Shown here: positions 1 to 64,000 of the stretch, piece after piece
How positions within the stretch are numbered: the stretch's first letter is position 1
How the letters are laid out: every line of letters begins with the position of its first letter
Assembly: GCA_020725555.1 (NCBI GenBank)
Contig: DYEU01000010.1
Coordinates: forward strand, 74,980-138,979
Length of the DNA stretch: 64,000 bases
Reading direction: 5' to 3'
Source: Desulfatibacillum sp.
Lineage (GTDB): Bacteria > Desulfobacterota > Desulfobacteria > Desulfobacterales > SpSt-501
Notes under the pieces: model-generated
Seen by the model: the letters and a program-made list of their open reading frames with translations, nothing else
Told to the model about the DNA's origin: nothing
The model's database searches: none
Program-made: the position numbers and the translations under genes

Positions 1-33
1 GTATCTTCAAAGAAAGGACCGAGGCCGGACCCT

Positions 34-444
34 GTGACCCGCTCCTCAGGCATCATCGTCCTGCGCCGGCAGGGCCCGCAATGGCGGGTCCTTTTCCTGC
101 GCGCCTTCCGCAACTGGGATTTCCCCAAGGGGGAGCTTCAGCCCGGCGAGGAGCCCCTCGCGGGGGCGTTGCGCGAAACCCGCGAGGAAACCGGGATCCG
201 CGATCTTTCCTTCCCCTGGGGCCTGGACTTCGTGGAAACCGAACCCTACAACGGCGGAACGAAGATCGCGCGCTATTATCTCGCCGAAACGCAGAGCGCG
301 CAAGTCGAGCTTCCCGTCAACCCCGCGCTCGGCCGGCCCGAACACCACGAGTTCCGCTGGGTCGACCTCGAGGAACTCGCCGCCCTGGCGCCCGGGCGCC
401 TGGACCCCGTCATCCGCTGGCTGCACGAACGGCTTGCGCCATGA
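34..444 (+). CDS. Nudix hydrolase
   Basis: 136-aa ORF with Nudix box GELQPGEEPLAGALRETREETGI. GTG start. Stop overlaps the next start (ATGA at 441-444). Confidence 0.85.
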   Translation: MTRSSGIIVLRRQGPQWRVLFLRAFRNWDFPKGELQPGEEPLAGALRETREETGIRDLSFPWGLDFVETEPYNGGTKIARYYLAETQSAQVELPVNPALGRPEHHEFRWVDLEELAALAPGRLDPVIRWLHERLAP

Positions 445-827
445 TCATCGTGACGGCCGCCATCTGGTGCGAAGCGGGACGCGTCCTTCTCGCCCGCCGG
501 CGAGCCGGCCGCCCGCACGGCGGCCGCTGGGAGTTTCCCGGCGGCAAGCTCCGTCCCGGGGAGACGCCGCGGGAGGCCCTTGCGCGCGAGCTGCGCGAGG
601 AGCTGGGGGTCGAAGCCCGGGTGGGCGCCTTTTTCGGGGAAAGCCGGGATGCCGCAAGCCGGCCGCCGATCCGCCTGCTGGCCTACCGCATCGACGGCGC
701 CGACGGCCGCCCCCGCTGCCTGGATCACGCCGAGCTTCGCTGGGTGCCGGTCGCGGAACTCGACGACGAGCTCCTCTGCCCCGCCGACCGGCGCCTGGCG
801 GCCCTGCTCCGCCAGGGGGCGGCATGA
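441..827 (+). CDS. Nudix hydrolase, MutT-like
   Basis: Nudix box GGKLRPGETPREALARELREELGV. I use the internal ATG at 441 (MIIVTAAIW...). The 120 upstream codons of ORF 81..827 are an Arg/Pro-rich alternate frame of the preceding gene. Confidence 0.85.
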   Translation: MIIVTAAIWCEAGRVLLARRRAGRPHGGRWEFPGGKLRPGETPREALARELREELGVEARVGAFFGESRDAASRPPIRLLAYRIDGADGRPRCLDHAELRWVPVAELDDELLCPADRRLAALLRQGAA

Positions 828-1306
828 AGGGCGGCCGGCCGGGGCGCGCCCTCGCCGCGCCGCTCGCCTTTCTCCTCCTCTGCGCGCTCCCGGCCGCGGC
901 CCAGGAGACGCGGCCGCCCGCCGCCCCGCCGGCCGCGGAAACGGTGCGGCAGAAGCAGCTCGAGCGGGACGCCTCCGTGAGCCTCTCGCTTGCCAAGAAG
1001 GCGATCCAGGAAGAAGGCTTCGCCAACGGACGCGTCGCGCTCAACGTCTGGAAGGTCACGGCGCTCGAGGCCGGCACCTTCGATGCCCGGCTCTACGAGG
1101 AGCTGCGGCGCCAGCTCTACGAAAAATCGATCCGCGAGAGCCTGCGCTGCGTCGAGCAGGGCATCGCCCACCGCAACCCCGCCGACGCCGGCCGGTGCCT
1201 GCAGCTCTACCGCTTGCACGGCCAGGAGATCGGCCTCTTCGACCCCCGGCGCTACGAGGACCTCAGCCGCCGGGTCGGCGAAATCCGCCGGCGCGAAAAA
1301 CACTGA
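824..1306 (+). CDS. secreted/periplasmic hypothetical protein
   Basis: ATG 824 overlaps the upstream stop (ATGA). Signal-peptide-like N-terminus MKGGRPGRALAAPLAFLLLCALPAAAQE. No family recognised. Confidence 0.55.
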   Translation: MKGGRPGRALAAPLAFLLLCALPAAAQETRPPAAPPAAETVRQKQLERDASVSLSLAKKAIQEEGFANGRVALNVWKVTALEAGTFDARLYEELRRQLYEKSIRESLRCVEQGIAHRNPADAGRCLQLYRLHGQEIGLFDPRRYEDLSRRVGEIRRREKH

Positions 1307-1321
1307 GCCGCGGGCGGCCGC

Positions 1322-3046
1322 TCAGCCCCTCGCCCGCCGCAGAAGGGGGAGCAGCTCCCCGAGCGGGAGCGTGTTGAGCACGTCCCGGGGTTCGAGCCAT
1401 CCCCGCCGCGCCTGGTCGATCCCGCTTTCGAGATGCGCGAAGTCGGCCGGGCCGTGGGCGTCGCTGTTGACCGCGATCCGAACGCCGGCCGCGCGCGCCT
1501 CGCGGCAGGCGGCATCGCCGAGGTCGAGGCGGCGGGGGTGGGCGTTGAGTTCGAGAAAGCAGCCGCGCTCGGCCGCCTTGGCGATGACCGCGGCGAGGTC
1601 GAGCGCCACGGGTTCCCGGTCGGGCAGCAGCCGCCCCGTGGGATGGGCGAGGATCGTGAAGTGCGGGCGATCCATGGCCCGCAGGATGCGTTCCGTCTGC
1701 CGCTCGCGGCTCAAGCGGAAGCCGCTGTGGACGGCGCCGACGACGAGGTCGAGCCGGCCGAGGACCTCGTCCGGGAGATCGAGGCGGCCGTCCTCGAGGA
1801 TCTCGACCTCGACCCCCTTGAGCAGGGCGAAATCCCGCCAGCGCTCGTTCAACCGCTCGATCGCCTCGAGCTGCTCGAGGAGCCGGCGTTCGTCGAGACC
1901 GTGCGCCACCCGCAAGCTGCGGGAATGGTCGGTGATCGCGAGATACTCGAACCCGCGCCGCCGGGCCGCCTCGGCCATCTCCTCGAGGCCGGCCGTCCCG
2001 TCGCTGGCCGCGGTGTGCGCATGGAGGTCGCCCCGCAGGTCGGCGGCGGCGACGAGCGCGGGGAGCCTCCCCTCCCGGGCGGCCTCGATCTCGCCGCAGT
2101 CCTCACGCAACTCGGGGGGGATCCAGGAAAGCCCCAGGGCCCGGTAGACGGATTCCTCGGTCCGGCCGGCGATGCGCCTTTCCCCGCGAAACACCCCGTA
2201 CTCGTTGACCTTGAGGCCCTGCCGCCTGGCGTCCCTGCGCAAGGCGATGTTGTGCGCCTGGCTGCCGGTGAAATACTGCAGCGCCGCCCCGTAAGCGGCG
2301 GGGTCGACCCGCCGCAGGTCCACCTGCAGGCCGGATCGCAACACCACCCCGGCCCGGGTCGCGCCGCGGGAGAGCACCTCGCGGACTTCCCCCCAGGCGG
2401 CAAAGCGCTCGATCACCGGGCTCTGCGCTGCGGCGGCGACCACGAGGTCGATGTCGCCGACGGTTTCCCGGCGGCGGCGGAAGCTGCCGGCGGCCTCGGC
2501 CCGCTTCACCCCCGGCTGCGCGCGCAGAAACGACAGCAGCGCCTCCACCTCCGGCCGCGCCTCGCCGATCGCCGTGCGCCGGCCTTCCGCCGCGGCGCGG
2601 GCCAGGGCCTCGAGGATCTGCCGTTCGCGCGTTTCGCCGAAGCCGGCAAGCTCTCGGATGCGCCCCTGGAGAGCGGCCCGCCGCAGCCCCTCCCGGGTGG
2701 TCAGGCCGAGTTCGCGGTGCAGCGCCCGCACCCGCTTGGGGCCCAGCCCCGGCAGCCGCAGCAATTCCCGCAGCGCCGCCGGGACGCTCTGCCGCAGCCG
2801 CTCCAGGGCGGGTGTCGTCCCGGTCTGGACGACGTCGGCGATCTTGGCCGCAAGCTCCTTGCCGATCCCGGGCAGCCGCCGGAGATCCTCCCCGGCGGCG
2901 AGCAGCTCGGCCGCTTCGGCGCCGAGGCCGCGGAGGAGCCGGGCGGCCTGGCGGTAGGCGCGCACCTTGAAGGGGTTCTCGTCCTGAAGCTCGAGCAGAT
3001 CGGCGATCTCCTCGAAGACCGCGGCGATTTCGGCATTGCGGACCAT
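1322..3046 (-). CDS. polX: DNA polymerase X family protein with C-terminal PHP domain
   Basis: N-terminal Pol-beta/HhH region ([49 protein letters not shown]). PHP motifs ([21 protein letters not shown]). Start moved to ATG 3046 ([11 protein letters not shown]). Confidence 0.85.
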
Positions 3047-3317
3047 GCCCCACACCTCCGCGCAAGGGTCCCCGCCCCGGCCGCCCTTCATCCCACCGCG
3101 ACCGCGGCCCGGTGGGCGGGCGCCGGCGGCGGCGCTTGGATGTTCGCACAAGAACGCCGAACGCGCCAGGGCGGGGGAGGCTCGTCACGATCCGGCCGGA
3201 AGGCCGTTTCGCCGCCCTGCCGGGAAAGGCCGGGTTTACGGAGGGGGGAAAGTCGGCTAAGAGAAAAGGCACCCGAGGGGCGCGAGGTGCGGTAACGGCG
3301 CAAGGAAAGGAGGGCCC

Positions 3318-3824
3318 ATGGAACGGCGCAAGGAAACGATGACGACGGCGGAGTTCGCCCGGGCGGCCGGCATCCCGGCCGCAACCGTCACACGGCTGAT
3401 CCGCGAGGGGAAACTCCGCGCGCGAAAACAGGGAAAGGCCTGGAAGATCCCCGTCTCCCAGATCGACGCCCCGGCCCTGCGCCGGCTGGGCGGGCCGGAA
3501 CCGGGCAAACGGGCCGGCGGCCGCAAGCCGGCGCCGCAACGGCGCCGGCCGGTCGAGCAGGCCCCCGCGGCCGCTGCCCCCGCCGCGACGGCCTCGCCGT
3601 CGGCGGAGGCGCCGGAGGCCGTTTCCCCGGCTGCCGCACCGCCCGCGGCGAAAAGCGCTTACAGCGTCGGCGAGTTCGCGGCCATGACCTACCTCACGGA
3701 GCGGGGGATCCGCGAGTGGTTGAGGATCGGCCGCCTGCGCGGGGTCTGTACGCCGGAAGGCGAGTGGCGGGTCCTCGAAGACAACCTTTCCGTCCCGGAC
3801 ATCCGCCGGCTGCTCCGCAAATAG
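3318..3824 (+). CDS. DNA-binding protein with two excisionase/MerR-like HTH modules
   Basis: Two related modules, TTAEFARAAGIPAATVTRLIREGKLRARKQGKAWKI and SVGEFAAMTYLTERGIREWLRIGRLRGVCTPEGEWRV, joined by an Ala/Pro-rich linker. Confidence 0.6.
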   Translation: MERRKETMTTAEFARAAGIPAATVTRLIREGKLRARKQGKAWKIPVSQIDAPALRRLGGPEPGKRAGGRKPAPQRRRPVEQAPAAAAPAATASPSAEAPEAVSPAAAPPAAKSAYSVGEFAAMTYLTERGIREWLRIGRLRGVCTPEGEWRVLEDNLSVPDIRRLLRK

Positions 3825-4151
3825 CTAGAAGCGCCCCCCGCGGCCGCCCCCGCCTTGCGGGCCGCGGCCGAAGCCGCCGGAGCGTCCGTTTTCCCCGTCG
3901 CGGCGGGGCTCGCGCGCCTCGCTCACGATGATCGTTCTTCCCTGGAGCTCACCGCCGTTGAAGGTCGCGATCGCCTGCCGCGCCTCTTCTTCGCTCGCCA
4001 TCTCGACGAACCCGAAGCCCTTGCTCTGGTTGGAGTAGCGCTCCTTGATGATCACCGCCGAAACCACGGTGCCGACGGTGGAAAAGTTGTGCGTGAGATC
4101 GTTGGCGGTGATCTCCGCGGCCAAATTGCCGATATAGAGCCGCTTGTTCAT
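3825..4151 (-). CDS. RRM-type RNA-binding protein with RGG tail
   Basis: RNP2 LYIGNL, RNP1 KGFGFVEM. C-terminal GGFGRGPQGGGGRGGRF. Confidence 0.9.
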   Translation of the reverse strand: MNKRLYIGNLAAEITANDLTHNFSTVGTVVSAVIIKERYSNQSKGFGFVEMASEEEARQAIATFNGGELQGRTIIVSEAREPRRDGENGRSGGFGRGPQGGGGRGGRF

Positions 4152-4203
4152 GAAACACGCCTTTCGTGACCGGAATCCCGGGGGAGGGGGGTGAGTGCGG
4201 GTA

Positions 4204-4245
4204 CCGGGGTCCGGCGCCCTCCCGCAGGAAGGCGCCGGACCCCGG
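4204..4245 (-). terminator. perfect 15-bp GC hairpin between the csp and RRM genes (possible terminator or processing signal, no U-tract)
   Basis: CCGGGGTCCGGCGCC (4204-4218) pairs with GGCGCCGGACCCCGG (4231-4245). 12-nt loop. Confidence 0.4.
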
Positions 4246-4263
4246 GGGGAGACCGGGGGAAGG

Positions 4264-4464
4264 TTACATCACCCGGACGTTGACGGCCGATAGGCCTTTG
4301 GGGCCGTTCTGCACGTCAAAGCTGACCGGCTGACCGTCCTGCAGCGTACGAAAGCCGCTGCCTTCGATGGCGCTGAAATGGACGAACACGTCATTGCCGT
4401 TTTCGGCCTCGATGAAGCCGAAACCCTTGCGCTCGTTGAACCACTTCACTTTACCTTGCATCAT
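4264..4464 (-). CDS. cspA: cold-shock protein (CspA family)
   Basis: [18 protein letters not shown] and VFVHFSAI motifs. AAGGAGG 7-8 nt upstream of ATG 4464. The longer ORF start at 4533 is rejected. Confidence 0.95.
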
Positions 4465-4515
4465 CGTCGCAATCCTCCTTTCTTCAGAATTTTTCAAAGG
4501 CGGATTACGACTACA

Positions 4516-4551
4516 GCAAAAAAGCCGCCACACTTTGGAGTGTGGCGGCTT
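4516..4551 (-). terminator. terminator-like hairpin plus U-tract inside the csp 5' leader (candidate attenuator)
   Basis: Minus strand reads AAGCCGCCACAC-TCCAAA-GTGTGGCGGCTT followed by TTTTGC. It lies downstream of the predicted csp promoter and about 55 nt before the csp ATG. Confidence 0.55.
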
Positions 4552-4621
4552 TCCCCACGCTGCAAAATGTTTTCATCCAACCTTCTCGGAACCGTTCCCG
4601 GAGGAACCGGATCCGAGAGAC

Positions 4622-4650
4622 AACATAGGCGCTTTCTTTCTCCCCGTCAA
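4622..4650 (-). promoter_or_regulatory. sigma70-type promoter of csp
   Basis: Minus strand TTGACG (4650-4645), 17 nt, TATGTT (4627-4622). Predicts a ~150-nt leader. Confidence 0.55.
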
Positions 4651-4742
4651 GAGAAAATCATCCCCACACCGAGGAATTTCACGGCCGCCTCACGGACCGG
4701 CGTGCCGTGGGCCGCCCCGCCGGGCGCCTGCAGCGGCGGGCA

Positions 4743-5093
4743 TCAAAAGGATATGACCTCCCAGCCCTCTTCGAGGTATCGCCCCAGGCTGGGGTGTCCT
4801 CCCATTTCGGCGCAAAGCGGCAGGCCCTGGCGGCGGGCCTCCTCCAGCGAACCCGTTTTCGCGGCACAGGCCTGGCAGACGCAATCCACCAGGGACTGCT
4901 CCCGCACCCGGCGGTAGAGGCCGGCGAAGGGCCGCTGCGGGTCGTCAAGCTCCCCCACCAGGCGCGTGGCCGCCCCCTCGATCACCAGCCGGACGTCGAT
5001 CCCCCTTGCCTTCATGTCCAGGGCGTTCAGCAGGACGTGCACGAAACACATCGGCTCGCCGTTGAAGGCCACCAGCACCACCTTCCTCTTCAT
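4743..5093 (-). CDS. DsrE/DsrF-like small protein (putative)
   Basis: About 116 aa from MKRKVVLVAFNGEPMCFVHVLLNALDMKARG. Rossmann-like start and conserved Cys pairs. Family assignment is by resemblance only. Confidence 0.45.
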   Translation of the reverse strand: MKRKVVLVAFNGEPMCFVHVLLNALDMKARGIDVRLVIEGAATRLVGELDDPQRPFAGLYRRVREQSLVDCVCQACAAKTGSLEEARRQGLPLCAEMGGHPSLGRYLEEGWEVISF

Positions 5094-5188
5094 CGGCTGC
5101 TCCCGATCCCCCTCCCGGAGAGGGAGGGCCACCCGGCCAAGGGGACTCCGCCGCGACTCCCCGGGGGCCGATCGCTCCGCGCTGGGCT

Positions 5189-8100
5189 TCAATCCCCGGC
5201 GCGCCGGAGGCGGCGGATGCGCTCCAGGGCGAAGTCATATTCCACCCAGGTGTCCAGAAAGGAGCCGATCGCATCCCGGTAAAACCGGTCGGCGGCCTTG
5301 CGGTCGCCTGCGCCCTCGGCCCAAAGGCCGGCCGCGGTGAACGCAACCAGCACCTGCTCGGGGACCTCCCCCGCCGCGGCACGCAGCGCCTCCTCGGGCC
5401 TGCGGCCGAGCAGGGTCTCGGCCACGGCGTCGAAAAAGGGATCCGTCGTCCGCTCGAGGAAGCCGACCAGCCGCGCGCGCGCCTCGTCCTCGCGGCCCAG
5501 GCGGCGCAGGGTCCCCGCCTCGAGAAGCCCCAGGCTCATCCGCAGGGCGTTTTCACGGGCGCCGCTTTCCAGGAAGGCGCGGGCGTGCGCGAGGGCCTCT
5601 TCGTGGGCCTCGGCCGCCGCCTCGGCGAAGGCGAGGGCCGCGCGGGCCTGGCGGTTTTCGGGCTCGGCCGCAAGCAGCGCGGCGAGCAGCGCGCGCTTTT
5701 CGTCGTGCGGCAGCTCGCCGTAGGCGAGGCGGCCGCGCAGCGAGGCGATCTCCGGCCGGCGCCGCTTCTTCTCCGCGAGAAGCTTTGCCAGTTCCTGCTC
5801 GAAGCCCTCGACGCGGCCGCGGTGGGCCGTGCGCTCGGCCTCGGAGGCGAGGCCCCGCCGCCGCTGCTTGCGCACCTCGTCGAGCTTCGCGCGGGCGAGG
5901 AACCGCTCCCAGCCGTCGAGCTCGGCCGCCTTCAGGGCGGTCTCCAGCAGGGTCTCGGCCGCCTCGAGCCGGCCGGTCTCGAGCTCGAGGAACCCGCCGA
6001 GGGAATGCAGCCAGGCCTTCTCGGCGGCCGTGGTCCAGCCGTCCAGCGCGGCCTCCCGGGGCTCCCGGCCCTCCAGCACGCGCAGGAGGTATCCTGGGAA
6101 TTCCCCCGCGCTCCTCCAGTCCGCGGCTGCGAGGCGTCGGCGCTCGGCCTCGGCTTCCCGCGCGCCCGACAGCCGGTCGATCCACACGAGCATCCATCGC
6201 GCCGCGTCGTCCTCGGGGTCCAGGGACAGGGCCTGGCGGAAGCGCTCGCGGGCGCCGCGGAAATCCCCGATGCAGACGGAGAGCATCCCCGCGGCCGCGA
6301 CCAGTTCCGGCTGCAGGCTGCGGGCGAGCTTCTCGTCGGCGAGCGCGCGGGCTTCGGCCCAGCGCCGCGCCTCGGCCGCGGCCCGGATCGCCTCCAGGCT
6401 CTGCTCGATCGTGAAATCGGGAACGCCGTTCCACTTCGCCTGCCCGGCCTTGAGGTCGAGGAGCAGCCGCACCGCCTCGGGGATCGGCAGGATCAGGCCG
6501 ATGTCCCACACCGGCGTGACCATGGGCACCAGCCCCTGGGTGAAATCGACGGCCACGGCCGAGACGATGCCGATCACCCGGCCGCGCTCGTCGATCACCG
6601 GGCCGCCGCTGTTGCCGCCGTGCAAGGAGGCGTCGATCTGGAACATGGTTTCGAAGCTGCGCCGCACGTTGCCCCGCACCACGCTCGCGTTCACGGTGTC
6701 GACCTGGGTGCGGCTGCCCAGGGGGAAGCCCAAGGCGATCACGCGTTTGAGCTTGGGAAGCCGGCGGGGATCCATCCCCGAATCGAGCGGCAGGGGCTCA
6801 AGCCCCGGCGGCAGGGGATCGACGCGGATCACGGCGAAGTCGTCCTTGAGCGGAGACCGCAGCAGCTGCCGCGTGCGGACCGGCGGGCGGGCAACACCGG
6901 CGATCTCGATTTTCTTGGGACCCTCGACCGTGTAGGCGTTTTCGAGAAAGTAGATGTCCGTCAGATCGGGGTTCTCGATGAGGCGGCCGGCCCGGTTGAA
7001 GGCCCGCTCGCCCTCGAACCAGAGGTAGAGCCGGTATCCCAGCCGGATCTCGATCCCCCGGTCGCGGGCGTAACGCACCACGGCGTCGAAGCGCGGGTCC
7101 TCGAGCCAGGGGCAGACCACGTGGCGGCTGGTGAGGAGATAGCCTGCGGCATCGACGAGAAAGGCGGAGCCCTCGGAGACGTTGCGGAAGAGCCTCTCGC
7201 CCTTGGATTCGAGCCAGTAGTCCACGAGGACGAAGCCGACGGAGCGGGCGTAGCGGTTGGCGAACCCCTCGAGCACGGCCTCGGTGTCCCGCCCCGTCCC
7301 GCGCACGGCCAACCAGACCGCGGCGGCGGCGGCGAAAAGGAAGGCGAGGACGGCGAGGAGGCTGCGGGTGCGGGTGCGGCGGCCCGCAGGCGGAGGCGCC
7401 GCCGGGGCGCGGCGGAGGCCTTCACGGATGCGCCGCAGGGATGCGGCGACGCCGGCCATCGACTGCGGCCGGAGATCCGGGTCCTCGGCGAGCATCACGC
7501 GCAGCAGCACCGCCAGCTCGCGGGGGATGCGCAACTCGTCCACCTTCGTTTCCGGCCGCTCAACCTCGAGATCCCCGGCGAGCAGCTCGACGAAGATCTT
7601 GCCGAGGGACCAGATGTCGCTGCGAAAGTCGAGGGGCCGCCCGCCGGCGATGTCGGGATGCTGCTCGAGCAGGCGGCGCAGCATGGGGGCGGGGCGATCC
7701 AGCCGCGGGTCGATGAAGCGCGAGAGCTTGTAGTCGATCTTGACCGCCAGGCGACCGTCGGGGAGGGTGACGGGCAGCAGGTCGTTCAAAATGAGATGGG
7801 GGATGAAATGCCCGTGGGCGTGCAGCGTGGCGAGGGTCTCGGCCGTCTGGACGAAAAGATCCAGAAGCGTCCCCAGGTCCTGGAGCCTCCCCGAGGCGAG
7901 CAGCGAACCCCAGCTCTCGGTTTCGACCCACTCGCTGATCCGGTACCAGAGCCCCTCCCGCGAGCGGCGGATGGCCTGGTGGTGCACGAGGCCGTCCGGT
8001 GGAAGCCGCGCGAGCTTCTCGATTTCACGCCCCAGGCGTGCGGCGATCTCCTCGTTCACGCCGGACTGCGGCGTGAAGAGCCGGATCATCACCGGCTCGC

Positions 8101-8272
8101 CCGTGGGCTCGTGAACGGCGCGGCAAAGGAGGCTGGCGTGGCCTTCGTGCAGCACATCGACGATGCGGTAGTCGTCGATCCGCTCGCGCCGCGGGCTGAG
8201 GTCCTGGCCGCAGGCGGGGCAGACGGCGATGGCCTCGGCGAGGGGCTGGTTGCACCGGGGACAGCGTTTCAT
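5189..8272 (-). CDS. multidomain membrane protein: Zn-ribbon, degenerate Ser/Thr-kinase-like domain, TM helix, trypsin-like serine protease, TPR-like repeats
   Basis: Start moved to ATG 8272 (GGAGG 5 nt upstream). The upstream 342 codons of ORF 5189..9298 are antisense to the hydrolase gene. Motifs: CPRC..CPAC; DIWSLG and MLAEDPDLRP (kinase subdomains IX/XI); TM LLAVLAFLFAAAAAVWLAV; protease triad contexts TSRHVV, DDFAVIRV, GNSGGPVID; Ala/Leu/Arg-rich repeats over the last ~450 aa. Confidence 0.75.
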   Translation of the reverse strand: MKRCPRCNQPLAEAIAVCPACGQDLSPRRERIDDYRIVDVLHEGHASLLCRAVHEPTGEPVMIRLFTPQSGVNEEIAARLGREIEKLARLPPDGLVHHQAIRRSREGLWYRISEWVETESWGSLLASGRLQDLGTLLDLFVQTAETLATLHAHGHFIPHLILNDLLPVTLPDGRLAVKIDYKLSRFIDPRLDRPAPMLRRLLEQHPDIAGGRPLDFRSDIWSLGKIFVELLAGDLEVERPETKVDELRIPRELAVLLRVMLAEDPDLRPQSMAGVAASLRRIREGLRRAPAAPPPAGRRTRTRSLLAVLAFLFAAAAAVWLAVRGTGRDTEAVLEGFANRYARSVGFVLVDYWLESKGERLFRNVSEGSAFLVDAAGYLLTSRHVVCPWLEDPRFDAVVRYARDRGIEIRLGYRLYLWFEGERAFNRAGRLIENPDLTDIYFLENAYTVEGPKKIEIAGVARPPVRTRQLLRSPLKDDFAVIRVDPLPPGLEPLPLDSGMDPRRLPKLKRVIALGFPLGSRTQVDTVNASVVRGNVRRSFETMFQIDASLHGGNSGGPVIDERGRVIGIVSAVAVDFTQGLVPMVTPVWDIGLILPIPEAVRLLLDLKAGQAKWNGVPDFTIEQSLEAIRAAAEARRWAEARALADEKLARSLQPELVAAAGMLSVCIGDFRGARERFRQALSLDPEDDAARWMLVWIDRLSGAREAEAERRRLAAADWRSAGEFPGYLLRVLEGREPREAALDGWTTAAEKAWLHSLGGFLELETGRLEAAETLLETALKAAELDGWERFLARAKLDEVRKQRRRGLASEAERTAHRGRVEGFEQELAKLLAEKKRRRPEIASLRGRLAYGELPHDEKRALLAALLAAEPENRQARAALAFAEAAAEAHEEALAHARAFLESGARENALRMSLGLLEAGTLRRLGREDEARARLVGFLERTTDPFFDAVAETLLGRRPEEALRAAAGEVPEQVLVAFTAAGLWAEGAGDRKAADRFYRDAIGSFLDTWVEYDFALERIRRLRRAGD

Positions 8273-8369
8273 GGAAACCTCCCGCAACCGGCGGGCGGAG
8301 AGGGGGGGCGGCGGTGATTCTTCTGTATCACAGGCGTCGCGGCTTGGCCAGCACGGCGCCCCCTCGCCG

Positions 8370-8398
8370 TTGACGGCGGGGGGCGCTGCGCCGATAAT
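8370..8398 (+). promoter_or_regulatory. sigma70-type promoter of the alpha/beta hydrolase gene
   Basis: TTGACG (8370-8375), 17 nt, GATAAT (8393-8398). About 48 nt upstream of ATG 8447. Confidence 0.5.
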
Positions 8399-8446
8399 CC
8401 CTACAGGTCCTCTCCGGCATGCCCTCATCGGACAAGGAATGCACCG

Positions 8447-9364
8447 ATGTCCGCCGTCGCCTGCGCCGCCGCCCTGGCCCTCGTCCTGCTCGGGGTCTAC
8501 GCCTTCCCCCTGCCGAAGCCCTCCTTCCGCGCGCTCTATGCCGCGGTGCCGCAGGATGTCCAGCAGCGCCTCACCGCCTTTCGCCGCCGGCACCGCAAGC
8601 GGCTCTCCTGCGGCCGCACCGTGTGGGAAACCGCCGCGGCCGGGTCCGGCGATGCGGCCGTCGTCTTCCTGCACGGCCTGGGGGCCTCGGCGGATGCCTG
8701 GTTTCTGCAGATCGAAGCGCTGGAAGGGCGCTTCCGCTGCCTTGCGCCGACCTACCCCCCGCTCTCCTCGTGGGAGGCGCTCGCCGCGGGGGTCCTGGCC
8801 CTGCTCGACCGCGAGGGGATCCGCCGCGCGCATTTCGTGGGAAGCTCGCTCGGCGGCCTTCTCGCCCAGCATCTGACCCGGCGCGCGCCCGATCGCGTGG
8901 CCGGCCTCGTCCTGGGGAACACCTTCGCCCCCGACGAGGGGATCGCCGCCCGGGCGCGGCGCGGGGTGCAGGTCCTGCGCTGGGTGCCGGAATGGGCGAT
9001 CCTCGCCGGCATGCGGCGCAACGCCCGGCGCCTGCTCGGCCCGGCCGCGGGCACAGGCTCCGCCCTGGTGACCGCCTACCTTATAGAGCAGACCTGCGGG
9101 GCGATCCGCAAGGAGCATGTCCTCGCGCGGCTCGCCTGCCTGGGCCGGACCTTCGCCCCCCCGGACCTCGCGGCCGGGACCCTCCCGTGCCTGATCCTCG
9201 AGTCCGCCAACGACCCCCTGGTCGAGGCCCCGCTCCGGGAAGCGCTGCGTCGGGCCTACCCCGCGGCCGCCGTGCACACCTTCCCCCAGGGGGGGCATTT
9301 CCCCTACCTGAGCGAACCCGACACCTATCGCCGGGTCCTCGCCGACTGGCTGCCGGCGCGGTGA
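8447..9364 (+). CDS. alpha/beta-fold hydrolase
   Basis: VVFLHGLGASADAW oxyanion region and nucleophile elbow GSSLGG. Confidence 0.8.
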   Translation: MSAVACAAALALVLLGVYAFPLPKPSFRALYAAVPQDVQQRLTAFRRRHRKRLSCGRTVWETAAAGSGDAAVVFLHGLGASADAWFLQIEALEGRFRCLAPTYPPLSSWEALAAGVLALLDREGIRRAHFVGSSLGGLLAQHLTRRAPDRVAGLVLGNTFAPDEGIAARARRGVQVLRWVPEWAILAGMRRNARRLLGPAAGTGSALVTAYLIEQTCGAIRKEHVLARLACLGRTFAPPDLAAGTLPCLILESANDPLVEAPLREALRRAYPAAAVHTFPQGGHFPYLSEPDTYRRVLADWLPAR

Positions 9365-9386
9365 GGAACCCCTCGCGGGGCCGGGC

Positions 9387-10205
9387 TCAGAAGGTCCCCT
9401 GAACCCCGTACACGTAGAGCAGCAGCGCGCCGAAGGCGATGCGGTACCAGGCGAAGGGGGCGAAGCTCCTGCGGGAGACGTAGGCGAGAAAGCCCCGGAT
9501 CACGAGCATCGCCGCGACGAAGGAGACGAGAAAGCCCACGGCGAAGAAGGGGAAATCCTGGGCCGTGAGCAGGGGGTAGACGTTCTTGTACTTGACGAGG
9601 GAGGCCCCGAGAAGGGCGGGGATGGCGAGGAAGAAGGAGAACTCGGCGGCCGCGGTGCGCGACAGGCCGAGCAGCAGCCCGCCGATGATCGTCGCCCCCG
9701 AGCGCGAAACGCCGGGGAATACGACCGCGAGCACCTGAAAGCACCCCACGGCGAGGGCCGTGCCGAGGGGGATGTCGTCCACGCCGAGCACCGCGGGTTT
9801 CCGCCGACGTGCCTCGACCCAGAGGATCGCGCCCCCCCCCGCCGCGAAGGCGATCGCCACGGGAAGGGGCCGGAACAAGTGGGCCTCGATCCAGCGTTCG
9901 GTGGGCAGGCCGATCACCACGGCCGGAAGGGTGCCGAGCCCCAGGTTGAACACGAGACGCCGGGCCGCCGGATCGCTTCTCAGGTTTCGCGCCACCCTTA
10001 GGAATTTCCCGCGGTAGAGCCAAAGCACGGCGAGGATGGCCCCGACCTGGATGATGACGAGAAAGGCGTTCTCCTTGGGTCCGGCAAAGCCGAGCAGATC
10101 GCCGGCCAGGATGAGGTGCCCGGTCGAGGAGACGGGCAGAAACTCGGTGACCCCCTCGACGACGCCCATGAGGGCCGCCTTGACCAGAACCACGAGATGC
10201 TCCAC
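9387..10205 (-). CDS. uppP: undecaprenyl-diphosphate phosphatase
   Basis: 272 aa, polytopic. N-terminal GVVEGVTEFLPVSSTGHLIL motif typical of BacA/UppP. Confidence 0.9.
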   Translation of the reverse strand: MEHLVVLVKAALMGVVEGVTEFLPVSSTGHLILAGDLLGFAGPKENAFLVIIQVGAILAVLWLYRGKFLRVARNLRSDPAARRLVFNLGLGTLPAVVIGLPTERWIEAHLFRPLPVAIAFAAGGGAILWVEARRRKPAVLGVDDIPLGTALAVGCFQVLAVVFPGVSRSGATIIGGLLLGLSRTAAAEFSFFLAIPALLGASLVKYKNVYPLLTAQDFPFFAVGFLVSFVAAMLVIRGFLAYVSRRSFAPFAWYRIAFGALLLYVYGVQGTF

Positions 10206-10317
10206 GCGAATCGCTCCTCGGCGTGAACCCGAAACGAGGAACCCCTCCCCTCCCCCCGGCCGCGCCGCGAAGGGGCCAGCCCCCCGCGATGCGCCGGACG
10301 AGGCCGCGGCCGCCGGC

Positions 10318-10584
10318 TCAGGGGGTGCGGGCGTTTTCGATTTCCTGCCGCTCTTCCTCGGGGAGATCGGGGACGATGGTGATCAGGTCATTGGGGCTGC
10401 ACTTGAAGTAGAGGCAGAGCTTCTCGACGATGCTCACGGCCGTGTTGTACCCGGGCCGGCGCGCAATCTTCGAGAGCGTGACCTTGGAGATCCCGGTGCG
10501 GCTGGAGATCTCGCGGTAGGTGATGTTGCGGTTTTCGCGCCGCTTTTTCTCGGCGATCAACGTCTTGAGGTTGTACTTGATCAT
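10318..10584 (-). CDS. XRE-family HTH transcriptional regulator
   Basis: 88 aa. ITYREISSRTGISKVTLSKIARR helix-turn-helix. Confidence 0.8.
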   Translation of the reverse strand: MIKYNLKTLIAEKKRRENRNITYREISSRTGISKVTLSKIARRPGYNTAVSIVEKLCLYFKCSPNDLITIVPDLPEEERQEIENARTP

Positions 10585-10735
10585 GGGACCGACCCTCGAG
10601 GCTTCCCGCGGCCGCGCCCAACCGCAGGCGGCGGCAACGCGGGGCGTGCGGTTTGCAGGGCGACTCTATCCCGCCTGCCGCGGCAATGCAACCGCCCGCC
10701 CTGCCCGGCCGCGGGTGCGGGAAGGCCCCGCCCCC

Positions 10736-12850
10736 TCAGCCCACCCCGGCCTTGGCGCGGGCGCGGACTCGGGCCTCCACCCAGAGCTTCAGGAGCAACG
10801 CGGCGGCGAGCAGCACCCCCAGCGCGTCCGTCGGCGTCGAGGGGTAGAAGAGCGCAAGCGCCGCCACGACCGCGAGCAGCCGCTCCCCGCGCGAGAGATC
10901 GCGGCAAAACCAGCCGACCACGCCGGCGTTCAGGCACAGGACCGCCAGCCCGCTCAGGAGATAGCGCTGCACGATGGCCAGGGCGGCCTCGGCTGCGGGC
11001 ATCGCCTGCAGGGCGGGGATGATGAGCAGCCCGGTCCCGTTCAGGGTGAGGATGAAGATGATCCCCACCAGGTACTTGGGCACCGCCACCCGTGCGGCAA
11101 AGACCCCCGTCTTCACGGGATCGGTGTTCATGACGGCGGCCGCGGCATAGGCCGAGAGGGCCACCGGCGGGGTCACCTCCGCCAGGACCGCGTAGTAGAA
11201 CAGGAACATGTGCGTCGCCAGCAGCGCGGCCTCCTCGGGGATGCCGTTCACCACGGCGAGCTGCTGGATGGTCGGCGCGGTGAGGGCCGAGGTGAGGACG
11301 TAGGTGGCGATCGGCGGCACCCCCATGCCGAGGATGAGGCTGAAGACGCCGGTGAAGGCCGTCGCGAGCAGCAGACTGCTGCCGCTGATCTTCATCATCA
11401 CCAGCGAGAACTTGGAGGCCAGCCCGCTCAGCACCATCATGGACATGATCATGTTCGCCGCGATCACCGCGCTCGCGATGGGCAGAAGGTGCAGGAAGCC
11501 CTCGGCGAGGGCCTCGGGGATGCTCCGAAGCGGCGGCCGGACGGTGGGATCGGCGTAGGCGAAGACGAGAAAGAGAAGCGCCGCCAGGCTCACGGTGATG
11601 TTGATCGAGTAGCCGCGGTAGATCATCAGGATGATCAGCGCGATCGGGGCGAAGACGTAGGCGTAGCGCCGGAAATAGCCGAAGTCGTGGCCGGTCTCGA
11701 TCTCCATGGGCTTCAGCCGCCGGCGCCGGACGTAGAGTTCGTTGTAGACGACGATCCCGAGGAGGTAGAGGAGCATCGGCCCGATCGCCATGGTGATGAT
11801 CCAGGCGTAGGGGATCGCGAGCAGCTCCACCATGATGAAGGAGATCGAGCCCATGACCGGCGGGGTGATGTAGGCGATCGAGCCCACGGTGGCGATGACG
11901 CCGGCTGCGACCAGCCGTTCGTAGCCGACGCGGTCGTAGAGCGAGCGCGTGAGGGTGGCCACGAACTGGGTGTCGGCCGCCCCCGATCCGGAGAACATCC
12001 CCATCAGGACGGCCATGACGCTGCTGGTGCGTCCCGGCGAGGCGGGGCTGCGGCCGACGAAGAGCAGCGCGATGTTGGCGATGATGCGCCCGTAGTCCAT
12101 CTTGGAGATCACCGCGCCGAGGGTCGTGAAATAGATGAGGTACTTGAGGGAAACGCCGGTGATCGTGCCGAAAATGCCGGCCTCGGTCTCGCAGTACATC
12201 TTGCCGAGGAGCATGTCGAGGCTGAAGCCGGGGTTGGAGAGGTAGCCCGGGATCACGTCGCCGTAGAGGTTGTAGAGGATGAACAGCATCACGAAGAGGG
12301 GCATGATGGGGCCGCTCAGCCGGAAGATGACCCCCAGGACCAGGAGCACCTCGCACAGGCCCATGAGGAGGTCCCAGGGCTCGGGCAGGATGGCGCGGTA
12401 GATCAGGGTCTCGTACTCGGCGACCAGATAGACGAAGGGCAGAAAGCAGAGCAGGGCGCAGACGAGGTTCGAGGGCCGCATCAGCCGGGGGACCAGGCAG
12501 GGAAGCATCGTCGCCGCCCAGACGAACCCCGCCGCCGCCTTGAAGCCCGCGGGCAGGTCGAGCTTGAAAAACTCGGCCACGACGAGCCCGGTCAGGGCCG
12601 CGAGCGGGACGCTGCCCGCGGCCCCCCGTTTCTTCACCCAGCGCCAGTTCAGGAGATAGCCCAGAAAGGCGACCAGAAAGACGTGGGTCGCCCGCTGCAC
12701 CTGCGTGAGATCGAAGATGGAGAGGCGCAGGAAGGTGAAGGGCAGGTAGGGGTGGAGAACAAGGTAGAGATGGTAGAGGGTCCCCAGCACCGCGGTCCCG
12801 TGGAGGATTTTCCGGATCACAGCGTCCACAGCAACCTCACTTCCAGGCAC
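10736..12850 (-). CDS. TRAP transporter fused 4TM/12TM permease (TAXI type)
   Basis: 704-aa polytopic protein downstream of a TAXI binding protein and a DUF1850 gene. The GTG start (12850 or 12829) overlaps the upstream gene. Confidence 0.85.
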   Translation of the reverse strand: MPGSEVAVDAVIRKILHGTAVLGTLYHLYLVLHPYLPFTFLRLSIFDLTQVQRATHVFLVAFLGYLLNWRWVKKRGAAGSVPLAALTGLVVAEFFKLDLPAGFKAAAGFVWAATMLPCLVPRLMRPSNLVCALLCFLPFVYLVAEYETLIYRAILPEPWDLLMGLCEVLLVLGVIFRLSGPIMPLFVMLFILYNLYGDVIPGYLSNPGFSLDMLLGKMYCETEAGIFGTITGVSLKYLIYFTTLGAVISKMDYGRIIANIALLFVGRSPASPGRTSSVMAVLMGMFSGSGAADTQFVATLTRSLYDRVGYERLVAAGVIATVGSIAYITPPVMGSISFIMVELLAIPYAWIITMAIGPMLLYLLGIVVYNELYVRRRRLKPMEIETGHDFGYFRRYAYVFAPIALIILMIYRGYSINITVSLAALLFLVFAYADPTVRPPLRSIPEALAEGFLHLLPIASAVIAANMIMSMMVLSGLASKFSLVMMKISGSSLLLATAFTGVFSLILGMGVPPIATYVLTSALTAPTIQQLAVVNGIPEEAALLATHMFLFYYAVLAEVTPPVALSAYAAAAVMNTDPVKTGVFAARVAVPKYLVGIIFILTLNGTGLLIIPALQAMPAAEAALAIVQRYLLSGLAVLCLNAGVVGWFCRDLSRGERLLAVVAALALFYPSTPTDALGVLLAAALLLKLWVEARVRARAKAGVG

Positions 12851-13215
12851 CCGCCGGCGACGTGCCGTTCGTGGAATCCCACGCGGAGGTCGATGCCGCG
12901 CATGGAGCAGAGGCGGATCGCTTCCACGGCCTCGCCGGAGGCGAGCTCGTTCAAGGCGTAGGCGCCCGCGGTGTAGTAGCTCTCCGTCAGCGGGTCGGTC
13001 GCCACGGAGAAGCCCTCGAAGCGGCGGCCCACCCGGAACCGGATTTCAACCGGCTTTTCAGTCACCGAGTTGACAAAGCGGATCTCACCGCGCTGCCCGC
13101 GCCAGAGGAGCATCCAGCCTTCCGCCCCGTCGCCGGTGACGAAGGCGGGCCTGGCCGCCGCGGCGAAGCCCAGGGCCAGAAGCAGGCCCGCGGCGGCCCA
13201 GCGGCGCGCACGCAC
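12817..13215 (-). CDS. DUF1850-like protein of TAXI-TRAP operons
   Basis: 132 aa with a signal-like N-terminus. Its position between the TAXI receptor and the fused permease is characteristic. Confidence 0.6.
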   Translation of the reverse strand: MRARRWAAAGLLLALGFAAAARPAFVTGDGAEGWMLLWRGQRGEIRFVNSVTEKPVEIRFRVGRRFEGFSVATDPLTESYYTAGAYALNELASGEAVEAIRLCSMRGIDLRVGFHERHVAGGCLEVRLLWTL

Positions 13216-13224
13216 GGCGGGGCC

Positions 13225-14220
13225 CTACTTCACCAGCCCTTTTTCCTTGAAATACTGCACCGCCCCGGGGTGGAAGGGGATCGCGCTCTTGCCGATGAAC
13301 TTGGCCGTGCTCTCCGGGGTGGTATCCCGGGCGGCCTTGACCGCGGCCCGCAGGGAGTCGAGGTTCTCGAAGACGGATTTCACGAGCTTGTGGGCGAGAT
13401 CCGCGGGCAGGCTCTCGGGGGCGACGAACATGTTCCAGAAGGCGAGCGTCGGCGTGTCCGCCTCGGTGCCGTAGATCTCCTTGGGGATGGGGAGCGAATC
13501 GGCGAGGCCTTGGAACTCGTCCTTGAACTTCTTCACCCCGGGGTCGTTGTCGGGCATGGGGACCAGGGTCATTTTCAGCCCCTTCCTGCCCAGGGTGTTG
13601 GCGAGCTCGACGAGAGACCCCGTGGGCAGCCCTCCCGACCAGAAGAAGGCGTCGATCGTCCCGTTGGCGAGCGCCTCCTCGGACTCCTTGGCGCCGAGCT
13701 TCTCCCATTTCTTGAACTTCGCCGGGTCCAGGCCGGCGGCGCGGACGAGGTTGAGGGCCGTGAATTCCGTCCCCGAGCCGGGGGCGCCGGTGGAGACGCG
13801 CTTGTCCTGGAGGTCGGCGAGCTTGCCCACCCCGCTCTTGTCGGTGGTGACGAGGTGGAGGAAGTTGGGGTACATCATCCAGAGGATGGCGGCCTTGACG
13901 GGCTTGTCCTTGAATTTTTCGTGTTTCCCGATGGTGGTGAAGTAGGCCGTGTCCGGAAGCACGGTGGCGATGAACCAGGTCTTCTTGTCGGGCTCGGTCT
14001 TGTCGCGGATGAGCATCATGTTGTCCACGGAGGCCGCCGTCTGCATGGCGGTGGCCGCGGCGAAGCCGGCCTTGTTGACGATCTCGCTCACCTGGGTGCC
14101 GTAGTAATAATAGACCCCCCCGATGCCGCCGGTGGCGATGACCAGTTTCGGGTTCTGCGCCTCGGCCGCGCCGCTAGCCGCGAACAGGATGACGACCATC
14201 AAAAGACCCCACCGTTTCAT
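13225..14220 (-). CDS. TAXI-family TRAP solute-binding protein
   Basis: Signal peptide, then ATGGIGGVYYYYGTQVSEIVNKA, typical of TAXI receptors. Confidence 0.85.
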   Translation of the reverse strand: MKRWGLLMVVILFAASGAAEAQNPKLVIATGGIGGVYYYYGTQVSEIVNKAGFAAATAMQTAASVDNMMLIRDKTEPDKKTWFIATVLPDTAYFTTIGKHEKFKDKPVKAAILWMMYPNFLHLVTTDKSGVGKLADLQDKRVSTGAPGSGTEFTALNLVRAAGLDPAKFKKWEKLGAKESEEALANGTIDAFFWSGGLPTGSLVELANTLGRKGLKMTLVPMPDNDPGVKKFKDEFQGLADSLPIPKEIYGTEADTPTLAFWNMFVAPESLPADLAHKLVKSVFENLDSLRAAVKAARDTTPESTAKFIGKSAIPFHPGAVQYFKEKGLVK

Positions 14221-14399
14221 GTGCCCCTCCTTTCCCTGGTGTCCTGGGGTGGTCCGCGAAGCCGCGGTCCGATGAACCGCTCTTAAACGAAGCCGCCGGA
14301 GAAATCAATCGGCGGACAGTCATTGTTCCCCCGTCAAAAATCTGAATCGGGATTCATGAAAAAAAGACGCGCCGCGGGGGAGAGGCGATGCCGCTGAAT

Positions 14400-15491
14400 T
14401 CAGGGGTGCGGACGGCGCGCGTTCTGGATCAGGGCGAGATCGGCGAGCACGAGGGCCGCCATGCTCTCGACGACGGGCACGGCGCGCGGCACCACGCAGG
14501 GGTCGTGGCGGCCGCGGGCCTCGATCCGCACCGGCCGGCCCGCGAAGTCGACCCCCGGCTGAGGGCGGCCGATCGTGGCCGGTGGCTTGAACGCGACGCG
14601 AAAGACGATCGGCTCGCCGTTGGTGACCCCGCCCTGGACCCCGCCGCTCCGGTTGGTGAGGGTCCCCAGGCGGCCTTCCTTCCAGACGAACAGGTCGTTG
14701 TGGGCGCTGCCGCGCATGCGCGCGCCGGCGAAGCCCGAGCCGATCTCGAAGCCCTTGACCGCGGGGATGGAGAGCATGGCCTGGGCGAGCAGGGCCTCGG
14801 CCTTGGAAAACACCGGCTCCCCCCATCCCGGCGGGACCCCGCGGCAGACGCAGCACACGACCCCGCCGACCGAGTCTTGCTCCTCGCGGGCGCGGGCGAT
14901 CTCCTCCTCCATGCGCCGCGCGGCCTCCTCCTGCGGGCAGCGCACGGCGAAACGGTCGACCGCCGGCCGGTCGACCGTCGCCGGGTCGACCGCGGGGCAG
15001 TCCACCTCCCCGACCGCGCTCACCCAGCCGACGATCTCCACCCCCCAGCGCTCGCGGAGCAGCTTCTCGGCCACCGCGCCGGCCGCCACCCGCCCCGCCG
15101 TCTCGCGCGCGCTCGCGCGCCCCCCGCCGCTCGAGGCGGCGATGCCGTATTTCGCGCGGTAGGTGTAATCGGCATGGGAAGGACGCGGCGCCGCGGCAAG
15201 CGCCGTGTAGTCCTCCGGCCGCATGTCCCGGTTGGCGATGTGCAAGGCGATCGGCGTCCCCAGGGTGAGGCCGTTTTCAGTGCCGCTCAAAATCGTGACC
15301 CGGTCGGCCTCGTCCCGCTCCGTCGTGAGCCGGCCCTGGCCGGGCCGCCGGCGGTCGAGCTGGGGCTGGATGTCCTCCTCGCGCAGAGCAAGCCGCGGCG
15401 GGCAGCCGTCCACCACGGCCCCCACGGCCCGGCCGTGGGATTCGCCGAAGGTTGTCACCCGAAACAACGTGCCGAAGCTGCTGCCCATCAT
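14400..15491 (-). CDS. aroC: chorismate synthase
   Basis: [33 protein letters not shown]-terminus. Start moved from 16199 to ATG 15491 (AAGGAGG upstream). Confidence 0.9.
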
Positions 15492-15656
15492 CTCCTCCCC
15501 GCCTCCTTCCTTGCGGGTCCGGCGGGCCGCCTTCCCCGGCTCCCGCCGCCGCGCCGCGGCCGGGGTCGTTTGCAAAACGGGGGATGCCGGAATAATAAAG
15601 AAGGCCGCGGCGGCCCCCGACCCCCCGGATGCCGCCGACGCTGAAAGGGGGGGCCC

Positions 15657-16475
15657 GTGCCGCGTTTCTGCGCCAACCTCAGCTTGCTGTTCACCGAGGT
15701 CGACTTCCTGGACCGCTTCGCCGCGGCGGCCGCGGCGGGCTTTCGGGCGGTCGAATGTCAGTTCCCCTACGCCTGGCCGGCGGAACGCATCGCCGCGGCG
15801 CTTGCGGCGAACGGGCTGCAGATGATCCTGCACAACCTCCCGCCGGGGGAATGGGAGGCCGGGGACCGCGGCCTCGCCTGCATTCCGGGCCGGGAGGCGG
15901 AGTTCCGCGCAGGGCTGGAAACCGCGATCGCCTACGCCCGCAGGCTCGGCTGCCGCCGCCTCAACTGCCTGGCGGGGATCCCTCCGGCCGAGGCGCCCGC
16001 CGCGGCGGTGCACGCCACCTTGGTCGCCAACCTCCGCCATGCCGCCGCGCGCCTGGCGCGCGAGGGAATCCGCCTGCTCATCGAGCCGCTCAACGACCGG
16101 GACGTCCCGGGGTTCTTTCTCCGCCGCACCGCGGAGGCCGTGCGCCTCATCGCGGAGGTGGGCCACCCCAACCTCTTGTTGCAGTACGACGTCTACCACA
16201 TGCAGGTCATGGAGGGAAACCTAATCCGCACCCTGCGGGCGCACCTCGACCGGATCGGCCACATCCAGATCGCCGACCCGCCGGGGCGCAACGAGCCGGG
16301 AACCGGGGAAGTCAATTTCGCCAATCTCTTCCGCGTCTTGGACGAGGCGGGCTACGCGGGCTGGGTCGGCTGCGAGTACCGGCCCTCGCGGGACACGGTC
16401 TCGAGCCTCGGCTGGCTCCGGCACCCGGAGGGGTGCCCGCCTGCCGGGCATACCCCAGGCATTCCGGGAGGATGA
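15657..16475 (+). CDS. hyi: hydroxypyruvate isomerase family protein (xylose-isomerase-like TIM barrel)
   Basis: [20 protein letters not shown] start typical of Hyi/OtnI-like isomerases. GTG start. Confidence 0.75.
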
Positions 16476-16478
16476 AGG

Positions 16479-16877
16479 ATGGGACTGTTGCGCATGGTGG
16501 CCGAATCCGAGGCCACGGGAAAGGTCCGGGAGGTCTACGAGGACATCATGGCCGTCAAGGGCATCGGGTTCGTGCCCAACTTCTGGAAGGCGCTCGCGGT
16601 CTTCCCCGAGCACCTCGAAGCCACCTGGCAGAAGCTGAAAACGGTCATGCGGCCCGGCAGGCTCGATCTGCGGACCAAGGAGATCATCGCGCTCGCCGTC
16701 TCGATCACCAACAACTGCGAGTACTGCATCCATTCCCACACCGCGGCCCTGAAGCGCCTCGGCCTGGACAACGCGGCGATCGGCGAGATCGTGGCCGTGG
16801 TGGACGTCTTTAACGGCACCAACCGCATCGCCAACGCCTACCGGATCGAACCGGACGTCACCCCCGACCCCGAGTGA
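16479..16877 (+). CDS. carboxymuconolactone decarboxylase (AhpD-like) family protein
   Basis: CMD-family core KEIIALAVSITNNCEYCIHSH. Confidence 0.8.
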   Translation: MGLLRMVAESEATGKVREVYEDIMAVKGIGFVPNFWKALAVFPEHLEATWQKLKTVMRPGRLDLRTKEIIALAVSITNNCEYCIHSHTAALKRLGLDNAAIGEIVAVVDVFNGTNRIANAYRIEPDVTPDPE

Positions 16878-16901
16878 GGTCCGGGGGAAAGCGGCCGATT
16901 C

Positions 16902-17642
16902 GTGGAGGCGCTGGCGTTTCTCCGGGGGACGGATTTCGCGGCCGCGGCGGGGGTGGCGGCGCTCGCCGGCTTTCTGCGCGGCTTCGTCGGCGTCGGCTCG
17001 GGCATGCTGATGGCACCCGTGTTCGCCGTGCTCTTCGGCCCGCTGGCGGCGGTGGGGATGGTCGTTTTGCTCGACGCCGCGGCCACGCTGCAACTGCTGC
17101 CCGCGCTGTGGCGGCGCATCGCCTGGCGCGAGGTCCTGCCCATGGCCGCCGCCGCCGCGCTCGCGATGCCCGCGGGGACCCGCCTCTTGCTCGCGGTGGA
17201 ACCGCGCACGATGAGCCGGATCATCGCCGCTCTGGTCCTCGGGTTCGTCCTGATCCTCGCCGCCGGGTGGCGGTGGCGCGGGCCGCGCAACACCGGCGTC
17301 CGTCTCGGGGTCGGGGCGGTGTCGGGGGTTCTGGCCGCCGCCACCGGCATGGGCAACCCGCCCGTGATCGTCTATTTCCTTTCGGGCGCTGGCGAGGCGG
17401 CCGACCACCGGGCGAACTTCACGGGCTACTTCGCGGTCACGCTGGCGACCCTGATCGCGATGATGGCCGCCCGGGGGCTCTTCGAGGAGACGACGCTCCT
17501 TCGCGCAACGGGGCTTTCGCCCTGTTTTCTCCTCGCAACGGGGTTCGGCGGGCGGGTATTCCTTCGCGCCAGCGGGCGACGCTACCGGCAGGTGGCACTC
17601 GGGCTTCTGTTCGCCGCGGGGCTCTACGGGCTGTTGCGCTGA
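16902..17642 (+). CDS. TauE/SafE-family anion (sulfite/sulfonate) exporter
   Basis: 246-aa polytopic protein. GFVGVGSGMLMAPVF motif of the TauE/SafE family. Confidence 0.75.
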   Translation: MEALAFLRGTDFAAAAGVAALAGFLRGFVGVGSGMLMAPVFAVLFGPLAAVGMVVLLDAAATLQLLPALWRRIAWREVLPMAAAAALAMPAGTRLLLAVEPRTMSRIIAALVLGFVLILAAGWRWRGPRNTGVRLGVGAVSGVLAAATGMGNPPVIVYFLSGAGEAADHRANFTGYFAVTLATLIAMMAARGLFEETTLLRATGLSPCFLLATGFGGRVFLRASGRRYRQVALGLLFAAGLYGLLR

Positions 17643-17671
17643 GGGCACGGCCCGGAGCCCCCGTCGCCGGC

Positions 17672-17697
17672 GCAAAAGAAAAGCGCCGCAGCGCTTT
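17672..17697 (-). terminator. intrinsic terminator downstream of the amidohydrolase-fold gene
   Basis: Minus strand AAAGCGC-TGCG-GCGCTTT followed by TCTTTTG. Confidence 0.5.
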
Positions 17698-17749
17698 CCC
17701 GGTCGGACAAGGCGGGATCCGAGGCGGGAGCGTGGGAAAGCGGCGGCGC

Positions 17750-18676
17750 TCAGCGGCCCAGGCGGGCCATGACCTCGCGGACGATCTCGCCCACCAGGTC
17801 CTGCATGCGGCCTCCTTCGGTGGCGGCGGCGGCGGGCGCAGCCGGTTTCAGGCCCAGGAGCTTGGCGGCGTTGTCGTACATGATCTTCTGCTTCACCTCG
17901 GGTTTGAAGGGAAGCTTTTCGTATTTCTGCAGCGCCTCGCGGAAATCGACGAAGGGGTGGGCGCTCGCGAACAGGATCTTGTCGCCGATCATCGTGTTGG
18001 CCGCCTCGACGTAGGCTTCGGCCATGGGCGAGAATTCATACTCGGAAAGGTCGATGTAGACGTTGCGGTTGCGTTGGGCCACGGTGATGGCCTCGTTCAC
18101 CCAGGGGTAGCCGCCGTGGCTGATCACGATCTTGAGTTCCGGGAAGTCGCGCGCCACGAAGTCGATGTACCGCGGGGCCACGTGGTCGATGATGGCGTTG
18201 GGCACCAGGGTCGCCGGACCGGTCGTGAAGATGATCGGGATGTCGAGCTCGCAGCACTTGGCGTAGATGGGGTAATACTTCGCGTCGTTGGCGTAGATCT
18301 GGGCGAGGTAGGGATCGACCGCCGCCCCCCGCATCCCCAGCTCCGTGACCGAGGCCTTGAGCTCGTGGATGGCGCGCATGCCCTTGTGCGGGTCCAGGCC
18401 GATGAAGCCGATGAACTTGTTGGGAAACTGGCGGACGAACTCGATGACGCTGTCGTTGTTGGAACGCGCGCCGTAGGTGGTTTCGCAGTCCCGGCCGGTG
18501 ATGACCGCCCACTCGATGTTGTAGCGGTCGAGGTCGGCGACGACCTCGGGGACCGTCTGGGGCTTCATCTTCGAAAAATCGATCGTTTCACAGAGCCCCT
18601 TGAACATCTTGCTGTTCTGGATGCCGGTGAGCACCTCGGCGGTGTTCGGCCTGAACCGGAAATCGATGATCTTCAT
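17750..18676 (-). CDS. amidohydrolase-fold (Amidohydro_2-like) protein lacking canonical metal ligands, with a C-terminal linker and amphipathic tail
   Basis: Start at ATG 18676 (GGGAGAGGGGA upstream). TIM-barrel amidohydrolase-2 pattern but MKIIDFRFRP, IPIIFTTGP, ISHGG and LFASAHPF. Tail KPAAPAAAATEGGRMQDLVGEIVREVMARLGR. Confidence 0.7.
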   Translation of the reverse strand: MKIIDFRFRPNTAEVLTGIQNSKMFKGLCETIDFSKMKPQTVPEVVADLDRYNIEWAVITGRDCETTYGARSNNDSVIEFVRQFPNKFIGFIGLDPHKGMRAIHELKASVTELGMRGAAVDPYLAQIYANDAKYYPIYAKCCELDIPIIFTTGPATLVPNAIIDHVAPRYIDFVARDFPELKIVISHGGYPWVNEAITVAQRNRNVYIDLSEYEFSPMAEAYVEAANTMIGDKILFASAHPFVDFREALQKYEKLPFKPEVKQKIMYDNAAKLLGLKPAAPAAAATEGGRMQDLVGEIVREVMARLGR

Positions 18677-18745
18677 TACGGTCCCCTCTCCCTGGATCGG
18701 ATGCCCGCTTCGAGATGAAAAGCCCTCCCGCATCGGGGATCAGCA

Positions 18746-18761
18746 AGCAAACAGGATGCCA
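18746..18761 (-). promoter_or_regulatory. sigma54 (-24/-12) promoter for the amidohydrolase-fold gene
   Basis: Minus strand TGGCATCCTGTTTGCT. GG and GC are exactly 12 nt apart. About 60 nt upstream of ATG 18676. Confidence 0.65.
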
Positions 18762-19004
18762 CAAAACATTCAAGGACGGCCGCTCCCCCCGCCCGGCGCG
18801 GCCCTCCCGGGCGGAAGCCGCCTCACCTTGCGGGGAAACGTCGCCGCCGGAGGTCATCCCGCCGGGAAAATGAACCGCCGCCGCGGCCGGGCGGCAAGGG
18901 CCGCGGTGCGGGAGCGAAGGGCCGCAAACGGCATGGCGGCGGCGAATTTCCCCGCCGGGAATCGAAAAGCGGTTCGATACAAAACCGTTTCAGGCCCCGA
19001 ACTT

Positions 19005-19020
19005 GTTGCATATCTGCATG
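19005..19020. promoter_or_regulatory. 16-bp palindrome copy 1 (candidate enhancer/UAS)
   Basis: GTTGCA-TATC-TGCATG. Confidence 0.55.
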
Positions 19021-19078
19021 GATTAGCAATAACGACCGAGAATATCAAATTTTTTTTGTTTGACTGCCCCGGCGCCAA

Positions 19079-19094
19079 GGTGCAAATATGCAGC
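19079..19094. promoter_or_regulatory. 16-bp palindrome copy 2 (candidate UAS)
   Basis: GGTGCA-AATA-TGCAGC. Confidence 0.55.
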
Positions 19095-19207
19095 AGACGC
19101 CTCTTGGCGCGCCGCCGACGGGCGGCCACAAGACAAAAAATCAAAGAAATTTCAATGGGTATCTGCAAGATCGGCTTCATGCGCGGGAAAGGGCGCGGCA
19201 CAAAGAA

Positions 19208-19223
19208 GCTGCATATTTGCAAC
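19208..19223. promoter_or_regulatory. 16-bp palindrome copy 3 (candidate UAS)
   Basis: GCTGCA-TATT-TGCAAC. A degenerate half-site, AATGGG-TATC-TGCAAG, lies at 19154-19169. Confidence 0.55.
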
Positions 19224-19359
19224 ACGATGAAGCGGGGCCGGCGCGCGCCAAGACTTCGTCTCCCTCTCCTACCCGAACTTCTCGCGAAAGCCGTGCCGTG
19301 CCTGCCGGCACCGGCTGAGGATTTTCGGGGCGGCCGCAGGCGGCGACCGCAGGGGCGGT

Positions 19360-19375
19360 TGGCGCGATAGTTGCT
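19360..19375 (+). promoter_or_regulatory. sigma54 (-24/-12) promoter of the BMC shell/core operon
   Basis: TGGCGCGATAGTTGCT with canonical GG-N10-GC spacing. About 110 nt upstream of ATG 19485. Confidence 0.7.
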
Positions 19376-19484
19376 TGAAGCAGGAGGATGGCCGGGCGTC
19401 CGCGCGGCCTTCCCCGTTTCCGGGAGCCGGCCGGGAAGGGCAGGGCGACAGCGGCGGGGACCCCACGGCCGACGGAGGGCCTGC

Positions 19485-20177
19485 ATGGGCAAACTGGTCA
19501 TCTCCATGGCGGACATCGAGGATGCCGTGCGCAAGGGCGAGCGCACCCTGAGGATCCGCTCCGGCGAATGCATCGTGACCCCGGGCGCCCGGGACAGGGC
19601 CCGCGAAATGGGGATCACCCTCCTCGAGGAGGGATCCGCAACCGCCGCCGCGGAGGCGACCGCGGCGGAGACGCCGGCCCTCCCCGAAACGGCGGAGGCG
19701 CTCGTCCGCGAGGTCTGCCGCCACATCGGCGAGCACCTGCCCGCGGGAGTCGAAGCGGGAGAGCTCGAGCGGCTCGTGCGCGGCGCGGTCGCCGCGCGCC
19801 TGGCGGGGCAGCGCGCCGCCGCCGCGGCCGTTTCGCCCGCGGCGCGCGGGGTCTTCTTCGTTCGCGGGTCGCGGCTGCTCGAGGATGCCTCCGGGCCCGT
19901 TCCGGTCGAGGAAAAGGCCATCGTCGCCGAGGCCTTGGGGGGCGGCGAGGAGATGCGGCTCGCCGGCGGGTTCATGGAGTGGGAAAAGGCCTCCTTCCGG
20001 CGCGTCGTCGAATCCGCGGAAATCGCGGTCGTGCTGGAGGGCGAGCTGCGGCTCGCCGTGGGGGAAACGCGGATCGAGGCGCGGCCCGGCGACATGCTCT
20101 ACTTCGCGCCGGGGACCGAGCTGGTCTACGAAGCCGAGGGGCGCGTGCGCCTCGCCTGCGTCAACGGCATCCGGTAA
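19485..20177 (+). CDS. eutQ: EutQ-like cupin protein (BMC-associated; EutQ has acetate kinase activity)
   Basis: N-terminus [46 protein letters not shown] parallels the E. coli EutQ N-terminus (recalled). C-terminal cupin [33 protein letters not shown] 7 nt upstream of ATG 19485. Confidence 0.8.
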
Positions 20178-20197
20178 CCTGAGGAGGCCCGGGCGGC

Positions 20198-21199
20198 GTG
20201 GACATTCTGGAGCGCTGTGTCGAAGCCTGTCGCCGCCACCCCGGGACGGTCGCCTTCCCCGACTGCCTGGACGAGCGGGTGATCGCCGCCGCCGGGCGGC
20301 TCAAGCGCGAAGGGCTTGCCGAGCCCGTTCTCGTCCAGTCCCCCTTCGCCGTGCGCGGGAAACTCCGCGAGGCGCGGGTGCGGGGCACCGGCTTCGTGGT
20401 GGTCGACCCGGGAAGCCCCACGGTTGCGGAAAGGAACGCGCGGCAGTTCAGCGAAATCCGGCGGGAGGCCGGAAAACCCGTGCACGCCGAGGAGGCCGAG
20501 GAGGTCGCGCGCGACCCGCTCACGGCGGCGGCGATGATGGTGCGGCGCGGCGAGGTCGAGGTCGGGGTCGCCGGCAACCTCTCCACCACGGCGGCGGTGC
20601 TGCGCACCGGGCTGCGGGTGCTGCCCCGGAAGCCCGGCATCCGCACCATTTCGAGTTTCTTCCTCATGGTCTCGCCGGACTACGAGCGCCGCTTCATCTT
20701 CGCCGACTGCGCCGTCGTCCCCGAGCCGACGGAGGAGGCGCTCGCCGACATCGCCCTCGCTTCCGCCGACCAGGCGCGCAGCCTCCTGGGCGAGGAGCCG
20801 CGCGTCGCGCTGCTCTCCTTTTCCACCAAGGGCAGCGCCCGGCACCCCCGGGCGGAGATGGTGCGGCGGGCGGTGGAGCTCGTGCGGGAGCGCGCCCCCG
20901 ATTTGAAGGTGGACGGGGAGCTGCAGTTCGACGCCGCCGTGGACCCGGAGGTCGCGGCCCTGAAGGCCCCCGGCAGCGTGCTCGCCGGCCAGGCGAATGT
21001 GGTCATTTTCCCCTCGCTCGAGGCGGGCAACATCGGCTACAAGATGGTGCAACGGCTGGCCGGGTACTCCGCCATCGGCCCCTTCCTTCAGGGGTTCGCC
21101 GGCGGCTGGCACGATCTCTCCCGCGGCTGCAGCGCCGAGGACATTTTTCAGGTGGCCGTGCTGGCGATCTGCATGAAGCGCGGCAACCTGCTCGCATGA
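20198..21199 (+). CDS. pta: phosphate acetyltransferase (PTA_PTB type)
   Basis: 333 aa. [12 protein letters not shown]...[11 protein letters not shown]...[17 protein letters not shown], typical of short Pta. GTG start. Confidence 0.9.
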
Positions 21200-21231
21200 A
21201 CCCGAACGAAACCCTACGCCAGGAGGAATCC

Positions 21232-21510
21232 GTGGACGCACTGGGCATGATCGAAACCAAGGGGCTCGTCGCCCTGATCGAGGCGGCCGACGCCATGGTG
21301 AAGGCCGCGCGGGTCCAGCTCGTCGCCTACAAACAGATCGGGGCGGGCTACGTCACGGCGCTCGTTCGCGGCGACGTCGCCGCCTGCAAGGCGGCCACCG
21401 ACGCCGGGGCGGCGGCCGCGCGCCGCGTGGGCGAGGTGATCGCCGTCCATGTCATCCCGCGCCCCCACGGCGATCTGGACGCCGTCTTTCCGATCCAGGT
21501 GCGGGAATAA
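21232..21510 (+). CDS. BMC-H shell protein (PduA/EutM type)
   Basis: [25 protein letters not shown]...[19 protein letters not shown] 5 nt upstream of GTG 21232. An alternative ATG at 21196 overlaps the pta stop. Confidence 0.9.
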
Positions 21511-21540
21511 CGGGGGGCGCCGGGCAGGCGGGGCTTGGCC

Positions 21541-22878
21541 ATGAACCGGGAGCGCATCCTGCGGCAGATCCGCGATGCCGGCGTCGTCGGCCAGGGCGGG
21601 GCGGGGTTTCCCGCCCACGTCAAGTTCGCCGCCCCGGTGGAGACCGTCATCGCCAACGGCTGCGAGTGCGAGCCGCTGCTCTTCTCCGACCAGGTGCTGA
21701 TGCAGCGCCACGCGGAGGAGATCGTCGAGGCGCTCGAGGCCGTCATGGCCGCGGTCGGTGCGCGCCGCGGGATCATCGCCATCAAGGAAAAATACCGGAC
21801 GGCCGGGGAGCGCTTCGAGCGCCTGCTCGGAGGAAAACCGATCGAGCTTGCGCGCCTTGAGAACTTCTACCCCGCGGGCGACGAGCACGTCCTCGTCCAC
21901 GAACTGCTCGGCCGGGCGATCCCGCCTCTCGGGCTGCCCAAGGATGTCGGCGCCGTCGTCTCCAACGTGGGGACCCTTCATGCCGTGCACCGGGCGATGG
22001 CGGGCCTGCCGGTGACCCACCGCCTGGTCACCGTCACCGGCGAGGTGCGGCGCCCCGCCGTGCTCGAGGTGCCGATCGGCACGCCGGTCGAGGAATGCAT
22101 CGCGGCCTGCGGCGGGCCCGCCGTCGCCGACCCCGTGCTGGTCCTCGGCGGGCCGATGATGGGCCGCTTCGTGGACGGGCCGGAGGCGATGCGCCGGGAG
22201 GTCGTCACCAAGACCACGGGGGGGGTGCTGCTGCTGCCGCGCGGCCACTACCTCCACCGCATGGCCACCCTGTCGGTCCGCGAGATGGAGAAGCAGGCCG
22301 CGGCGGCCTGCATCCAGTGCCGCTACTGCACCGACCTCTGCCCGCGGCACAACATCGGCCACAGCTTCGAGACCCACCGCGTGATGCGGGCCTTCGGCGG
22401 CGGGGTCGCCACGGCGCCGGGAACCCTGCAGGCGTTCCTGTGCAGCGAATGCGGCGTGTGCGAGCTCTTCGCCTGCCCCATGCGGCTTTCGCCGCGGCGG
22501 ATCAACGCCCTGTTCAAGGCCCGCTTCCGCGAGCGGCAGATCGCCTACGAGGGGCCGCGCGAGGTGGTGCCCGCCCAGTCCCTGCTGAACCGGCACCGCA
22601 AGATCCCGGTTTCGCGCCTGGCGATCAAGCTGGACATCCAGAAATACCTCGCCATTCACCCCGCCGAGGGGGAGCGTCTTTCCCCGGCGCAAGTGACGAT
22701 CCCCCTGCAGCAGCATGCGGGGGCCCCGGCCGTCGCCTGCGTGCGACCGGGCGAGCGGGTGGAGGAGGGAGCGGCAATCGGCGAAATCCCCGAGGGCAAG
22801 CTGGGCGCCCGGGTGCACGCCTCCATCGCCGGGGAGGTGATCCGGGTGGACAACGCCGTCACGATCCGGAGGGGCTGA
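21541..22878 (+). CDS. pduS: PduS-like flavin/Fe-S oxidoreductase (RnfC/Nqo1-like)
   Basis: AGVVGQGGAGFPAHVKF nucleotide/flavin motif. Two ferredoxin-type Cys clusters: CIQCRYCTDLCP and CSECGVCELFACP. Confidence 0.85.
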   Translation: MNRERILRQIRDAGVVGQGGAGFPAHVKFAAPVETVIANGCECEPLLFSDQVLMQRHAEEIVEALEAVMAAVGARRGIIAIKEKYRTAGERFERLLGGKPIELARLENFYPAGDEHVLVHELLGRAIPPLGLPKDVGAVVSNVGTLHAVHRAMAGLPVTHRLVTVTGEVRRPAVLEVPIGTPVEECIAACGGPAVADPVLVLGGPMMGRFVDGPEAMRREVVTKTTGGVLLLPRGHYLHRMATLSVREMEKQAAAACIQCRYCTDLCPRHNIGHSFETHRVMRAFGGGVATAPGTLQAFLCSECGVCELFACPMRLSPRRINALFKARFRERQIAYEGPREVVPAQSLLNRHRKIPVSRLAIKLDIQKYLAIHPAEGERLSPAQVTIPLQQHAGAPAVACVRPGERVEEGAAIGEIPEGKLGARVHASIAGEVIRVDNAVTIRRG

Positions 22879-22881
22879 ACC

Positions 22882-23442
22882 GTGGAACCCGAGCTCCATG
22901 CCGTGGGAATGATCGAGTTCAACAGCATCGCCGGGGGCATCGAGGGGGCCGACGCCATGGTGAAGGCCGCGATCGTCGAGCCCTTCCTGATGAAGACCAT
23001 CTGCCCGGGGAAATTCGTCGTCGCCGTGCACGGGGAGGTGGCCGACGTCCAGGCCGCGATCGACGCCGGGCTCGCCCTCGGCAAGGACGCCGTCATCGAT
23101 CACTTCGTCATCCCCCACATCCGCATGGACGTGATCCGCGCGATCGGGGCAAGCCTGACGGACCATCGCGGGGGGGCCGCCCTGGGGGTGATCGAAACCT
23201 TCTCCGCCGCCTCCTGCGTCGTCGCGGCCGATGCGGCGGCCAAAGCCGCCGATGTGGATGTCCTGGACGTGCGGCTCGCCATGGGCCTCGGGGGCAAGGC
23301 GTTCTGCTTGCTCGCCGGGGACGTGGGGGCGGTGGAACGCGCCGTGGAGGCGGGGGCGGAGCGGGCCTCCGCCGAGGGCCTGCTGGTCCGCCGGGTGGTG
23401 ATCCCCGGGGTGGCCGCGGAGGTGCTGCGCCATATCCTCTAG
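22882..23442 (+). CDS. pduT: tandem-domain BMC-T shell protein, PduT-like
   Basis: Two BMC domains ([24 protein letters not shown]; ALGVIETFSAASCVVAADAAAKAA). KTICPGKF matches the Cys-containing Fe-S site motif of Salmonella PduT (recalled). Confidence 0.85.
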   Translation: MEPELHAVGMIEFNSIAGGIEGADAMVKAAIVEPFLMKTICPGKFVVAVHGEVADVQAAIDAGLALGKDAVIDHFVIPHIRMDVIRAIGASLTDHRGGAALGVIETFSAASCVVAADAAAKAADVDVLDVRLAMGLGGKAFCLLAGDVGAVERAVEAGAERASAEGLLVRRVVIPGVAAEVLRHIL

Positions 23443-23494
23443 CCGCGGGGCGCGGCCTGCGAGGCGATTTTTCGTCAAGGAAAGGAAGACACCC

Positions 23495-23839
23495 ATGGCC
23501 GAATCGGAAGCGTTGGGATTCGTCGAAACCCGGGGCCTGGTGGCCGCCATCGAGGCCGCCGACGCGATGGCCAAGGCGGCCCGCGTGCGCATCAAGACCG
23601 TCGGCAACGCCGATGCGGCCCTCATCAGCGTGATCTGCGAGGGCGACATCGCCGCCTGCGCGGCCGCCGTGGACGCGGGGAAAGCCGCCGCGGCCCGCGT
23701 GGGGGACCTGGTCGGCAGCAACCTGATCGCCCGCCCCGACGCGGACACCGCGCGGCTGGTCGAAGAGCGGATCGATGTCCTCATGCCCCCGGCCGGGGAG
23801 GCGGCGAAGGGCACCCCCCGGCCCAAGGGCAGAAAATAA
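23495..23839 (+). CDS. BMC-H shell protein with a ~25-aa basic C-terminal extension
   Basis: [24 protein letters not shown]...[15 protein letters not shown]. Tail [17 protein letters not shown]. Confidence 0.85.
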
Positions 23840-23915
23840 CCCTGCCCGCCCCCCGACGTGGGGGCGGCAACGCCCATGCGGCCCACCGGGGGCCGCCAAG
23901 GAGAGCGAGGAGACC

Positions 23916-24194
23916 ATGATGGACGCACTGGGAATGATCGAAACCAAGGGGTTGACCGCACTGATCGAGGCCTCCGACGCGATGGTCAAGGCCGCGCGCG
24001 TGACCCTCGTCGGCTACGAGCGGATCGGCGGCGGCTACGTGACCGCGCTCGTCCGCGGCGATGTCGCCGCCTGCAAGGCGGCCACCGACGCCGGGGCGGC
24101 CGCGGCGCGCCGCGTCGGGGAAGTGATCGCCGTCCACGTCATCCCGCGGCCGCACGGGGACCTCGAGAAGGTCTTCCCGATCGCCATGAAGTAG
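23916..24194 (+). CDS. BMC-H shell protein (paralogue of 21232..21510)
   Basis: [28 protein letters not shown] 44-aa stretch is identical to the first BMC-H. Confidence 0.9.
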
Positions 24195-24305
24195 CCGCGC
24201 TTGCGGAAGCCCCCCGCCGCGCGATCGGCCGCGGCGGCCCCTGCGCTTCGGGGTCCCCTCTTCCGGGGCACGGGGGGGGACTGGCTTCCAGAGAGGAGAC
24301 CGGCC

Positions 24306-24611
24306 ATGGAACTCGGCAAGGTCATCGGCCAGGTGGTGGCCACGGTGCGCGACCCGGGGCTGCCGAACCTGACCTTTCTGCTCGTGCACATCGTCGACGA
24401 GCACGGCAACGTCACGCTGCCCAGCCAGGTCGCCGCCGACCCGATCGGCGCCGGCGAGGGCGAGATGGTCCTCCTCGTGCGCGGCAGCTCCGCACGGCTC
24501 ATCCTGGAGGGAAAAGCGCCGATCGATCTCAGCGTGATCGGCATCGTCGACCAGATTTCCTCCGGCAAGAAGGCGATCTACGCCAAGTACGCGCCGGAGA
24601 CACGCAAGTAA
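24306..24611 (+). CDS. eutN: BMC-P pentameric vertex protein (EutN/PduN/CcmL family)
   Basis: [19 protein letters not shown]...[20 protein letters not shown]. About 101 aa. Confidence 0.85.
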
Positions 24612-24629
24612 CCGCCCGGGGGAGACTCC

Positions 24630-26051
24630 ATGCAGATCCAGCGTGAGCAAATCGAATCGATCGTCCGCGAAGTCCTCCAGCAGCTCACCGCCCGCATGCC
24701 GCAATCGCCGGCCGCGTCGGCGGAGGGCGACTGGGGGGTGTTCGAGCGGCTCGAGGATGCGGTCTCGGCCGCGGACCGGGCCTTCCGGCGCCTGGACACG
24801 GTCGCCCTGCGCGAGCGCGTCGTCGAGGCGATCCGGCGCGCGGCGCGGGCGAACGCCCGGCGGCTGGCGGAGATGGCCGTGGACGAAACCGGCATGGGAA
24901 GGATCGAGGACAAGGTGAAGAAGATCCTGCTCGTCGCCGACCGCACCCCGGGTCCGGAGATTCTCTTCCCGAGCGCCATGTCCGGGGATGCGGGCTTGAC
25001 GCTCGTCGAAAACGCCCCCTGGGGCGTCATCGCCTCCGTCACCCCCTCCACGAACCCCGCGGCCACGGTCATCAACAACGGGATCAGCATGCTCTCCGGC
25101 GGAAACGCCGTCGTCTTCGCCCCGCACCCGGGCGCCAAGCGGGTCTCCCAGGAGGCGATCCGGATCCTCAACAAGGCGATCCACGAGGAGACGGGCCTCG
25201 TCCACCTGATGACCTGTGTGCGCGAGCCGAGCATCGAAATCGCCCAGAAGCTCTTCACCTACCCCGGGATCCACCTGCTGGTCGTGACCGGCGGGGAGGC
25301 CGTGGTCGAGGCCGCGCGCAAGACGACCAACAAGCGCCTGATCGCCGCCGGCGCCGGAAACCCGCCGGTGGTGGTCGACGAGACCGCGGACCTGAAGCGC
25401 GCGGCGCGCAGCATTTACGAGGGGGCCTCCTTCGACAACAACATCGTCTGCTGCGACGAAAAGGAGATCATCGCCGTCGAGGCCATCGCCGATGCCCTCA
25501 AGCGCGAGCTCGCCGCCTGCGGGGCGGTCGAGATCTCCCGCGAGCAGGCCGAGGCCGTCGCCCGCGCGACGCTCCTCGACTACCCCGGCCCCAAGGCGCG
25601 CCCGAACCCCCGCTGGGTCGGGCGCGACGCCGCCGAGCTCGCCAAGGCGGCCGGTTTCAGCGTCCCCGACGCCTGCCGCCTGCTGTTCGTCGACGTGGGC
25701 CGCGACGTGGACCACGTCTACGCGCGCGTCGAGCAGATGATGCCGCTCGTCCCTCTCCTGCGGGCGGCGGATTTCGAGCAGGCGCTCGAATGGGCGCTCC
25801 TTCTCGAGCGCGACCGCCGGCACACCGCGGCCCTGCACTCGCGCGACATCGACCACATGGACACCATGGCGAAGCGCGTGAACACGAGCCTCTTCGTCAA
25901 GAACGGCCCCTGCATCGCGGGCCTCGGCGCCGGGGGGGAGGGTTGGACCTCGATGACGATCTCGACCCCGACCGGCGAGGGCGTCACCAACGCCCGCACC
26001 TTCGTGCGGCTCAGGCGCTGCACCCTGGTCGGAAGCTTCCGGATCGTCTGA
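24630..26051 (+). CDS. CoA-acylating aldehyde dehydrogenase (PduP/EutE type) with N-terminal encapsulation-peptide-like helix
   Basis: 473 aa. Catalytic Cys region [11 protein letters not shown]-terminus [23 protein letters not shown], then a Pro/Ser/Ala linker, as in PduP. Confidence 0.85.
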
Positions 26052-26110
26052 CCGCGCCCGGGGCAAGGCCCGCCGCACCCGCCGCAAGGCGTTCTGAAGC
26101 GAGGTGCCCC

Positions 26111-26938
26111 ATGATTCCCCTCTCGTGGCCGGAGACGAACCGGCGCCTCGAGCGGGCGGCCGCGCTCTTAAACGACGACCGCCCCGCGCCCGCCCCCGCC
26201 GGTCCCTGCCATCTCGGCATCGATCTCGGGACCGCCGACGTCGTGTTCATGGCCCTCGACGCCCGGGGGGAGCCCGTCTCCTGTTTCCTCGAGTGGACGG
26301 AGGTGGTGCGGGACGGGGTCGTGGTCGATTTCGCGGGCGCCGTGGAGGTCGCCCGCCGCCTGCTCCGGCGCACCGAGGAGCGGCTCGGCCTCTCCTTCCG
26401 CCGGGCCTCGACCTCCTACCCCCCGGGCACCGATCCCAAGCTCTCGACCTACATCCTCGACCGGCTCGGGCTCGAGGTGGCGGGGCTCGCCGACGAGCCG
26501 AGCTGTGTGGCTCGGCTGCTTGAGCTCGAGCGCACGGCGGTCGTCGACGTGGGCGGCGGCACGACGGGCACCGCCGTCGTGCAGGGGGGGCGGGTGGTCT
26601 TCTCCGGGGATCTGCCGACCGGCGGGCGGCACATCACGCTCGTCCTCGCCGGCCATTACGGGATCCCCCCCGAGGAAGCCGAGCTGCGCAAGCGCACGGG
26701 CGACCCCGCCGAGATCCTGCGGCTCGCCCGGCCGACCCTCGAGCGGATGTGCGAGATCGTGGCCGGGCACATCCGCGGCCACGACGTGCGGGAGCTGCTG
26801 CTGACGGGGGGGACCTGCTGCCTGCCGGGGGTGGACCGGGTCTTCGCCGAGGTGCTCGGGCTGCCCGTCCGGCTTCCCGGGCAGCCCCTGCTGCTCACGC
26901 CGCTTGCGATCGCGGCACTCGGCCTCGCCGCGGGCTGA
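26111..26938 (+). CDS. eutJ: EutJ-like actin/Hsp70-fold ATPase
   Basis: HLGIDLGTADVV phosphate-1 motif and VVDVGGGTTGTAV phosphate-2 motif. About 275 aa. Confidence 0.8.
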   Translation: MIPLSWPETNRRLERAAALLNDDRPAPAPAGPCHLGIDLGTADVVFMALDARGEPVSCFLEWTEVVRDGVVVDFAGAVEVARRLLRRTEERLGLSFRRASTSYPPGTDPKLSTYILDRLGLEVAGLADEPSCVARLLELERTAVVDVGGGTTGTAVVQGGRVVFSGDLPTGGRHITLVLAGHYGIPPEEAELRKRTGDPAEILRLARPTLERMCEIVAGHIRGHDVRELLLTGGTCCLPGVDRVFAEVLGLPVRLPGQPLLLTPLAIAALGLAAG

Positions 26939-26973
26939 TGCGGGCGGCCCCCGGGGGGACCCGGGCTTCGCCC

Positions 26974-27936
26974 TCAGCGGCCTCCGGCCCGGTAGGCGTC
27001 GGCCGCCGGCTCGGGCTGTTCGGGGACGAGCAGCTCCGGGGCCTCGGTTTGGAGAAAGCGCCGGATCGCGCGTGCCCGCTCCTCGTCAAGCTTGAGCTCG
27101 CCCATGGGAAACTCGAGTCCGAGGTATTCGTACTTGGGTTTTCCCATGCGATGGTAGTCGAGCAGCTCGTAGCGGACGCCGGGCAGCCGGCGGATGTGCT
27201 CCACGATGGCGCGGATCTCCTCCACCGTGTCGTTGAAGCCCGGGATGAGGGGGGTGCGCACCCAGAGGGCGAGCCGCGGGAACTCCTCCCGGATGCGCTG
27301 CAGGTTCTCCAGGATGAGCTCGTTGGAAACGCCGGTGTGGAGCCGGTGTTTGTAGGGGTCCATGCTCTTCACGTCGTAGAGCACGGTGTCGAGCAGCCGG
27401 CACGCCTCCCGCAGGTCCTCCCAGCGGCAGAAGCCGCAGGTCTCCATGGCCGTGTTGAGCCGCCGGCGCCGCGCTTCCCGCAGGAGCGCGATCGCAAAGC
27501 GCGGCTGGTGCATCGGCTCCCCGCCGCTCAGCGTGAGCCCGCCCCCGGAGCGGGTGTAGAAGGCCTGGTCCTCCTCGACCCGGGAGAGCACCTGCTCGAC
27601 GCTCAGCACCTCCCCGTAGACGTTCAGCGCCCGCGACGGGCAGGCCTGGAGGCACAGCAGGCACTCGGTGCAGACGTCGCGGTCGATCGCGATCCGGTTG
27701 TCCTCCCCGGCCTTGAGGGCCCCGGCCGTGCAGACCTCCAGGCAGCGCACGCAGTGCTCGATCCCCAGGCACTTGTTGCGGTTGTAGACGAGCTGGGGGG
27801 CGCCTTTCTGGGACTCGGGGTTGCTGCACCAGCGGCAATGCAGAGGGCAGCCCTTCAGGAACACGACGGTCCGGATGCCCGGACCGTCGTGGACCGAGTA
27901 TTTCTGGATGTTGAAGACGATGCCGGTTTCGGCCAT
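26974..27936 (-). CDS. islB: glycyl-radical enzyme activating enzyme (radical SAM)
   Basis: GCPLHCRWCSNPE (CX3CX2C). Extra ferredoxin-like clusters CLGIEHCVRCLEVC and CTECLLCLQACP. Immediately downstream of the GRE. ATG 27936 preferred. Confidence 0.85.
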   Translation of the reverse strand: MAETGIVFNIQKYSVHDGPGIRTVVFLKGCPLHCRWCSNPESQKGAPQLVYNRNKCLGIEHCVRCLEVCTAGALKAGEDNRIAIDRDVCTECLLCLQACPSRALNVYGEVLSVEQVLSRVEEDQAFYTRSGGGLTLSGGEPMHQPRFAIALLREARRRRLNTAMETCGFCRWEDLREACRLLDTVLYDVKSMDPYKHRLHTGVSNELILENLQRIREEFPRLALWVRTPLIPGFNDTVEEIRAIVEHIRRLPGVRYELLDYHRMGKPKYEYLGLEFPMGELKLDEERARAIRRFLQTEAPELLVPEQPEPAADAYRAGGR

Positions 27937-27969
27937 GCGGCCTCGCAACCCCGCCCCGGGCGGGGCGGG

Positions 27970-30465
27970 TTACAGGGTTTCGTGTTCGGTGCGCGCGATC
28001 AGGTCGTTTTGCAGATCGGGCGAGAGATCCACGAAGTAGGCGCTGTAGCCGGCGATCCGCACGATGAGGCCGCGGTACTTTTCGGGATCGCGCTGCGCGG
28101 CGATCAGCGTCTGCTTGTTGATCACGTTGAACTGCACGTGCCAGAGCTTGAGGTCGCACCAGGTGCGGATGAAGGAGACGAGCTTGCGGGTGCCCTCGTC
28201 CCCGGCCAGGCATTTCGGGGTGAACTTGATGTTGAGCAGCCGCGAGGCGCGCTCCCGGAAATCGTAGTTCTTGCTCGCGAAGTTGGAGAGCAGGACCGCC
28301 GTCGGCCCGTTGCGGTCGGCGCCCTGGGAGGCGGAGGAGCCGTCCGAGAGCGGGGTCCACGCTTTGCGGCCGTTGGGGGTCGCGCCGACCACCTTGCCGA
28401 AGGGGACGTGCGAGGTGAACGGGACGTAGCGCAGGTCGAGGTGCACGCCGAGCTCGCGGGCGTACTTGTGGGTGAACTCGAGCGCGGCGCGGTCGACCGC
28501 CTTGGCGATCCCGTCGGCGTAGGGGTCGTTGTTGCCGTAGCAGGGCGCGTTCATCAGGAGATGGCGCAGGTCCTCGCGGCCCTCGAAGTTGTTGGCGAGC
28601 GCCTCGAGCAGCTCGTCCATCGAGACCTTCTTCTCCTCGAAGACGAACTTCTTGATCGCCGCAAGCGAGTCCACCACCGTGCCGTAGCCGATGAACTCGA
28701 AATAGCCGAGGTCGATCCCGCCGGGGATCTTCGGCTGGTGGAGATCGAGGCAGTGCTGCATGCACAGGTCATGGAGCGCCGAGGCGAGCGGGGCGGCGAA
28801 GTGCTGCGCCCGCAGGCGGATGATGTGGTACTGCTGGATGAAGGCCTGCTTGATGAACTCGGTCTGGTGCGTGAGGTAGGCGTTCCAGAACTCCTCCCAG
28901 CTCTTGAAGCCGCGGGGATCGCCCGTCTGGAGCCCGATCTGCTCCTCGCCGTACTTGCGCATCCTGCCGTTGAGGAGCGTCATCTCGAGGGCGGCGGCGA
29001 AATTGATGTAGGCGCAACCGCTCGTGTAGGTGTCGCGGTTGGGCATGCGCGCTTCGGTGCAGCCCGAGACCGCGTAGTCGTAGGCCTCCTCGAAGGTCGC
29101 CCCCTTGGAGACGTAGAGGGGGATCACCTCCTCGTCGTTGATCAGCTTGGGGAAGCCCGAGCCCTCCTTGATGGTCTCGGCCACCTCCCAGAGGAAGCGC
29201 TCGGGGCTGCGGGTGTGGATGCGCGCCGCGAGGTCGGGGTAGTGCATGGGGAACTCGCGCTTGGAGCGCAGGAACAGGTAGCTCAGCTCGTTGGTCGCGT
29301 CGCGGCCGTCGCGCGTCTGGCCGCCGATCGTGACCGCTTCCCAGTGGGCGTAGCCCTCGTTGAACGCGCCGCCCGTGGGGGAGATGTAGAGATCGATGAA
29401 CTGCGCCATCCCGAGCCACATGCACTCGAGGATCTCGAGCACCCGGTCGTCCGTCAGGCGGCCCTCCTCCTTGTCCTTCTTGTAGAAGGGGTAGAGGTAC
29501 TGGTCCATGCGGCCGTTGGAGATGACCGTGCCGGTCTTCTGCTCGATGCGCGAGAACATCTGGGTGAACCACTGCGCCTGCATGGCCTCGTGGAAGGTCG
29601 TCGCCGGGTTCTCCGGCACCCGCTCGCAGATGCGCGCGATTTCGGCGAGTTCGGCCTTGCGCTGCGGGTCCTTCTCCCGGGCGGCGAGCTCGGCGGCGAG
29701 CCGGGCGTGGCGCTTGGCCCAGAGGACGACCGCGTCGCAGAGGATGACGACCGCCTCGAGGAACGGCTTCTTCTCGGTGTTGTCGAGCGGGCTGAGCGGG
29801 TCGAGGGCCGCCAGCCGCTCCTCGGCCTCCCTGCGGATGCCCTTGAAGCCGCGCTTGAGCACCTTTTCGTAGTCGTGCACCCACTGCAGGCAGGAGCGGA
29901 AGGAGGCCGTCTCGTTCACGATGTAGCGCGAGATGAGGACGTTCTGCGGGTCGTAGGTGTAACGGAGCGTCTCCTCGGGCAGGGCCTTGGCCAGGGACTC
30001 GTGAAAGGTCTTGCCCTTCCAGAAGGGGGCGATCTCCTCGATCACCAGCCGCGCATCGTCGGGATCGATGTCGAAGGGCGACTGCACCCGCTGCGCGAGC
30101 TGCTCCACGGCGAGATCCAGAAAGTCGCCGTCGAGCTCGGGGTAGAGGATCCCGTAGCGGCCCTGCTTGCCCGCCCGGCCGACCAGCAGCTGGTCCTCGT
30201 CGATGTAGACGGTGATGTTTTCGGCGATGTGCTTGAGGGCCTTGGCCCAGCGCAGCATGAGGTGCTGGCCCTCGGTCGCTTTCATGGACTCGGTGAAATA
30301 GCGGGCGCGCTCGATGTCGATCCGCGGCCGTTGCGCCTGGAAGCGCTTCATGATGCGGAAGACCCGCTCCCGGCCCCGCTCGTATTTCTCGGCGCGGCCC
30401 TGCATCTCATCGAAGAGGCGCTGCTCGTGGGGGGAGAGCACTTCACAGCAAGGAACCTGGGACAT
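27970..30465 (-). CDS. islA: glycyl radical enzyme, candidate isethionate sulfite-lyase (C2-sulfonate C-S lyase)
   Basis: 831 aa. Glycyl-radical motif [10 protein letters not shown] (G806). Cys loop SGC469-T-E471. R190/L193/Q194/W375/R679/V681/F683 sit one residue offset from the IslA/IseG sulfonate-pocket residues I recall. AAGGAGGAG RBS. Confidence 0.65.
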
Positions 30466-30559
30466 AACTCCTCCTTCTTGGCAAGCGGAACTCTCGCCCG
30501 CAAGGGACGTTTATGGATGGGTTGGTCTGCAAACCGTCCTGCCTGCGCCCCAGAGAGAA

Positions 30560-30576
30560 AGCAAAGAGCGTGCCTC
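30560..30576 (-). promoter_or_regulatory. sigma54 (-24/-12) promoter of the GRE/activase operon
   Basis: Minus strand GAGGCACGCTCTTTGCT. About 95 nt upstream of ATG 30465. Confidence 0.7.
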
Positions 30577-30681
30577 GAAACCAGGGGATACCCGGCAGGG
30601 TCCGTCGCGGTTGTGTTTTTGCATGAGGAGCGCTGCGGGAAGCTCCCGGGCGGGAGGCGGAAAGCAGGTTTCATTTCGTAA

Positions 30682-30702
30682 AATCATTGCGTTGCATTGA
30701 TT
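30682..30702. promoter_or_regulatory. 21-bp palindrome AATCA-N-TGC-N3-GCA-N-TGATT
   Basis: AATCATTGCGTTGCATTGATT, between the GRE promoter and the 16-bp palindromes. Confidence 0.35.
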
Positions 30703-30803
30703 TCGGCCGCAGCCGGCGGATGACGAGGGAAAAGAAAATTGTTGCAATAAAACAACAGCGGCGATAAAAGCCCGCTTACGTGCCTTGTCTTGGCGCCCGT
30801 GAT

Positions 30804-30819
30804 GTTGCAATAATGCAGC
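30804..30819. promoter_or_regulatory. 16-bp palindrome copy 4 (candidate UAS)
   Basis: GTTGCA-ATAA-TGCAGC. A degenerate copy, GTTGCA-ATAA-AACAAC, lies at 30741-30756. Confidence 0.55.
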
Positions 30820-30823
30820 ATTG

Positions 30824-30839
30824 GCTGCAACTATGCAAC
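30824..30839. promoter_or_regulatory. 16-bp palindrome copy 5 (candidate UAS)
   Basis: GCTGCA-ACTA-TGCAAC, with flanks identical to copy 3. Confidence 0.55.
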
Positions 30840-31015
30840 GTCTTTTTGGCCGGGCCCTTTGACTTTTTGAAACAGGATGGTCTCAAGACGCCATCTGCCC
30901 GGCCGGTCAAGCCAAGATAATTCGATTGAAATGAAAAATCAATAGGTTGAAATTTTGCACCCTCCCGTCTTGATCTGGAGGGTCCGTCGCGTGAACTTGA
31001 GACAGCGTGCTTTTA

Positions 31016-31031
31016 TGGCGCGGTTGTTGCT
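31016..31031 (+). promoter_or_regulatory. sigma54 (-24/-12) promoter of the TRAP (dctPQM) operon
   Basis: TGGCGCGGTTGTTGCT. The -24 and -12 blocks are identical to the BMC operon promoter. About 130 nt upstream of ATG 31164. Confidence 0.65.
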
Positions 31032-31163
31032 AACTCAAGGCCGAAGGCGAGGAGCCGCGGATCAAATCTGCACCCCGGAAAGGAGGGATCGCCCACAGTA
31101 CGATTCGGTTGCCGTTCTGAAGCGTGTCGTTTCCAGCCCCCACCCCATGATGGAGGAAAGAGC

Positions 31164-32294
31164 ATGAATCGCTTGCGCATTGCCGCCGCCTTGATGATGA
31201 TCGCCTTCGGGCTCGCCGCCTTCGGGCCCGCCCCGGCCGAAGCCCAGAACTACACCCTCAAGATCCAGACCGCCGTGCCCAGCTCGAGCATCTACTTCAA
31301 GCTGATCGAGCGCATGGGCCAGCGCGTGGGCGAAATGTCCGGCGGCCGCCTCAAGGTCGAAACCCTGCCCAACGGCGCCGTGGTCGGCGCTTTCGAAATC
31401 CTCGACGCCGTGCACAAGAACATCGTGAACGGCGGCTTCGCCTGGACCCACTACTGGTCCGGCAAGCACCCCGCCGGGCTGCTCTTCTCCGCCCCCACGG
31501 CCGGCCTCGGCGTCGGGCTCGACCAGAACAGCGTCATGTCCTGGATCTACGACGGCGGCGGGGACGAACTTTACCAGAAATACTTCACCGAGGTCCTGAA
31601 GTACAACATCAAGGGGTTCCTCTGCATGCCGATGGGCCCCGAGCCGTACGGCTGGTTCTCCAAGCCGGTCAACTCCGTCGAAGACCTCAAGAAGATGAAG
31701 TTCCGCTCGCCCCCCGGCATCCCCGCCGAGTCGTTCAAGGTGCTCGGCATCCCCACCGTCTCCATGCCCGGCGGCGAGATCGTCCCCTCGGCCCAGCGCG
31801 GCGTGATCGACGCCGCGGAGTGGATCAGCCCCGCCGACGACGCGGCCCTGGGGTTGAACACCGTCTGGAAGCACTATTACATCCAGGGGCTCCACCAGGC
31901 GATCTCGATCGGCGACATCTACGTGAACCTCGAGTGGTGGAACAAGCTCCCCAAGGACCTGCAGGCCATCTTCCAGGGCGGCATCATGAGCCTGATCTCC
32001 GACACCATCCACTGGAACGTGAGCCAGAACAGCAAGGCCCTCAAAAAATTCGTCGTGGAGGACAAGGTCCAGGTTCACGACACGCCCGCCGACTACTACC
32101 CGGCCTACATGGCGGCCGCCAAACAGGTGATCGACAAATACGCCCAGCAGGACGCCTTCTTCAAGAAAGTCCTGGAGGCGATGGTCGACTGGGCGAACCT
32201 GACCGTGCCCTATCAGGCGCGCGCCAACGCCACCTACGCCACCATGGGCAAGACCGCCCTCGAAAAGGGCATCGTCGGTTACGAGAAGAAATAA
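31164..32294 (+). CDS. TRAP transporter DctP-type solute-binding protein
   Basis: Signal peptide, then a 350-aa DctP-like domain. Followed by DctQ and DctM genes. Confidence 0.85.
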   Translation: MNRLRIAAALMMIAFGLAAFGPAPAEAQNYTLKIQTAVPSSSIYFKLIERMGQRVGEMSGGRLKVETLPNGAVVGAFEILDAVHKNIVNGGFAWTHYWSGKHPAGLLFSAPTAGLGVGLDQNSVMSWIYDGGGDELYQKYFTEVLKYNIKGFLCMPMGPEPYGWFSKPVNSVEDLKKMKFRSPPGIPAESFKVLGIPTVSMPGGEIVPSAQRGVIDAAEWISPADDAALGLNTVWKHYYIQGLHQAISIGDIYVNLEWWNKLPKDLQAIFQGGIMSLISDTIHWNVSQNSKALKKFVVEDKVQVHDTPADYYPAYMAAAKQVIDKYAQQDAFFKKVLEAMVDWANLTVPYQARANATYATMGKTALEKGIVGYEKK

Positions 32295-32308
32295 CGCCCC
32301 GACGCCGC

Positions 32309-32346
32309 GCGCCGGGGGCCCCCGCGGCCCCCGGCGCCTTTTCTCC
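32309..32346 (+). terminator. terminator-like hairpin between dctP and dctQ (partial termination or mRNA stabiliser)
   Basis: GCGCCGGGGGCC-CCCGC-GGCCCCCGGCGC followed by CTTTTCTCC. Confidence 0.5.
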
Positions 32347-32360
32347 AAGGAACGCCAATC

Positions 32361-32963
32361 ATGACGAACGAACCCCAGGAAACCGAGCGCGCCGCGACGC
32401 GCGGGGGACTGCACAACGCCCCCCCGGGGCTTGCCCGGCTGCTCGGCACCATCGACCGCATCAGCCTCGTGAGCGGCAAGATCATCGCCTGGATGATCCT
32501 GCCGATGTCGCTCAGCCTCGTCTACGAGGTGATCGCCCGCTACGTGTTCAACGCGCCCACGATCTGGGCCTCGGACATCAGCCAGATCCTCTACGGCGCC
32601 TTTTTTATGCTGGGCTCGGCCTACGCGCTGCAGCGCCAGCAGCACATCCGCACCGATTTCCTCTACGGCAAATGGTCGATCCGCACGCGCGGGATGGTGG
32701 ACGCCGCCTGCTACATCGGGCTCTACTTCCCGGCGATGCTGTTTTTTCTCTACATCGGCTCCGAGTTCGCCTACCGCTCGGTGCTCTTCAACGAGCGCCT
32801 CGTCACCAGCCCCTGGATGCCGATCATCTGGCCGCAGAAGCTCGCCATCCCCATCTCCACCCTGCTGCTCCTGATCCAGGGGGTCTCCGAGCTGCTCAAG
32901 GCCCTGTACGCGGCCAGAACGGGGGTCAGCCTGATTGAAGAGCAGGCCGGCTCCGAGACCTGA
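32361..32963 (+). CDS. TRAP transporter small permease (DctQ)
   Basis: 200 aa, 4 predicted TM segments. Positioned between the DctP and DctM genes. Confidence 0.85.
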   Translation: MTNEPQETERAATRGGLHNAPPGLARLLGTIDRISLVSGKIIAWMILPMSLSLVYEVIARYVFNAPTIWASDISQILYGAFFMLGSAYALQRQQHIRTDFLYGKWSIRTRGMVDAACYIGLYFPAMLFFLYIGSEFAYRSVLFNERLVTSPWMPIIWPQKLAIPISTLLLLIQGVSELLKALYAARTGVSLIEEQAGSET

Positions 32964-32984
32964 CCGGGAAGGAGGAAGCGCACG

Positions 32985-34301
<1,317 letters not shown>

Positions 34302-34315
34302 CGCCGCCCGACCCC

Positions 34316-34351
34316 CCCGGCCGGCCGCGGCAGAGACCGCGGCCGGCCGGG
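34316..34351 (+). terminator. perfect 15-bp GC hairpin between dctM and the sigma54 activator gene
   Basis: CCCGGCCGGCCGCGG-CAGAGA-CCGCGGCCGGCCGGG. No U-tract. Confidence 0.4.
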
Positions 34352-34399
34352 AGCAGCCGCACCTCCCCGCCGATCTCGAGCGGAGGTTGAACCCGCCCC

Positions 34400-35806
34400 A
34401 TGGAGCCGATCGAACCCTACATCGACCGCATCCTCGACGTCTTAAGCGACGGGATCTACATCTCGGACCGCGAGGGCTACACCCTCAAGGTCAACACGAT
34501 GTACGAGAAGCTGATCGGCCTGAACCGGGAGGACCTGGTCGGCCGGCGCGTCCAGGACCTCGTGCGCGAAGGCGTCTTCGACGTCGTGCTGAACCCGACG
34601 ATCGTGAAGACCGGGCAGCCCGCGACCTCGGTGCAGACGACGAAGAAGGGGCAGAAGCTCATCCTGAACGGGCACCCCATCTTCGACGCCGAGGGGCGGG
34701 TTGCGCTGGTCGTCACCTTCGTGCGCGACGTCACCGTGATGAGCCAGCTCCGCGAGCAGATCGCCGCGCAGAAAAAGCTCCTCGAGCAGTTGCGCACCAA
34801 CGTGCAGTACATCACCGAGGAGACCTTCCAGCGCTTTCCGCTCGCGAGCTTCCGCAGCCGCGAGATGGTGCAGCTGAACAAGCTGATCGAAAAAGTCGCC
34901 GCCACCGACGCGACCGTCCTCATTTTGGGCGAGACCGGGGTGGGCAAGGAGTTCATCGCCCGCGCCATCCACCGCGCCAGCCCCCGGAGCGACCGCACGT
35001 TCTTCAAGCTCGACTGCGCGACCATCCCGGAAAACCTGATCGAATCCGAGCTCTTCGGCTACGCCGCGGGGGCCTTCTCGGGGGCGAGCGTCAAGGGCAA
35101 GCCCGGGCTCTGCGAGATGGCCGACGGCGGCACCCTCTTCCTTGACGAGATCGGCGAGCTACCCCCGGCCATGCAGGTCAAGCTGCTCCGCCTGCTCCAG
35201 GACCAGGAGATCATCCCCGTCGGCTCGACCCGGGTCAGGCGGGTTGACGTGCGCATCCTCGCCGCGACGAACCGCGACCTCGAAAAGGAGATCGAGCAGG
35301 GCCGCTTCCGCAGCGACCTCTACTTCCGCCTGCGCGTCGCCGTGCTCCACGTCCCGCCCCTGCGCGAGCGCCGCGAGGACATCCTGCCGCTCGCCGAGCA
35401 TTTCCTGCGCAAGTACGCCGCCAAGTACCGCAAGGAGCTCCGCTTCGCGCCGGAGGTCGAAAAGGCCTTTGTCGCCCATCGCTGGCCGGGGAACATCCGC
35501 GAGCTCGAAAACCTGATCGAGAGCGTCGTCGTGACCTGCGACCGCCCGGTCGTGGAGCTCGCCGACCTCAACTCCTGCATGTGGAACGAGGGCGCCGGCC
35601 GCACGCGAAGCCTCTACGAAACCCTGGACACCCGGGGGAAATCGCTCAAGGAGATCCTGCAGGAGATCGAGGGGGAGATCCTCGCCGGCGCACTCGCGGC
35701 CCACGGGTCGATGGCGCGGGCCGCCGCCGCCCTGCGGGTGGACCGCTCGACCGTCTTCCGCAAGCTGCGGCGCGCGGCGAAGAAGCCGCCGGCGGGGCCG
35801 CAATGA
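34400..35806 (+). CDS. PAS-domain sigma54-dependent transcriptional activator (NtrC/Fis family)
   Basis: PAS-like N-terminus. AAA+ core with Walker A GETGVGKE and sigma54-contact loop ESELFGYAAGAFSGA. C-terminal Fis-type HTH GSMARAAAALRVDRSTVFRKLRR. Confidence 0.9.
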   Translation: MEPIEPYIDRILDVLSDGIYISDREGYTLKVNTMYEKLIGLNREDLVGRRVQDLVREGVFDVVLNPTIVKTGQPATSVQTTKKGQKLILNGHPIFDAEGRVALVVTFVRDVTVMSQLREQIAAQKKLLEQLRTNVQYITEETFQRFPLASFRSREMVQLNKLIEKVAATDATVLILGETGVGKEFIARAIHRASPRSDRTFFKLDCATIPENLIESELFGYAAGAFSGASVKGKPGLCEMADGGTLFLDEIGELPPAMQVKLLRLLQDQEIIPVGSTRVRRVDVRILAATNRDLEKEIEQGRFRSDLYFRLRVAVLHVPPLRERREDILPLAEHFLRKYAAKYRKELRFAPEVEKAFVAHRWPGNIRELENLIESVVVTCDRPVVELADLNSCMWNEGAGRTRSLYETLDTRGKSLKEILQEIEGEILAGALAAHGSMARAAAALRVDRSTVFRKLRRAAKKPPAGPQ

Positions 35807-35826
35807 CCCTCCCGCGGGAGCCTGCC

Positions 35827-37041
35827 TCAGGGCCGCCGTTGCTCGGCGAGGGCCTGGCGGGTTTCGCGGGCGATCTCGAGTTCCTCGTTGGTGGGGATCA
35901 CGAGCACGGCCACGCGGCTTGAGGCGGCGTGCACGGCCCGCGGCCCCGCGGCGGGGGATTCGTTCAGGGCCTCGTTCAGGAGGATCCCCAGGAACCCGAG
36001 GTCCGCCAAGGCGCGGCGGCGGATTTCGGGGGCGTTCTCGCCGATCCCGGCCGTGAAGACCACGGCATCCAGCCCGCCCAGGGCCGCCGCGTAGGCCCCG
36101 ATCGTCTTGCGGATGCGGTAGCAGAACATCTCGACGGCGAGCTCCGCCTGGTTGCTCCCGTTGCGGGCGGCGGCGAGGATATCGCGCACGTCGTTGCTGC
36201 CCACCCCGGCGAGCGCGAGCAGCCCGCTTCTCCGGTTGAGAAGATCGTTCATCGCCGCGGGCGAAAAGCCGTGGCGCTCCATCAGGTAGAGCACGGCCGC
36301 CGGGTCGATGTCCCCGCTGCGGGTCCCCATGAGCAGCCCTTCGAGGGGGGTGAAGCCCATGCTCGTGTCCAGGCTCCGGCCGTCGCGCACGGCGGTCACG
36401 CTGCAGCCGTTTCCGAGGTGGCAGGTGACGAGCCTGAGCCCCTCGGGGGGCCGTCCGAGAAAGCGCGCCGCCTCGCCGGCCACGTACTTGTGGCTGATCC
36501 CGTGGAAGCCGTAGCGCCGCACACCGTCCTCGGCGTGGAACCGGAGGGGGATCCCGTAGAGAAAGGCATGCCGCGGGAGGCTCGCGTGGAAGGCGGTGTC
36601 GAAGACGGCGACCTGCACGGCGTGCGGGATATGCCGCTCGCAGGCCGCGATCCCGCGCAGGTGGTGCGGGTTGTGCAGCGGGGCCAGCGGGACGATCGAC
36701 TCGAGGTAGGCCTTGGCCGCCTCGTCCAGGACGACCGGCCGGGTCAGCCGCTCGCCGCCGTGGACCACGCGGTGGCCCACGGCCTCGATCTCGCCGACCC
36801 CGGCGATCACCCCGTGTTGCGGATGACCCAGGGCCTCGAGAATGACCTCGACCGCGCGGTCGACGTCGGCGCCGGGGACGGGGGTTTCCACCGCCTCGCC
36901 GCCCGCCCGCCGGGCCTTGAGGCGCGTTCCCTCGAGCCCGATCCGCTCGACGATCCCGGAGGCCCGGGGGGTGTCGGCGTCGGAGGGAAAGAGCGTGAAC
37001 TTGACCGAGGAGCTGCCGGCGTTGATCGTGAGAATCGCCAT
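35827..37041 (-). CDS. ackA: acetate kinase
   Basis: MAILTINAGSSSVKF...HRVVHGG...FDTAFH...GFHGISH...IPTNEE. Start moved to ATG 37041. Confidence 0.9.
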   Translation of the reverse strand: MAILTINAGSSSVKFTLFPSDADTPRASGIVERIGLEGTRLKARRAGGEAVETPVPGADVDRAVEVILEALGHPQHGVIAGVGEIEAVGHRVVHGGERLTRPVVLDEAAKAYLESIVPLAPLHNPHHLRGIAACERHIPHAVQVAVFDTAFHASLPRHAFLYGIPLRFHAEDGVRRYGFHGISHKYVAGEAARFLGRPPEGLRLVTCHLGNGCSVTAVRDGRSLDTSMGFTPLEGLLMGTRSGDIDPAAVLYLMERHGFSPAAMNDLLNRRSGLLALAGVGSNDVRDILAAARNGSNQAELAVEMFCYRIRKTIGAYAAALGGLDAVVFTAGIGENAPEIRRRALADLGFLGILLNEALNESPAAGPRAVHAASSRVAVLVIPTNEELEIARETRQALAEQRRP

Positions 37042-37055
37042 GGAAACGATCCCTC

Positions 37056-37808
37056 TCAGGCGGCGCCCTGCCGGCCGCGGCGGGCGGAGCGGGAGAGGGT
37101 GACGCAGACGTGCTCGTCGGGCTTTTCCGGGGGGCCGGGCCGGCGGGCATCGGCCCCGTCGGCGAAGTAAAAGCGCCGGATCTGCTTCTCCTGGGCCGCA
37201 AACGACCAGTGGACGTCGCGCCAGATGTAGGCCGCGAGTTCCCGGTCGCCCTTCTCGAAGGCCTCGATCAGGCGCTCGTGGTCGCGGCAGTTGCTCAGCT
37301 CCCATTCGCGGATGTAGCCGCGGCGGGGGAAATCGTAGAGGCGCCGCTTCATCGGCGCGATGATGCGCTTGATCATCTCGTTGTGCGACAGGTCGAGAAA
37401 CACGCGGTGAAAGAGGATGTTTCCCTCGTAGTAGCCCTGGAAATCGCTCCGCTTGATCATCACGCGCAGCTCGCGGTTGAGCGCCTTCATGCGCTCAAGA
37501 TGGAGCGGCTGTACGTTGTCGAAGACGGCGAGGATGACGGTCGTCTCGAGCGCGCCCACGACCTCGTAGATGTTGCGGATGTCCTCGAGGGTCAGCCGGT
37601 TGACGAAGACCCCCCGGCGCGGGCAGATGGTGACGAAGCCCTCGGTGTCGAGCTGCAGGAGGGCGTCGCGCAGGGGGGTCTTGCTGATCCCCAGCTCCCG
37701 GCTGATCGCGTTCAGGTTCACCGCCGCCCCGGGGATGAGCTTCCCCCGGGTGAGCTCCTGGCGCAGGTAATCGTAGACCTGTTCGCGAAGCGAGCGCTGC
37801 TCGAGCAT
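37056..37808 (-). CDS. GntR-family (FadR/FCD subfamily) transcriptional regulator
   Basis: N-terminal wHTH LNAISRELGISKTPLRDALLQLDTEGFV and an all-helical C-domain. AAGGAGG upstream of ATG 37808. Confidence 0.85.
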   Translation of the reverse strand: MLEQRSLREQVYDYLRQELTRGKLIPGAAVNLNAISRELGISKTPLRDALLQLDTEGFVTICPRRGVFVNRLTLEDIRNIYEVVGALETTVILAVFDNVQPLHLERMKALNRELRVMIKRSDFQGYYEGNILFHRVFLDLSHNEMIKRIIAPMKRRLYDFPRRGYIREWELSNCRDHERLIEAFEKGDRELAAYIWRDVHWSFAAQEKQIRRFYFADGADARRPGPPEKPDEHVCVTLSRSARRGRQGAA

Positions 37809-37837
37809 CCCCGCCTCCTTCCCCCGGCCGGGAAGGG

Positions 37838-39205
37838 TCATTTCTCGACCACGGCGTCGCAAAGGGCGAGGTTGCGGTCGATCACCTCGAGCCCGAAGTC
37901 GAGCTCCTCCTTGGTGATGATGAGCGGCGGGGTGATCATGATCACCGAGGCGCCCCCGGCCATGATGTAGACCCCCTCCTCCATGCACTTGGCGAGAAAG
38001 GTCATCTTGGCCGTCGCCGGCCGCGGCGGCTCCATCAGCGCCTCGTGGATGGGCTCCTTGGTCTTGCGGTTCTTCACGATCTCGATGCCGCAGAAGAGCC
38101 CCTTGCCGCGGACCTCGCCCACGCAGGGGTGCTTGTCCTGGATTTCCCTCAACCGCTCCATGAGGTAGGCGCCCGTCTGGGCCGCCCGCTCGATGAGGCG
38201 GTCCTCGCGGTAGGCCTCGATCGCCGCCACCCCCGCCGCCATGGCGAGCGCGTGCCCGGAGTAGGTGTGGCCGTGGAGGTAAGGCATGGTTTCGAACTTT
38301 TCCGCGATCCAGGGCCGCACGGTCGTCGCCCCGAGCGGTATGGAGCCGGAGTTGATGCCCTTGGCCATGGTGATGATGTCGGGCACGACGTTCCAGTGGT
38401 CCATCCCGAACCATTTGCCCGTGCGGCCGAAGCCGGTCATGACCTCGTCGGCGATCAGGACCATCTCGTACTTGTCGCAGATCGCGCGCACCATCGGCCA
38501 ATATTCGTCCGGCGGGACGATGATCCCGCCCGCGCCGAAGATCGGCTCGCCGATGATCCCCGCCACCCGCCGCGCCCCGCCCTCGAGCCGAACCACCTCC
38601 TCCACGTGCTTGGCGCACTGGATGTCGCAGGAGGGGTAGGTCGCCCCGAAGCTGCAGCGGTAGCAGTAGGGGGGAAGGATGTGGATCGCCCCCGGAACGG
38701 CGGGCTCGGCACACCAGTTGCGGTAGTCGGCCGAGAGCGCCATGGCCCCCATGGTCGAGCCGTGGTAGGAGCGCCAGCGCGAGAGGATTTTCTGCTTGCC
38801 GGTGACCCAGCGGGCGATCTTCGCCGCGCCTTCGTTGGCCTCCGTCCCGCCGGTCGAAAAGAAGGACTTCTTGAGGTCCCCGGGGGTCACCTCGGCGAGG
38901 AGCTTCCCCAGCCGCGCCTTGGGCTCGGTCGCCCACTGGGAGTTGACGCTGGGGAGGGTGGCGGCCTGGCGGGCGATGGCGGCGTTGACGCGATCGTCGC
39001 AGTGCCCCAGGTTGGTGAACACGAATTGGGAGGTGAAATCGAGGACCTTTTTGCCCTCGGGGTTTTTCACCCAGCACCCCTTGCCCTCGACGGCGACGAA
39101 GGGCTTGAGCCCCTTCTGCGCCGTCCAGGGCGTCATCACGTACTCGGCCTCGTAGCGCCGGATGGTCTCGGCGTCCAAGCGTTCGCTGCGGTTTGCTTCC
39201 GACAT
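37838..39205 (-). CDS. class-III (omega) aminotransferase, candidate taurine:pyruvate aminotransferase
   Basis: FFSTGGTEANEGAAKIAR, LIADEVMTGFGRTGKWFG, and the PLP-Lys region DIITMAKGINSG. Substrate is inferred from context only. Confidence 0.8.
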   Translation of the reverse strand: MSEANRSERLDAETIRRYEAEYVMTPWTAQKGLKPFVAVEGKGCWVKNPEGKKVLDFTSQFVFTNLGHCDDRVNAAIARQAATLPSVNSQWATEPKARLGKLLAEVTPGDLKKSFFSTGGTEANEGAAKIARWVTGKQKILSRWRSYHGSTMGAMALSADYRNWCAEPAVPGAIHILPPYCYRCSFGATYPSCDIQCAKHVEEVVRLEGGARRVAGIIGEPIFGAGGIIVPPDEYWPMVRAICDKYEMVLIADEVMTGFGRTGKWFGMDHWNVVPDIITMAKGINSGSIPLGATTVRPWIAEKFETMPYLHGHTYSGHALAMAAGVAAIEAYREDRLIERAAQTGAYLMERLREIQDKHPCVGEVRGKGLFCGIEIVKNRKTKEPIHEALMEPPRPATAKMTFLAKCMEEGVYIMAGGASVIMITPPLIITKEELDFGLEVIDRNLALCDAVVEK

Positions 39206-39242
39206 GGCATCCTCCTTGCGCCGCATCCCCGCGGCGCGGCGT

Positions 39243-40397
39243 TCAGTAATTGCGCTCCAGCATGCCGACCACGTCCGCTTCGGTGACGGCCCGCGGGTTG
39301 TTGCCGATCAGCCGCGTCGCCCCCAGCGCCGCACGGGCGATCGCCGGGATGTCCTGGCGGCTCACCCCGTAGTCGCCCAGGCGCGTGGAGATCCCGAGGT
39401 CGGCGAGCAGCGCCCGCACCGCGGCCACGGCGCGCCGCGCGGCCTCGAGCGCGGGGAGCCCGGCCACAGGCTCGCCGAAGGCCTCGGCGATCCGCGCGAA
39501 CTTGTGCGGCACGGCGATCGCGTTGAACTCCATCACCCAGGGCAGCAGGAAGGCCGTGAGCAGGCCGTGGGGAAGGTGGTATTTGCCCCCGATTGCCAGC
39601 GCGAGCGCATGGTCGAGGCCGTTTTGGGTGTTCGAGAAGGCCATGCCTGCCAGGCAGGAGGCGTAGAGCATGTTCTCGCGCGCCGCGACGTTGCGCCCGT
39701 TGGCAAACGCCGGGCGCAGGTTGCCCGCGACAAGCCGGATCGCCTGCAGGTTGAGCGTGTCGGTGAACACGGTCGCCCGCACGCCGACATAGGATTCGAT
39801 CGCGTGCACCAGGGCGTCCATCCCCGTGATGGCCGTGACCCGCTGGGGCAGCTCGAGGGTGAGCAGCGGGTCGAGGATCGCCGCCCGGGCGAAGAGGTGC
39901 CGGCTCACGATCCCTTTCTTCACCTGGTTGTGGGTGTCGGAAAGCACGCTGATCGAGGTCATTTCGCTTCCCGTGCCGGCCGTCGTGGGAATCAAGATCA
40001 GCGGCACGCCCGGCCGGGGAACGAGCTCCATCCCGAAATAGGCCTCGATCGGCCCCTCGTTGGTGATCATCACCGCGGCGACCTTGGCGAGGTCAAGCGA
40101 GCTTCCGCCCCCCACCCCCACGACCACCTCGGGCCGGGCGAACGCGGCGGCCTGGACGCAGGCCCGGGCGGCCTCCAGGCTCGGGTCGGACTCGACCTCG
40201 GTGAAGGCCGTGACCGCAAGGCCCGCCTTGTCGAGCACCGTTTTCACCGCCTCGAGCACCCCCGCCTTGACGATCCCGGGGTCGGTGACGATCAGCACGC
40301 GGCTTCCCTCCAGCCGCCGGACTTCCTCGCCGAGGGTCTCCACGCTTCCCGCCCCGAAGCGGATCCGCGGCATCGTCTCGAAGCACTGTGGCGCCAT
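39243..40397 (-). CDS. iron-containing (group III) alcohol dehydrogenase, candidate sulfoacetaldehyde reductase
   Basis: GVGGGSSLDLAK NAD motif. Metal-site histidines in GMDALVHAIESY and LDHALALAIGGKYHLPHG. Substrate is inferred from context. Confidence 0.8.
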   Translation of the reverse strand: MAPQCFETMPRIRFGAGSVETLGEEVRRLEGSRVLIVTDPGIVKAGVLEAVKTVLDKAGLAVTAFTEVESDPSLEAARACVQAAAFARPEVVVGVGGGSSLDLAKVAAVMITNEGPIEAYFGMELVPRPGVPLILIPTTAGTGSEMTSISVLSDTHNQVKKGIVSRHLFARAAILDPLLTLELPQRVTAITGMDALVHAIESYVGVRATVFTDTLNLQAIRLVAGNLRPAFANGRNVAARENMLYASCLAGMAFSNTQNGLDHALALAIGGKYHLPHGLLTAFLLPWVMEFNAIAVPHKFARIAEAFGEPVAGLPALEAARRAVAAVRALLADLGISTRLGDYGVSRQDIPAIARAALGATRLIGNNPRAVTEADVVGMLERNY

Positions 40398-40483
40398 CGA
40401 AGCCTCCCTGTTTCCTGCCGGCGCCCGGCCGCCCCCCCCCTTTCCGGCCGCGATGCGGCCCGGGGGAGGCTCCGGGGAACGGC

Positions 40484-41242
40484 TTAGAGCGTCAACTCGC
40501 AGCACTCGGTGATCGTGTGCCTGAGCTTCAGAAACTCCATGTCCGTGTGCTCCCGCGGCCGCGGGAGGTCCACCTCCCAGACCCGGTCCATGCGGCCGGG
40601 GAGCTTCCCCTTCAGGGTGACGATGCGGTCGCCCAAAAAGATCGCCTCGTCGATGTTGTTCGTGACGAAGAGGACGGTGCGCTTTTCGGTCTCCCAGATG
40701 CGGGCCGTCTCCTTCTCCATGAAATAGCGCGTCTGCGCGTCGAGCTGCCCGAAGGGCTCGTCGAGCAGCATGACTTGCGGGTTGTTGGCGTAGGCGCGGG
40801 CGATCCCCACGCGCTGCTTCATGCCCCCGCTCAGCTGGTGCGGGTAGTGCTTCTCGAAGCCGCGCAGGCCGACGAGGTCGATGTAGTGCTGGGCGATGCG
40901 CCGCCGCTCCTCCCGCGGCACCCCGCGAAGCCGGGGACCGAGCTCCACGTTGCCGAGGACCGTTTTCCAGGGAAAGAGCATGTAGCTCTGGAACACGAGC
41001 CCGCGGTCGGGGCCGGGGCCGCTGACCGGCCGGCCGTCGAGGAGCACCTCGCCCTCGCTCGGCGTCTCCAGCCCCGCGATGATGCGCAGGAGCGTGCTCT
41101 TGCCCGATTGCCCCGGTCCCAGGATGACGAGGAACTCGTTGTCGCGCACGAAGAGCGAGATGTCCTCGAGCACGTGCACCCGCTGCTTGCCCTTCTGGAT
41201 GAAGACCTTCGCGATGTGGCGGCACTCGATCTTGTGCGTCAT
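40484..41242 (-). CDS. ABC transporter ATP-binding protein (NitT/TauT family) with Asn in place of the H-loop His
   Basis: Walker A GPGQSGKST, signature LSGGMKQR, Walker B VMLLDEPFGQLD, but the H-loop reads LFVTNNIDEA. Confidence 0.85.
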   Translation of the reverse strand: MTHKIECRHIAKVFIQKGKQRVHVLEDISLFVRDNEFLVILGPGQSGKSTLLRIIAGLETPSEGEVLLDGRPVSGPGPDRGLVFQSYMLFPWKTVLGNVELGPRLRGVPREERRRIAQHYIDLVGLRGFEKHYPHQLSGGMKQRVGIARAYANNPQVMLLDEPFGQLDAQTRYFMEKETARIWETEKRTVLFVTNNIDEAIFLGDRIVTLKGKLPGRMDRVWEVDLPRPREHTDMEFLKLRHTITECCELTL

Positions 41243-41261
41243 GGTCGGCAGGGGCCCCCTC

Positions 41262-42143
41262 TCACAGGTCGCGGATGTCCCGGCGCCACGGGCAGAGGAG
41301 CTTCTCCAGCCCGGCGATCAGAAGCGAGGAGAGCCAGGCGACGAGGGCGATCATCACCATGCCGCCGATGACGAGCGCGGCGTCGGTGAACTTCATGCCC
41401 TGCACGATGATGAAGCCCAGGCCCGAGCGCGAGGCGACGAGCTCGGCGGCCAGAACACAGGTCCAGGCGAGCGAGAGCGAAATCTGCAGCCCCGCGAAGA
41501 TGGCGGGAAACGAGGCCGGGAAGCTCACCTGCAGGATCTCGTTCCAGCGATTGCCGCCGAGCACCTTGACCACGTCGTAGAGCTCGGGGTCGATCAGCCG
41601 GATGCCGTTGTAGGCGTTCAGCAGGCAGGGGACGAAGGTCCCGATGATGATGATGAAGATCTTCGACTCCTCGCCCACGCCGAACCAGAGGATGGCGATG
41701 GAGACCCAGGCGATCGGCGGCATGGGCTTGAAGATGTCGAAGACGGGCTTGACGAGGGCGTTCACGTAGGGGTTGAGGGCCATGAAGAGCCCGAGCGGGA
41801 TGGCCACCGCGGAGGCGAGGACGAAGCCGATGGCGATCCTCTGGGCGCTCGCCGCGATGTGCCCCCAAAGGGTGAGGCCGGCCAGCGTATCGGTCAGCAG
41901 CCCGCGGAAGCGGACCACGACCTCCCAGGGGGTGCACAGCCCGCCCTTGAAGACGCCGCTTGCGGCGACTTCGTGCCAGAGGGTGAGGAAGGCCGCCGCC
42001 GAGACGACATGCAGGACATACTCGTTGGTGATCACCCGGCGCAGCGTGAGGGGCCGCCGCTCGCGGACGCTCTTCTGCACCTCGTTGGCGATCGCGCGGT
42101 CCTGCCGCCCCAGGCGCTGGATGCCCTCTTCCATCTCGGCCAT
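41262..42143 (-). CDS. ABC transporter permease (NitT/TauT family)
   Basis: 293 aa, about 6 TM segments. Adjacent to a second permease and the ATPases. Confidence 0.8.
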   Translation of the reverse strand: MAEMEEGIQRLGRQDRAIANEVQKSVRERRPLTLRRVITNEYVLHVVSAAAFLTLWHEVAASGVFKGGLCTPWEVVVRFRGLLTDTLAGLTLWGHIAASAQRIAIGFVLASAVAIPLGLFMALNPYVNALVKPVFDIFKPMPPIAWVSIAILWFGVGEESKIFIIIIGTFVPCLLNAYNGIRLIDPELYDVVKVLGGNRWNEILQVSFPASFPAIFAGLQISLSLAWTCVLAAELVASRSGLGFIIVQGMKFTDAALVIGGMVMIALVAWLSSLLIAGLEKLLCPWRRDIRDL

Positions 42144-42146
42144 CGC

Positions 42147-42941
42147 TTACCTCCGGATGCCGGCCAGCAGCCGCTTTTCGACCTCGTCGATCGCCAGCCC
42201 GATGAGCGCGCCCATGACCCCGACCGACACCATGCCGAGCACCACCATGTCCGGCAGCGCGAGCCTGCGCCCCATCGTGATCAGGTAGCCCAGGCCCTGG
42301 TCGGCGGCGAGCAGCTCGGCCGCGACCAGGTTGGTCCAGCAGCTGGCGAGCGCGATCTGCAGCGCCCCGAAGACCATGGGCAGGGCGGAGGGGACGCAGA
42401 GCGTCTTGAAAATCTGCCAGTCCGAGGCGCCGTAGGTGCGCGCCATCTGGATCAGCGTGGGGTTGGTCATGCGCACGCCGACGAAGGCGTTGATCACGCA
42501 GGGGACGACTCCCCCCAGCCAGATGATGAAGACCTTGCCCCAGAGCCCGATCCCGAACCAGAAGACGGTGAGCGGGATCCAGGCGATGGGCGGGATCGGC
42601 CGGATCAGCTCGAAGATCGGCCGGGCGATCCCGCGCACCACCCCGAACCAGCCCATGAACAGGCCCAGGGGGATCCCGATGCCGAGGGCGAGGAGGTAGC
42701 CGAGAAAGGCCTCCTGCATGCTGACCCAGGCATGGACGAAAATCGTCGCCCCGTCGGGGTTGGGGTTGGTGAGCTTGTCGACGAAGAGGGCCCCCACGTC
42801 GCTCGGGGCGGCCAGCATGGTCGCCGGGACGATCCCCGCGCGCACGATGAGCTCCCAGGCGCCGAAAAAGCAAACGACGCTGAAAAACGGGAGAAGAATC
42901 AGCCCGAGCGGCTTGCGAACCTTGACTTCCTCGTAGGCCAT
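42147..42941 (-). CDS. ABC transporter permease (NitT/TauT family)
   Basis: 264 aa, polytopic. Paralogous to 41262..42143. Confidence 0.8.
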   Translation of the reverse strand: MAYEEVKVRKPLGLILLPFFSVVCFFGAWELIVRAGIVPATMLAAPSDVGALFVDKLTNPNPDGATIFVHAWVSMQEAFLGYLLALGIGIPLGLFMGWFGVVRGIARPIFELIRPIPPIAWIPLTVFWFGIGLWGKVFIIWLGGVVPCVINAFVGVRMTNPTLIQMARTYGASDWQIFKTLCVPSALPMVFGALQIALASCWTNLVAAELLAADQGLGYLITMGRRLALPDMVVLGMVSVGVMGALIGLAIDEVEKRLLAGIRR

Positions 42942-43016
42942 CCCGTGGGCCCCCCTCGGATCCGGACGTGCGGAACCTCCCGGCGGGGGGGGAGCCCCCC
43001 GCCGGGGCTTGCGGCG

Positions 43017-44105
43017 TTACTTCAGCTCGTCGGTCGGGATCGGGGTCTTGACGAGTTTCAGGAACTTGTCGGTCACGTAGGCCGAGTCCTTGACCTTCTC
43101 GAACTCCTCGGGCTTGAAGCGGCCCTGGGCGGTGAAGAACTCGGCGATCTGGGTCTGCCACTTCTGGGCCGTGCTCATGCCCTTCGCGGCGTCAAAGAGC
43201 TTGAGCTGCTCCTCGAGGTTCCAGACCGGGTGGTTGTCGATGTCGAGCTTGGCCATCTCCGCCGAGATGTCCATGCCGCCCCAGTCCTTCATGAACTTCT
43301 GGTAGAGCTTCACGACCTCGGGGTGGCTGCCGTGCTTGCGCTGGAAGTTGACGCCGCGCAGGTAGACGCGCAGGAACTTGGCCACGATCTCGGGGTTCTT
43401 GTCGCAGAACTCCTTCTCCCCGATCAGGACGATGGGCAGGGCGCGCCCGGTCGAGCGCACATCGGCCACTTTCTTGTAGCCCTTGGCTTCCGCCGCGTAG
43501 GTGTGCGGCGCCCAAAGCGCGACGATGTCGCCGATCCCCTTTTCGAAGGCGGCGACGGCCGAGGCCTGGTCCATCTGCTTGATGACGACGTCGCTGTCCT
43601 TGAGGCCGAGGACCCCGAGCCACATGCTCAGGGCATAATGCGCCGAGGAGACGGTGGTGACGAGCACCGTCTTGCCCTTGACCGTCTCGGGCGAGCCGTA
43701 GACCTCCGGGAACTGCTTGTTGAAGCCCTTCACCTGGGCGATCGGGCTGTCCGGCCGCACGTAGACGTTGTTGGTGATCGACTCGTCGTTTCCGAGGGCG
43801 ATCATGTAGGCGCCGTAGCGCAGGGCGCCCACGACCATGGGCACGCCCCCCAGCCCGCCCAGCACCCACTGCTTGGCGGGCAGGGCCTCAAGCTGCGCCA
43901 TCCCGGAATCGAAGTAGGTGATCTCCAAGTCCAGCCCTTCCTGCTTGTCCCAGCCTTTCTGCTTGGCCAGCCAGGGGAAGAAGGTCTCGTGTTCCGGCTG
44001 CCAGCTCATCTTGAGCTTGAAGGGCGCCTGGGCCTGAGCCGCAGGCAGGGAGAACCCGAAGAGAACGATCACCGCCAGGACCACACAAAGCGCCATCCGT
44101 TTCAT
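43017..44105 (-). CDS. ABC transporter substrate-binding protein (NMT1/TauA-like), candidate taurine/sulfonate receptor
   Basis: Start ATG 44105 (AAAGGAGG upstream). Signal peptide MKRMALCVVLAVIVLFGFSLPAAQAQA. Periplasmic-binding fold. Confidence 0.75.
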   Translation of the reverse strand: MKRMALCVVLAVIVLFGFSLPAAQAQAPFKLKMSWQPEHETFFPWLAKQKGWDKQEGLDLEITYFDSGMAQLEALPAKQWVLGGLGGVPMVVGALRYGAYMIALGNDESITNNVYVRPDSPIAQVKGFNKQFPEVYGSPETVKGKTVLVTTVSSAHYALSMWLGVLGLKDSDVVIKQMDQASAVAAFEKGIGDIVALWAPHTYAAEAKGYKKVADVRSTGRALPIVLIGEKEFCDKNPEIVAKFLRVYLRGVNFQRKHGSHPEVVKLYQKFMKDWGGMDISAEMAKLDIDNHPVWNLEEQLKLFDAAKGMSTAQKWQTQIAEFFTAQGRFKPEEFEKVKDSAYVTDKFLKLVKTPIPTDELK

Positions 44106-44244
44106 CGGTCTGCCTCCTTTCGGAAAACCGGGGGGTGGGAAGGAATCCTTCGCCTGGAAAACCAACCTGCTGCCGAGGGCCGTTCACCTCCTTCCTTGCG
44201 GTTGCGGGTTCCACCCGCGGCGCCCGGGGGCGCCGCATCTCGCC

Positions 44245-44994
44245 TCACCACCAGCGGATCAGCTCCGTCACCTGCTTGCGGATTTGGACGAAGGCCGGGT
44301 CGATCAGGCTGCGCGGCCGCGGGAGATCGACCCGCACCTCGGCCTTGATCCGGGTCGGTTTGTTGCTGAGCACGAGGATCCGCTCGGCCACGTAGACGGC
44401 CTCCTCGATGTTGTGGGTGACGAAAATGACGGTCGCCTTCAGGGTCTGCCACAACTTGACGAGCTCGTCCTCCAGGTAGTAGCGCAGCTTGACGTCGAGC
44501 TGGCCGTAGGGCTCGTCCATCAGCAGGAGATCGGGGTCCACGGCGAAGGCGCGCGCCACGGTGATGCGCTGCACCATGCTCGCCGAGACCTGGTTCGGGT
44601 AGAGATGCTGGGTCTCGGCCAGACCCACGAGCCCGAGCATGTAGTCCACGCGCTCGCGGATCTTGTCCGTGGGGAAGCGCTTGAGCTCCATCCCGTAGGC
44701 CACGTTCTCGCGCACCGTGCGCCAGGGGAGGCAGGTCGGCTCCTGGAAGACGAAGGAGATGTTGTGCACGCGGGGGTCGGCGACGCGGCCGTCGATGAAG
44801 ATGTCGCCCGCGCTCGTCGGGATCAGCTTGGAGAGGCAGTTGAGGAAGGTGGTCTTGCCGCAGCCGGTCGGCCCCACGATGGCCAGGAACTCCCCGCGGC
44901 CGACCTGGAAGGAGATGTCGTCGAGGACGAGCAGGTCGCCGAAGCGCTTGGTCAGGTTGCGCACATCGATCTTGACCGGGGCCGCAGGGGGCAT
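44245..44994 (-). CDS. ABC transporter ATP-binding protein (NitT/TauT family) with degenerate signature motif
   Basis: Walker A GPTGCGKTT, Walker B LLLMDEPYGQLD and H-loop FVTHNIEEA are intact, but the signature is VSASMVQR instead of LSGGxxQR. GAGGAG RBS before ATG 44994. Confidence 0.85.
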   Translation of the reverse strand: MPPAAPVKIDVRNLTKRFGDLLVLDDISFQVGRGEFLAIVGPTGCGKTTFLNCLSKLIPTSAGDIFIDGRVADPRVHNISFVFQEPTCLPWRTVRENVAYGMELKRFPTDKIRERVDYMLGLVGLAETQHLYPNQVSASMVQRITVARAFAVDPDLLLMDEPYGQLDVKLRYYLEDELVKLWQTLKATVIFVTHNIEEAVYVAERILVLSNKPTRIKAEVRVDLPRPRSLIDPAFVQIRKQVTELIRWW

Positions 44995-45066
44995 GCGCTG
45001 CGCTCCTCGCCCGGGGGCCGCGCCGCCCGGGCCGGAAGGGTCCATGAGAGCTTGCCGGGGCCGGAA

Positions 45067-45098
45067 CTGATGTATCAGATATCAGATGGGCGTGTCAA
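45067..45098 (-). promoter_or_regulatory. candidate promoter/operator of the ABC-ADH-aminotransferase-gntR-ackA unit
   Basis: Minus strand has a perfect -35 TTGACA (45098-45093) and only a weak -10. The spacer and -10 region hold CTGAT-GT-ATCAG (inverted repeat) plus a tandem ATCAGAT ATCAGAT (45067-45088). Confidence 0.35.
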
Positions 45099-45247
45099 GA
45101 GGTGCCGCCCCGCCTCTTGCAGTCGTGGCGGCGATTGCCTATAACCGGCACACTCCCGGAAGCGGCGACCGGTGCCTGCTTCGCGCTCCGGCGCCTCCGT
45201 GAACGCTTCGATCCTTCATCCCCGCAGCCCAGCGAAAGGAGGTCCTT

Positions 45248-46783
45248 ATGAAACGAACCCTTCTCGGAGCGACACTCGTCCTGGCCGCCCTGCTCGCCTT
45301 CGGCCCCGGAGCCGCGCAAGCCCAGACGGTCATCTACGCCGCCGGGGCGGACCCCGACAGCCTCGATCCCCCGAACGCCGAGAGCAACCCCTCCGAGGCC
45401 GTCAACCGCATGATCTACGAGAACCTCGTCAAGTTCGACGCCAAGCTCAACCTCGTGCCCGGACTCGCCGAGCGCTGGGAGCAGGCCCCCGACGGGCTGA
45501 GCTGGACCTTCTTTCTGCGCAAGGGGGTGAGCTTCCACGACGGCACCCCCTTCAACGCCGAGGCCGTGAAGTACTTCGTCGAGCGCATGCTCGGCCCGGA
45601 GAAGCCCTCGCGGGCGGGGCTCTACACCCCCTTCGTCGAGTCGGTGACCGTGGTCGACCCCTACACGGTGCGGATGAACCTGAAGACCCCCTTCGCCTTC
45701 TTCCTGAACAACCTCGCCCACAGCGCCTCGGGGATCGGAAGTCCCGCGGCCCACAAGGCGCTCGGCAAGGACATCGCCCGCAAGCCGGTGGGCACCGGCC
45801 CCTTCAAGTTCGTCGAATGGGTGCACGGCGACCACCTGACGCTTGCGCGCAACGACGCCTACTGGGGCGGCAAACCCAAGCTCGAAAAGATCGTGATCAA
45901 GACCGTGAAGGAGGACGCCGCGCGCGTGATGATGCTGCAGTCGGGAGACGCCCACCTCGCCGTCAGGCTTCCCGCCGAGGACATCCCGAGGCTGGAGAAA
46001 GACGCGCGCCTCCAGCTCGACTCGACCGAGACCCTGCGCGTGCTCTACGTCGGCTTCAACTGCCAGAAGAAACCCTTCTCCGACGTTCGCGTGCGCAAGG
46101 CCTTCAACCTCGCCACCGACCGCGACTCGATCGTGAGAAACCTCTACCGCGGCCGGGCGCTCCCCGCGAGCAACATCGTCGCCCCGCGGACGACGGGCTA
46201 CGTCCCGCTGCCGGCCCACCCCTACGACCCGGAGAAGGCGAAGAAGCTCCTCGCCGAGGCGGGCTACCCGAACGGCCTCAAGGCGCGCTTCATCAGCCCC
46301 ATGGGCCGCTATCCCAAGGACTACGAGATGGCCCAGGCCCTGCAGCAGCAGTGGAAGCAGGCGGGCATCGAGGTGAGCCTCGGGACGATGGAGTGGGCGG
46401 CTTACCTCGCCGCGACCCGCAAGCCCGTGGACCAGACCGACGTCGAGATCTTCCTGCTGGGCTGGGCGCCCTCGTCGGCCGAGGCCCGCTGGATCCTCTA
46501 CCCCCTCTACCACAGCGACCAGTGGGTGCCCAAGGGCAACAACCGCATTTTCTACGCCAACAAGGAGTTCGACGATTACGTCGACAAGCTGACCAAGGCC
46601 ACGGTCCAGGCCGAGCGCGACAAGTACCTCAAGCTCGCCCAGGAGGTCCTCCACCGCGAGGTGCCGCAGATTCCGATTCTCGTCACCAAGGAGACGATCG
46701 GCTACACGAAGAAGCTCAAGGGGGTGATCAACTCGCCCCTGGAGCTCACCTACTTCGACCAGAACACCCACCTCGAGAAATGA
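45248..46783 (+). CDS. peptide/nickel ABC transporter substrate-binding protein (family 5)
   Basis: 511 aa with a signal peptide. Followed by DppBCDF-like genes. Confidence 0.85.
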   Translation: MKRTLLGATLVLAALLAFGPGAAQAQTVIYAAGADPDSLDPPNAESNPSEAVNRMIYENLVKFDAKLNLVPGLAERWEQAPDGLSWTFFLRKGVSFHDGTPFNAEAVKYFVERMLGPEKPSRAGLYTPFVESVTVVDPYTVRMNLKTPFAFFLNNLAHSASGIGSPAAHKALGKDIARKPVGTGPFKFVEWVHGDHLTLARNDAYWGGKPKLEKIVIKTVKEDAARVMMLQSGDAHLAVRLPAEDIPRLEKDARLQLDSTETLRVLYVGFNCQKKPFSDVRVRKAFNLATDRDSIVRNLYRGRALPASNIVAPRTTGYVPLPAHPYDPEKAKKLLAEAGYPNGLKARFISPMGRYPKDYEMAQALQQQWKQAGIEVSLGTMEWAAYLAATRKPVDQTDVEIFLLGWAPSSAEARWILYPLYHSDQWVPKGNNRIFYANKEFDDYVDKLTKATVQAERDKYLKLAQEVLHREVPQIPILVTKETIGYTKKLKGVINSPLELTYFDQNTHLEK

Positions 46784-46855
46784 GCCCCGCCCCGGGGGGC
46801 TTGCCGCCGTCGCGCGGGATGCCCCCCGGAAGGCGGCGGGGGGGTCAGGGCCCGC

Positions 46856-47776
46856 ATGATCCGCTACGTCGTCAAGCGCCTCATGATGCTCGTCCCGGTC
46901 CTCTTCGGGGTGACCCTGGTCTCCTTTTCGCTCCTGCAGATCGTGCCCGGGGATCCGGCGGTGCTGCTGGCCGGCGAGGACGCCAACCCCGAGTTCATCG
47001 AGGCCGTGCGCAAGGAGTACGGCTTCGACCAGCCGCTCCATGTCCAGTACCTGCGCTTCGTCGCCCGCGCCGTGCAGGGTGATTTCGGCATCTCCATCCG
47101 CAACCGCGAGCCGGTGATCCGCCTGCTCCTGCAGCGCTTCTCCTTCACGGTGCAGCTTTCCTTCCTTTCGATCCTGATCGCGGCCGCCATCGGCCTGGTC
47201 GCCGGCGTGGTGTCGGCCACCCGCCAGTACTCGCTCTTCGACCACGCGAGCATGGTCGGCGCCCTCCTCGGCATCTCCATGCCGATTTTCTGGCTGGGGC
47301 TGCTGCTCATGCTCGTCTTTTCCGTGCACCTGCGCTGGTTCCCCGCCGGCGGCTCGGGCGAGCTCCGCCACCTCATCCTGCCCGCGATCGCCCTCGGGGC
47401 GGCCTCGGCGGCCGTGATCGCCCGCATGACGCGCGCCTCGATGCTCGAGGTCATCCGCCAGGACTACATCCGCACCGCGCGGGCGAACGGCCTGCGGGAG
47501 ACGGTGGTGATCTACAAGCACGCGCTCAAGAACGCGATGATCCCGGTGATCACCGTCTTCGGCCTCGAGTTCGGCTACATGCTCGGCGGGGCGGTGCTGA
47601 CCGAGACCGTCTTTTCGCTCCCCGGGGTCGGCCGGCTGATGGTCGAGGGCATCTTCCAGCGCGACTACGCCGTGGTGCAGGGGGCGATGCTGCTCGTCGC
47701 CACGACCTTCGTGCTGGTGAACCTGCTCACGGACATCGCCTACGCCCTCTTCGACCCGAAGATCCGCTATGAGTGA
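46856..47776 (+). CDS. peptide ABC transporter permease (DppB/OppB-like)
   Basis: MIRYVVKRLMMLVPVLFGVTLVSF, a typical N-terminus. Confidence 0.9.
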   Translation: MIRYVVKRLMMLVPVLFGVTLVSFSLLQIVPGDPAVLLAGEDANPEFIEAVRKEYGFDQPLHVQYLRFVARAVQGDFGISIRNREPVIRLLLQRFSFTVQLSFLSILIAAAIGLVAGVVSATRQYSLFDHASMVGALLGISMPIFWLGLLLMLVFSVHLRWFPAGGSGELRHLILPAIALGAASAAVIARMTRASMLEVIRQDYIRTARANGLRETVVIYKHALKNAMIPVITVFGLEFGYMLGGAVLTETVFSLPGVGRLMVEGIFQRDYAVVQGAMLLVATTFVLVNLLTDIAYALFDPKIRYE

Positions 47777-48629
47777 GCCCCTCCCCCGGACCAGCCAGGC
47801 GGCCGAGGTCTGGCGGCGCCTGCGGCGCAACCGCGCAGCCCTCGTCGGCGGCGCCGTCGTGGCCGTCTTCGTCTTCACCGCGATTTTCGCCCCCGCGATC
47901 GCCCCCTTCGCCCCCGACCGGGGGGACCTCGGCCGGCGGCTCGAGCCGCCCTCGGCCGAGCACTGGCTGGGCACCGACGAGCTCGGCCGCGACATCTTCA
48001 GCCGGATCCTCTACGGCGCGCGCGTCTCGCTCCAGATCCAGCTCGTCGCCGTCCTGATCGCCCTCGCCGCCGGCTGCCTGCTCGGGCTTGTGGGCGGTTA
48101 CTACGGCGGCTGGGCGGACCACGGGATCATGCGCGCGATGGACATTCTGCTCGCCTTTCCCGGGATCTTCCTCGCCATTTCGATCATCGCCGTCCTCGGG
48201 CCCGGGCTCCTCAACCTGATGCTCGCGGCCGGGATCTACTCCATCCCGCAGTTTGCGCGCATCGTGCGCGGCTCGATCCTGAGCCTGAAGGAGAAAGAGT
48301 TCGTCGAGGCGGCGCGCGCCGCCGGCGAGGGGGACGCGAGCATCCTCTTCCGCCACCTGCTGCCGAACGCGATGGCCCCGATCATCATCCAGACGACGCT
48401 GCGCATGGCGACGGTGCTGCTCACCGCCTCGGGGCTGAGCTTTCTCGGCCTGGGGGTGCAGCCGCCGCACCCCGAGTGGGGGGCGATGCTCTCGAACGCC
48501 CGCCCCTACCTCATCACCGCCCCGCATGTCGCCACCTTCCCGGGGCTGGCCATCATGCTCGTGGTGATGGGCTTCAACCTCTTCGGCGACGGCCTGCGGG
48601 ACTCGCTCGACCCGCGGCTCAAGGATTAG
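47769..48629 (+). CDS. peptide ABC transporter permease (DppC/OppC-like)
   Basis: 286 aa. HWLGTDELGRDIFSRILYG motif. Confidence 0.9.
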   Translation: MSEPLPRTSQAAEVWRRLRRNRAALVGGAVVAVFVFTAIFAPAIAPFAPDRGDLGRRLEPPSAEHWLGTDELGRDIFSRILYGARVSLQIQLVAVLIALAAGCLLGLVGGYYGGWADHGIMRAMDILLAFPGIFLAISIIAVLGPGLLNLMLAAGIYSIPQFARIVRGSILSLKEKEFVEAARAAGEGDASILFRHLLPNAMAPIIIQTTLRMATVLLTASGLSFLGLGVQPPHPEWGAMLSNARPYLITAPHVATFPGLAIMLVVMGFNLFGDGLRDSLDPRLKD

Positions 48630-48636
48630 CCCCGCC

Positions 48637-49617
48637 ATGGCGCCGCTTCTCTCCGTGCGCGATCTGCGGACCCACTTCTTCTCGGCCGGCAAGGTCGTCC
48701 GCGCGCTCGACGGCGTCTCCTTCGACATCGCCGAGGGCGAGGTGTTCGGAATCGTGGGCGAAACCGGCTGCGGCAAATCGGTGACCGCCCTCTCCATCCT
48801 GCGGCTCATCCCCTTCCCGCCGGGGAAAATCGTCTCCGGCGCAATTCGCTTCAAGGAAACCGAGCTCCTTTCCCTCCCCCCCGAGCGGATGCGCGCCTTC
48901 CGCGGCAAAGAGATCTCCATGATCTTCCAGGAGCCGATGACCTCGCTCAACCCCGTCTTTCGCGTGGGCGAGCAGATGCGGGAGGTCATCGCCCTCCACC
49001 AGGGGCTGGGCCGCGAGAAGGCCTGGGAGGCCGCGGTCGCGATGCTCGCCCGCGTGCGCATCCCCGAGGCGGAAAAGGTCGCCCGCTGCTACCCCCACCA
49101 GCTGAGCGGCGGCATGCGGCAGCGGGTGATGATCGCCATGGAGCTCTCCTGCCGTCCCGCCCTCCTGATCGCCGACGAGCCCACCACCGCGCTCGACGTC
49201 ACCATCCAGGCCCAGATCCTCCGGCTGCTCCAGGAGATGCGCCGCGAGCTCGGCACTGCCATCCTGCTCATCACCCACGACCTCGGGGTCGTGGCCCAGA
49301 TGTGCGACCGGGTGGCGGTCATGTACGCGGGCGGGATCGTCGAGGAGGCGGGCGTCGTCGAGATCTTCGAGGCCCCGCGCCACCCCTACACCCGGGGCCT
49401 CTGGGGCGCGATCCCGCCCGTCGAGCAGGAGCGGGAATCCCTCGCCGTCATCCCCGGGACGGTGCCGGACCTCTCCCGGCCTCCCGCGGGCTGCCCCTTC
49501 CACCCGCGCTGCGAGCGGCGCTTCGCTCCCTGCGACCGCGAGCGGCCGGCCATGCGCGGGGTCGCCGCCGGGCACCGCGTCGCCTGCCACCTCTACCCGG
49601 AGGGGGAGGGCCCATGA
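48637..49617 (+). CDS. peptide ABC transporter ATP-binding protein (DppD-like)
   Basis: [20 protein letters not shown] and the C-terminal Cys-rich oligopeptide-ATPase tail. Confidence 0.9.
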
Positions 49618-50576
49618 CGAACGCGCTGCTCGAGGTCCGCGGCCTGGTGAAGCATTTTGCGGTGACGCGCGGCCTGGCCGGCAAGAAGCTCTTCGTCCGC
49701 GCCGTGGACGGGATCGATTTCGCCATCCGCGCCGGGGAGACCCTGGGCCTCGTCGGCGAATCCGGCTGCGGCAAGACCACGGCCGGCCGGCTCGTCCTCC
49801 GCCTGATCGAGCCCACGGCGGGCGAGGTCCTCTTCGAGGGTGAATCCCTCGGCCGGCTCGACCGCCGCGCGCTGCTTGCCCGCCGGCGCTCCTTCCAGAT
49901 CATCTTCCAGGACCCCTTCGCCTCGCTCAACCCGCGGATGACGGTCGCCGAAATCGTGGGCCGCCCCATGGAGATCCACGGCATCGCCCGCCGCGCCGAG
50001 CGCGACGACCGGGTCGCCGAGCTGCTCGAGGCCGTCGGGCTGCGGCGCGACCAGCTCGGCCGCTACCCCCACGAGTTCTCCGGCGGGCAGCGGCAGCGGA
50101 TCGGGATCGCGCGGGCGATCGCCACCCGGCCGCGGCTGATCGTCGCCGACGAGCCCACCTCGGCCCTCGACGTCTCCGTGCAGGCCCAGATCCTGAACCT
50201 CCTGCGCGACCTCCAGGCGCGCTTCGGGCTGACCTATCTGTTCATCTCCCACAACATCGGCGTCATCCGGCACATCAGCGACCGCGTGGCCGTGATGTAC
50301 CTCGGGAAAATCGTCGAACTCGCCGCCAAGCGCGCCCTCTTCGAGCAGCCGGCCCACCCCTACACCCAGGCGCTGCTCGCCGCCGTCCCGAAGACCGACC
50401 CCCGCCGGCGCGAAGCCGGGCCGGTCCTCGAAGGCGACGTGCCGAGCCCCGTGAGCCCCCCGCCCGGATGCCGCTTTCACACCCGCTGCCCCCGGGCGAT
50501 GGCCGTCTGCCGCAACGAGGAGCCGGCCTTCCGGCCGCTCGCGGACGGAAGGCAGGTCGCCTGCCACCTGTACTGA
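49614..50576 (+). CDS. peptide ABC transporter ATP-binding protein (DppF-like)
   Basis: ATG 49614 overlaps the upstream stop (ATGA). [21 protein letters not shown]. Confidence 0.9.
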
Positions 50577-50623
50577 AAGGACACGCCGGACCCGGCCCCC
50601 CGCCCCGGAAGGAGGAAACGCCC

Positions 50624-51808
50624 ATGACGCCGCGCCCGCCCGCCCCGTTCTTCACCCTGATCACCGGCGCCGAGGTCTACGCCCCGGAGCCCCTCGGCCG
50701 CAACGACCTCCTCCTCGCCGGCGAAACGATCGCCCGCATCGCCCCGCGGATCGAACTGCCGCGGGATTTCGCGGCGCGGCGCCTTTCGGCCGCGGGGAAA
50801 TACGCCGTCCCGGGCTTCGTCGACCTGCACGTCCACCTCCTGGGCGGCGGGGGCGAGGCGGGGCCGGCGAGCCGCGCCCCCGAGATCACGCTCTCGCGGA
50901 TCACCCGCGCGGGGGTGACCACCGTGGTCGGCCTCCTCGGCACCGACGACGTCACGCGCCGGCCCGAAAGCCTCCTCGCCAAGGCGATGCAGCTTGCCGC
51001 CGAGGGGATTTCGGCCTTCGTCTACAGCGGCTCCTACCAGCTGCCGCTCGCCACCGTCACCGGCAGCCTGCGCAAGGACCTCGCCCTGCTGCCGGCGGTG
51101 ATCGGCGTCGGCGAGGTCGCCATCTCCGACCACCGCTCCTCGCAGCCGACCTTCGAGGAGCTCTGCCGCATCGCGGCCGAGGCGCGCGTGGGCGGCATGC
51201 TGGGAGGCAAGGCGGGGCTGGTGCACCTGCACGTCGGGGCCGGGCCGCGCGGGCTTGAGCCGTTGCGTCGCCTGGTGCGCGAAACCGAGATCCCGATCGG
51301 GCAGTTCCTGCCGACCCACGTGAACCGGACGCCGGCCCTGCTCGAGGAGGCGATCGCCTTTGCCCGCGAGGGAGGCTTCATCGACCTCACGGCCCGGGGG
51401 AGGAACCTGAACTTCCGACCCACCGTGGCCGAGGCGGTGCAGCAGGCGCTCGCGGCCGGGGTCCCCCTCGAGCGGATCAGCCTGAGCTCGGATTCGAACG
51501 GGTCGATGCCGGTCTTCGACGCCCGCGGCCGCGTCGTGCGGCTGGCCGTGGGCGAGATCGAAAGCCTCACCGAGGACTGGCGCCGTCTCGTTGCGGAGGG
51601 GCTCCCGCTCGCTCAGGCGCTGCCGCTCGTCACCGCGAACCCCGCGCGGCGCGCCGGCCTCTTCGACCGCAAGGGGAGCCTCGCCCCGGGGAAGGACGCC
51701 GACCTGCTCCTCCTCGACCGCAAGCTCGCAATCGACACGGTCTTCGCCCGGGGGCGGTGCATGGTGGAACGCGGCAAGCCCCGCGTGAAGGGGACCTTCG
51801 AGGCGTGA
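50624..51808 (+). CDS. iadA: isoaspartyl dipeptidase
   Basis: GFVDLHVHLLGGGGEAG...GVGEVAISDHRSS, typical of IadA. GGAAGGAGG RBS. Confidence 0.8.
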   Translation: MTPRPPAPFFTLITGAEVYAPEPLGRNDLLLAGETIARIAPRIELPRDFAARRLSAAGKYAVPGFVDLHVHLLGGGGEAGPASRAPEITLSRITRAGVTTVVGLLGTDDVTRRPESLLAKAMQLAAEGISAFVYSGSYQLPLATVTGSLRKDLALLPAVIGVGEVAISDHRSSQPTFEELCRIAAEARVGGMLGGKAGLVHLHVGAGPRGLEPLRRLVRETEIPIGQFLPTHVNRTPALLEEAIAFAREGGFIDLTARGRNLNFRPTVAEAVQQALAAGVPLERISLSSDSNGSMPVFDARGRVVRLAVGEIESLTEDWRRLVAEGLPLAQALPLVTANPARRAGLFDRKGSLAPGKDADLLLLDRKLAIDTVFARGRCMVERGKPRVKGTFEA

Positions 51809-51819
51809 GGGAGGAACCG

Positions 51820-52605
51820 ATGACCGCGAACGCGCACCCCTCCTCGTCCCCGCCCCTGATCGGCATCACCTGCTCCCGCCTGACCGGCGGGGCCTGGGGC
51901 CTCTATTCGCTCGGCCATTTCCTGGATTACACCTTCTCCGACTACAGCCAGGCGGTGCTGGCGGCGGGCGGCGCCCCGGTGCTGATCCCCACCCCCCAGA
52001 GCGCGCAGAGCCTGCGGCGGGTTCTCGCGGGGGTCCAGGGGGTGATCCTGAGCGGCGGTCCCGACGTGCACCCCCGCCGCTACGGCGAGGAGCCCGCGGC
52101 CGGCCTGGGCGAGGTGGACGAGGCGCTCGACGGGATGGAGATCGCGCTTGCGCGCCTGGCCGTGGATCGGGGGGTGCCGCTGCTCGGGGTCTGCCGCGGC
52201 ATCCAGGTGCTGAACGTCGCCCTGGGGGGGAGCCTCTACCAGGACATCGCCTCCCAGCTCCCGGAGGCGATCTGCCACACGCCCAAGGCCGACAAGGCCG
52301 TTCTCACGCACACGGTGCGGATCGAGGAGGGAAGCCTGCTCGCGCGCATCCTGCGCCGACGCGAAATCTGGGTGAACGGCAAGCACCACCAGGCGGTCAA
52401 GGAGGTGGCGCCGGGCCTGCGCCCCGCGGCGTGGGCCCGCGACGGGGTGATCGAGGCGCTCGAGTACCCGGGCAAGCCCTTCGTGCTGGGCGTCCAGTGG
52501 CACCCGGAGGGCACCTTTCGCGAGGACCCGTTCGCGCTCAAGCTCTTCCGCGCCCTGGCGGCGGCGGCTGGCGGGAAGCCGCCTCAGGCGGGGCGCGGCC
52601 GGTAG
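51820..52605 (+). CDS. gamma-glutamyl hydrolase / class-I glutamine amidotransferase-like peptidase C26
   Basis: LLGVCRGIQVLNVALGG nucleophile elbow and GVQWHPE His motif. Confidence 0.8.
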   Translation: MTANAHPSSSPPLIGITCSRLTGGAWGLYSLGHFLDYTFSDYSQAVLAAGGAPVLIPTPQSAQSLRRVLAGVQGVILSGGPDVHPRRYGEEPAAGLGEVDEALDGMEIALARLAVDRGVPLLGVCRGIQVLNVALGGSLYQDIASQLPEAICHTPKADKAVLTHTVRIEEGSLLARILRRREIWVNGKHHQAVKEVAPGLRPAAWARDGVIEALEYPGKPFVLGVQWHPEGTFREDPFALKLFRALAAAAGGKPPQAGRGR

Positions 52606-54161
52606 AGCCGCTCCAGATAGGCCCGCGCCGCCTCCTCCCACGAAAAACGCGTCTCCGCCGCCCGCCGCCGGAGGGCTTCCCATTCGCGGGGGCGGCGGCG
52701 CAGGAGCTCGAGGGCCTCGTCGCAGGCACCGAGCAGTCCCCGCACCTGCTCGGCGACGGTCCGCCCCGTGAAGCCGAAGCCGTTTTCGCCCGGCCGCACG
52801 GTGTCCCGCAGGCCCCCCACGAGGTGCACGAGGCAGGGCTGGCCGGCGGCCATGGCCCGCATCTGGCTAATCCCGCACGGCTCAAAGGAGCTCGGCATGA
52901 GAAAGAGATCCCCGGCGCGGTAGAGGGCCCGCGCCGCCTCCTCCGCGTAACCGTTCAGAAAGATCAGGCCGCGGCGGCGCGCCGCCGTCGCCGCAAGAAA
53001 CCCCTCATCCCCGGGGTCCCCCGCGCCGAGAAGCAAAAACCGCCCCTCGGGCTCGATCCGGTCGAGGAGATGCTCGAGGGCCGGCCGGCCGTCGTCCGCG
53101 GGCGCCTGCAGGAGAAAGAGCTTCTGGGGGACCACCCGCGTGACCGCCGTCAGCAGCGGGCGCGGGCGAAGGCCCCGGCGGGAGATCTCCTCCAGCCTGC
53201 CGTGGGCGACGAAATGCACCGCCGGCACGGCCGCCGCGCCCCCCGCCCAGCCCCGCACCGCCTCCCGCAGGGTCTCCCCGAGCGCCCCGAGGGCATCGGG
53301 CTCCGCCCCCGCCGGGGGGTCCTCTTCGGGGGCGCCGTTCAGGATCCCGTGCAGGCGGCCCTCGGCCGCGGCCGCCTGCAGGTCGGCCTCCAGCCCTTCG
53401 CCGCCGTAGAACCGCGGCGGGTCGCTCGGCAGCAGGATGTCCCGGGCGTACGAGGGGGAAACCGTGTGCACCGTGTCCGCGAAGCGGATCCCCGCCGCCA
53501 TGGGGTTCACGCAGTGCGGCCAGCGGGGGTCGGCGATCTCCGCGCGCGGAAAGGAGAGGTGCGGGAACCAGGCGCAAAGCGACGAGGGGTCGCCCGCGAA
53601 GGGGCGGATCCCCTGGAGGGCGAGGTTGTGGATCGAAAACACGGTGCGCAGCCCGGCGGGCGCGCGCAGGCCGGGATCGCAACGCCGCAGCAGGAGGATC
53701 CAGCCGGTGTGCCAGTCGTGGAGATGCAACACCTCGGCCGCGCCCAGGGCGCCGGAGGCGAGGGCGCGGCAGAAGGCCGCGGCAAACCGGGCGAAACGCG
53801 TGGCGTCGGTCGCGAAGGGGGCCTGCGGCGGGTCGCAGCGGTAGATCTCCCGACGCGCGGCGCCCTCCGAAAAGGCGGGGTGATCGATGACGAGGTGCCG
53901 CACCCCGGGGTGCGCACCGGCGGCGGGGCGGAGCTCGAAGAGCGCGGCCCGCTCCTCGCCGCCGCCGAAGGGGAAGGCGACCTCGGCCAGGGGGCGGGCG
54001 GGGTTGAGGCGGTGGAGAAACCCGTAGGCGGGGGTGACCACCGCGACGCGGCAGCCGAGGCGGGCGAGCCCCGCGGCGGACCCCGCCACGGCGTCGGCCA
54101 ACCCCCCCACCTTGCCGCCGCGCAGCGCCGCGTTTTCGGCCGCGGCCATGACGACCCGCAC
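52584..54161 (-). CDS. glgA: glycogen synthase
   Basis: VRVVMAAAENAALRGGKVGGLADAV (KxGGL motif). The GTG at 54161 follows GGGAGG. The 3' end overlaps the convergent C26 gene by 22 nt. Confidence 0.8.
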   Translation of the reverse strand: MRVVMAAAENAALRGGKVGGLADAVAGSAAGLARLGCRVAVVTPAYGFLHRLNPARPLAEVAFPFGGGEERAALFELRPAAGAHPGVRHLVIDHPAFSEGAARREIYRCDPPQAPFATDATRFARFAAAFCRALASGALGAAEVLHLHDWHTGWILLLRRCDPGLRAPAGLRTVFSIHNLALQGIRPFAGDPSSLCAWFPHLSFPRAEIADPRWPHCVNPMAAGIRFADTVHTVSPSYARDILLPSDPPRFYGGEGLEADLQAAAAEGRLHGILNGAPEEDPPAGAEPDALGALGETLREAVRGWAGGAAAVPAVHFVAHGRLEEISRRGLRPRPLLTAVTRVVPQKLFLLQAPADDGRPALEHLLDRIEPEGRFLLLGAGDPGDEGFLAATAARRRGLIFLNGYAEEAARALYRAGDLFLMPSSFEPCGISQMRAMAAGQPCLVHLVGGLRDTVRPGENGFGFTGRTVAEQVRGLLGACDEALELLRRRPREWEALRRRAAETRFSWEEAARAYLERLYRPRPA

Positions 54162-54319
54162 CGGCCACCTCCCTGGCAGAAGAAGCACCCCCGGAAAGCC
54201 CCTTACCAGAGATCCGCCGCAGGGGGCAAGGCGGCCGCGGGGTGGGGTTTTCCTTTCCCTGCCCGCCCAACGGGAGTATAGTCCCCGCCCAATCCGCGCC
54301 CGCAGGGAGGATCCCCGGC

Positions 54320-55120
54320 ATGCTCCTCTGGTTGCTCTATCCCGTCTTCGGCGCCTTCGCCGGCATCTTGGCCGGTCTGCTCGGCGTGGGCGGCGGCATC
54401 GTCATCGTCCCCATGCTCGTCTTTCTCTTCAACGCCCAGGGGTTCGCCCCCCAGCACATCATGCAGATGGCGCTCGCCACCTCGCTCGGGAGCATCGTTT
54501 TCACTTCGATCTCGAGCTTCCGCGCCCACCACCGGCGCGGGGCGGTGCGCTGGCCGGTCGTCTGGAGCATCACCCCGGGGATCCTCCTCGGCACCTTCGG
54601 CGGCACCTGGATCGCCGCCTGGCTTTCGACGCACGCCCTCAAGGTCTTCTTCGTCTGCTTCCTCTACTACGTCGCCGTGCAGATGCTCGCCGACTACAAG
54701 CCCAAGCCGACCCGCGAGCTTCCCCGCACGGCCGGCATGTTCGCGGCCGGGACGGTGATCGGGGTCGTCTCCAGCTTGGTCGGCATCGGCGGCGGCTCGC
54801 TTTCGGTACCCTTCCTCGCCTGGTGCAACGTGCCCCTGCACCAGGCGATCGGGACCTCCGCGGCCATCGGCTTTCCGATCGCCGTGGCCGGGACGCTGGG
54901 GTACATCGTGAACGGCTGGGGCCTGTCCGCGCTGCCCCCCCTGAACCTGGGCTTCCTGCACCTGCCCGCCCTGCTGGGGATCGCCCTCTTCAGCATGCTC
55001 ACCGCCCCGCTCGGCGCCCGGCTCGCCCACCGCCTGCCGGTTTCGCGGCTGAAGCGGATTTTCGCGGGGTTTCTGCTCCTCGTCGCCAGCCGCATGGCCT
55101 GGGGCCTCCTCGCCGGCTGA
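54320..55120 (+). CDS. TauE/SafE-family anion exporter (second copy)
   Basis: 266-aa polytopic protein. LLGVGGGIVIVPMLVF and LVGIGGGSLSVPFL repeats. Confidence 0.8.
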   Translation: MLLWLLYPVFGAFAGILAGLLGVGGGIVIVPMLVFLFNAQGFAPQHIMQMALATSLGSIVFTSISSFRAHHRRGAVRWPVVWSITPGILLGTFGGTWIAAWLSTHALKVFFVCFLYYVAVQMLADYKPKPTRELPRTAGMFAAGTVIGVVSSLVGIGGGSLSVPFLAWCNVPLHQAIGTSAAIGFPIAVAGTLGYIVNGWGLSALPPLNLGFLHLPALLGIALFSMLTAPLGARLAHRLPVSRLKRIFAGFLLLVASRMAWGLLAG

Positions 55121-55167
55121 AGCGCGGCCGAGGCGGCTTACCGCCGCGTGGCGCCCTGAAAAAGGGA

Positions 55168-55196
55168 TTGTCATGCCCTGCGCTCTCGCCTATAGT
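55168..55196 (+). promoter_or_regulatory. sigma70-type promoter of the CorC/HlyC gene
   Basis: TTGTCA, 17 nt, TATAGT. Confidence 0.5.
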
Positions 55197-55263
55197 GCGG
55201 GCGGAAGTCGCCGACGGCCACCGGAGAAGCTCCCCCCATCCCGTTCGCTTGCGGCACCCTCAC

Positions 55264-56589
55264 ATGGAGTCATTCAGTACCCAGCTCATCGTCCTCCTCG
55301 CGCTGATCGTCGCCAACGGCCTGTTTTCCATGGCCGAAATCGCGATCGTCTCCTCCCGCAAGGCCCGCCTCCAGCAGCGGGCCGAGGAAGGCGACGAGCG
55401 GGCGCGCATCGCCCTCGAGCTCGCCAACCACCCCGCCTCCTTTCTCTCCACGGTGCAGATCGGCATCACGCTCGTCGGCATCCTGGCCGGCGCCTACGGC
55501 GGGGCGACGATCGCCGACCGGCTCGCCCCGGAGTTGAACCGCATCTCCTGGGTCGCCCCCCACGGTGCGGCCGTGAGCCTGAGCGCCGTCGTGCTGGGGA
55601 TCACCTTTCTCACCCTGATCCTCGGCGAGCTCGTCCCCAAGCAGATCGCCCTGCAGCACGCCGAGCGGCTGGCCGCCGCGTTCGCCCCGGCGATGCGCTC
55701 GCTCGCCTGGCTGGCCGCACCGCTCGTGCGGCTGCTCGCCTGCACCTCGACCCTCGTCCTGCGCCTCTTTGCGATCAAGCCCTCGGCCGAGGCCTCGGTC
55801 ACCGAGGAAGAGGTCAAGCTCATGATCGAGCAAGGGACGCAGGAGGGGGTCTTCGAGCCGACCGAGCAGGAAATGGTCGAGCGCGTCTTCCGCCTGGGCG
55901 ACCGCACGGTGAGCGCGATCATGACCCCCCGGCCGGACGTCATCTGGCTCGACGTCAACGACCCCCCCGAGGAGATCCAGCGCAAGATCACCTCCTCCTC
56001 GCACACCCACTACCCGGTCGCCGAGGACGAGATCGACCACGTGATCGGCATGGTGAACACGAAGGATCTCCTCTCCCAGCACCTGGGGTGCCGGCCGACC
56101 GACCTGCGGGCCATCCTGCGTCCCGCGCTCTTCATCCCCGAAACCATGTCCGCCCTCGCGGTGCTCGAGCGCTTCAAGAAGAAGCGCACCCATGTCGCCG
56201 TGGTCATCGACGAGCACGGCGGCTTCCAGGGCCTGGTGACGACAAGCGACGTCCTCGAGGCGATCGTGGGCGACATCCCCACCCCGGAAGAGGACGACGC
56301 GGAGGAAATCATCCGCCGCGAAGACGGCTCCTACCTGATGGACGGGAAGGTCCCGGCGGACGAACTCAAGGAAGTCCTCGACCTCGAGGAACTCCCCTAC
56401 GAGGACGAAAACCTCTACCAGACCCTCGGCGGCATGGTGATGGCCTACCTCGACCGCATTCCGCGAGCGGGCGACAGCTTCGCCTGGAAGGGGTTCCGCT
56501 TCGAGGTCGTCGACATGGACGGCCACCGCGTGGACAAGGTGCTCGTGCGGCGCGAGCCGGAGGAGCCGGAAGCGGGCAATCGCGCTTGA
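55264..56589 (+). CDS. HlyC/CorC (CNNM) family transporter protein: DUF21, CBS pair, CorC_HlyC
   Basis: LALIVANGLFSMAEIAIVSSRKARL (DUF21), a CBS region, and a C-terminal transporter-associated domain. Confidence 0.85.
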   Translation: MESFSTQLIVLLALIVANGLFSMAEIAIVSSRKARLQQRAEEGDERARIALELANHPASFLSTVQIGITLVGILAGAYGGATIADRLAPELNRISWVAPHGAAVSLSAVVLGITFLTLILGELVPKQIALQHAERLAAAFAPAMRSLAWLAAPLVRLLACTSTLVLRLFAIKPSAEASVTEEEVKLMIEQGTQEGVFEPTEQEMVERVFRLGDRTVSAIMTPRPDVIWLDVNDPPEEIQRKITSSSHTHYPVAEDEIDHVIGMVNTKDLLSQHLGCRPTDLRAILRPALFIPETMSALAVLERFKKKRTHVAVVIDEHGGFQGLVTTSDVLEAIVGDIPTPEEDDAEEIIRREDGSYLMDGKVPADELKEVLDLEELPYEDENLYQTLGGMVMAYLDRIPRAGDSFAWKGFRFEVVDMDGHRVDKVLVRREPEEPEAGNRA

Positions 56590-56734
56590 GCGGAAGGCTT
56601 GTCGCCGCCGGGGCTTTGGTCTATGGAGAAGCATGCGGCGGGACCGGCCTCCCCCGGGGTCGCCCGGGCGGGGGCGGGGGACCCGCCGGCGGTCGCCGTC
56701 GTGCGGCCCCAGTTCACGCGGAAGGAGATCGGAG

Positions 56735-57493
56735 ATGGGAAAGAAGACGGTTGCAGTCCTCGGGGCGGTGCTCTGCGCCTGCGTGCTCTTCGGGACGCCG
56801 GCCGGAGCCCAGGAAAAGGTCTACATCAACGGCTTCGACGCGGATTACCCGCCGTTTTCGTTCGTGGACAAAAACGGCAAGCCCGCGGGGTTCGACATCG
56901 ACGCCCTCGACTGGATCGCCCGCGAAATGGGCTTCAAGGTCAAACACCAGCCGACCGACTGGGCGGCGATCGTCCCCACGCTGCAGTCGAAGAAAATCGA
57001 CATCATCGCCTCCGGCATGAGCATCACCCCCGAGCGGCAGGCGGCCGTCAATTTCACGGAGCCCTACTGGACCGTGCAGCAGCGGCTCGTCGTGCGCGAG
57101 GATTCCCCCCTCACCCCGACACAGTGCCTCGAGCCCGGCCGCAAGATCGCCCTCCTGCGCGGGAGCGCCGAGTCCAAGTGGATGACCGAACATCTCCTGA
57201 AGAAGGGCTATTCCTTCGAGCTCAAGTTCTACGACACGACCCCGCTGGCGATCGAGGACGTGGCCAACGGCCGCGCCGACTGCGCCGCGGTTTCGAACAC
57301 CGCCCTCAAAAACGCCCGGGACAAGGGGCTCAAGGTAAAGAGCATCGGCGACTACGGCCAGCCCGACACGAACTACGGCTATGCCGTGCGCAAGGACGAC
57401 ACCGAGCTGCTCAACAAGCTGAACGAGGGCTGGAAGCGGCTCAAGGCCTCCCCGAGCTTCCCGGAGCTCGTGAAGAAATGGGACCTGCGCTGA
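56735..57493 (+). CDS. polar amino-acid ABC transporter substrate-binding protein
   Basis: Signal peptide. DADYPPFSF...IDIIASGMSITPERQAAVNFTEPYW. Confidence 0.85.
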   Translation: MGKKTVAVLGAVLCACVLFGTPAGAQEKVYINGFDADYPPFSFVDKNGKPAGFDIDALDWIAREMGFKVKHQPTDWAAIVPTLQSKKIDIIASGMSITPERQAAVNFTEPYWTVQQRLVVREDSPLTPTQCLEPGRKIALLRGSAESKWMTEHLLKKGYSFELKFYDTTPLAIEDVANGRADCAAVSNTALKNARDKGLKVKSIGDYGQPDTNYGYAVRKDDTELLNKLNEGWKRLKASPSFPELVKKWDLR

Positions 57494-57543
57494 GCGCCGG
57501 GCGGGGGGGCCGGCCCCGCCGCCCTCCCCGCGCAGACCGATTC

Positions 57544-57577
57544 CCGGGAAGGCCGCGCCCCGCCGCGGCCTTCCCGG
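57544..57577 (+). terminator. 14-bp GC hairpin after the amino-acid binding-protein gene (intercistronic)
   Basis: CCGGGAAGGCCGCG-CCCCGC-CGCGGCCTTCCCGG. Confidence 0.4.
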
Positions 57578-57591
57578 CGTCTTGACCCTCC

Positions 57592-58260
57592 ATGCATAGA
57601 GGCCTGGCGGCGATCCTCGAGGGACTTCCCTACATCCTGGGAGGGGTCGGCACCACGCTCACGGTGGTCGCCGGCGCCCTCTCCATGGGGTTCGCCCTCG
57701 GCCTCCTGCTGGCGGTGGGGGAGGTGTACGGCCCCCGCGGGCTCCGGCGCGGAATCGGCGTCTACGTCTGGTTCTTCCGCGGGATCCCCCTGCTGGTCCT
57801 GCTCTTTCTGATCTACTTCGGCATCCTCGGCGCGCTCGAGATCGACCTCACCCCCTTCAGCGTGGCGATCCTCGTGCTGGGACTGATCAGCTCCGCCTAC
57901 CAGGCCCAGATCCTGCGCGGGGCGATCCTCTCCGTCCCGGAGGGGCAGATGAAGGCCGCGCGGGCGATCGGCATGAGCGACGGCCGCGCCATCGTCTTCG
58001 TCGTCCTGCCGCAGGCCTTGCGGCTCGCCCTGCCCGGCTGGTCAAACGAATACACGGTGCTCATGAAGGACTCGGCCATCACCTACGCCCTGGGGGTCGC
58101 CGAGCTCATGGCGCGCACGCACCACACCGCCGCGCGCACCTACCAGCACTTCTGGCTCTACCTGCTGGTCGGCCTGATCTACATGGGGCTCACCTGGGCG
58201 GGGACCCGCCTCCTGCACCGGCTGGAGGAGCGTTTCGCCCTGGCGGGCTACCTGCGCTGA
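57592..58260 (+). CDS. amino-acid ABC transporter permease
   Basis: 222 aa, HisM/GlnP-type permease pattern. Confidence 0.85.
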   Translation: MHRGLAAILEGLPYILGGVGTTLTVVAGALSMGFALGLLLAVGEVYGPRGLRRGIGVYVWFFRGIPLLVLLFLIYFGILGALEIDLTPFSVAILVLGLISSAYQAQILRGAILSVPEGQMKAARAIGMSDGRAIVFVVLPQALRLALPGWSNEYTVLMKDSAITYALGVAELMARTHHTAARTYQHFWLYLLVGLIYMGLTWAGTRLLHRLEERFALAGYLR

Positions 58261-58276
58261 GGGAGGCCCCGAACCC

Positions 58277-59053
58277 ATGGACCCGCGCCGGCCGATCCTG
58301 CGCCTGGAAGGCATCCACAAGCGCTTCGCCGCCCAGGAGGTGCTGAAGGGGGTTTCGCTCGAGCTCTTCCCCGGCGACATCAAGGTGATCATCGGCCCTT
58401 CGGGCAGCGGCAAGAGCACACTGCTGCACTGCATCAACTTTCTCGTCGGCTTCGAGCGCGGGCGGGTGCTGCTGCACGAGCAGCCGATCGACCCGGCCGA
58501 CAAGCCGCGCCTCTGCGCCTACCGCCAGAAGGTCGGCATGATCTTCCAGGACTTCAACCTCTTCGATCACCTCAGCGCGCTCGACAATGTGCAGATCGGG
58601 TTGGTGCGGGTGAAGAAGATCCCGCGGCGCGAGGCCCGCGAGCGCGCCCTCGCGGAGCTCGGCCGCGTGGGCCTCCGGGAGCACGCCCACAAGTACCCCG
58701 CCGAGCTCTCGGGCGGGCAGAAACAGCGCGTTTCGATCGCCCGCGCCCTCGCCATGGACCCCGAGGTCATGCTCCTCGACGAGCCGACCTCGGCCCTCGA
58801 CCCGGAGCTGATCGGCGAGGTCCACGCCGTGATCCGCGACCTCGCCGCGGGCGGCATGACCATGTTGCTGGTCACCCACGAGCTCGGCTTCGCCGCCAAG
58901 CTCGCCCACGAGATCCTCTTCATGGAAAACGGCGTGATCCTCGAGCAGGGACCGCCCGAGGTCATCCTGCGAAACGCCCGCCTCGAGCGCACGCGCGCCT
59001 TCTGCGCGCGGATCGCGGGGTTGCACGCGGGACCCGCCGAGGCCCCCGCGTGA
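58277..59053 (+). CDS. amino-acid ABC transporter ATP-binding protein
   Basis: [35 protein letters not shown]. Confidence 0.9.
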   Translation: MDPRRPILRLEGIHKRFAAQEVLKGVSLELFPGDIKVIIGPSGSGKSTLLHCINFLVGFERGRVLLHEQPIDPADKPRLCAYRQKVGMIFQDFNLFDHLSALDNVQIGLVRVKKIPRREARERALAELGRVGLREHAHKYPAELSGGQKQRVSIARALAMDPEVMLLDEPTSALDPELIGEVHAVIRDLAAGGMTMLLVTHELGFAAKLAHEILFMENGVILEQGPPEVILRNARLERTRAFCARIAGLHAGPAEAPA

Positions 59054-59066
59054 GGGGGGAACCGCC

Positions 59067-59741
59067 GTGGCCGACCTCTCCTTCTACACCCAGGAGCTCG
59101 CCCCCGCCCTCTGGCGCGGGCTGAAGGTCTCGATCGCCCTCATCCTCCCCTCGGCCCTCCTGGGGCTCGCGATCGGGGTGCTCGCCGGAACGCTGCGCGT
59201 CTACGGGAGGCCCCTCTGGCGGCGGGCGGCCGAAGGCTACGGGCTCGTGTTTCGGGGCTTTCCGCTCATGGTGCAGCTCTACCTCTGGTATTTCGGGCTG
59301 CCGCAACTCGGCATTTATCTCAGCCCCTACACCGCGGCGGTGATCGGCTTCTCGCTCTGCGGCGGCGCCTACCACGCGGAGTACGTCCGCGGGGCGCTGC
59401 GCTCGATCCGACAGGGCCAGCTGCAGGCGGCGCGCGCCCTGGGGTTCAGCCGCGGGCGGGCGGTCTGCTCGATCCTGTTGCCCCAAGCCATCCGGCGGGC
59501 GATCCCCGGCTGCGGCAACGAACTGATCTACCTGATCAAGTACTCCTCGCTCGCCTACACGATCACCTGCATCGAGCTGACCGGCGAGGCGAAGATCCTC
59601 GCCTCGCTCTTTTTCAAGTACCTCGAGGTCTTTTTCGTGGTGGGGGGGGTCTACCTTCTGCTCGTCTCGCTGGCAAGCTGGGGGCTTTCGCGCTTAGAGC
59701 GCGCCGTGAGCCTGCCCGGCTTTGAGTTCACCCGACGCTGA
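59067..59741 (+). CDS. amino-acid ABC transporter permease
   Basis: 224 aa, second permease of the system. GTG start. Confidence 0.85.
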   Translation: MADLSFYTQELAPALWRGLKVSIALILPSALLGLAIGVLAGTLRVYGRPLWRRAAEGYGLVFRGFPLMVQLYLWYFGLPQLGIYLSPYTAAVIGFSLCGGAYHAEYVRGALRSIRQGQLQAARALGFSRGRAVCSILLPQAIRRAIPGCGNELIYLIKYSSLAYTITCIELTGEAKILASLFFKYLEVFFVVGGVYLLLVSLASWGLSRLERAVSLPGFEFTRR

Positions 59742-59832
59742 GGCGCGCAGCGGCCGGCTTCGCGGGAGCCCTTGCCTTGGGGCTATCGCCGTGGGATCAT
59801 GGCCCGTGGATGCTTTCAAGCGCCAACCGAAG

Positions 59833-61011
59833 ATGACACACACCGCCCGTTCCGACACCCCGCCCGCCCCGCACCCCGCTCCCCGCCGCTCCTCCCGGAT
59901 CTTCCCGCGGCTCGTCCTGGTCCTCCTCGGCGCGGCCGGACTGGCGGCCTGGGTTGCGCTGCGCAGCGAGGGAACGCCGCCTTCCGGCCCCCCGCGGCCC
60001 CCGGTCCCGGTCAAAACGGCCCTCGCCGAACGCCGGCCCGTCCCGATCCGGCTCCGCGCCGTCGGCACGGTGGAGGCGGACGCCGCCGTGCTCGTCAAGG
60101 CGCAGGTCGATGGGCAGCTCCGGCGGGTCCATTTCCGCGAGGGGGACCAGGTCGCGCGGGGGGCGCTGCTCTTCACGATCGACCCGCGCCCCTACGAGGC
60201 CGCGGTCCGGGAGGCCCGCGCCCGCCTGGAGCGCGACGAGGCGCTCGCCGAAAAGGCCGAGCGCGACATCCGCCGCTACGCCGAGCTCGCCGCCCGGAAT
60301 TCCGTGAGCGCCGACCGCTACGAACAGTTGCTGGCGAACGCGAAAGCCCTGCGGGCCACGGTGGAAGCCGACCGGGCCGCCCTGGATCGCGCCCTTCTCC
60401 AGCACGAATACTGCTTCATCCGCTCGCCGCTCGACGGCGTGGCCGGCCTAAGGCTCGTGGACGAGGGGGCCCAGATCAAGGCGAACGACGACAAGGGCGG
60501 CCTGGTGGAGCTCTACCGCGTCCAGCCCGTCTTCGTCCGCTTCGCCGTGCCCCAGCGGCACCTGCCGGAAATCGCCGCCCGCCGGGCCGCCGGGGAAGCC
60601 CTGGCGGTCGAGGCGGTGCTGCCCGGTGCCGGAGCCGTGCCGGAAACCGGGAGGGTCGAGTTTTTCGATCCCCAGGTGGACGCGCAGACGGGGACCGTGC
60701 TCCTCAAGGCCCGCTTCGAAAACCGCGACCGCCGGCTGTGGCCCGGGCAATTCGTCCAGGCGGTGCTCACCCTCACGACCCTGCCCGAGGCGCTCGTCAT
60801 CCCGGCCGTCGCTTTGCAGTCCGGGCAACAGGGCGACTTCGTCTACGTGGTGACCCCCGAGGCAACGGCCGAGCCGCGGCCGGTCGAGACGGGGCCGACG
60901 GTCGACGAGGCGGTTGTCGTCCGGGCCGGCCTGACCGCCGGGGAGGCGGTCGTCGTCGAAGGCCAGATCCGGCTCACGGCCGGTGCGCGGGTTCAGGTCG
61001 TCTCCCCATGA
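59833..61011 (+). CDS. RND efflux periplasmic adaptor (membrane fusion protein)
   Basis: VGTVEADAAVLVKAQVDGQLRRVHFREGDQVARGALLFTIDPRPYEAA, typical HlyD/AcrA lipoyl and hairpin motifs. Confidence 0.85.
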   Translation: MTHTARSDTPPAPHPAPRRSSRIFPRLVLVLLGAAGLAAWVALRSEGTPPSGPPRPPVPVKTALAERRPVPIRLRAVGTVEADAAVLVKAQVDGQLRRVHFREGDQVARGALLFTIDPRPYEAAVREARARLERDEALAEKAERDIRRYAELAARNSVSADRYEQLLANAKALRATVEADRAALDRALLQHEYCFIRSPLDGVAGLRLVDEGAQIKANDDKGGLVELYRVQPVFVRFAVPQRHLPEIAARRAAGEALAVEAVLPGAGAVPETGRVEFFDPQVDAQTGTVLLKARFENRDRRLWPGQFVQAVLTLTTLPEALVIPAVALQSGQQGDFVYVVTPEATAEPRPVETGPTVDEAVVVRAGLTAGEAVVVEGQIRLTAGARVQVVSP

Positions 61012-64000
61012 ACGTTTCCGCGCCCTTCATCCGGCGGCCGGTCATGACCACGCTGGTCATGGCCTCCGTTCTCCTCTTCGGCCTGCTCGCCTACCGGCGG
61101 CTGCCGGTGAGCGACCTGCCCAACGTCGACTTCCCCACGATCCAGGTGACGGCCTCGCTTCCGGGGGCGAGCCCGGCGACGATGGCCTCCTCGGTGGCCA
61201 CCCCCCTCGAACGCGAATTCTCGGCGATCGACGGCCTGGACTCGATGACCTCGAGCAGCGCGCTCGGCCAGACCCAGATCACGCTGCAGTTCGCCCTCCA
61301 CCGCGACATCGACGCCGCCGCCCAGGACGTCCAGGTGGCGATCAGCCGGGCCTCCCGCAACCTGCCGCGGGAGATGCCGACCCCGCCCACCTTCCGCAAG
61401 ATCAATCCGGCCGAGCAGCCGATCCTGCGCCTGGCCCTCACCTCCGCCACGCTGCCGATGCATCGGTTGCACGAGTACGGCGAGACCCTGATCGCCCAGC
61501 GCATTTCCATGGTGAGCGGGGTGGCCCAGGTCCAGGTGTTCGGCGCGCAGAAATACGCCGTGCGCATCCAGGTCGACCCCGAAGAGCTCGCCTCCCGGGG
61601 GCTGGGTCTCGACCAGGTGGCCGAGGCCGTCGCGCGGGCGAACGTCAACCTGCCCACCGGCACCCTCTCCGGGGCCGAACAAGCCCTCACCGTGCGCTCG
61701 AGCGGCCGCCTCCTGACCGCCGCCCCCTACCGCGAGGTCATCGTCGCCTACCGGGAAGGCCGTCCCGTGCGCATCGAGGACCTCGGCACGGCCCTCGACA
61801 GCGTCGAAAACAACAAGACGGCCGCCTGGTACGACGACCGCCGGGCCATCGGGCTCGCCGTCTACCGCCAGCCGGGCACCAACACGGTGGAGACCGCCGC
61901 CGCCGTGAAACGGCTGCTGCCGGAGCTCGAGGCGCAGCTTCCGGCCGCGGTCTCCCTGCGGGTGCACTCCGACGCCTCGATCTCCATCCGCGAGTCGGTG
62001 AAGGACGTCCAGTTCACGCTGCTCTTCACCCTCGCGCTCGTCGTGCTGGTGATCTTTCTCTTCCTGCGGCGGCCCGCCTACACCCTCATCCCGAGCCTGT
62101 CGATTCCGCTGTCGCTGCTGGGCACCTTCGCCGCGATGGCTCTCCTCGGCTACTCGATCGACAACCTCTCGCTCATGGCCCTGATCCTCGCCGTGGGTTT
62201 CGTCGTCGACGACGCCATCGTCGTGCTCGAAAACATCGTGCGCCACCTGGAGATGGGCGAGGGCCCGGTCAAGGCCGCCCTGAACGGGGCCGGCGAGGTC
62301 GGCTTCACGATCGTCTCCATGACCCTCTCGCTCGTCGCGGTCTTCATCCCCATTCTCTTCATGGGCGGAATCCTTGGGCGCCTGTTCAGCGAGTTCGCTG
62401 TGACGATCGGGGTGGCGATCCTCCTCTCCGGGGCGGTGTCCCTCACGCTGACCCCGATGCTCTGCAGCCGCTTCCTGGAAGGCCGGGAGGCGCCGGCGGA
62501 GACCCCGGCCCCGCCGGGCGGTCTTCTCGAGAGGCTCTATGCAGGCATGCTCGCGGCCTACGGCCGGAGCCTGCGCTGGTTCATCGCCCGCCGCCGGCTC
62601 ACCCTCGGGCTGCTCGTCCTCGTCCTCGCCGCGACGGCGGTGCTTTTCCGCGTCATCCCCAAAGGGTTCATCCCCACCGAAGACCGCTCGCTTCTCTACA
62701 TCGTCACCGAGGCGGCCGAGGGGATCTCTTGGGATGCCCTGCAGCGCGAGCAGCGGGCGCTGATGGCGATCGCCCGCGCCAACCCGAACGTCGAAGGGCT
62801 GATGTCGAGCGCCGGCGCACGGGCCGGGAGCTCGAGCGGCAGCAACAGCGGCTTTCTCGTGCTGCGCCTCCGGCCGCGCAAGGAGCGCTCGGCCTCGGCC
62901 GAGGAGGTCGCCCAGCAGCTCCGCCGCGAAATGGCCCGCGTCCCCGGGATCCGCGCGTTCATCCAGGTGCCGCCCGCCATCGCGCTCGGCGGCCGCGTCA
63001 GCAAGAGCCAGTACCAGTACACGCTGCAGGCCCTGGAGGTGGATGAACTCTACCGCGCCGCCCCTCGCCTGGCGGGGGAGATCCAATCGTGGCCCGGCTT
63101 CCTGGACGTCACGACCGACCTGCAGCTGCGCAACCCGGAACTCCACGTCGTCATCGACCGCGACCTCGCGGCCTCCCTCGGCCTGAGCGCCTCCCAGGTC
63201 GAGGATGCGCTCTACAGCGCCTTCGGCACCCGGCAGGTCTCGACGATCTACGGCGACACGAACTCCTACGCGGTCATCCTGGAGGTCACCCCCGATCGCC
63301 AGCGGACCCCCGAGGCGCTCGGCCTGCTGCACGTGCGCTCGGCCGGGGGCCGCCTCGTCCCCCTCGAGGCGGTGGTCCGAAGCGAGCGCGCCAGCGGCCC
63401 GCTCACGATCAACCACAGCGGCCAGCTCCCCTCGGTCACCGTCTCCTTCAACCTCGCCCCCGGCTTCGCCCTGGGCGAGGCGGTCGCCCGACTCGAGGAG
63501 GCCGCGCGAGCGATCCTCCCGCCCGCGGTCACGGCCCAGTTCCAGGGGACGGCCCAGGTCTTCGCGGCCTCCATGGAAAACCTGGGCCTGTTGCTTGCGG
63601 TGTCGGTCCTCGTCATCTACATCGTGCTCGGGATTCTCTACGAGAGCTTCATCCACCCGCTCACGATCCTCACCTCGCTCCCGCTCGCCGGGCTGGGGGC
63701 CCTCGTCACGCTGCTGCTCTTCCGCGCGCCGCTCGACATCTACGCCTTCGTCGGGCTCATCCTGCTCGTCGGGCTGGTCAAGAAGAACGGCATCATCATG
63801 ATCGATTTTGCCCTCGAAGCGCAGCGCCTGGAACGCAAGCCCCCCGAGGAGGCGATCGTCGAGGCCTGCCTCGTCCGCTTCCGGCCGATCATGATGACGA
63901 CCTTCGCGGCGCTCGTGGGAACGATTCCGATCGCGGTGGGCTGGGGGGCCGGCGGGGAATCCCGGCAGCCGCTCGGGCTGGCCGTGGTGGGGGGGCTGTT
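61008..64000 (+). CDS. RND efflux permease (AcrB/MdtB family), 3' end outside the window
   Basis: Not in the ORF track because there is no stop in the window. My translation from ATG 61008 (ATGA overlap with the adaptor stop) gives MNVSAPFIRRPVMTTLVMASVLLFGLLAYRRLPVSDLPNVDFPTIQVTASLPGASP. The frame stays open to 64000. Confidence 0.85.
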   Translation, partial: MNVSAPFIRRPVMTTLVMASVLLFGLLAYRRLPVSDLPNVDFPTIQVTASLPGASPATMASSVATPLEREFSAIDGLDSMTSSSALGQTQITLQFALHRDIDAAAQDVQVAISRASRNLPREMPTPPTFRKINPAEQPILRLALTSATLPMHRLHEYGETLIAQRISMVSGVAQVQVFGAQKYAVRIQVDPEELASRGLGLDQVAEAVARANVNLPTGTLSGAEQALTVRSSGRLLTAAPYREVIVAYREGRPVRIEDLGTALDSVENNKTAAWYDDRRAIGLAVYRQPGTNTVETAAAVKRLLPELEAQLPAAVSLRVHSDASISIRESVKDVQFTLLFTLALVVLVIFLFLRRPAYTLIPSLSIPLSLLGTFAAMALLGYSIDNLSLMALILAVGFVVDDAIVVLENIVRHLEMGEGPVKAALNGAGEVGFTIVSMTLSLVAVFIPILFMGGILGRLFSEFAVTIGVAILLSGAVSLTLTPMLCSRFLEGREAPAETPAPPGGLLERLYAGMLAAYGRSLRWFIARRRLTLGLLVLVLAATAVLFRVIPKGFIPTEDRSLLYIVTEAAEGISWDALQREQRALMAIARANPNVEGLMSSAGARAGSSSGSNSGFLVLRLRPRKERSASAEEVAQQLRREMARVPGIRAFIQVPPAIALGGRVSKSQYQYTLQALEVDELYRAAPRLAGEIQSWPGFLDVTTDLQLRNPELHVVIDRDLAASLGLSASQVEDALYSAFGTRQVSTIYGDTNSYAVILEVTPDRQRTPEALGLLHVRSAGGRLVPLEAVVRSERASGPLTINHSGQLPSVTVSFNLAPGFALGEAVARLEEAARAILPPAVTAQFQGTAQVFAASMENLGLLLAVSVLVIYIVLGILYESFIHPLTILTSLPLAGLGALVTLLLFRAPLDIYAFVGLILLVGLVKKNGIIMIDFALEAQRLERKPPEEAIVEACLVRFRPIMMTTFAALVGTIPIAVGWGAGGESRQPLGLAVVGGL

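Follow-up and report, generated by a model that had tools for sequence, protein, structure and literature searches.

The isethionate/taurine microcompartment (BMC), catalogued as GRMguf, drives H2S production in Bilophila and many sulfate reducers. Sutter 2021 (Supplementary Data 5 and 6) lists the PF04909 family (Amidohydro_2) for GRMguf, with an encapsulation-peptide HMM named 'HMM04909amidhy_1_grmguf', and Table 1 of Burrichter 2021 gives B. wadsworthia HMPREF0179_00649 among the same set of components as in the GRMguf locus described here. The gene and its tail are thus already catalogued, and the view of an earlier note on this DNA that no described BMC type has such a component was wrong. 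A 2025 TraDIS study showed that this Bilophila gene, also designated WCP94_002051, matters for gut colonisation in the mouse, with logFC values of -5.6 to -15.7 in five of six gut conditions, similar to those of its BMC neighbours; the annotated Bilophila counterpart equals the shell and AldDH genes in importance for colonisation. Its orthology is based on annotation and gene order only, because the Bilophila-like orthologue L059 has its exact-sequence match in Candidatus Avidesulfovibrio and not in B. wadsworthia. The amidohydrolase is the sole core component of the isethionate/taurine BMC without a proposed role, yet no other enzyme of the locus is as conserved (median identity 84.7% vs 78.4% for IslA). 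Our literature search on the GRMguf PF04909 protein found no published function, ligand loss or distribution outside BMCs. Bilophila bile salt hydrolases also called 'amidohydrolases' belong to PF07969; they are secreted metalloenzymes of 101 kDa, and we set them aside as unrelated.

The window, i.e. the whole 64-kb stretch of DNA that we analysed, codes for IslA and IslB, shell proteins, an AldDH, Pta, a PduS-like protein, a TRAP transporter and a sigma54 activator (Table 1). Judged by its gene content, this locus is the known isethionate/taurine microcompartment, GRMguf. The top PDB matches of IslA are 5YMR (1424 bits) and 7KQ3 (1356 bits). As expected for GRMguf, shell domains are represented by four PF00936 proteins, one of which is a tandem-domain BMC-T, plus PF03319, a radical SAM activase is present, the gene for the PduS-like NADH dehydrogenase adjoins that for the PduT-like BMC-T, and the AldDH, Pta and the PF04909 amidohydrolase are found as well.

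Table 1. Features of the amidohydrolase gene and its surroundings, with positions in the window.
Feature	Position	Strand	Basis
Terminator-like hairpin AAAGCGC-TGCG-GCGCTTT then TCTTTT, downstream of stop (tentative)	17670..17697	-	by eye
Putative C-terminal encapsulation-peptide-like helix RMQDLVGEIVREVMARLGR (residues 290-308, 19 aa)	17753..17809	-	conservation, AF2
Pro/Ala-rich linker KPAAPAAAATEGG (residues 277-289)	17810..17848	-	sequence
Amidohydro_2 TIM-barrel domain (residues 1-276)	17849..18676	-	PF04909 HMM, AF2, Foldseek, alignments
Predicted sigma54 -24/-12 promoter TGGCATcctgtTTGCT, ~70 nt upstream of start codon	18746..18761	-	motif scan, conservation
Three TGCA-N4-TGCA palindromes, putative sigma54-activator sites	19007-19018, 19081-19092, 19210-19221	.	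motif scan
Predicted sigma54 promoter of the divergent BMC operon TGGCGCgatagTTGCT	19360..19375	+	motif scan
BMC operon: EutQ-like, Pta, BMC-H, PduS/RnfC-like NADH dehydrogenase, PduT-like BMC-T, two BMC-H, BMC-P, CoA-acylating AldDH	19482..26051	+	domain search
AldDH N-terminal encapsulation-peptide-like helix, IVREV in common with the amidohydrolase tail	24639..24686	+	sequence, tail HMM
islB (activase) and islA (isethionate sulfite-lyase GRE)	26974..30465	-	domain and PDB searches
PAS / sigma54-interaction / HTH enhancer-binding protein	34400..35806	+	domain search

ORF 17750-18676, on the minus strand, codes for a PF04909 TIM-barrel protein of 308 residues that starts with MKIIDFRFRP, at the same position as its orthologues. 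The Amidohydro_2 layout first recognized by eye was borne out by the HMM match (E=3e-42, 145.8 bits for a gathering cut-off of 26.4) and by the AF2 model, which shows eight beta/alpha units (pLDDT 80) and for which Foldseek returned 3IRS as the best match, followed by LigJ, gamma-RSD and ACMSD, with a probability of 1.00. A search of NCBIfam with the 308-residue protein returned no family.

The canonical metal ligands H,H,H,D of this fold are replaced by R7 and R9 (beta1), T151 (beta5) and A239 (beta8), and the beta6 His, H187, is the sole residue of the ligand set to be retained. We aligned the protein with 119 representatives in MAFFT and read the ligand columns (positions 5/7/9/151/187/239): 32 sequences have DRRTHA, 14 have DRRTH[G/S] and 12 have the canonical DHHHHD. 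In HMMER alignments, T151 falls in the column of the beta5 His of 3NUR and LigW, A239 in that of the beta8 Asp of 3NUR, 3S4T and LigW, and H187 in that of the beta6 His of IGHWG/VGHMG, a residue found in 115 of the 119 representatives. The R,R,T,A reading made by eye in the earlier note is therefore correct. The swap is a trait of a large clade and is also seen in the uncharacterised crystal structure BB4693 (3IRS). Strongly conserved polar residues (R7, R9, R62, D63, E65, D95, H97, K98, D121, H187, E212, E214 and H240) remain on the active-site face of the barrel, and 17 of 37 polar residues that are invariant map to the C-terminal ends of predicted strands (p ~1e-4).

The linker and the 19-residue tail described after the fold are both present. 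Among the 120 closest homologues, the linker varies in sequence and length while the tail pattern DLVxDIVREVMxRL is conserved, and 112 of them keep the tail. In the AF2 model, the linker has pLDDT values <50 at residues 282-289, and residues 290-307 are predicted to be helical. The tail has an i/i+1/i+4/i+5 hydrophobic pattern; its Eisenberg moment of 0.41 is attained by 19% of shuffled sequences and is thus not significant by itself. The core of the tail had been described as identical to the AldDH N-terminus, which holds for five residues (IVREV) but not beyond: with a tail HMM run on the window, the AldDH N-terminus was the top non-self match, at E=0.06 only.

We tallied tails and BMC genes in 85 distinct orthologues. 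No BMC genes were found within 10 kb of any of the 24 orthologues that lack a helical or PLPF-type tail, 22 of which have at most 5 extra residues and 2 a stub of 10-13 residues. Conversely, for 60 of the 61 tailed orthologues a BMC lies nearby or at some other place in the genome: shell genes are present in the flanks of 51, Pta or EutQ genes at the flank edge of 5, and in 4 more the BMC is at a distance of ~10 kb or on a different contig of that genome; for one tailed orthologue (L044), the flank was searched and no BMC was detected. Tail presence thus follows BMC presence, and where shell genes exist, the protein has gained a linker and a putative C-terminal targeting tail. Three tail types pair with three shell lineages, the third of them, in Bilophila-like relatives, being the non-helical [LV]P[LM]PFxPF. 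With its three types gained or lost alongside the BMC, the tail lends itself well to comparative tests of encapsulation signals. Very probably, it is an encapsulation peptide that would bring the protein into the lumen of the BMC, together with IslA and the AldDH. This targeting role is read from co-occurrence with BMC genes only.

The 64 kb harbour four sigma54 sites with one mismatch, all inside the two divergent control regions of the locus. The promoter of the amidohydrolase gene is retained upstream of 36 of the 85 orthologues vs a background of 0.7%. TGCA-N4-TGCA motifs are likewise confined to these two control regions (5 sites, 8 strand-wise matches vs 0.5 expected), two of the sites being those at 30806 and 30826, between islA and dctP. 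The promoter spacing, the putative activator sites upstream and the nearby enhancer-binding protein are those expected of a sigma54-dependent unit, and this protein is the probable regulator of all four promoters. Scanning and conservation among orthologues thus support the proposal that the gene has its own sigma54 promoter and has its palindromes in common with the BMC operon; together with the match between tail and BMC, they uphold its description as a co-regulated BMC cargo. The hairpin downstream of the gene, which is not among the sites listed by a consensus terminator scan, would tentatively make it monocistronic. Thus, with this reservation for the terminator, the gene is predicted to be a monocistronic, sigma54-controlled unit of the IslAB microcompartment locus (GRMguf).

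We collected 70 loci with the protein, nearly all of which adjoin IslA/IslB and/or a BMC operon; in searches of other GRM types, the protein was absent. IslAB clusters without a BMC also contain it, namely in Nitratidesulfovibrio, Oleidesulfovibrio, Desulfovibrio, Maridesulfovibrio, Desulfitobacterium and Desulfosporosinus paludis. Some tail-less relatives adjoin the DHPS sulfolyase HpsG and others IslA, and more remote relatives (42-47% identity) likewise adjoin IslA-like GREs. The protein is therefore a conserved accessory of the C-S-cleaving GREs IslA/IseG and HpsG, with or without a microcompartment. Many IslA-like loci, e.g. in Niallia, Clostridium tyrobutyricum and Acidobacteriota, do not have it within 10 kb. 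Other members of the Arg-Arg clade occur in unrelated contexts. Their neighbours include TctABC with an ALS-like TPP enzyme, an F420-type luciferase-like oxidoreductase, an ABC transporter with a weak match to the YeiH family, and a hydantoinase BMC, and none of these neighbours reached the NCBIfam cut-offs. As no consistent sulfonate link was found across these distant contexts, we did not use them as support.

What the protein does may be approached from its active site and its partners. Rather likely, it is a metal-independent enzyme with a small anion as its substrate, in which the Arg cluster stands in for the metal. Binding of a sulfonate or sulfite by the Arg pair is plausible. Acetaldehyde and sulfite are known to combine into 1-hydroxyethane sulfonate, an adduct that is unreactive (PMC7145950, PMC10297206). 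In IslA itself, two Arg and one Gln residues anchor the sulfonate (PMC8473560, PMC13450708). Acetaldehyde and sulfite are the products of IslA and combine spontaneously to 1-hydroxyethanesulfonate; the putative enzyme would accelerate dissociation of the latter inside the compartment, so that the freed acetaldehyde would go to the AldDH and sulfite could exit to TauE or Dsr. Such an adduct lyase would answer the product-trapping problem inherent in sulfonate C-S lyases. That the substrate is the carbonyl-bisulfite adduct arising spontaneously from the two GRE products is speculative, and we rate it as a minority possibility. It is similarly doubtful that the protein represents the first dedicated carbonyl-bisulfite (alpha-hydroxysulfonate) lyase, metal-free and based on an Arg dyad, which may also carry IslA into the BMC. 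Overall, the explanation that we consider best, in a tentative manner that falls a little short of calling it probable, is that of an IslAB-BMC cargo that is a metal-independent enzyme and possibly an adduct splitter. Set against it is the report of Peck 2019, in which IslA turnover was measured in vitro without the protein, using a coupled ADH assay. We also counted against it the IslA-like loci devoid of the protein, the unrelated Arg-Arg contexts, the insignificant hydrophobic moment of the tail, L044 and the basis of the TraDIS gene's orthology in annotation and gene order. Ketone-bisulfite adducts are much weaker, and the product of HpsG is hydroxyacetone; an adduct lyase would therefore be less needed beside HpsG.

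Other roles may be envisaged. The protein might be an adaptor that binds IslA, or HpsG elsewhere, and whose tail lets the tail-less GRE piggy-back into the BMC, catalysis being secondary. A comparison of IslA and IslB with their non-BMC orthologues found no BMC-specific extension or insertion, yet IslAB co-fractionates with BMCs in Bilophila (PMC8667426). Moreover, the protein and the GRE co-evolve over a wide range, and the conservation of the former equals that of the main shell protein. Piggy-backing of PduCDE through the tail of PduD is an established precedent. Nevertheless, an adaptor role, which we deem unlikely, leaves unexplained both the tail-less copies beside the GRE in BMC-free organisms and the clustering of conserved residues on the active-site face of the barrel. 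That same face bears on the possibility of a non-catalytic protein that binds sulfite or sulfonate, and buffers or passes on sulfite or the substrate beside the GRE. The loss of the metal ligands with the gain of a cationic cluster (R7, R9, R62 and K98), the linkage to both sulfite-releasing GREs and the adjacency to TauE in close relatives would fit such a protein, but the invariant acid/base residues D63, E65, D95, H97, D121, H187, E212 and H240 exceed the needs of binding, and stoichiometric buffering would demand a very high abundance, which makes this role improbable.

An upstream hydrolase that frees isethionate or DHPS from an ester or amide conjugate prior to C-S cleavage is suggested by the family name and by the TRAP transporter genes that often adjoin the gene, but four of the four metal ligands are missing, and the encapsulation tail would put the protein in the lumen, i.e. 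after uptake. Furthermore, free isethionate is the ligand of the TRAP binding protein (PMC11668362), strains that grow on free isethionate carry the protein, and the Bilophila hydrolase of taurine conjugates comes from a different family, PF07969; we thus regard an upstream hydrolase as quite improbable. The earlier note had also raised the option of a scaffold or pseudoenzyme, i.e. a purely structural protein that nucleates the BMC core. The absence of the catalytic metal ligands, the resemblance of the terminal helix to those of other cargo and the very high conservation would agree with it. It is disfavoured because the 24 orthologues without a helical or PLPF tail, which have no BMC genes nearby, keep the same invariant active-site residues, and the ligand-less state is common to a large clade mostly unrelated to BMCs, including 3IRS; a scaffold is accordingly the role to which we give hardly any credence. 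The metal-independent enzyme remains our preferred reading. Once known, the function of the protein would complete the pathway, and it might explain how IslA enters the BMC or how mutual trapping of acetaldehyde and sulfite is avoided. A large clade of metal-free proteins in the amidohydrolase superfamily, which already has an orphan crystal structure, would also receive its first role.

Compared with known systems, the protein has the Pfam family and the locus type (IslAB, AldDH, Pta, PduS-like, PduT-like and shell proteins) of the catalogued GRMguf amidohydrolase, but the published encapsulation-peptide HMM is of the Firmicutes type (..QsIIEnVIaq..), whereas the tail in the window is of the Desulfobacterota type (DLVxEIVREVMARL). 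BB4693 of Bordetella bronchiseptica (3IRS, 3K4W) is its top sequence match (E=6e-34, and 2e-87 with a profile) as well as its top structural match, and has the signature IIDFRLRP, T at beta5, SHG at beta6 and A at beta8; unlike our protein, it has no tail and no known GRE or BMC context, and the two have ~28-35% identity. A literature search on BB4693, 3IRS and 3K4W found nothing relevant. The metal-dependent cog2159 enzymes (ACMSD, gamma-resorcylate decarboxylase, LigW and LigJ) have the same fold, Pfam family and beta6 His, but the window protein has other residues in place of their HxH, His and Asp ligands, so their metal-based mechanism would not apply to it. LigI (2-pyrone-4,6-dicarboxylate lactonase), a metal-independent amidohydrolase-superfamily enzyme with an anionic substrate, illustrates that the fold can catalyse reactions without metal; it retains His/Asp residues, belongs to another subgroup, cog3618, and is not among the PDB matches of the window protein. 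Finally, the tail resembles the encapsulation peptides of PduP, PduD and the N-terminus of type II AldDH in being a terminal helix of ~18 residues behind a variable linker, and it differs from these metabolosome cargo peptides in being C-terminal and in being borne by an amidohydrolase-fold protein.

The amidohydrolase gene encodes 308 residues starting with MKIIDFRFRP and is preceded by the ribosome-binding site GGGAGAGGGG. Residues 34-276 match PF04909 (Amidohydro_2, E=3e-42), and a search of the NCBIfam models with the protein gave no match. The closest solved structure by sequence is the uncharacterised BB4693 (3IRS/3K4W, E=6e-34), whose N-terminus reads LKIIDFRLRP and whose later ligand positions, like those of the window protein, are occupied by T, SHG and A. 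The AlphaFold2 model (pLDDT 80, pTM 0.80) shows eight strand/helix units, disordered residues 282-289 and a terminal helix at 290-307; Foldseek ranks 3IRS first, followed by LigJ, gamma-resorcylate/dihydroxybenzoate decarboxylases, LigW and ACMSD.

The earlier note had proposed that the metal ligands H,H,H,D are replaced by R,R,T,A. In HMMER alignments, T151 aligns with the strand-5 His of 3NUR and LigW, A239 with the strand-8 Asp of 3NUR, 3S4T and LigW, and H187 with the strand-6 His. Among 1.84 billion cluster representatives searched, 5723 relatives were found; 119 full-length ones were aligned with MAFFT, and signatures were read at the columns of residues 5/7/9/151/187/239 of the window protein: D-R-R-T-H-A is found in 32 sequences, D-R-R-T-H-G/S in 14 and the canonical D-H-H-H-H-D in 12. 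The alignments and signatures therefore bear out the proposed change, which is a covarying switch defining a large clade and no peculiarity of the window gene.

The locus is a GRMguf, alias taurine/isethionate, microcompartment (BMC) locus (PMC13450708; bioRxiv 2024.07.15.603600). The plus-strand neighbours encode, in order, EutQ-like, Pta, BMC-H, PduS/RnfC-like flavoprotein, tandem-domain BMC-T, two BMC-H, BMC-P and CoA-acylating aldehyde dehydrogenase (AldDH) proteins. They are followed by the genes of a glycyl radical enzyme (GRE) activase, IslB, and of the GRE itself, IslA, whose top PDB matches are the isethionate sulfite-lyases 5YMR and 7KQ3, and then by those of a TRAP transporter, a PAS-sigma54 activator, acetate kinase and a class III aminotransferase. 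The TauE gene lies on the opposite side of the amidohydrolase gene and keeps this position in about 15 related loci.

Coordinates of the features discussed, as window positions
Feature	Position	Strand	Remark
TauE sulfite exporter, carboxymuconolactone-decarboxylase-family protein, xylose-isomerase-like TIM-barrel protein	15657-17642	+	convergent to amidohydrolase
Amidohydrolase	17750-18676	-	
C141-C142	18251-18256	-	Cys-Cys pair, helix after strand 4
Sigma54 site	18746-18761		faces amidohydrolase
Sigma54 site	19360-19375		faces BMC operon
EutQ-like internal segment	19692-19739	+	in first gene of BMC operon
GRE activase (IslB)	26974-27948	-	
GRE (IslA)	27970-30465	-	
islA/dctP intergenic region	30466-31163		
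Sigma54 site	30560-30575		faces islA
Sigma54 site	31016-31031		faces dctP
PAS-sigma54 activator	34400-35806		

With one mismatch, TGGCAC-N5-TTGCW has four matches in 64 kb, all inside two divergent control regions. Within the window, TGCA-N4-TGCA palindromes are confined to these regions, with three in the first and two in the second; the five sites represent 8 strand-wise matches versus 0.5 expected. The islA/dctP region mirrors the amidohydrolase/BMC one in its two divergent promoters and its palindromes, and this layout suggests that the four transcription units form one regulon under the PAS-sigma54 activator. Among 85 distinct orthologues, 36 have a strict sigma54 motif at most 300 bp upstream, versus 0.7% of random 300-bp windows, and most of those devoid of it sit behind islB or AldDH genes in an operon.

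The C-terminus DLVxDIVREVMxRL is kept in the 120 closest homologues (75-99% identical), while the linker ahead of it varies in length and sequence. Its Eisenberg moment is unremarkable, and the best non-self match of a tail HMM among all six-frame ORFs of the window, the AldDH N-terminus (IVREVLQQL), reaches only E=0.06. An internal cargo-tail-like segment of the EutQ-like protein, behind an Ala-rich stretch, exceeds all other segments tested in hydrophobic moment (0.58, reached by 1.3% of shuffles). The decisive evidence on the tail comes from comparison: 230 loci, containing 85 distinct complete orthologues (at least 50% identity), were recovered in three scans of 185,579 species genomes. 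No BMC genes were found within 10 kb of the 22 orthologues with at most five residues beyond the fold or of the two with a 10-13-residue linker stub (Desulfosporosinus paludis and Desulfitobacterium). The tail is present in 51 orthologues with shell genes in the flank, five with Pta/EutQ at the flank edge, two with a BMC operon about 10 kb upstream, two whose MAG carries a BMC on a different contig, and one, at locus L044, with no BMC detected in the flank. The tail thus tracks BMC presence, L044 excepted, and we infer, with good support, that it targets the protein to the BMC lumen. Together with the sigma54 sites and palindromes, this distribution supports the earlier view of a co-regulated BMC cargo.

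Three tail types track three lineages in this set: DLVxDIVREV in Desulfobacterota, IIESVIKELAKKG in Firmicutes, Nitrospiraceae and Selenomonadales, and the non-helical [LV]P[LM]PFxPF..R in Bilophila-like Desulfovibrionaceae. Tail-less forms are found in several unrelated clades, and the tail must therefore have been gained or lost repeatedly. In the Bilophila-like BMC loci L059 (amidohydrolase gene at 10001-10939), L196 and L222, the helix is replaced by a Pro-rich, non-helical end, [IVL]P[LM]PF[QMI]P[FY].P..R, found in no other ORF of these loci; it may represent a different kind of targeting signal. The stubs NLPEVTALPL (L174, D. paludis) and NLLDLAPSTPVKG (L169, Desulfitobacterium sp. Sab5), both in non-BMC loci, resemble the linker start of BMC-bearing relatives, as if the tail had been truncated upon BMC loss.

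IslAB clusters without BMC carry the amidohydrolase in Nitratidesulfovibrio, Oleidesulfovibrio, Desulfovibrio and Maridesulfovibrio. Relatives at 53-58% identity adjoin the DHPS sulfolyase HpsG (6LON; 1804 and 1610 bits), and others at 42-47% identity also flank IslA-like GREs. Five tail-less relatives (loci L061, L062, L064, L066 and L068; 42-58% identity) lie directly behind a GRE/activase pair; PDB comparison covered L062 and L068, whose GREs are of the HpsG type (6LON). The protein therefore accompanies a DHPS C-S lyase too, beyond isethionate. Some IslA-like loci have no amidohydrolase gene within 10 kb, and it was absent from the choline, propanediol and other GRM loci examined. A different BMC locus (L234:670-8703) encodes a tandem pair of Arg-Arg-type amidohydrolases (46% and 37% identity) together with two BMC-H, hydantoinases A and B, and BMC-P.

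Of the enzymes encoded in the locus, the amidohydrolase shows the strongest conservation, with a median identity over 52 loci of 84.7% (AldDH 81.2%, IslA 78.4%, Pta 75.2%, PduS-like 68.2%). Across 87 GRE-linked orthologues, invariance reaches at least 97% at 76 positions, 37 of them polar; 17 of the polar positions map to C-terminal strand ends, and these involve seven of the eight predicted strands (p about 1e-4). This clustering points to a functional active or binding site and speaks against a pseudoenzyme in decay. The C141-C142 pair is invariant in all 87 of these orthologues.

Since the protein is associated with each of the two sulfite-releasing GREs whether or not a BMC is present, and would enter the BMC if there is one, it should act on a GRE product or on something GRE-bound. 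Acetaldehyde and sulfite, the two IslA products, spontaneously form 1-hydroxyethanesulfonate, an unreactive adduct (PMC7145950, PMC10297206), and direct elimination was proposed for product release by IslA (PMC8473560). Based on this adduct and the GRE-linked distribution, we tentatively propose, while considering it rather unlikely to prove right, that the protein speeds adduct dissociation: the Arg cluster would bind the sulfonate and the hydroxyl would lose its proton to H187/H240 or an acidic residue, resulting in faster dissociation. A serious rival is that the amidohydrolase is a tail-bearing partner carrying IslA into the BMC, because, compared with orthologues from BMC-free genomes, neither IslA nor IslB carries an insertion or an extension at its ends. 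Next to adduct dissociation and IslA transport, a role restricted to scaffolding or to binding, or that of an upstream hydrolase, appears less likely.

For the Bilophila gene (WCP94_002051, orthologous by annotation and gene order), Sayavedra et al. reported TraDIS logFC values of 0/-15.7 in small intestine, -6.6/-7.5 in colon and -6.4/-5.6 in stool, comparable to those of its AldDH and PduT-/PduS-like neighbours. If it is co-transcribed with the cluster, polar effects are unlikely because it is the last gene. The G20 mutant set of Peck et al. is without this gene, and we found no proposed function in the literature searched. The notion that the protein is an undescribed BMC component has to be abandoned. 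In Burrichter et al. (2021), the IslAB-BMC cluster of B. wadsworthia ends with HMPREF0179_00649, listed as 'hypothetical protein, predicted amidohydrolase' but not discussed. Sutter et al. (2021) include PF04909 among the components of GRMguf and MIC3 (Supplementary Data 6) and provide a 32-position encapsulation-peptide HMM, 'HMM04909amidhy_1_grmguf' (ep_hmms.hmm). The window protein belongs to a family that is already catalogued but functionally orphan, and the consensus of its published HMM is the Firmicutes-type tail.

Follow-up and report, generated by a model that had tools for sequence, protein, structure and literature searches.

The closest described counterparts of the locus reported here are the isethionate sulfite-lyase (IslAB) gene clusters. 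That of Bilophila includes a PAS regulator, EutQ, Pta, a PduT-like shell protein, a PduS/RnfC homologue, and a predicted amidohydrolase (PMC8667426, Table 1). The association of IseG with TRAP transporters and bacterial microcompartments (BMC) was shown in 2019 (PMC6453916), and genetic work on D. alaskensis G20 shows islR to be required (PMC6386719). In Bilophila, taurine transport and conversion are encoded in a separate cluster.

The window, by which we mean the whole 64-kb stretch of DNA analysed, belongs to an uncultured member of the Desulfobacterales related to sulfate reducers (Desulfatibacillum sp., roughly 70% GC), and its locus at ~16.5-45.1 kb, in our judgement, probably serves the catabolism of two C2 sulfonates, isethionate and taurine. 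Genes were mapped by GC3-based gene calling and Pfam/NCBIfam scans, with E-values of 1e-20 to 0, so that chance is no issue for the gene assignments. All genes named in a preliminary description were recovered, with boundaries shifted by a few codons at most, and its core reading, which combines an IslAB-type glycyl radical enzyme (GRE) microcompartment, uptake systems, and a taurine-to-isethionate module, holds. Its term "island" finds no support in the sense of a mobile element: GC content ranges from 61 to 75% over the window and is similar in locus and flanks, there is no tRNA, no direct repeats flank the region, the flanks contain no integrase, and nothing else in the region marks it as mobile. 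The isethionate part of the locus is laid out as follows.

16479-16877, plus strand: CMD/AhpD-like protein (Pfam CMD 1.3e-20; AhpD core domain)
16902-17642, plus strand: TauE/SafE-family anion permease (Pfam TauE 1.4e-22)
17750-18676, minus strand: PF04909 amidohydrolase-like TIM-barrel protein with degenerate metal site (Pfam Amidohydro_2 3.6e-42)
18746-18761, minus strand: sigma54-type -24/-12 promoter of the amidohydrolase-like gene (TGGCATCCTGTTTGCT, one mismatch)
19007-19221, no strand assigned: three TGCA-N4-TGCA sites (19007, 19081, 19210), candidate activator binding sites
19360-19375, plus strand: sigma54-type promoter of the BMC operon (TGGCGCGATAGTTGCT)
19485-20177, plus strand: EutQ-like cupin (Pfam EutQ/Cupin)
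20198-21199, plus strand: phosphotransacetylase, Pta type (PF01515 7.9e-107; NF007233 355 bits, cut-off 310)
21235-21510, plus strand: BMC-H shell protein 1 (PF00936 1.4e-28)
21535-22878, plus strand: PduS/RnfC-like flavo-FeS protein (Complex1_51K, SLBB, Fer4_17, and RnfC_N domains)
22882-23442, plus strand: PduT-like tandem-domain BMC-T (two BMC domains, 1.7e-44)
23495-23839, plus strand: BMC-H shell protein 2, basic C-terminal tail (PF00936 1.8e-20)
23916-24194, plus strand: BMC-H shell protein 3 (PF00936 9.2e-30)
24306-24611, plus strand: BMC-P (EutN/CcmL) vertex protein (PF03319 5.4e-26)
24630-26051, plus strand: CoA-acylating aldehyde dehydrogenase, ALDH (NF011927 637 bits, cut-off 403)
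26108-26938, plus strand: EutJ-type actin-like ATPase (NF011660 305 bits, cut-off 182)
26974-27948, minus strand: GRE-activating radical-SAM enzyme, IslB type (TIGR02494 351 bits; Radical_SAM and ferredoxin-like domain)
27970-30465, minus strand: isethionate sulfite-lyase, IslA/IseG-type GRE (PDB matches, residues, tree)
30560-30575, minus strand: sigma54-type promoter of islAB (AGGCACGCTCTTTGCT)
30806-30837, no strand assigned: two TGCA-N4-TGCA sites between islA and dctP (motif search)
31016-31031, plus strand: sigma54-type promoter of dctPQM (TGGCGCGGTTGTTGCT)
31164-32294, plus strand: DctP (Pfam DctP)
32361-32963, plus strand: DctQ (Pfam DctQ)
32985-34301, plus strand: DctM (Pfam DctM)
34400-35806, plus strand: PAS / sigma54-AAA+ / HTH activator, IslR-like (Pfam PAS, Sigma54_activat, HTH_8)

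Within the microcompartment operon, the EutQ-like cupin matches the NCBIfam EutQ model over its full length at 70.9 bits (cut-off 193), and the PduT-like protein reaches 122 bits on TIGR02526, again below the cut-off (250). Cys41 of the latter, read within "TICPGK", sits where the cluster ligand of PduT lies. The PduS/RnfC-like protein has the architecture reported for Bilophila 00648, and the DNA of the first BMC-H gene is 84% identical to a paralogue at 23920-24182. An amphipathic helix followed by a Pro/Ala linker can be read at the N-terminus of the ALDH; this helix is likely an encapsulation peptide.

In the route that we propose, an IslR-type PAS-sigma54 activator would occupy the TGCA-N4-TGCA sites of the two divergent intergenic regions and turn on four sigma54 promoters: one for dctPQM and thereby isethionate uptake, one for islAB, and one each for the ten-gene microcompartment operon and the amidohydrolase-like gene. 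IslA, activated by IslB, would split isethionate into sulfite and acetaldehyde within a shell built from three BMC-H proteins together with a single PduT-like BMC-T and a single BMC-P; ALDH would convert the acetaldehyde to acetyl-CoA, and Pta would form acetyl-phosphate and recycle CoA, with PduS and PduT as candidates for electron transfer across the shell. A taurine module, nine genes in one operon behind a sigma70-type promoter and a probable GntR operator, would supply the ABC importer for taurine, a Toa-type aminotransferase yielding sulfoacetaldehyde, a SarD-like reductase yielding isethionate, and AckA, which would turn acetyl-phosphate into acetate and ATP. With the TRAP transporter, the activator, and the nine-gene operon, the path by which taurine or isethionate would yield acetate and sulfite is plausibly complete. 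Gene content, the IslA-type active site, the pattern of promoters and sites, and the conserved synteny are shown by the computation; the substrates, the encapsulation, and the link between regulator and sites we infer. The preliminary description had every step from taurine to acetate encoded here; each does have a candidate gene, but the assignments to SarD, TauA, and an isethionate TRAP system draw on family-level similarity and gene neighbourhood, below the level of equivalogs.

The sulfite would either leave through the adjacent TauE-family permease or be reduced by enzymes encoded elsewhere in the genome, and this choice bears on the role of the pathway. Perhaps the biochemistry is as described and serves, rather than sulfite respiration, a fermentation of taurine in which sulfite or thiosulfate is exported, or nitrogen and sulfur scavenging. 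TauE/SafE-family permeases are encoded at 16902-17642, a candidate sulfite or sulfonate exporter, and at 54242-55120; dsr genes are absent from the 64-kb window; and both Toa/TauF and IslAB clusters have published precedents of an assimilatory use. We nevertheless regard such a role as rather unlikely. The closest relatives are labelled Desulfobacterales or Desulfobacteraceae, groups that normally possess Dsr, and the lack of dsr genes is weak evidence because the window covers 64 kb only. The microcompartment and a dedicated AckA point instead to a high-flux energy metabolism, as in Bilophila.

Two genes at the left edge, the CMD-family gene and the TauE/SafE permease, lie beyond the amidohydrolase and are absent from the preliminary description. 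In 13 related Desulfobacterales loci a 61-76% identical copy of the permease takes the corresponding place, and 78-91% identical copies of the CMD/AhpD-like gene stand beside the amidohydrolase-like gene in eight loci. The amidohydrolase itself had been correctly noted, but it lies just outside the interval proposed, which began at 18746. Its nearest structure is the uncharacterised 3IRS. In 97 of 102 homologues "DFRFRP" stands in place of the HxH motif, and the strand-8 Asp, within "(Y/F)ASAHPF", has likewise given way to another residue. The gene was found in 70 loci, nearly all of which also have IslAB or the isl-type BMC operon; judged by this neighbourhood, C-S-cleaving GREs have a conserved partner in the PF04909 protein.

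The taurine module is a nine-gene unit at 35827-45045, preceded by two elements read from the sequence.

35827-37041, minus strand: acetate kinase, AckA (PF00871 3.1e-139; TIGR00016 461 bits)
37056-37808, minus strand: GntR/FCD-family regulator (Pfam GntR and FCD)
37838-39226, minus strand: class-III aminotransferase, Toa subfamily (NF004718 478 bits, cut-off 472)
39243-40388, minus strand: SarD-like Fe-ADH (NF050025 SarD 461.5 bits, full length)
40484-41242, minus strand: ABC ATPase (Pfam)
41262-42143 and 42147-42941, minus strand: two ABC permeases (Pfam)
43017-44165, minus strand: NMT1/SsuA-like binding protein (Pfam)
44245-45045, minus strand: second ABC ATPase (Pfam)
45067-45085, minus strand: inverted-repeat element CTGATATCTGATACATCAG, candidate GntR operator
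45093-45098, minus strand: sigma70-like -35 box TTGACA

The inverted repeat is kept in three related loci and as a variant in a fourth, while its flanks diverge, and the GntR/FCD protein may well regulate the operon. The aminotransferase belongs to the taurine:2-oxoglutarate (Toa) subfamily and is not demonstrably Tpa, the enzyme of the known route cited in the preliminary description: after NF004718 its second-best model scores 342 bits (BkToa, 519 and 311 bits), its best PDB match is the Toa structure 6JIX, and homologues at 63-86% identity bear the JGI name taurine--2-oxoglutarate transaminase. No gene for regeneration of the amino acceptor (Ald or Gdh) was found in the 64-kb window. For the Fe-ADH, SarD leads all other models by 140 bits, yet the score is below the 700-bit cut-off; the enzyme is predicted to be a sulfoacetaldehyde reductase. 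The NitT/TauT-type ABC importer (40484-45045) would import taurine. Its binding protein is only remotely TauA-like, with TauA 6SSY as best PDB match (E 4e-12, 49 bits).

Could this operon serve another amine (homotaurine, hypotaurine, beta-alanine/GABA, or an aminophosphonate) and lie beside the isethionate genes by chance? Identity of the aminotransferase to BkToa is about 38% (estimated by eye from the alignment), the ADH is under the SarD cut-off, the binding protein scores far below the TauA and SsuA NCBIfam cut-offs, the top model of the GntR protein is a phosphonate-associated regulator at a sub-threshold score, and in one locus (L091) the aminotransferase and ABC importer remain paired with no IslA within 10 kb. 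Against this, the operon ends in AckA, which would serve acetyl-phosphate from the microcompartment, and its position beside the isl genes is unchanged across some six to nine species, with 63-96% identity. SarD-like ADHs, 56-63% identical to that of the window, adjoin IslAB in seven further loci, in one of which (L034, an independent lineage) a PRK06062-type aminotransferase of the same subfamily is also adjacent; the wide margin on NF004718 is shared by BkToa, and TauA is still the best structural match of the binding protein. Another amine as substrate therefore seems to us a poor prospect, and we retain taurine.

DctPQM (31164-34301) may be the isethionate importer, as its lineage adjoins IslA in about 20 loci, some of them without taurine genes. 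It belongs to another lineage than the Desulfovibrio TRAP systems with measured isethionate binding (DctM 25-28% identity, DctP similarity undetectable), and its nearest solved relatives are lactate and keto-acid binders; both observations speak against this assignment.

By its sequence, the GRE is an isethionate sulfite-lyase. It scores 1424 bits against 5YMR (IseG), 1356 against 7KQ3 (IslA), 1237 against 6LON (HpsG), and 564 against CutC, so that a grouping with CutC, propanediol dehydratase, or HypD, named beforehand as contrary evidence, was not seen. Of the isethionate lyases with crystal structures, IseG is 73.5% and IslA 68.0% identical to it; for the DHPS sulfolyase HpsG the value is 63.8%. 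R190, Q194, W375, C469, E471, R679, V681, F683, and G806 align with IslA residues, and nine of nine published catalytic and sulfonate-binding residues are kept. The position of IslA Phe682 is Phe here, and Ile in HpsG and in three HpsG-like sequences; 149 positions separate IseG/IslA from HpsG, and at these the window enzyme agrees with IseG/IslA rather than HpsG by 96:26. In a neighbour-joining tree it groups with IseG and IslA in a 102-member clade, outside which the HpsG-like sequences fall. IslA shows no N-terminal extension that would be particular to BMC loci. That the GRE is a DHPS sulfolyase or other hydroxy-sulfonate lyase, in a locus for C3 sulfonates, is very improbable despite 1590 bits on the HpsG equivalog model NF048011 (cut-off 1000; from this high score the model apparently fails to split IslA from HpsG), the noted identity to HpsG, and an Arg/Gln/Arg sulfonate site common to both, given the greater proximity to both characterised isethionate lyases, the Phe, the discriminating positions, the tree, downstream ALDH, Pta, and AckA that suit acetaldehyde rather than hydroxyacetone, and a Bilophila HpsG without BMC association. 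HpsG identity proper was excluded by residues and tree.

Single-mismatch sigma54 sites number four in the 64-kb window against 0.98 expected, and each of the four isl units has one of them, correctly oriented, upstream; the dctPQM promoter probably also serves the activator gene. The amidohydrolase promoter is conserved in relatives, that of the BMC operon is identical or near-identical in ten loci though protein identity drops to 50-90%, and a site of the same type precedes islA in three. TGCA-N4-TGCA occurs five times against 0.36 expected, each time in the two divergent isl intergenic regions and at the same positions in related loci. These are candidate binding sites of the sigma54 activator, whose relatives (45-57% identity) flank IslAB across phyla, including Oleidesulfovibrio (51%).

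The entire arrangement recurs in species-level metagenome-assembled genomes (MAGs) at 63-96% protein identity. Taurine operon and TRAP/regulator genes co-occur in six of these, and continuity with the BMC operon was pieced together for four to five from overlapping loci on the same contigs. Among cultured organisms, Desulfacinum infernum carries a locus of this type. New here are the union of all modules in one locus, kept in at least six (about six to nine) uncultured Desulfobacterales species-level MAGs; the four sigma54 promoters and TGCA-N4-TGCA sites that may delineate an IslR-type regulon; and an apparently invariant Arg-x-Arg pseudo-metal site in the GRE-linked PF04909 protein. The amidohydrolase, PduS/PduT pair, IslR regulator, and TRAP uptake, by contrast, had been taken for extras outside the described system, yet all are found in published isl clusters. 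IslAB and the operon for shell, ALDH, Pta, PduS, PduT, EutQ, and EutJ match, as genes, the known "GRM-guf" IslAB microcompartment, and the match with the Bilophila cluster runs item by item through ALDH, EutN, Pta, EutQ, BMC, PduT-like and PduS-like proteins, amidohydrolase, and PAS regulator. The Desulfatibacillum sp. locus is a further example of the system already described in Bilophila, and not a new type of system.

The locus belongs to an already known system, the IslAB microcompartment with its taurine/isethionate pathway, which it represents in a new lineage and in an unusually consolidated layout. This central interpretation is well supported, in that homology, active-site residues, synteny and promoter architecture agree. 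Because the very high GC content of the window (61-75%) swamps raw ORF lists with spurious frames, genes were called by third-position GC and labelled from Pfam and NCBIfam, and every gene named in the preliminary description was found.

Gene features of the locus (coordinates, strand where assigned, description)
16479-17642: CMD/AhpD-like gene and TauE/SafE-family permease, beyond the amidohydrolase-like gene
17750-18676, minus: PF04909 gene ("degenerate amidohydrolase"), just outside the start of the island as first delimited
19485-26938, plus: BMC operon, encoding EutQ-like protein, Pta, BMC-H, PduS/RnfC-like protein, PduT-like tandem BMC-T, two BMC-H, EutN-type BMC-P, ALDH and EutJ
Within the BMC operon, plus: CoA-acylating ALDH (NF011927, 637 bits)
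Within the BMC operon, plus: EutJ (NF011660, 305 bits)
26974-27948, minus: GRE activase, convergent with the BMC operon
27970-30465, minus: GRE with PFL-like and Gly_radical domains
31164-34301: DctP, DctQ and DctM, next after the GRE
34400-35806: PAS/sigma54 activator (PAS sensor, sigma54-interaction AAA+ domain, HTH)
45045-35827, minus: nine-gene unit, encoding two ABC ATPases, NMT1/SsuA-like binding protein, two permeases, Fe-ADH, class-III aminotransferase, GntR/FCD regulator and AckA

The proposal of a complete taurine/isethionate route depended on the identity of the glycyl radical enzyme (GRE). Its grouping with CutC, propanediol dehydratase or HypD is ruled out, since among all PDB sequences CutC, the glycerol/propanediol dehydratases and HypD reach at most 564 bits, against 1424 bits for IseG of D. 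vulgaris (5YMR), 1356 for IslA of Bilophila (7KQ3) and 1237 for HpsG (6LON). The real rival is HpsG, the DHPS sulfolyase: its NCBIfam equivalog model gives the GRE 1590 bits, and the enzyme was therefore checked at the level of residues. Identity of the GRE in HMMER alignments is 73.5% with IseG, 68.0% with IslA and 63.6-63.8% with HpsG; IseG and IslA are 73.1% identical to one another, and each is 60.6-63.4% identical to HpsG. The catalytic and substrate-binding residues reported for IslA are Arg189, Gln193, Arg678, Trp374, Cys468, Glu470, Val680, Phe682 and Gly805 (Dawson 2021, PMC8473560; review PMC13450708). All are kept in the GRE, including R190, Q194, R679, W375, V681 and F683, and IslA G805 and C468/E470 have their aligned counterparts in its G806 and C469-T-E471. 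The Phe682 position is Ile in HpsG and in three HpsG-like enzymes from comparison loci (L157, L161 and L163). At the 149 positions where IseG equals IslA but both differ from HpsG, the GRE sides 96 times with the isethionate lyases and 26 times with HpsG. An unbootstrapped neighbour-joining tree of 106 sequences, rooted on HpsG, places it within a 102-member clade that holds IseG and IslA, with the three HpsG-like enzymes outside. With residues and tree both placing the GRE among the isethionate lyases, the HpsG model was rejected as a specificity call, and it would appear to lack the power to separate IslA from HpsG. We conclude that the GRE is, by its predicted specificity, an IslA-type isethionate sulfite-lyase.

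The nine-gene minus-strand unit is tightly packed, with intergenic gaps of 3-95 bp. Its aminotransferase had been assigned to Tpa; membership of a taurine-aminotransferase subfamily stands, and a Toa-type enzyme, as predicted from sequence, is the more likely catalyst of the conversion of taurine to sulfoacetaldehyde. The best PDB match is BkToa, from Bifidobacterium kashiwanohense, a taurine:2-oxoglutarate aminotransferase (6JIX; 300 bits, with identity put at about 38% by eye). The aminotransferase and BkToa belong to one curated subfamily, because both match NF004718 best, at 478 bits for the former (cut-off 472, next model 342) and 519 bits for the latter (next 311). Many homologues at 63-86% identity are named "taurine--2-oxoglutarate transaminase" by the JGI pipeline. 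Trp21 and Arg156 of BkToa, reportedly the docked sulfonate contacts in work by Li et al. from 2019, are conserved in the alignment as Trp34 and as the Arg of "DYRNW". A roseobacter aminotransferase (L095, 41% identical to the window enzyme) was dropped as a Tpa reference, its neighbours being enolase-superfamily genes. Neither an Ald nor a Gdh gene is present in the window.

The remaining members of the taurine module are assigned less sharply. On the SarD equivalog model the Fe-ADH scores 461.5 bits over its full length, about 140 ahead of the next model (321) and below the 700-bit cut-off; we infer a SarD-like enzyme rather than a certified SarD, its function being read from the neighbourhood. 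SarD-like ADHs of 56-63% identity adjoin IslAB in seven other loci, and one locus (L034) has a second aminotransferase lineage of the NF004718 subfamily (49% identity) together with a SarD-like ADH beside IslAB. For the ABC binding protein the best PDB match is TauA (49 bits, E 4e-12), and the TauA and SsuA models all score far below cut-off (TIGR01729, 44.6 against 304; NF008553, 45.9 against 490; TIGR01728, 97.8 against 163.5 bits), so that the protein appears remotely TauA-like, and NitT/TauT membership holds at family level only. In another locus (L091) the aminotransferase is still paired with the ABC importer though IslA is absent.

The microcompartment comprises three BMC-H, one tandem BMC-T and one EutN-type BMC-P protein, all encoded within 6 kb of IslAB. 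Against Table 1 of PMC8667426, the core and accessory set of Bilophila is present (acylating ALDH, Pta, EutQ, PduS-like, PduT-like and amidohydrolase-like proteins); the PduT and EutQ model scores lie below the NCBIfam cut-offs, yet the domain architectures match. The ALDH N-terminus resembles an amphipathic helix and may be a putative encapsulation peptide. Two of the three BMC-H genes (21233-21495 and 23920-24182) are 84% identical in DNA, suggesting that a gene was duplicated inside the operon fairly recently. In the chromosome of the cultured species Halodesulfovibrio aestuarii DSM 17919 (L142, L048) the isl-type BMC operon with the amidohydrolase-like gene lies at about 1.93 Mb and IslAB at about 3.03 Mb, and so the BMC module and its signature enzyme can be unlinked.

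The preliminary description also regarded the degenerate amidohydrolase, the PduS/PduT pair, TRAP alongside a second uptake system and a dedicated regulator as extras outside the described system. They are not new, because the published Bilophila, IseG and D. alaskensis clusters already include such components (PMC8667426, PMC6453916, PMC6386719). The IslAB cluster of B. wadsworthia 3.1.6 encodes a PAS-domain regulator, IslB, IslA, an acylating ALDH, EutN-type proteins, Pta and EutQ (Burrichter 2021, PMC8667426), as well as a BMC-domain protein, a PduT-like shell protein, a PduS/RnfC homologue and a "hypothetical protein, predicted amidohydrolase" (PMC8667426). Bilophila PduS and PduT have been discussed as a possible electron shuttle, there being no alcohol dehydrogenase that recycles NAD+ inside the compartment (PMC8667426). 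The IslAB BMC class was originally defined as a GRM whose function was unknown and has since been connected with IslA (review PMC13450708); IseG neighbourhoods with TRAP transporters and BMC proteins have been shown (Xing 2019, PMC6453916); isethionate use by D. alaskensis G20 requires the islR regulator gene and TRAP genes (Peck 2019, PMC6386719); and taurine transport and conversion in Bilophila are encoded by a second cluster (Peck 2019, PMC6386719). The claimed novelties were thus already known, and what is new here is the lineage and the consolidated layout.

The substrate of the DctPQM transporter is most economically taken to be isethionate, although the transporter is of a different lineage from the Desulfovibrio isethionate TRAP, which has a fused DctQM. 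In tblastn searches of Desulfovibrio-type isl loci the window DctP found no match and DctM matched at 25-28% identity; judged by these comparisons, DctPQM and the Desulfovibrio system with the isethionate-binding protein are not orthologous. The closest solved relatives of DctP are binders of lactate or keto-acids. Isethionate is favoured because about 20 loci (in Desulfobacterales, Desulfacinum, Desulfomicrobium and Desulfovibrionaceae) have this TRAP lineage as the immediate neighbour of IslA, some of them without taurine genes and without BMC (as in L012), and because dctPQM and islA have a common divergent sigma54 control region. A third organic-anion uptake system in the window, of the TAXI-type TRAP, lies at 10736-14220 (minus strand) and consists of a fused 704-aa DctM-family permease and an NMT1_3 binding protein.

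The sigma54-based regulation, with its TGCA-N4-TGCA sites, is a further new element. When the whole 64 kb was searched for the -24/-12 consensus with at most one mismatch, exactly four sites were found against 0.98 expected, all in two long divergent intergenic regions and each 60-135 bp before a gene start.

Sigma54 -24/-12 sites (coordinates, strand, position)
18746-18761, minus: upstream of the amidohydrolase-like gene
19360-19375, plus: upstream of the BMC operon; sequence TGGCGCGATAGTTGCW
30560-30575, minus: upstream of islA
31016-31031, plus: upstream of dctP

All five copies of TGCA-N4-TGCA in the window (0.36 expected) fall in the same two intergenic regions, and the motif also accompanies sigma54-type sites in distantly related isl loci (Desulfacinum, Desulfomicrobium, Desulfitobacterium and a Sporomusaceae MAG, among others). 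Relatives with only 50-90% protein identity keep the BMC-operon promoter TGGCGCGATAGTTGCW. Of the 40 fully flanked loci, 31 have a 45-57% identical counterpart of the activator beside IslAB, among them Oleidesulfovibrio (the D. alaskensis group). Taken together, these promoters, sites and neighbours lead us to read the activator as a putative IslR orthologue controlling four transcription units, and it would presumably bind the TGCA-N4-TGCA sites. The taurine operon has no sigma54 site; it is preceded by a TTGACA box and then the inverted repeat CTGATATCTGATACATCAG (45067-45098), which is conserved in three related loci (L081-L083) and, as a variant, in a fourth (L092), while the flanking sequence diverges. 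This element may serve as the operator of the GntR/FCD protein that the operon itself encodes. Such a two-regulon layout parallels Bilophila, in which induction by taurine and by isethionate is independent (PMC8667426).

The one component that the literature lists without explaining is the amidohydrolase-like protein, a PF04909 TIM-barrel of about 308 aa. Used as a query, it recovered 70 loci, nearly all with IslAB or an isl-BMC operon within 10 kb; in three (from Lawsonia and Mailhella) it adjoins HpsG-like GREs. It occurs with IslA-type and HpsG-type GREs, with or without BMC, in Desulfobacterota and Firmicutes, and by this co-occurrence it follows sulfite-releasing GREs regardless of BMC or carbonyl product. 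The gene also has its own IslR-type sigma54 promoter. Among 102 distinct homologues, the position of the canonical, metal-binding strand-1 His-x-His reads "DFRFRP" in 97, the catalytic strand-8 Asp is substituted within "(Y/F)ASAHPF", and "SHGGYPW" is conserved; two conserved His remain. The closest structure, the uncharacterised Bordetella BB4693 (3IRS), likewise has neither the metal-binding HxH nor the strand-8 Asp, and a literature search on BB4693/3IRS found nothing. Metal-dependent taurine-conjugate hydrolases of Bilophila (2026 preprints) were rejected as an explanation, being secreted PF07969 proteins of about 101 kDa; the PF04909 protein has no metal ligands.

The invariant arginine pair at the former metal site suggests anion binding. 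That the protein is an unrecognised, dedicated component of sulfite-releasing GRE systems, and not a decayed relic, is a tentative idea that we consider rather unlikely. Were it such a component, one might speculate that a metal-free, anion-binding barrel would act on sulfite or a sulfonate, perhaps by splitting the aldehyde- or ketone-bisulfite adducts that arise spontaneously from the two GRE products.

The closest genomes come from uncultured Desulfobacterales MAGs, in which IslA is 94-95% identical, and none of the genomes compared is that of a cultured organism with the full gene set. A locus with BMC, IslAB, TRAP and amidohydrolase-like genes does occur in the cultured Desulfacinum infernum DSM 9756, D. 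hydrothermale DSM 13146 and Fundidesulfovibrio agrisoli. The full order (ABC importer, SarD-like ADH, aminotransferase, GntR and AckA; regulator and DctMQP; IslAB; BMC operon; amidohydrolase-like gene) recurs in about 6-9 species-level MAGs at 63-96% protein identity. Among the 40 IslA loci with both 10-kb flanks, the regulator is present in 31, the amidohydrolase-like gene in 20, BMC genes in 16-18, the window-type TRAP lineage in 12, the SarD-like ADH in eight and the aminotransferase in only five; the all-in-one layout is thus a trait of this clade and not the rule. Short contigs of a MAG labelled Hyphomicrobiales (L087 and L110; JBLMXM01) have taurine and BMC genes 81-84% identical to those of the window, and look like mis-binned Desulfobacterales contigs in an alphaproteobacterial bin rather than a case of transfer.

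A mobile-island reading was rejected, there being no tRNA, no flanking repeats and no integrase in the flanks, and the GC of the locus resembling that of the flanks; an Rfam scan of 15-53 kb gave no match. At 45248-52605 (plus strand), divergent from the taurine operon, an Opp/Dpp-type peptide ABC system (SBP_bac_5, two permeases and two ATPases) is followed by an isoaspartyl dipeptidase, which is the right-flank amidohydrolase (50600-51808; TIGR01975, 479 bits), and a peptidase C26/gamma-glutamyl hydrolase-like protein. This peptide-uptake operon is probably unrelated to sulfonate use, because it is retained beside the locus only in the closest relatives. Farther out, a glycogen-synthase-like gene (52584-54188, minus strand) precedes a second, much stronger TauE/SafE-family permease (54242-55120, plus strand; Pfam 3.3e-59), about 9 kb from the locus. 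On the other side, a 1369-aa ORF (5189-9298, minus strand) has a trypsin-like peptidase as its sole recognisable domain (residues 710-916).

These findings widen the range of the IslAB microcompartment, described from gut Bilophila, to include one clade of Desulfobacterales that are free-living and uncultured, and indicate that one two-regulon locus can join uptake, taurine conversion, encapsulated C-S cleavage and ATP-yielding acetate formation. The locus should help to annotate sulfide production driven by organosulfonates in sediments, soils and groundwater, and offers a compact gene set for engineering. Two concrete and testable leads follow: the predicted IslR regulon of sigma54 promoters and TGCA-N4-TGCA sites, and the strictly conserved Arg-x-Arg pseudo-amidohydrolase, listed but unexplained in published work.

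Among the closest known systems is the "GRM-guf" IslAB locus of Bilophila wadsworthia 3.1.6 (PMC6386719, PMC8667426). Common to both are an IslA-type GRE and activase, CoA-acylating ALDH, Pta-type phosphotransacetylase, EutQ, BMC-H, BMC-P, a PduT-like shell protein, a PduS/RnfC-like protein, an amidohydrolase-like protein and a PAS-domain regulator, and neither has an alcohol dehydrogenase in the BMC operon. The BMC locus of the window is joined to the taurine-to-isethionate genes, a taurine-type ABC importer, AckA and a putative isethionate TRAP, whereas Bilophila has two separately regulated clusters. The window also differs in having EutJ and three BMC-H, in having neither the EutT-like nor the TIGR04076 protein, in its Toa-type aminotransferase with no linked Ald gene, and in its host, an environmental Desulfobacterales of about 70% GC.

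With the IseGH/IslAB-TRAP-IslR clusters of Desulfovibrio vulgaris, D. piger, D. alaskensis G20 and Desulfitobacterium hafniense (PMC6453916, Peck 2019, PMC9888536), the window has in common an isethionate lyase and activase adjoining TRAP and a sigma54-type regulator (the regulators being 45-57% identical), and an amidohydrolase-like gene lies nearby there too (L020, L067). Unlike the window, Desulfovibrio isl clusters are mostly without BMC and lack a taurine module. HpsGH of Bilophila (6LON) is likewise a C-S-cleaving GRE system, 63.8% identical, with a common Arg/Gln/Arg sulfonate site and CxE loop, but HpsG carries Ile in place of the Phe682 of IslA and the window enzyme, yields hydroxyacetone and has no BMC association. 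Finally, BkToa with the TauF/SarD reductases has in common with the window the NF004718 subfamily and the pairing of an aminotransferase with a metal-dependent ADH that would make isethionate; in Bifidobacterium that pair serves nitrogen assimilation and isethionate is excreted, whereas in the window the product would feed IslA.

Follow-up and report, generated by a model that had tools for sequence, protein, structure and literature searches.

A predicted isethionate sulfite-lyase and its microcompartment locus in an uncultured Desulfobacterales bacterium

Genes and regulatory elements of the locus

The window, that is, the whole stretch of DNA analysed here, comprises 64,000 nt from an uncultured, 69% G+C Desulfobacterales-like bacterium. 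It contains iseG/islA (27970..30465, minus strand), an ORF with an ATG start and an AGGAGG ahead of it, which encodes an 831-aa glycyl radical enzyme (GRE). From its translation, phmmer searches of the PDB, sequence identities and Foldseek comparisons, we predict that the protein is an isethionate sulfite-lyase. The adjacent iseH/islB (26974..27948, minus strand) encodes the cognate radical-SAM activase, with CPLHCRWC at residues 34-41 and matches to TIGR02494 (351 bits) and NF048010 (479 bits); a homologue of this gene lies beside the GRE gene in 71 of 80 related loci.

Profile matches identify a microcompartment operon on the plus strand (19485..26938), with a gene content like that of the Bilophila IslAB cluster (PMC8667426). 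Its products are EutQ-like (19485-20177), Pta (20198-21199), PduS/RnfC-like (21535-22878), PduT-like (22882-23442), two BMC-H proteins (23495-23839 and 23919-24194), EutN/BMC-P (24306-24611), an acylating aldehyde dehydrogenase (24630-26051) and EutJ-like (26111-26938). The operon is collinear in three of the related loci (L001, L002 and L005). With BMC-H, BMC-T/PduT-like and BMC-P proteins, the aldehyde dehydrogenase and Pta beside a GRE and its activase, the set would encode a compartment of the GRMguf type. Acetate kinase, AckA, is encoded at 35827..37041 (minus strand; TIGR00016, 461 bits). An Amidohydro_2 protein (17750..18733, minus strand; Pfam PF04909) is a conserved neighbor of iseGH, being present in 34 of the 80 loci, and its Bilophila counterpart is HMPREF0179_00649.

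Two transport systems are encoded in the window. The first, on the plus strand, is a TRAP transporter (31164..34301; NCBIfam DctP/DctM), which would be the isethionate importer; it consists of a solute-binding protein (31164-32294), a small membrane subunit (32361-32963) and a large membrane subunit (32985-34301). This type of TRAP transporter adjoins the GRE gene in 17 of the 80 loci. The closest solved relative of the binding protein is TTHA0766 (2ZZV, 148 bits). The structures of OaIseP, the characterized isethionate-binding protein (8T9T and 8TE9), are absent from its matches at E<=1e-3, and a search for a close match to either OaIseP (isethionate) or BwHpsK (DHPS) returned nothing above 148 bits. 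The binding protein is TTHA0766/TakP-like, a type without a prior experimental link to isethionate.

The second system, on the minus strand, is an ABC importer of the taurine/aliphatic-sulfonate type (40484..45045), with matches to the TauC, TauB and SsuA families that are all under the equivalog cutoffs. It includes an ATPase (40484-41242), two permeases (41262-42143 and 42147-42941), a binding protein (43017-44165) and a second ATPase (44245-45045). Nearby on the same strand are a class-III aminotransferase (37838..39226), a candidate taurine aminotransferase for which taurine:2-oxoglutarate aminotransferase (6JIX, 300 bits) is the top match among solved structures, and an alcohol dehydrogenase (39243..40397) that its PDB matches place in the Fe-containing family and its context suggests to be a SarD/TauF-like sulfoacetaldehyde reductase. 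Neither alanine dehydrogenase nor dsr genes were found among the genes scanned in the 64,000-nt window.

An activator with PAS, sigma-54-interaction AAA+ and HTH domain matches is encoded at 34400..35806 (plus strand) and has a homologue near the GRE gene in 48 of the 80 loci, including those of Nitratidesulfovibrio. The module of amidohydrolase, iseG, iseH and sigma-54 activator is common to this locus and Nitratidesulfovibrio, the genus to which the source species of the characterized IseG is now assigned. A putative sigma-54 site of the -24/-12 type, AGGCAC-N5-TTGC, matches the consensus at 30561..30575 (minus strand), about 96 nt ahead of the ATG of iseG, and a second putative site (31016..31030, plus strand) precedes the TRAP operon by 134 nt. 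Two TGCA-N4-TGCA palindromes in the divergent iseG/TRAP intergenic region (30806..30837, from a motif scan) are candidate binding sites for the activator; the motif was found only there and at 19081 and 19210, with 7 strand hits against 0.03 expected. A GntR/FCD-family regulator is encoded at 37056..37790 (minus strand).

Active site of the glycyl radical enzyme

An earlier note on this DNA had placed five motifs in the 831-aa protein, and translation puts each of them where it had them. The Cys loop SGCTE (residues 467-471; 29053..29067, minus strand, like the other motifs) holds C469, the predicted thiyl-radical cysteine, and E471, the predicted general base, and the glycyl radical motif VRIAG (residues 802-806; 28048..28062) holds the radical site G806; these motifs and the TM-scores given below agree with a GRE fold with a C-terminal RVxG and a GCxE loop. 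FRSCLQ (residues 189-194; 29884..29901) supplies R190 and Q194, two of the three residues of the sulfonate clamp, along with F189, which is IseG/IslA-type (Y in HpsG), and L193, the equivalent of IslA I192. The third clamp residue, R679, is in DLRYVPF (residues 677-683; 28417..28437) together with V681 and F683, the last shared with IseG/IslA and replaced by I in HpsG. W375 of AHWEA (residues 373-377; 29335..29349) corresponds to the Gly-loop contact Trp374 of IslA, and T313 of TGT (residues 311-313; 29527..29535) corresponds to Thr312, in a segment that reads ASA in the HpsG type.

The note had also listed the IslA residues, and the structure paper gives the same ones: Gly805, Cys468, Glu470, Arg189, Gln193, Arg678, Phe682, Trp374, Ile192 and Val680 (PMC8473560). 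When the protein is aligned to the sequence of 7KQ3 with MAFFT, R190, L193, Q194, W375, C469, E471, R679, V681, F683 and G806 coincide with IslA R189, I192, Q193, W374, C468, E470, R678, V680, F682 and G805, so that the uniform +1 match holds and I192 to L is the sole change among the ten. The clamp and the Trp374, Val680 and Phe682 equivalents fall in segments without nearby gaps, and identity is 68% over 825 aligned residues of proteins of 831 and 830 aa. The offset is uniform because there is a single one-residue indel: IslA has one extra residue near residue 98 of our protein, before which the offset is +2. Judged from these sequences, the coincidence with IslA is homology and not chance.

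All of the residues shown to be important by IslA mutagenesis (E470, Q193, R189, R678, V680, F682 and W374) are identical in our protein, and the signature F-R-x-x-Q...T...W...C-x-E...R-x-V-x-F...G is preserved in 79 of the 80 genome loci of its clade. The IslA paper already records I192 as not conserved, and the I192A enzyme, whose KM is close to normal, has a higher kcat than any other mutant in the panel (PMC8473560). In the IseG-type set, position 193 is L in 82 proteins and I in 37; going by its closest homologues, in which L is the majority, L193 is not a deviation.

The best solved relatives by phmmer are IseG (5YMR, 1424 bits), IslA (7KQ3, 1356 bits) and HpsG (6LON, 1237 bits), followed at a distance by CutC (564 bits), and identities to the first three are 73.5%, 68.0% and 63.9%. 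Foldseek ranks them in the same order, ahead of the rest, with TM-scores of 0.91-0.95. An AlphaFold2 model has a pLDDT of 82 and a pTM of 0.87 overall; it was not used for pocket superposition because the pocket loops (184-189, 311-314, 683-697 and 805-809) fall under a pLDDT of 50, and pocket geometry was judged instead by sequence alignment to the crystal structures. These matches, the discriminating residues and the tree described below support the identification already made in the earlier note, and we conclude that the iseG product is very probably an isethionate sulfite-lyase, orthologous to Desulfovibrio vulgaris IseG and Bilophila wadsworthia IslA. Its identity to the characterized isethionate lyases is only 68-74%, which counts against the assignment.

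The closest characterized relative, IseG of Desulfovibrio (Nitratidesulfovibrio) vulgaris Hildenborough (5YMR; Xing et al. 2019, PMC6453916), is identical to our protein in the Cys loop ([17 protein letters not shown]), the clamp, T313, A485, F683 and the glycyl motif. It too has an adjacent activase, and loci of the same genus have the amidohydrolase and sigma-54 activator nearby. The proteins differ at S192 to C, I193 to L and G484 to C. The D. vulgaris-type loci have another TRAP family, whose DctM shares just 26% identity, and they lack shell genes in the approximately 10 kb examined on each side of the GRE gene.

Isethionate or another substrate

The reading that survives best after isethionate is that the protein acts as an IseG-like C-S lyase with a preference for different or broader small hydroxy-sulfonates, delivered by the TakP/TTHA0766-like TRAP transporter. 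The transporter type noted above would suit such a role, and so would the lineage-specific residues, given that C192 and C484 replace the S and G of both IseG and IslA (C484 is also the HpsG residue) and that C192/L193/C484 occur together in only six of the 80 loci. However, the clade shows free variation at positions 192, 193 and 484, the mutagenesis-supported residues are unchanged, substitution of I192 is tolerated by IslA, and the taurine-type importer, aminotransferase and Fe-ADH would specifically supply isethionate. We therefore consider this reading quite improbable. A related proposal is that the Desulfobacterales IseG sub-lineage with C192/L193/C484 and its TRAP transporter handle a hydroxy-sulfonate besides or instead of isethionate or, in a weaker form, that the binding protein belongs to a second isethionate-binding family, one that evolved independently of IseP and is unrelated to it; we would give it only a slightly better, still small, chance.

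The enzyme might also be the DHPS sulfolyase HpsG, which splits (S)-2,3-dihydroxypropanesulfonate into sulfite and hydroxyacetone. Our protein has the fold, Cys loop and glycyl motif of 6LON and is 64% identical to it, and L193 and C484 are residues of HpsG as well. The earlier note had cautioned that HpsG and HpfG share the clamp, which is true of HpsG, where it is R183/Q187/R672 (PMC13450708); HpfG, a distant GRE (see below), did not hold up as a rival. By these comparisons, the Arg/Gln/Arg clamp does not discriminate between an isethionate lyase and HpsG. NCBIfam even names our protein "(2S)-3-sulfopropanediol dehydratase", from a score of 1590 bits against NF048011, "HpsGDes" (cutoff 1000). 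We rejected this name as evidence, and it carries no weight because the model scores IseG (1559 bits), HpsG (1510 bits) and IslA (1504 bits) similarly. NF048011 lumps the isethionate lyase and DHPS sulfolyase activities.

Other positions do separate the two activities. At 189, 313, 485 and 683, our protein, IseG and IslA have F, T, A and F, whereas HpsG has Y, A, V and I (Y182, A306, V478 by offset, and I676 in its own numbering), a combination kept in 103 of the 119 proteins of the Y189, or HpsG-type, group. The HpsG-specific residues were derived here from alignments of 240 homologues, and so these discriminators are comparative rather than mutagenesis-based. HpsG also differs at about 20 further group-specific positions. 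Across 25 group-separating positions, our protein has 25 IseG-group and no HpsG-group residues; the corresponding counts for the independent references are 20/4 (IseG) and 19/3 (IslA). Position 189 alone was rejected as a functional marker, as proteins 82-84% identical to IslA carry Y189 together with T313, A485 and F683.

A bootstrapped neighbor-joining tree of 115 representatives, gap-trimmed, separates our protein, IseG and IslA from the HpsG group with support of 99/100. In an untrimmed neighbor-joining tree of 241 sequences, the best split puts IslA on the same side as HpsG, and our protein remains with IseG; the placement of IslA is unstable between the trees, and that of our protein with IseG is common to both. 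The alignment proposed as a check in the earlier note places the pocket residues on those of IslA, and the bootstrapped tree puts the protein with IseG/IslA. The genes point the same way, as the locus is suited to acetaldehyde in a microcompartment, and Bilophila HpsGH is not microcompartment-associated and forms hydroxyacetone, which is not an aldehyde (PMC8667426). An HpsG function is very unlikely.

Finally, another microcompartment GRE eliminase (choline TMA-lyase, propanediol/glycerol dehydratase or the DHPS dehydratase HpfG) would share the general fold, the GCxE motif and a microcompartment locus, but with identities of merely 32-35% (CutC 32-34%), scores well under the cutoffs for CutC (TIGR04394, 546 bits against 1050), HypD (563 against 1100) and HpfG (NF048009, 472 against 1000) and a clamp that is missing from those GREs (PMC8473560), we give it next to no credence.

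Proposed pathway and significance

By homology to the solved enzymes, the activase would install the radical on G806, from which it would pass to C469, and the resulting thiyl radical would remove a C1 hydrogen from the isethionate. The sulfonate would be held by R190, Q194 and R679, E471 would deprotonate the hydroxyl, and cleavage of the C-S bond would release sulfite and acetaldehyde. The gene content suggests that this reaction takes place inside the bacterial microcompartment, where the acylating aldehyde dehydrogenase would turn the toxic acetaldehyde into acetyl-CoA, and Pta would turn this into acetyl phosphate; AckA would yield acetate and ATP.

The genes also suggest two routes to isethionate. 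It may enter directly through the adjacent TRAP transporter, and Xing et al. describe IseG as typically tied to TRAP transporters and microcompartments (PMC6453916). Alternatively, taurine taken up by the ABC importer may be converted by the aminotransferase to sulfoacetaldehyde, which the Fe-ADH would reduce to isethionate. The sulfite is presumably used for respiration, with sulfide as the product, by enzymes whose genes lie outside the 64,000-nt window. The PAS/sigma-54 activator, acting on the -24/-12 promoters, probably drives expression. The context from which the earlier note mainly favored isethionate (microcompartment, aldehyde dehydrogenase, aminotransferase and ADH) is all present and is conserved in relatives.

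The locus resembles the experimentally studied IslA/IslB GRMguf microcompartment system of Bilophila wadsworthia (7KQ3; PMC8473560, PMC6386719, PMC8667426) in its accessory set (aldehyde dehydrogenase, EutN, Pta, EutQ, BMC shell protein, PduT-like and PduS/RnfC-like), and Bilophila likewise has the amidohydrolase and a PAS-domain regulator. The two loci are arranged differently in gene order and strand. The ABC importer, aminotransferase, Fe-ADH and AckA adjoin the lyase cluster here, whereas their Bilophila counterparts lie in a separate cluster with its own regulation. EutJ and the TRAP system are extras of this locus, and the EutT-like adenosyltransferase of Bilophila was not found in it.

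In conclusion, the enzyme is very probably an ordinary member of the known IseG/IslA family, in a complete, Bilophila-like microcompartment locus for the conversion of taurine and isethionate to sulfite and acetate, and there is little that is new in this. Nevertheless, the gene, for which pipelines offer only "glycyl radical protein", "formate C-acetyltransferase" or the misleading "(2S)-3-sulfopropanediol dehydratase", can be given a function with good confidence. Modest by-products are the four positions separating isethionate lyases from DHPS sulfolyases, the evidence that NF048011 combines both activities, and a TRAP type and an amidohydrolase, both conserved and uncharacterized, that accompany iseGH. 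As for the organism, its gene content suggests that this uncultured bacterium has the whole taurine/isethionate-to-sulfite route, which is the sulfide-producing route in Bilophila, together with its microcompartment in one contiguous locus.

The enzyme and its active-site residues

The open reading frame for the glycyl radical enzyme (GRE), on the minus strand at 27970-30465, begins with ATG, has AGGAGG immediately 5' and translates into 831 amino acids. G+C content is 69.3% for the whole window and 0.63/0.40/0.95 at the codon positions of this gene, a pattern that is as expected. The protein contains SGCTE (residues 467-471), VRIAG (802-806), FRSCLQ (189-194), AHWEA (373-377) and DLRYVPF (677-683), exactly as an earlier note had counted them. 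The IslA residues that the note listed are those named in the structure paper (PMC8473560), i.e., Gly805, Cys468 and Glu470, the sulfonate binders Arg189, Gln193 and Arg678, and Phe682, Trp374, Ile192 and Val680, which were probed by mutagenesis.

A phmmer search of the PDB gave the isethionate lyases IseG of D. vulgaris (5YMR, 1424 bits) and IslA of B. wadsworthia (7KQ3, 1356 bits) and the DHPS sulfolyase HpsG (6LON, 1237 bits); the next match, CutC (9F3W), scored 564 bits. In a MAFFT alignment the query is 73.5%, 68.0% and 63.9% identical to IseG, IslA and HpsG, respectively, and IseG and IslA share 73.1% identity. Every pocket residue of the query pairs with the IslA number one lower, as the note had claimed, and the sole change is L193 for I192. 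The shift is constant because IslA has a single extra residue near query position 98, N-terminal of which the offset is +2 in the PDB search alignment. The pocket residues also lie at +3 relative to IseG (R187, Q191, C466, E468 and R676) and at +7 relative to HpsG (R183, Q187, C462, E464 and R672, the list given in a 2026 review, PMC13450708). Since they align to all three enzymes, the coincidence with IslA is, as judged from these alignments, a consequence of close homology and not an independent signal.

Foldseek with an AlphaFold2 model of the query ranked IseG, IslA and HpsG as the top three (TM-scores 0.91-0.95), and the remaining GREs had TM-scores of 0.76-0.87. The pocket loops of the model are of low confidence, and so, the model served for this ranking, with the residue-level comparison made by sequence alignment.

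Isethionate versus DHPS

The note had cautioned that the Arg/Gln/Arg sulfonate clamp is shared with DHPS enzymes. It is indeed common to IseG, IslA and HpsG, and therefore, it cannot decide the substrate. We aligned the three reference enzymes with two sets of 120 database homologues, the best for the query and the best for HpsG, and four positions near known active-site segments tell the groups apart. The query, IseG and IslA have F189, T313 (IslA Thr312), A485 and F683 (IslA Phe682), and HpsG has Y, A, V and I; of the 119 proteins in the HpsG-type group (those with Y189), 103 carry this YAVI signature. A broader screen for positions at least 90% conserved inside each group and differing between groups returned 25. 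At all 25 the query matches the IseG group; this count is partly circular, since the query sits at the centre of that group. IseG and IslA, which are characterised and independent, match the IseG group at 20 and 19 of the 25 and the HpsG group at only four and three. Most of the query's homologues have leucine at position 193 (82 L versus 37 I); in IslA, position 192 is not conserved, and I192A leaves the KM near wild type (PMC8473560).

Across 80 genome loci of the clade, F189, R190, Q194, W375, C469, E471, R679, V681 and G806 are invariant, positions 192, 193, 484 and 485 vary, and T313 and F683 are retained in 79. The one exception among them is a Desulfovibrionaceae MAG (L073, match 7863-10355), whose lyase has the HpsG-like A313 and I683, yet F189; it may represent an intermediate form or a shift toward DHPS that arose independently. 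The same locus encodes a homologue that is 52% identical to the TRAP binding protein of the window. Two database homologues (P0209 and P0210) that are 82-84% identical to Bilophila IslA combine Y189 with T313, A485 and F683, and so, position 189 alone is no marker of substrate type.

A bootstrapped neighbour-joining tree of 115 representatives, built on gap-trimmed columns, split all F189-type sequences, including the query, IseG and IslA, from all Y189-type sequences, including HpsG (bootstrap 99/100). However, IslA fell on the HpsG side in an earlier tree from the untrimmed alignment, and thus its position is not robust. Both trees put the query together with IseG.

The gene neighborhood and its putative regulation

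A microcompartment operon lies upstream on the plus strand and converges on the activase gene (26974-27948, minus strand). It encodes a EutQ-like cupin, Pta, a PduS/RnfC-like flavo-FeS protein, a PduT-like shell protein, two BMC-H proteins, a EutN-type vertex protein, an acylating aldehyde dehydrogenase (NF011927, 637 bits) and a EutJ-like protein. Divergent from it is an Amidohydro_2 (PF04909) gene (17750-18733, minus strand), which accompanies iseG/iseH in 34 of the 80 loci, with or without microcompartment genes, in Desulfovibrionaceae, Desulfitobacterium, Desulfosporosinus and others (L018-L078). The other side of the GRE has a TRAP transporter (31164-34301, plus strand), a PAS/sigma-54 activator (34400-35806), AckA, a GntR/FCD regulator, a class-III aminotransferase (best solved relative taurine:2-oxoglutarate aminotransferase, 6JIX, 300 bits), an iron-type alcohol dehydrogenase and a five-gene ABC importer of the taurine/aliphatic-sulfonate type. 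Thus, the aldehyde-handling microcompartment, aminotransferase and alcohol dehydrogenase invoked by the note are all encoded here.

Together these genes encode a complete taurine-to-acetate route, with predicted substrates for the aminotransferase, alcohol dehydrogenase and transporters. Taurine would be converted via sulfoacetaldehyde to isethionate, which would be cleaved to sulfite and acetaldehyde; the latter would become acetate via acetyl-CoA and acetyl phosphate. The TRAP binding protein is TTHA0766/TakP-like, of the lactate/keto-acid type (2ZZV, 148 bits), and does not significantly match OaIseP (IseP), the characterised isethionate binder. This TRAP type is kept beside iseG in 17 of the 80 loci, and Nitratidesulfovibrio loci have a different TRAP family; the window's binding protein may represent a second isethionate-binding lineage.

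The window has six matches to TGGCAC-N5-TTGC with one mismatch allowed (3.2 expected), a total not above chance. The placement of four is notable: correctly oriented, they lie 70-135 nt upstream of the amidohydrolase gene (18747-18761, minus), the microcompartment operon (19360-19374, plus), iseGH (30561-30575, minus) and the TRAP operon (31016-31030, plus), as sigma-54 -24/-12-like sites. All copies in the window of a TGCA-N4-TGCA palindrome, AT-rich at its core, fall within the two divergent intergenic regions (19081-19092, 19210-19221, 30806-30817 and 30826-30837; seven strand hits versus 0.03 expected), and the palindrome is a plausible candidate for the site bound by the PAS/sigma-54 activator. 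Taken together, the sites and palindromes look like a regulon of this activator.

Elsewhere, the window has two TauE/SafE-family (sulfite/sulfonate exporter) genes (16902-17642 and 54242-55120, both plus), one just past the microcompartment locus and adjoining a carboxymuconolactone-decarboxylase-family gene (16479-16877). It also has a TAXI-type TRAP system (10736-14220, minus), whose binding protein (13225-14220) is of the NMT1_3 type and whose permease (10736-12850) is a large DctM-type fusion. A very large ORF (1369 aa; 5189-9298, minus), in which a trypsin-like peptidase domain is accompanied by a weak protein-kinase-like match, adjoins a PolX-type DNA polymerase/PHP gene (1322-3151).

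Relatives, names and family membership

In species-representative genomes, a scan turned up 486 encoded relatives, the closest in Desulfobacterales MAGs (94-95% identity); in one locus (L001) the whole stretch from alcohol dehydrogenase to amidohydrolase is collinear with the window. The arrangement of microcompartment, GRE, TRAP and regulator genes is repeated in about 15 loci, which come from several lineages (Desulfatibacillum, Desulfacinum, Desulfomicrobium and Desulfosarcinaceae). A minimal core, consisting of the amidohydrolase, iseG, iseH and the sigma-54 activator, is much more widely spread and occurs also in Nitratidesulfovibrio, the present genus name of the species where IseG was characterised.

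The gene set resembles, nearly item for item, Table 1 of the Bilophila IslAB microcompartment study, which lists even the amidohydrolase (HMPREF0179_00649) and a PAS-domain regulator; Bilophila HpsGH has no association with shell genes (PMC8667426). It was the TRAP transporter and microcompartment association for which Xing et al. first picked this GRE family (PMC6453916). The locus is of an already known microcompartment type.

Many close homologues of the query are named "(2S)-3-sulfopropanediol dehydratase" in public databases, and the query scores 1590 bits against the NCBIfam equivalog of that name (NF048011, "HpsGDes", cutoff 1000). The same model scores the characterised isethionate lyases IseG (1559 bits) and IslA (1504) like HpsG (1510), all far above the cutoff; it spans the whole clade, and so, its name is no evidence for DHPS.

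The discriminating positions, the tree and the locus context support the note's identification of the query as an isethionate sulfite-lyase, i.e., a new member of a known family with that predicted activity. For the family, pipeline names across the IseG/IslA/HpsG clade conflate isethionate and DHPS lyases, and the activase model NF048010 likely does the same for their activases.
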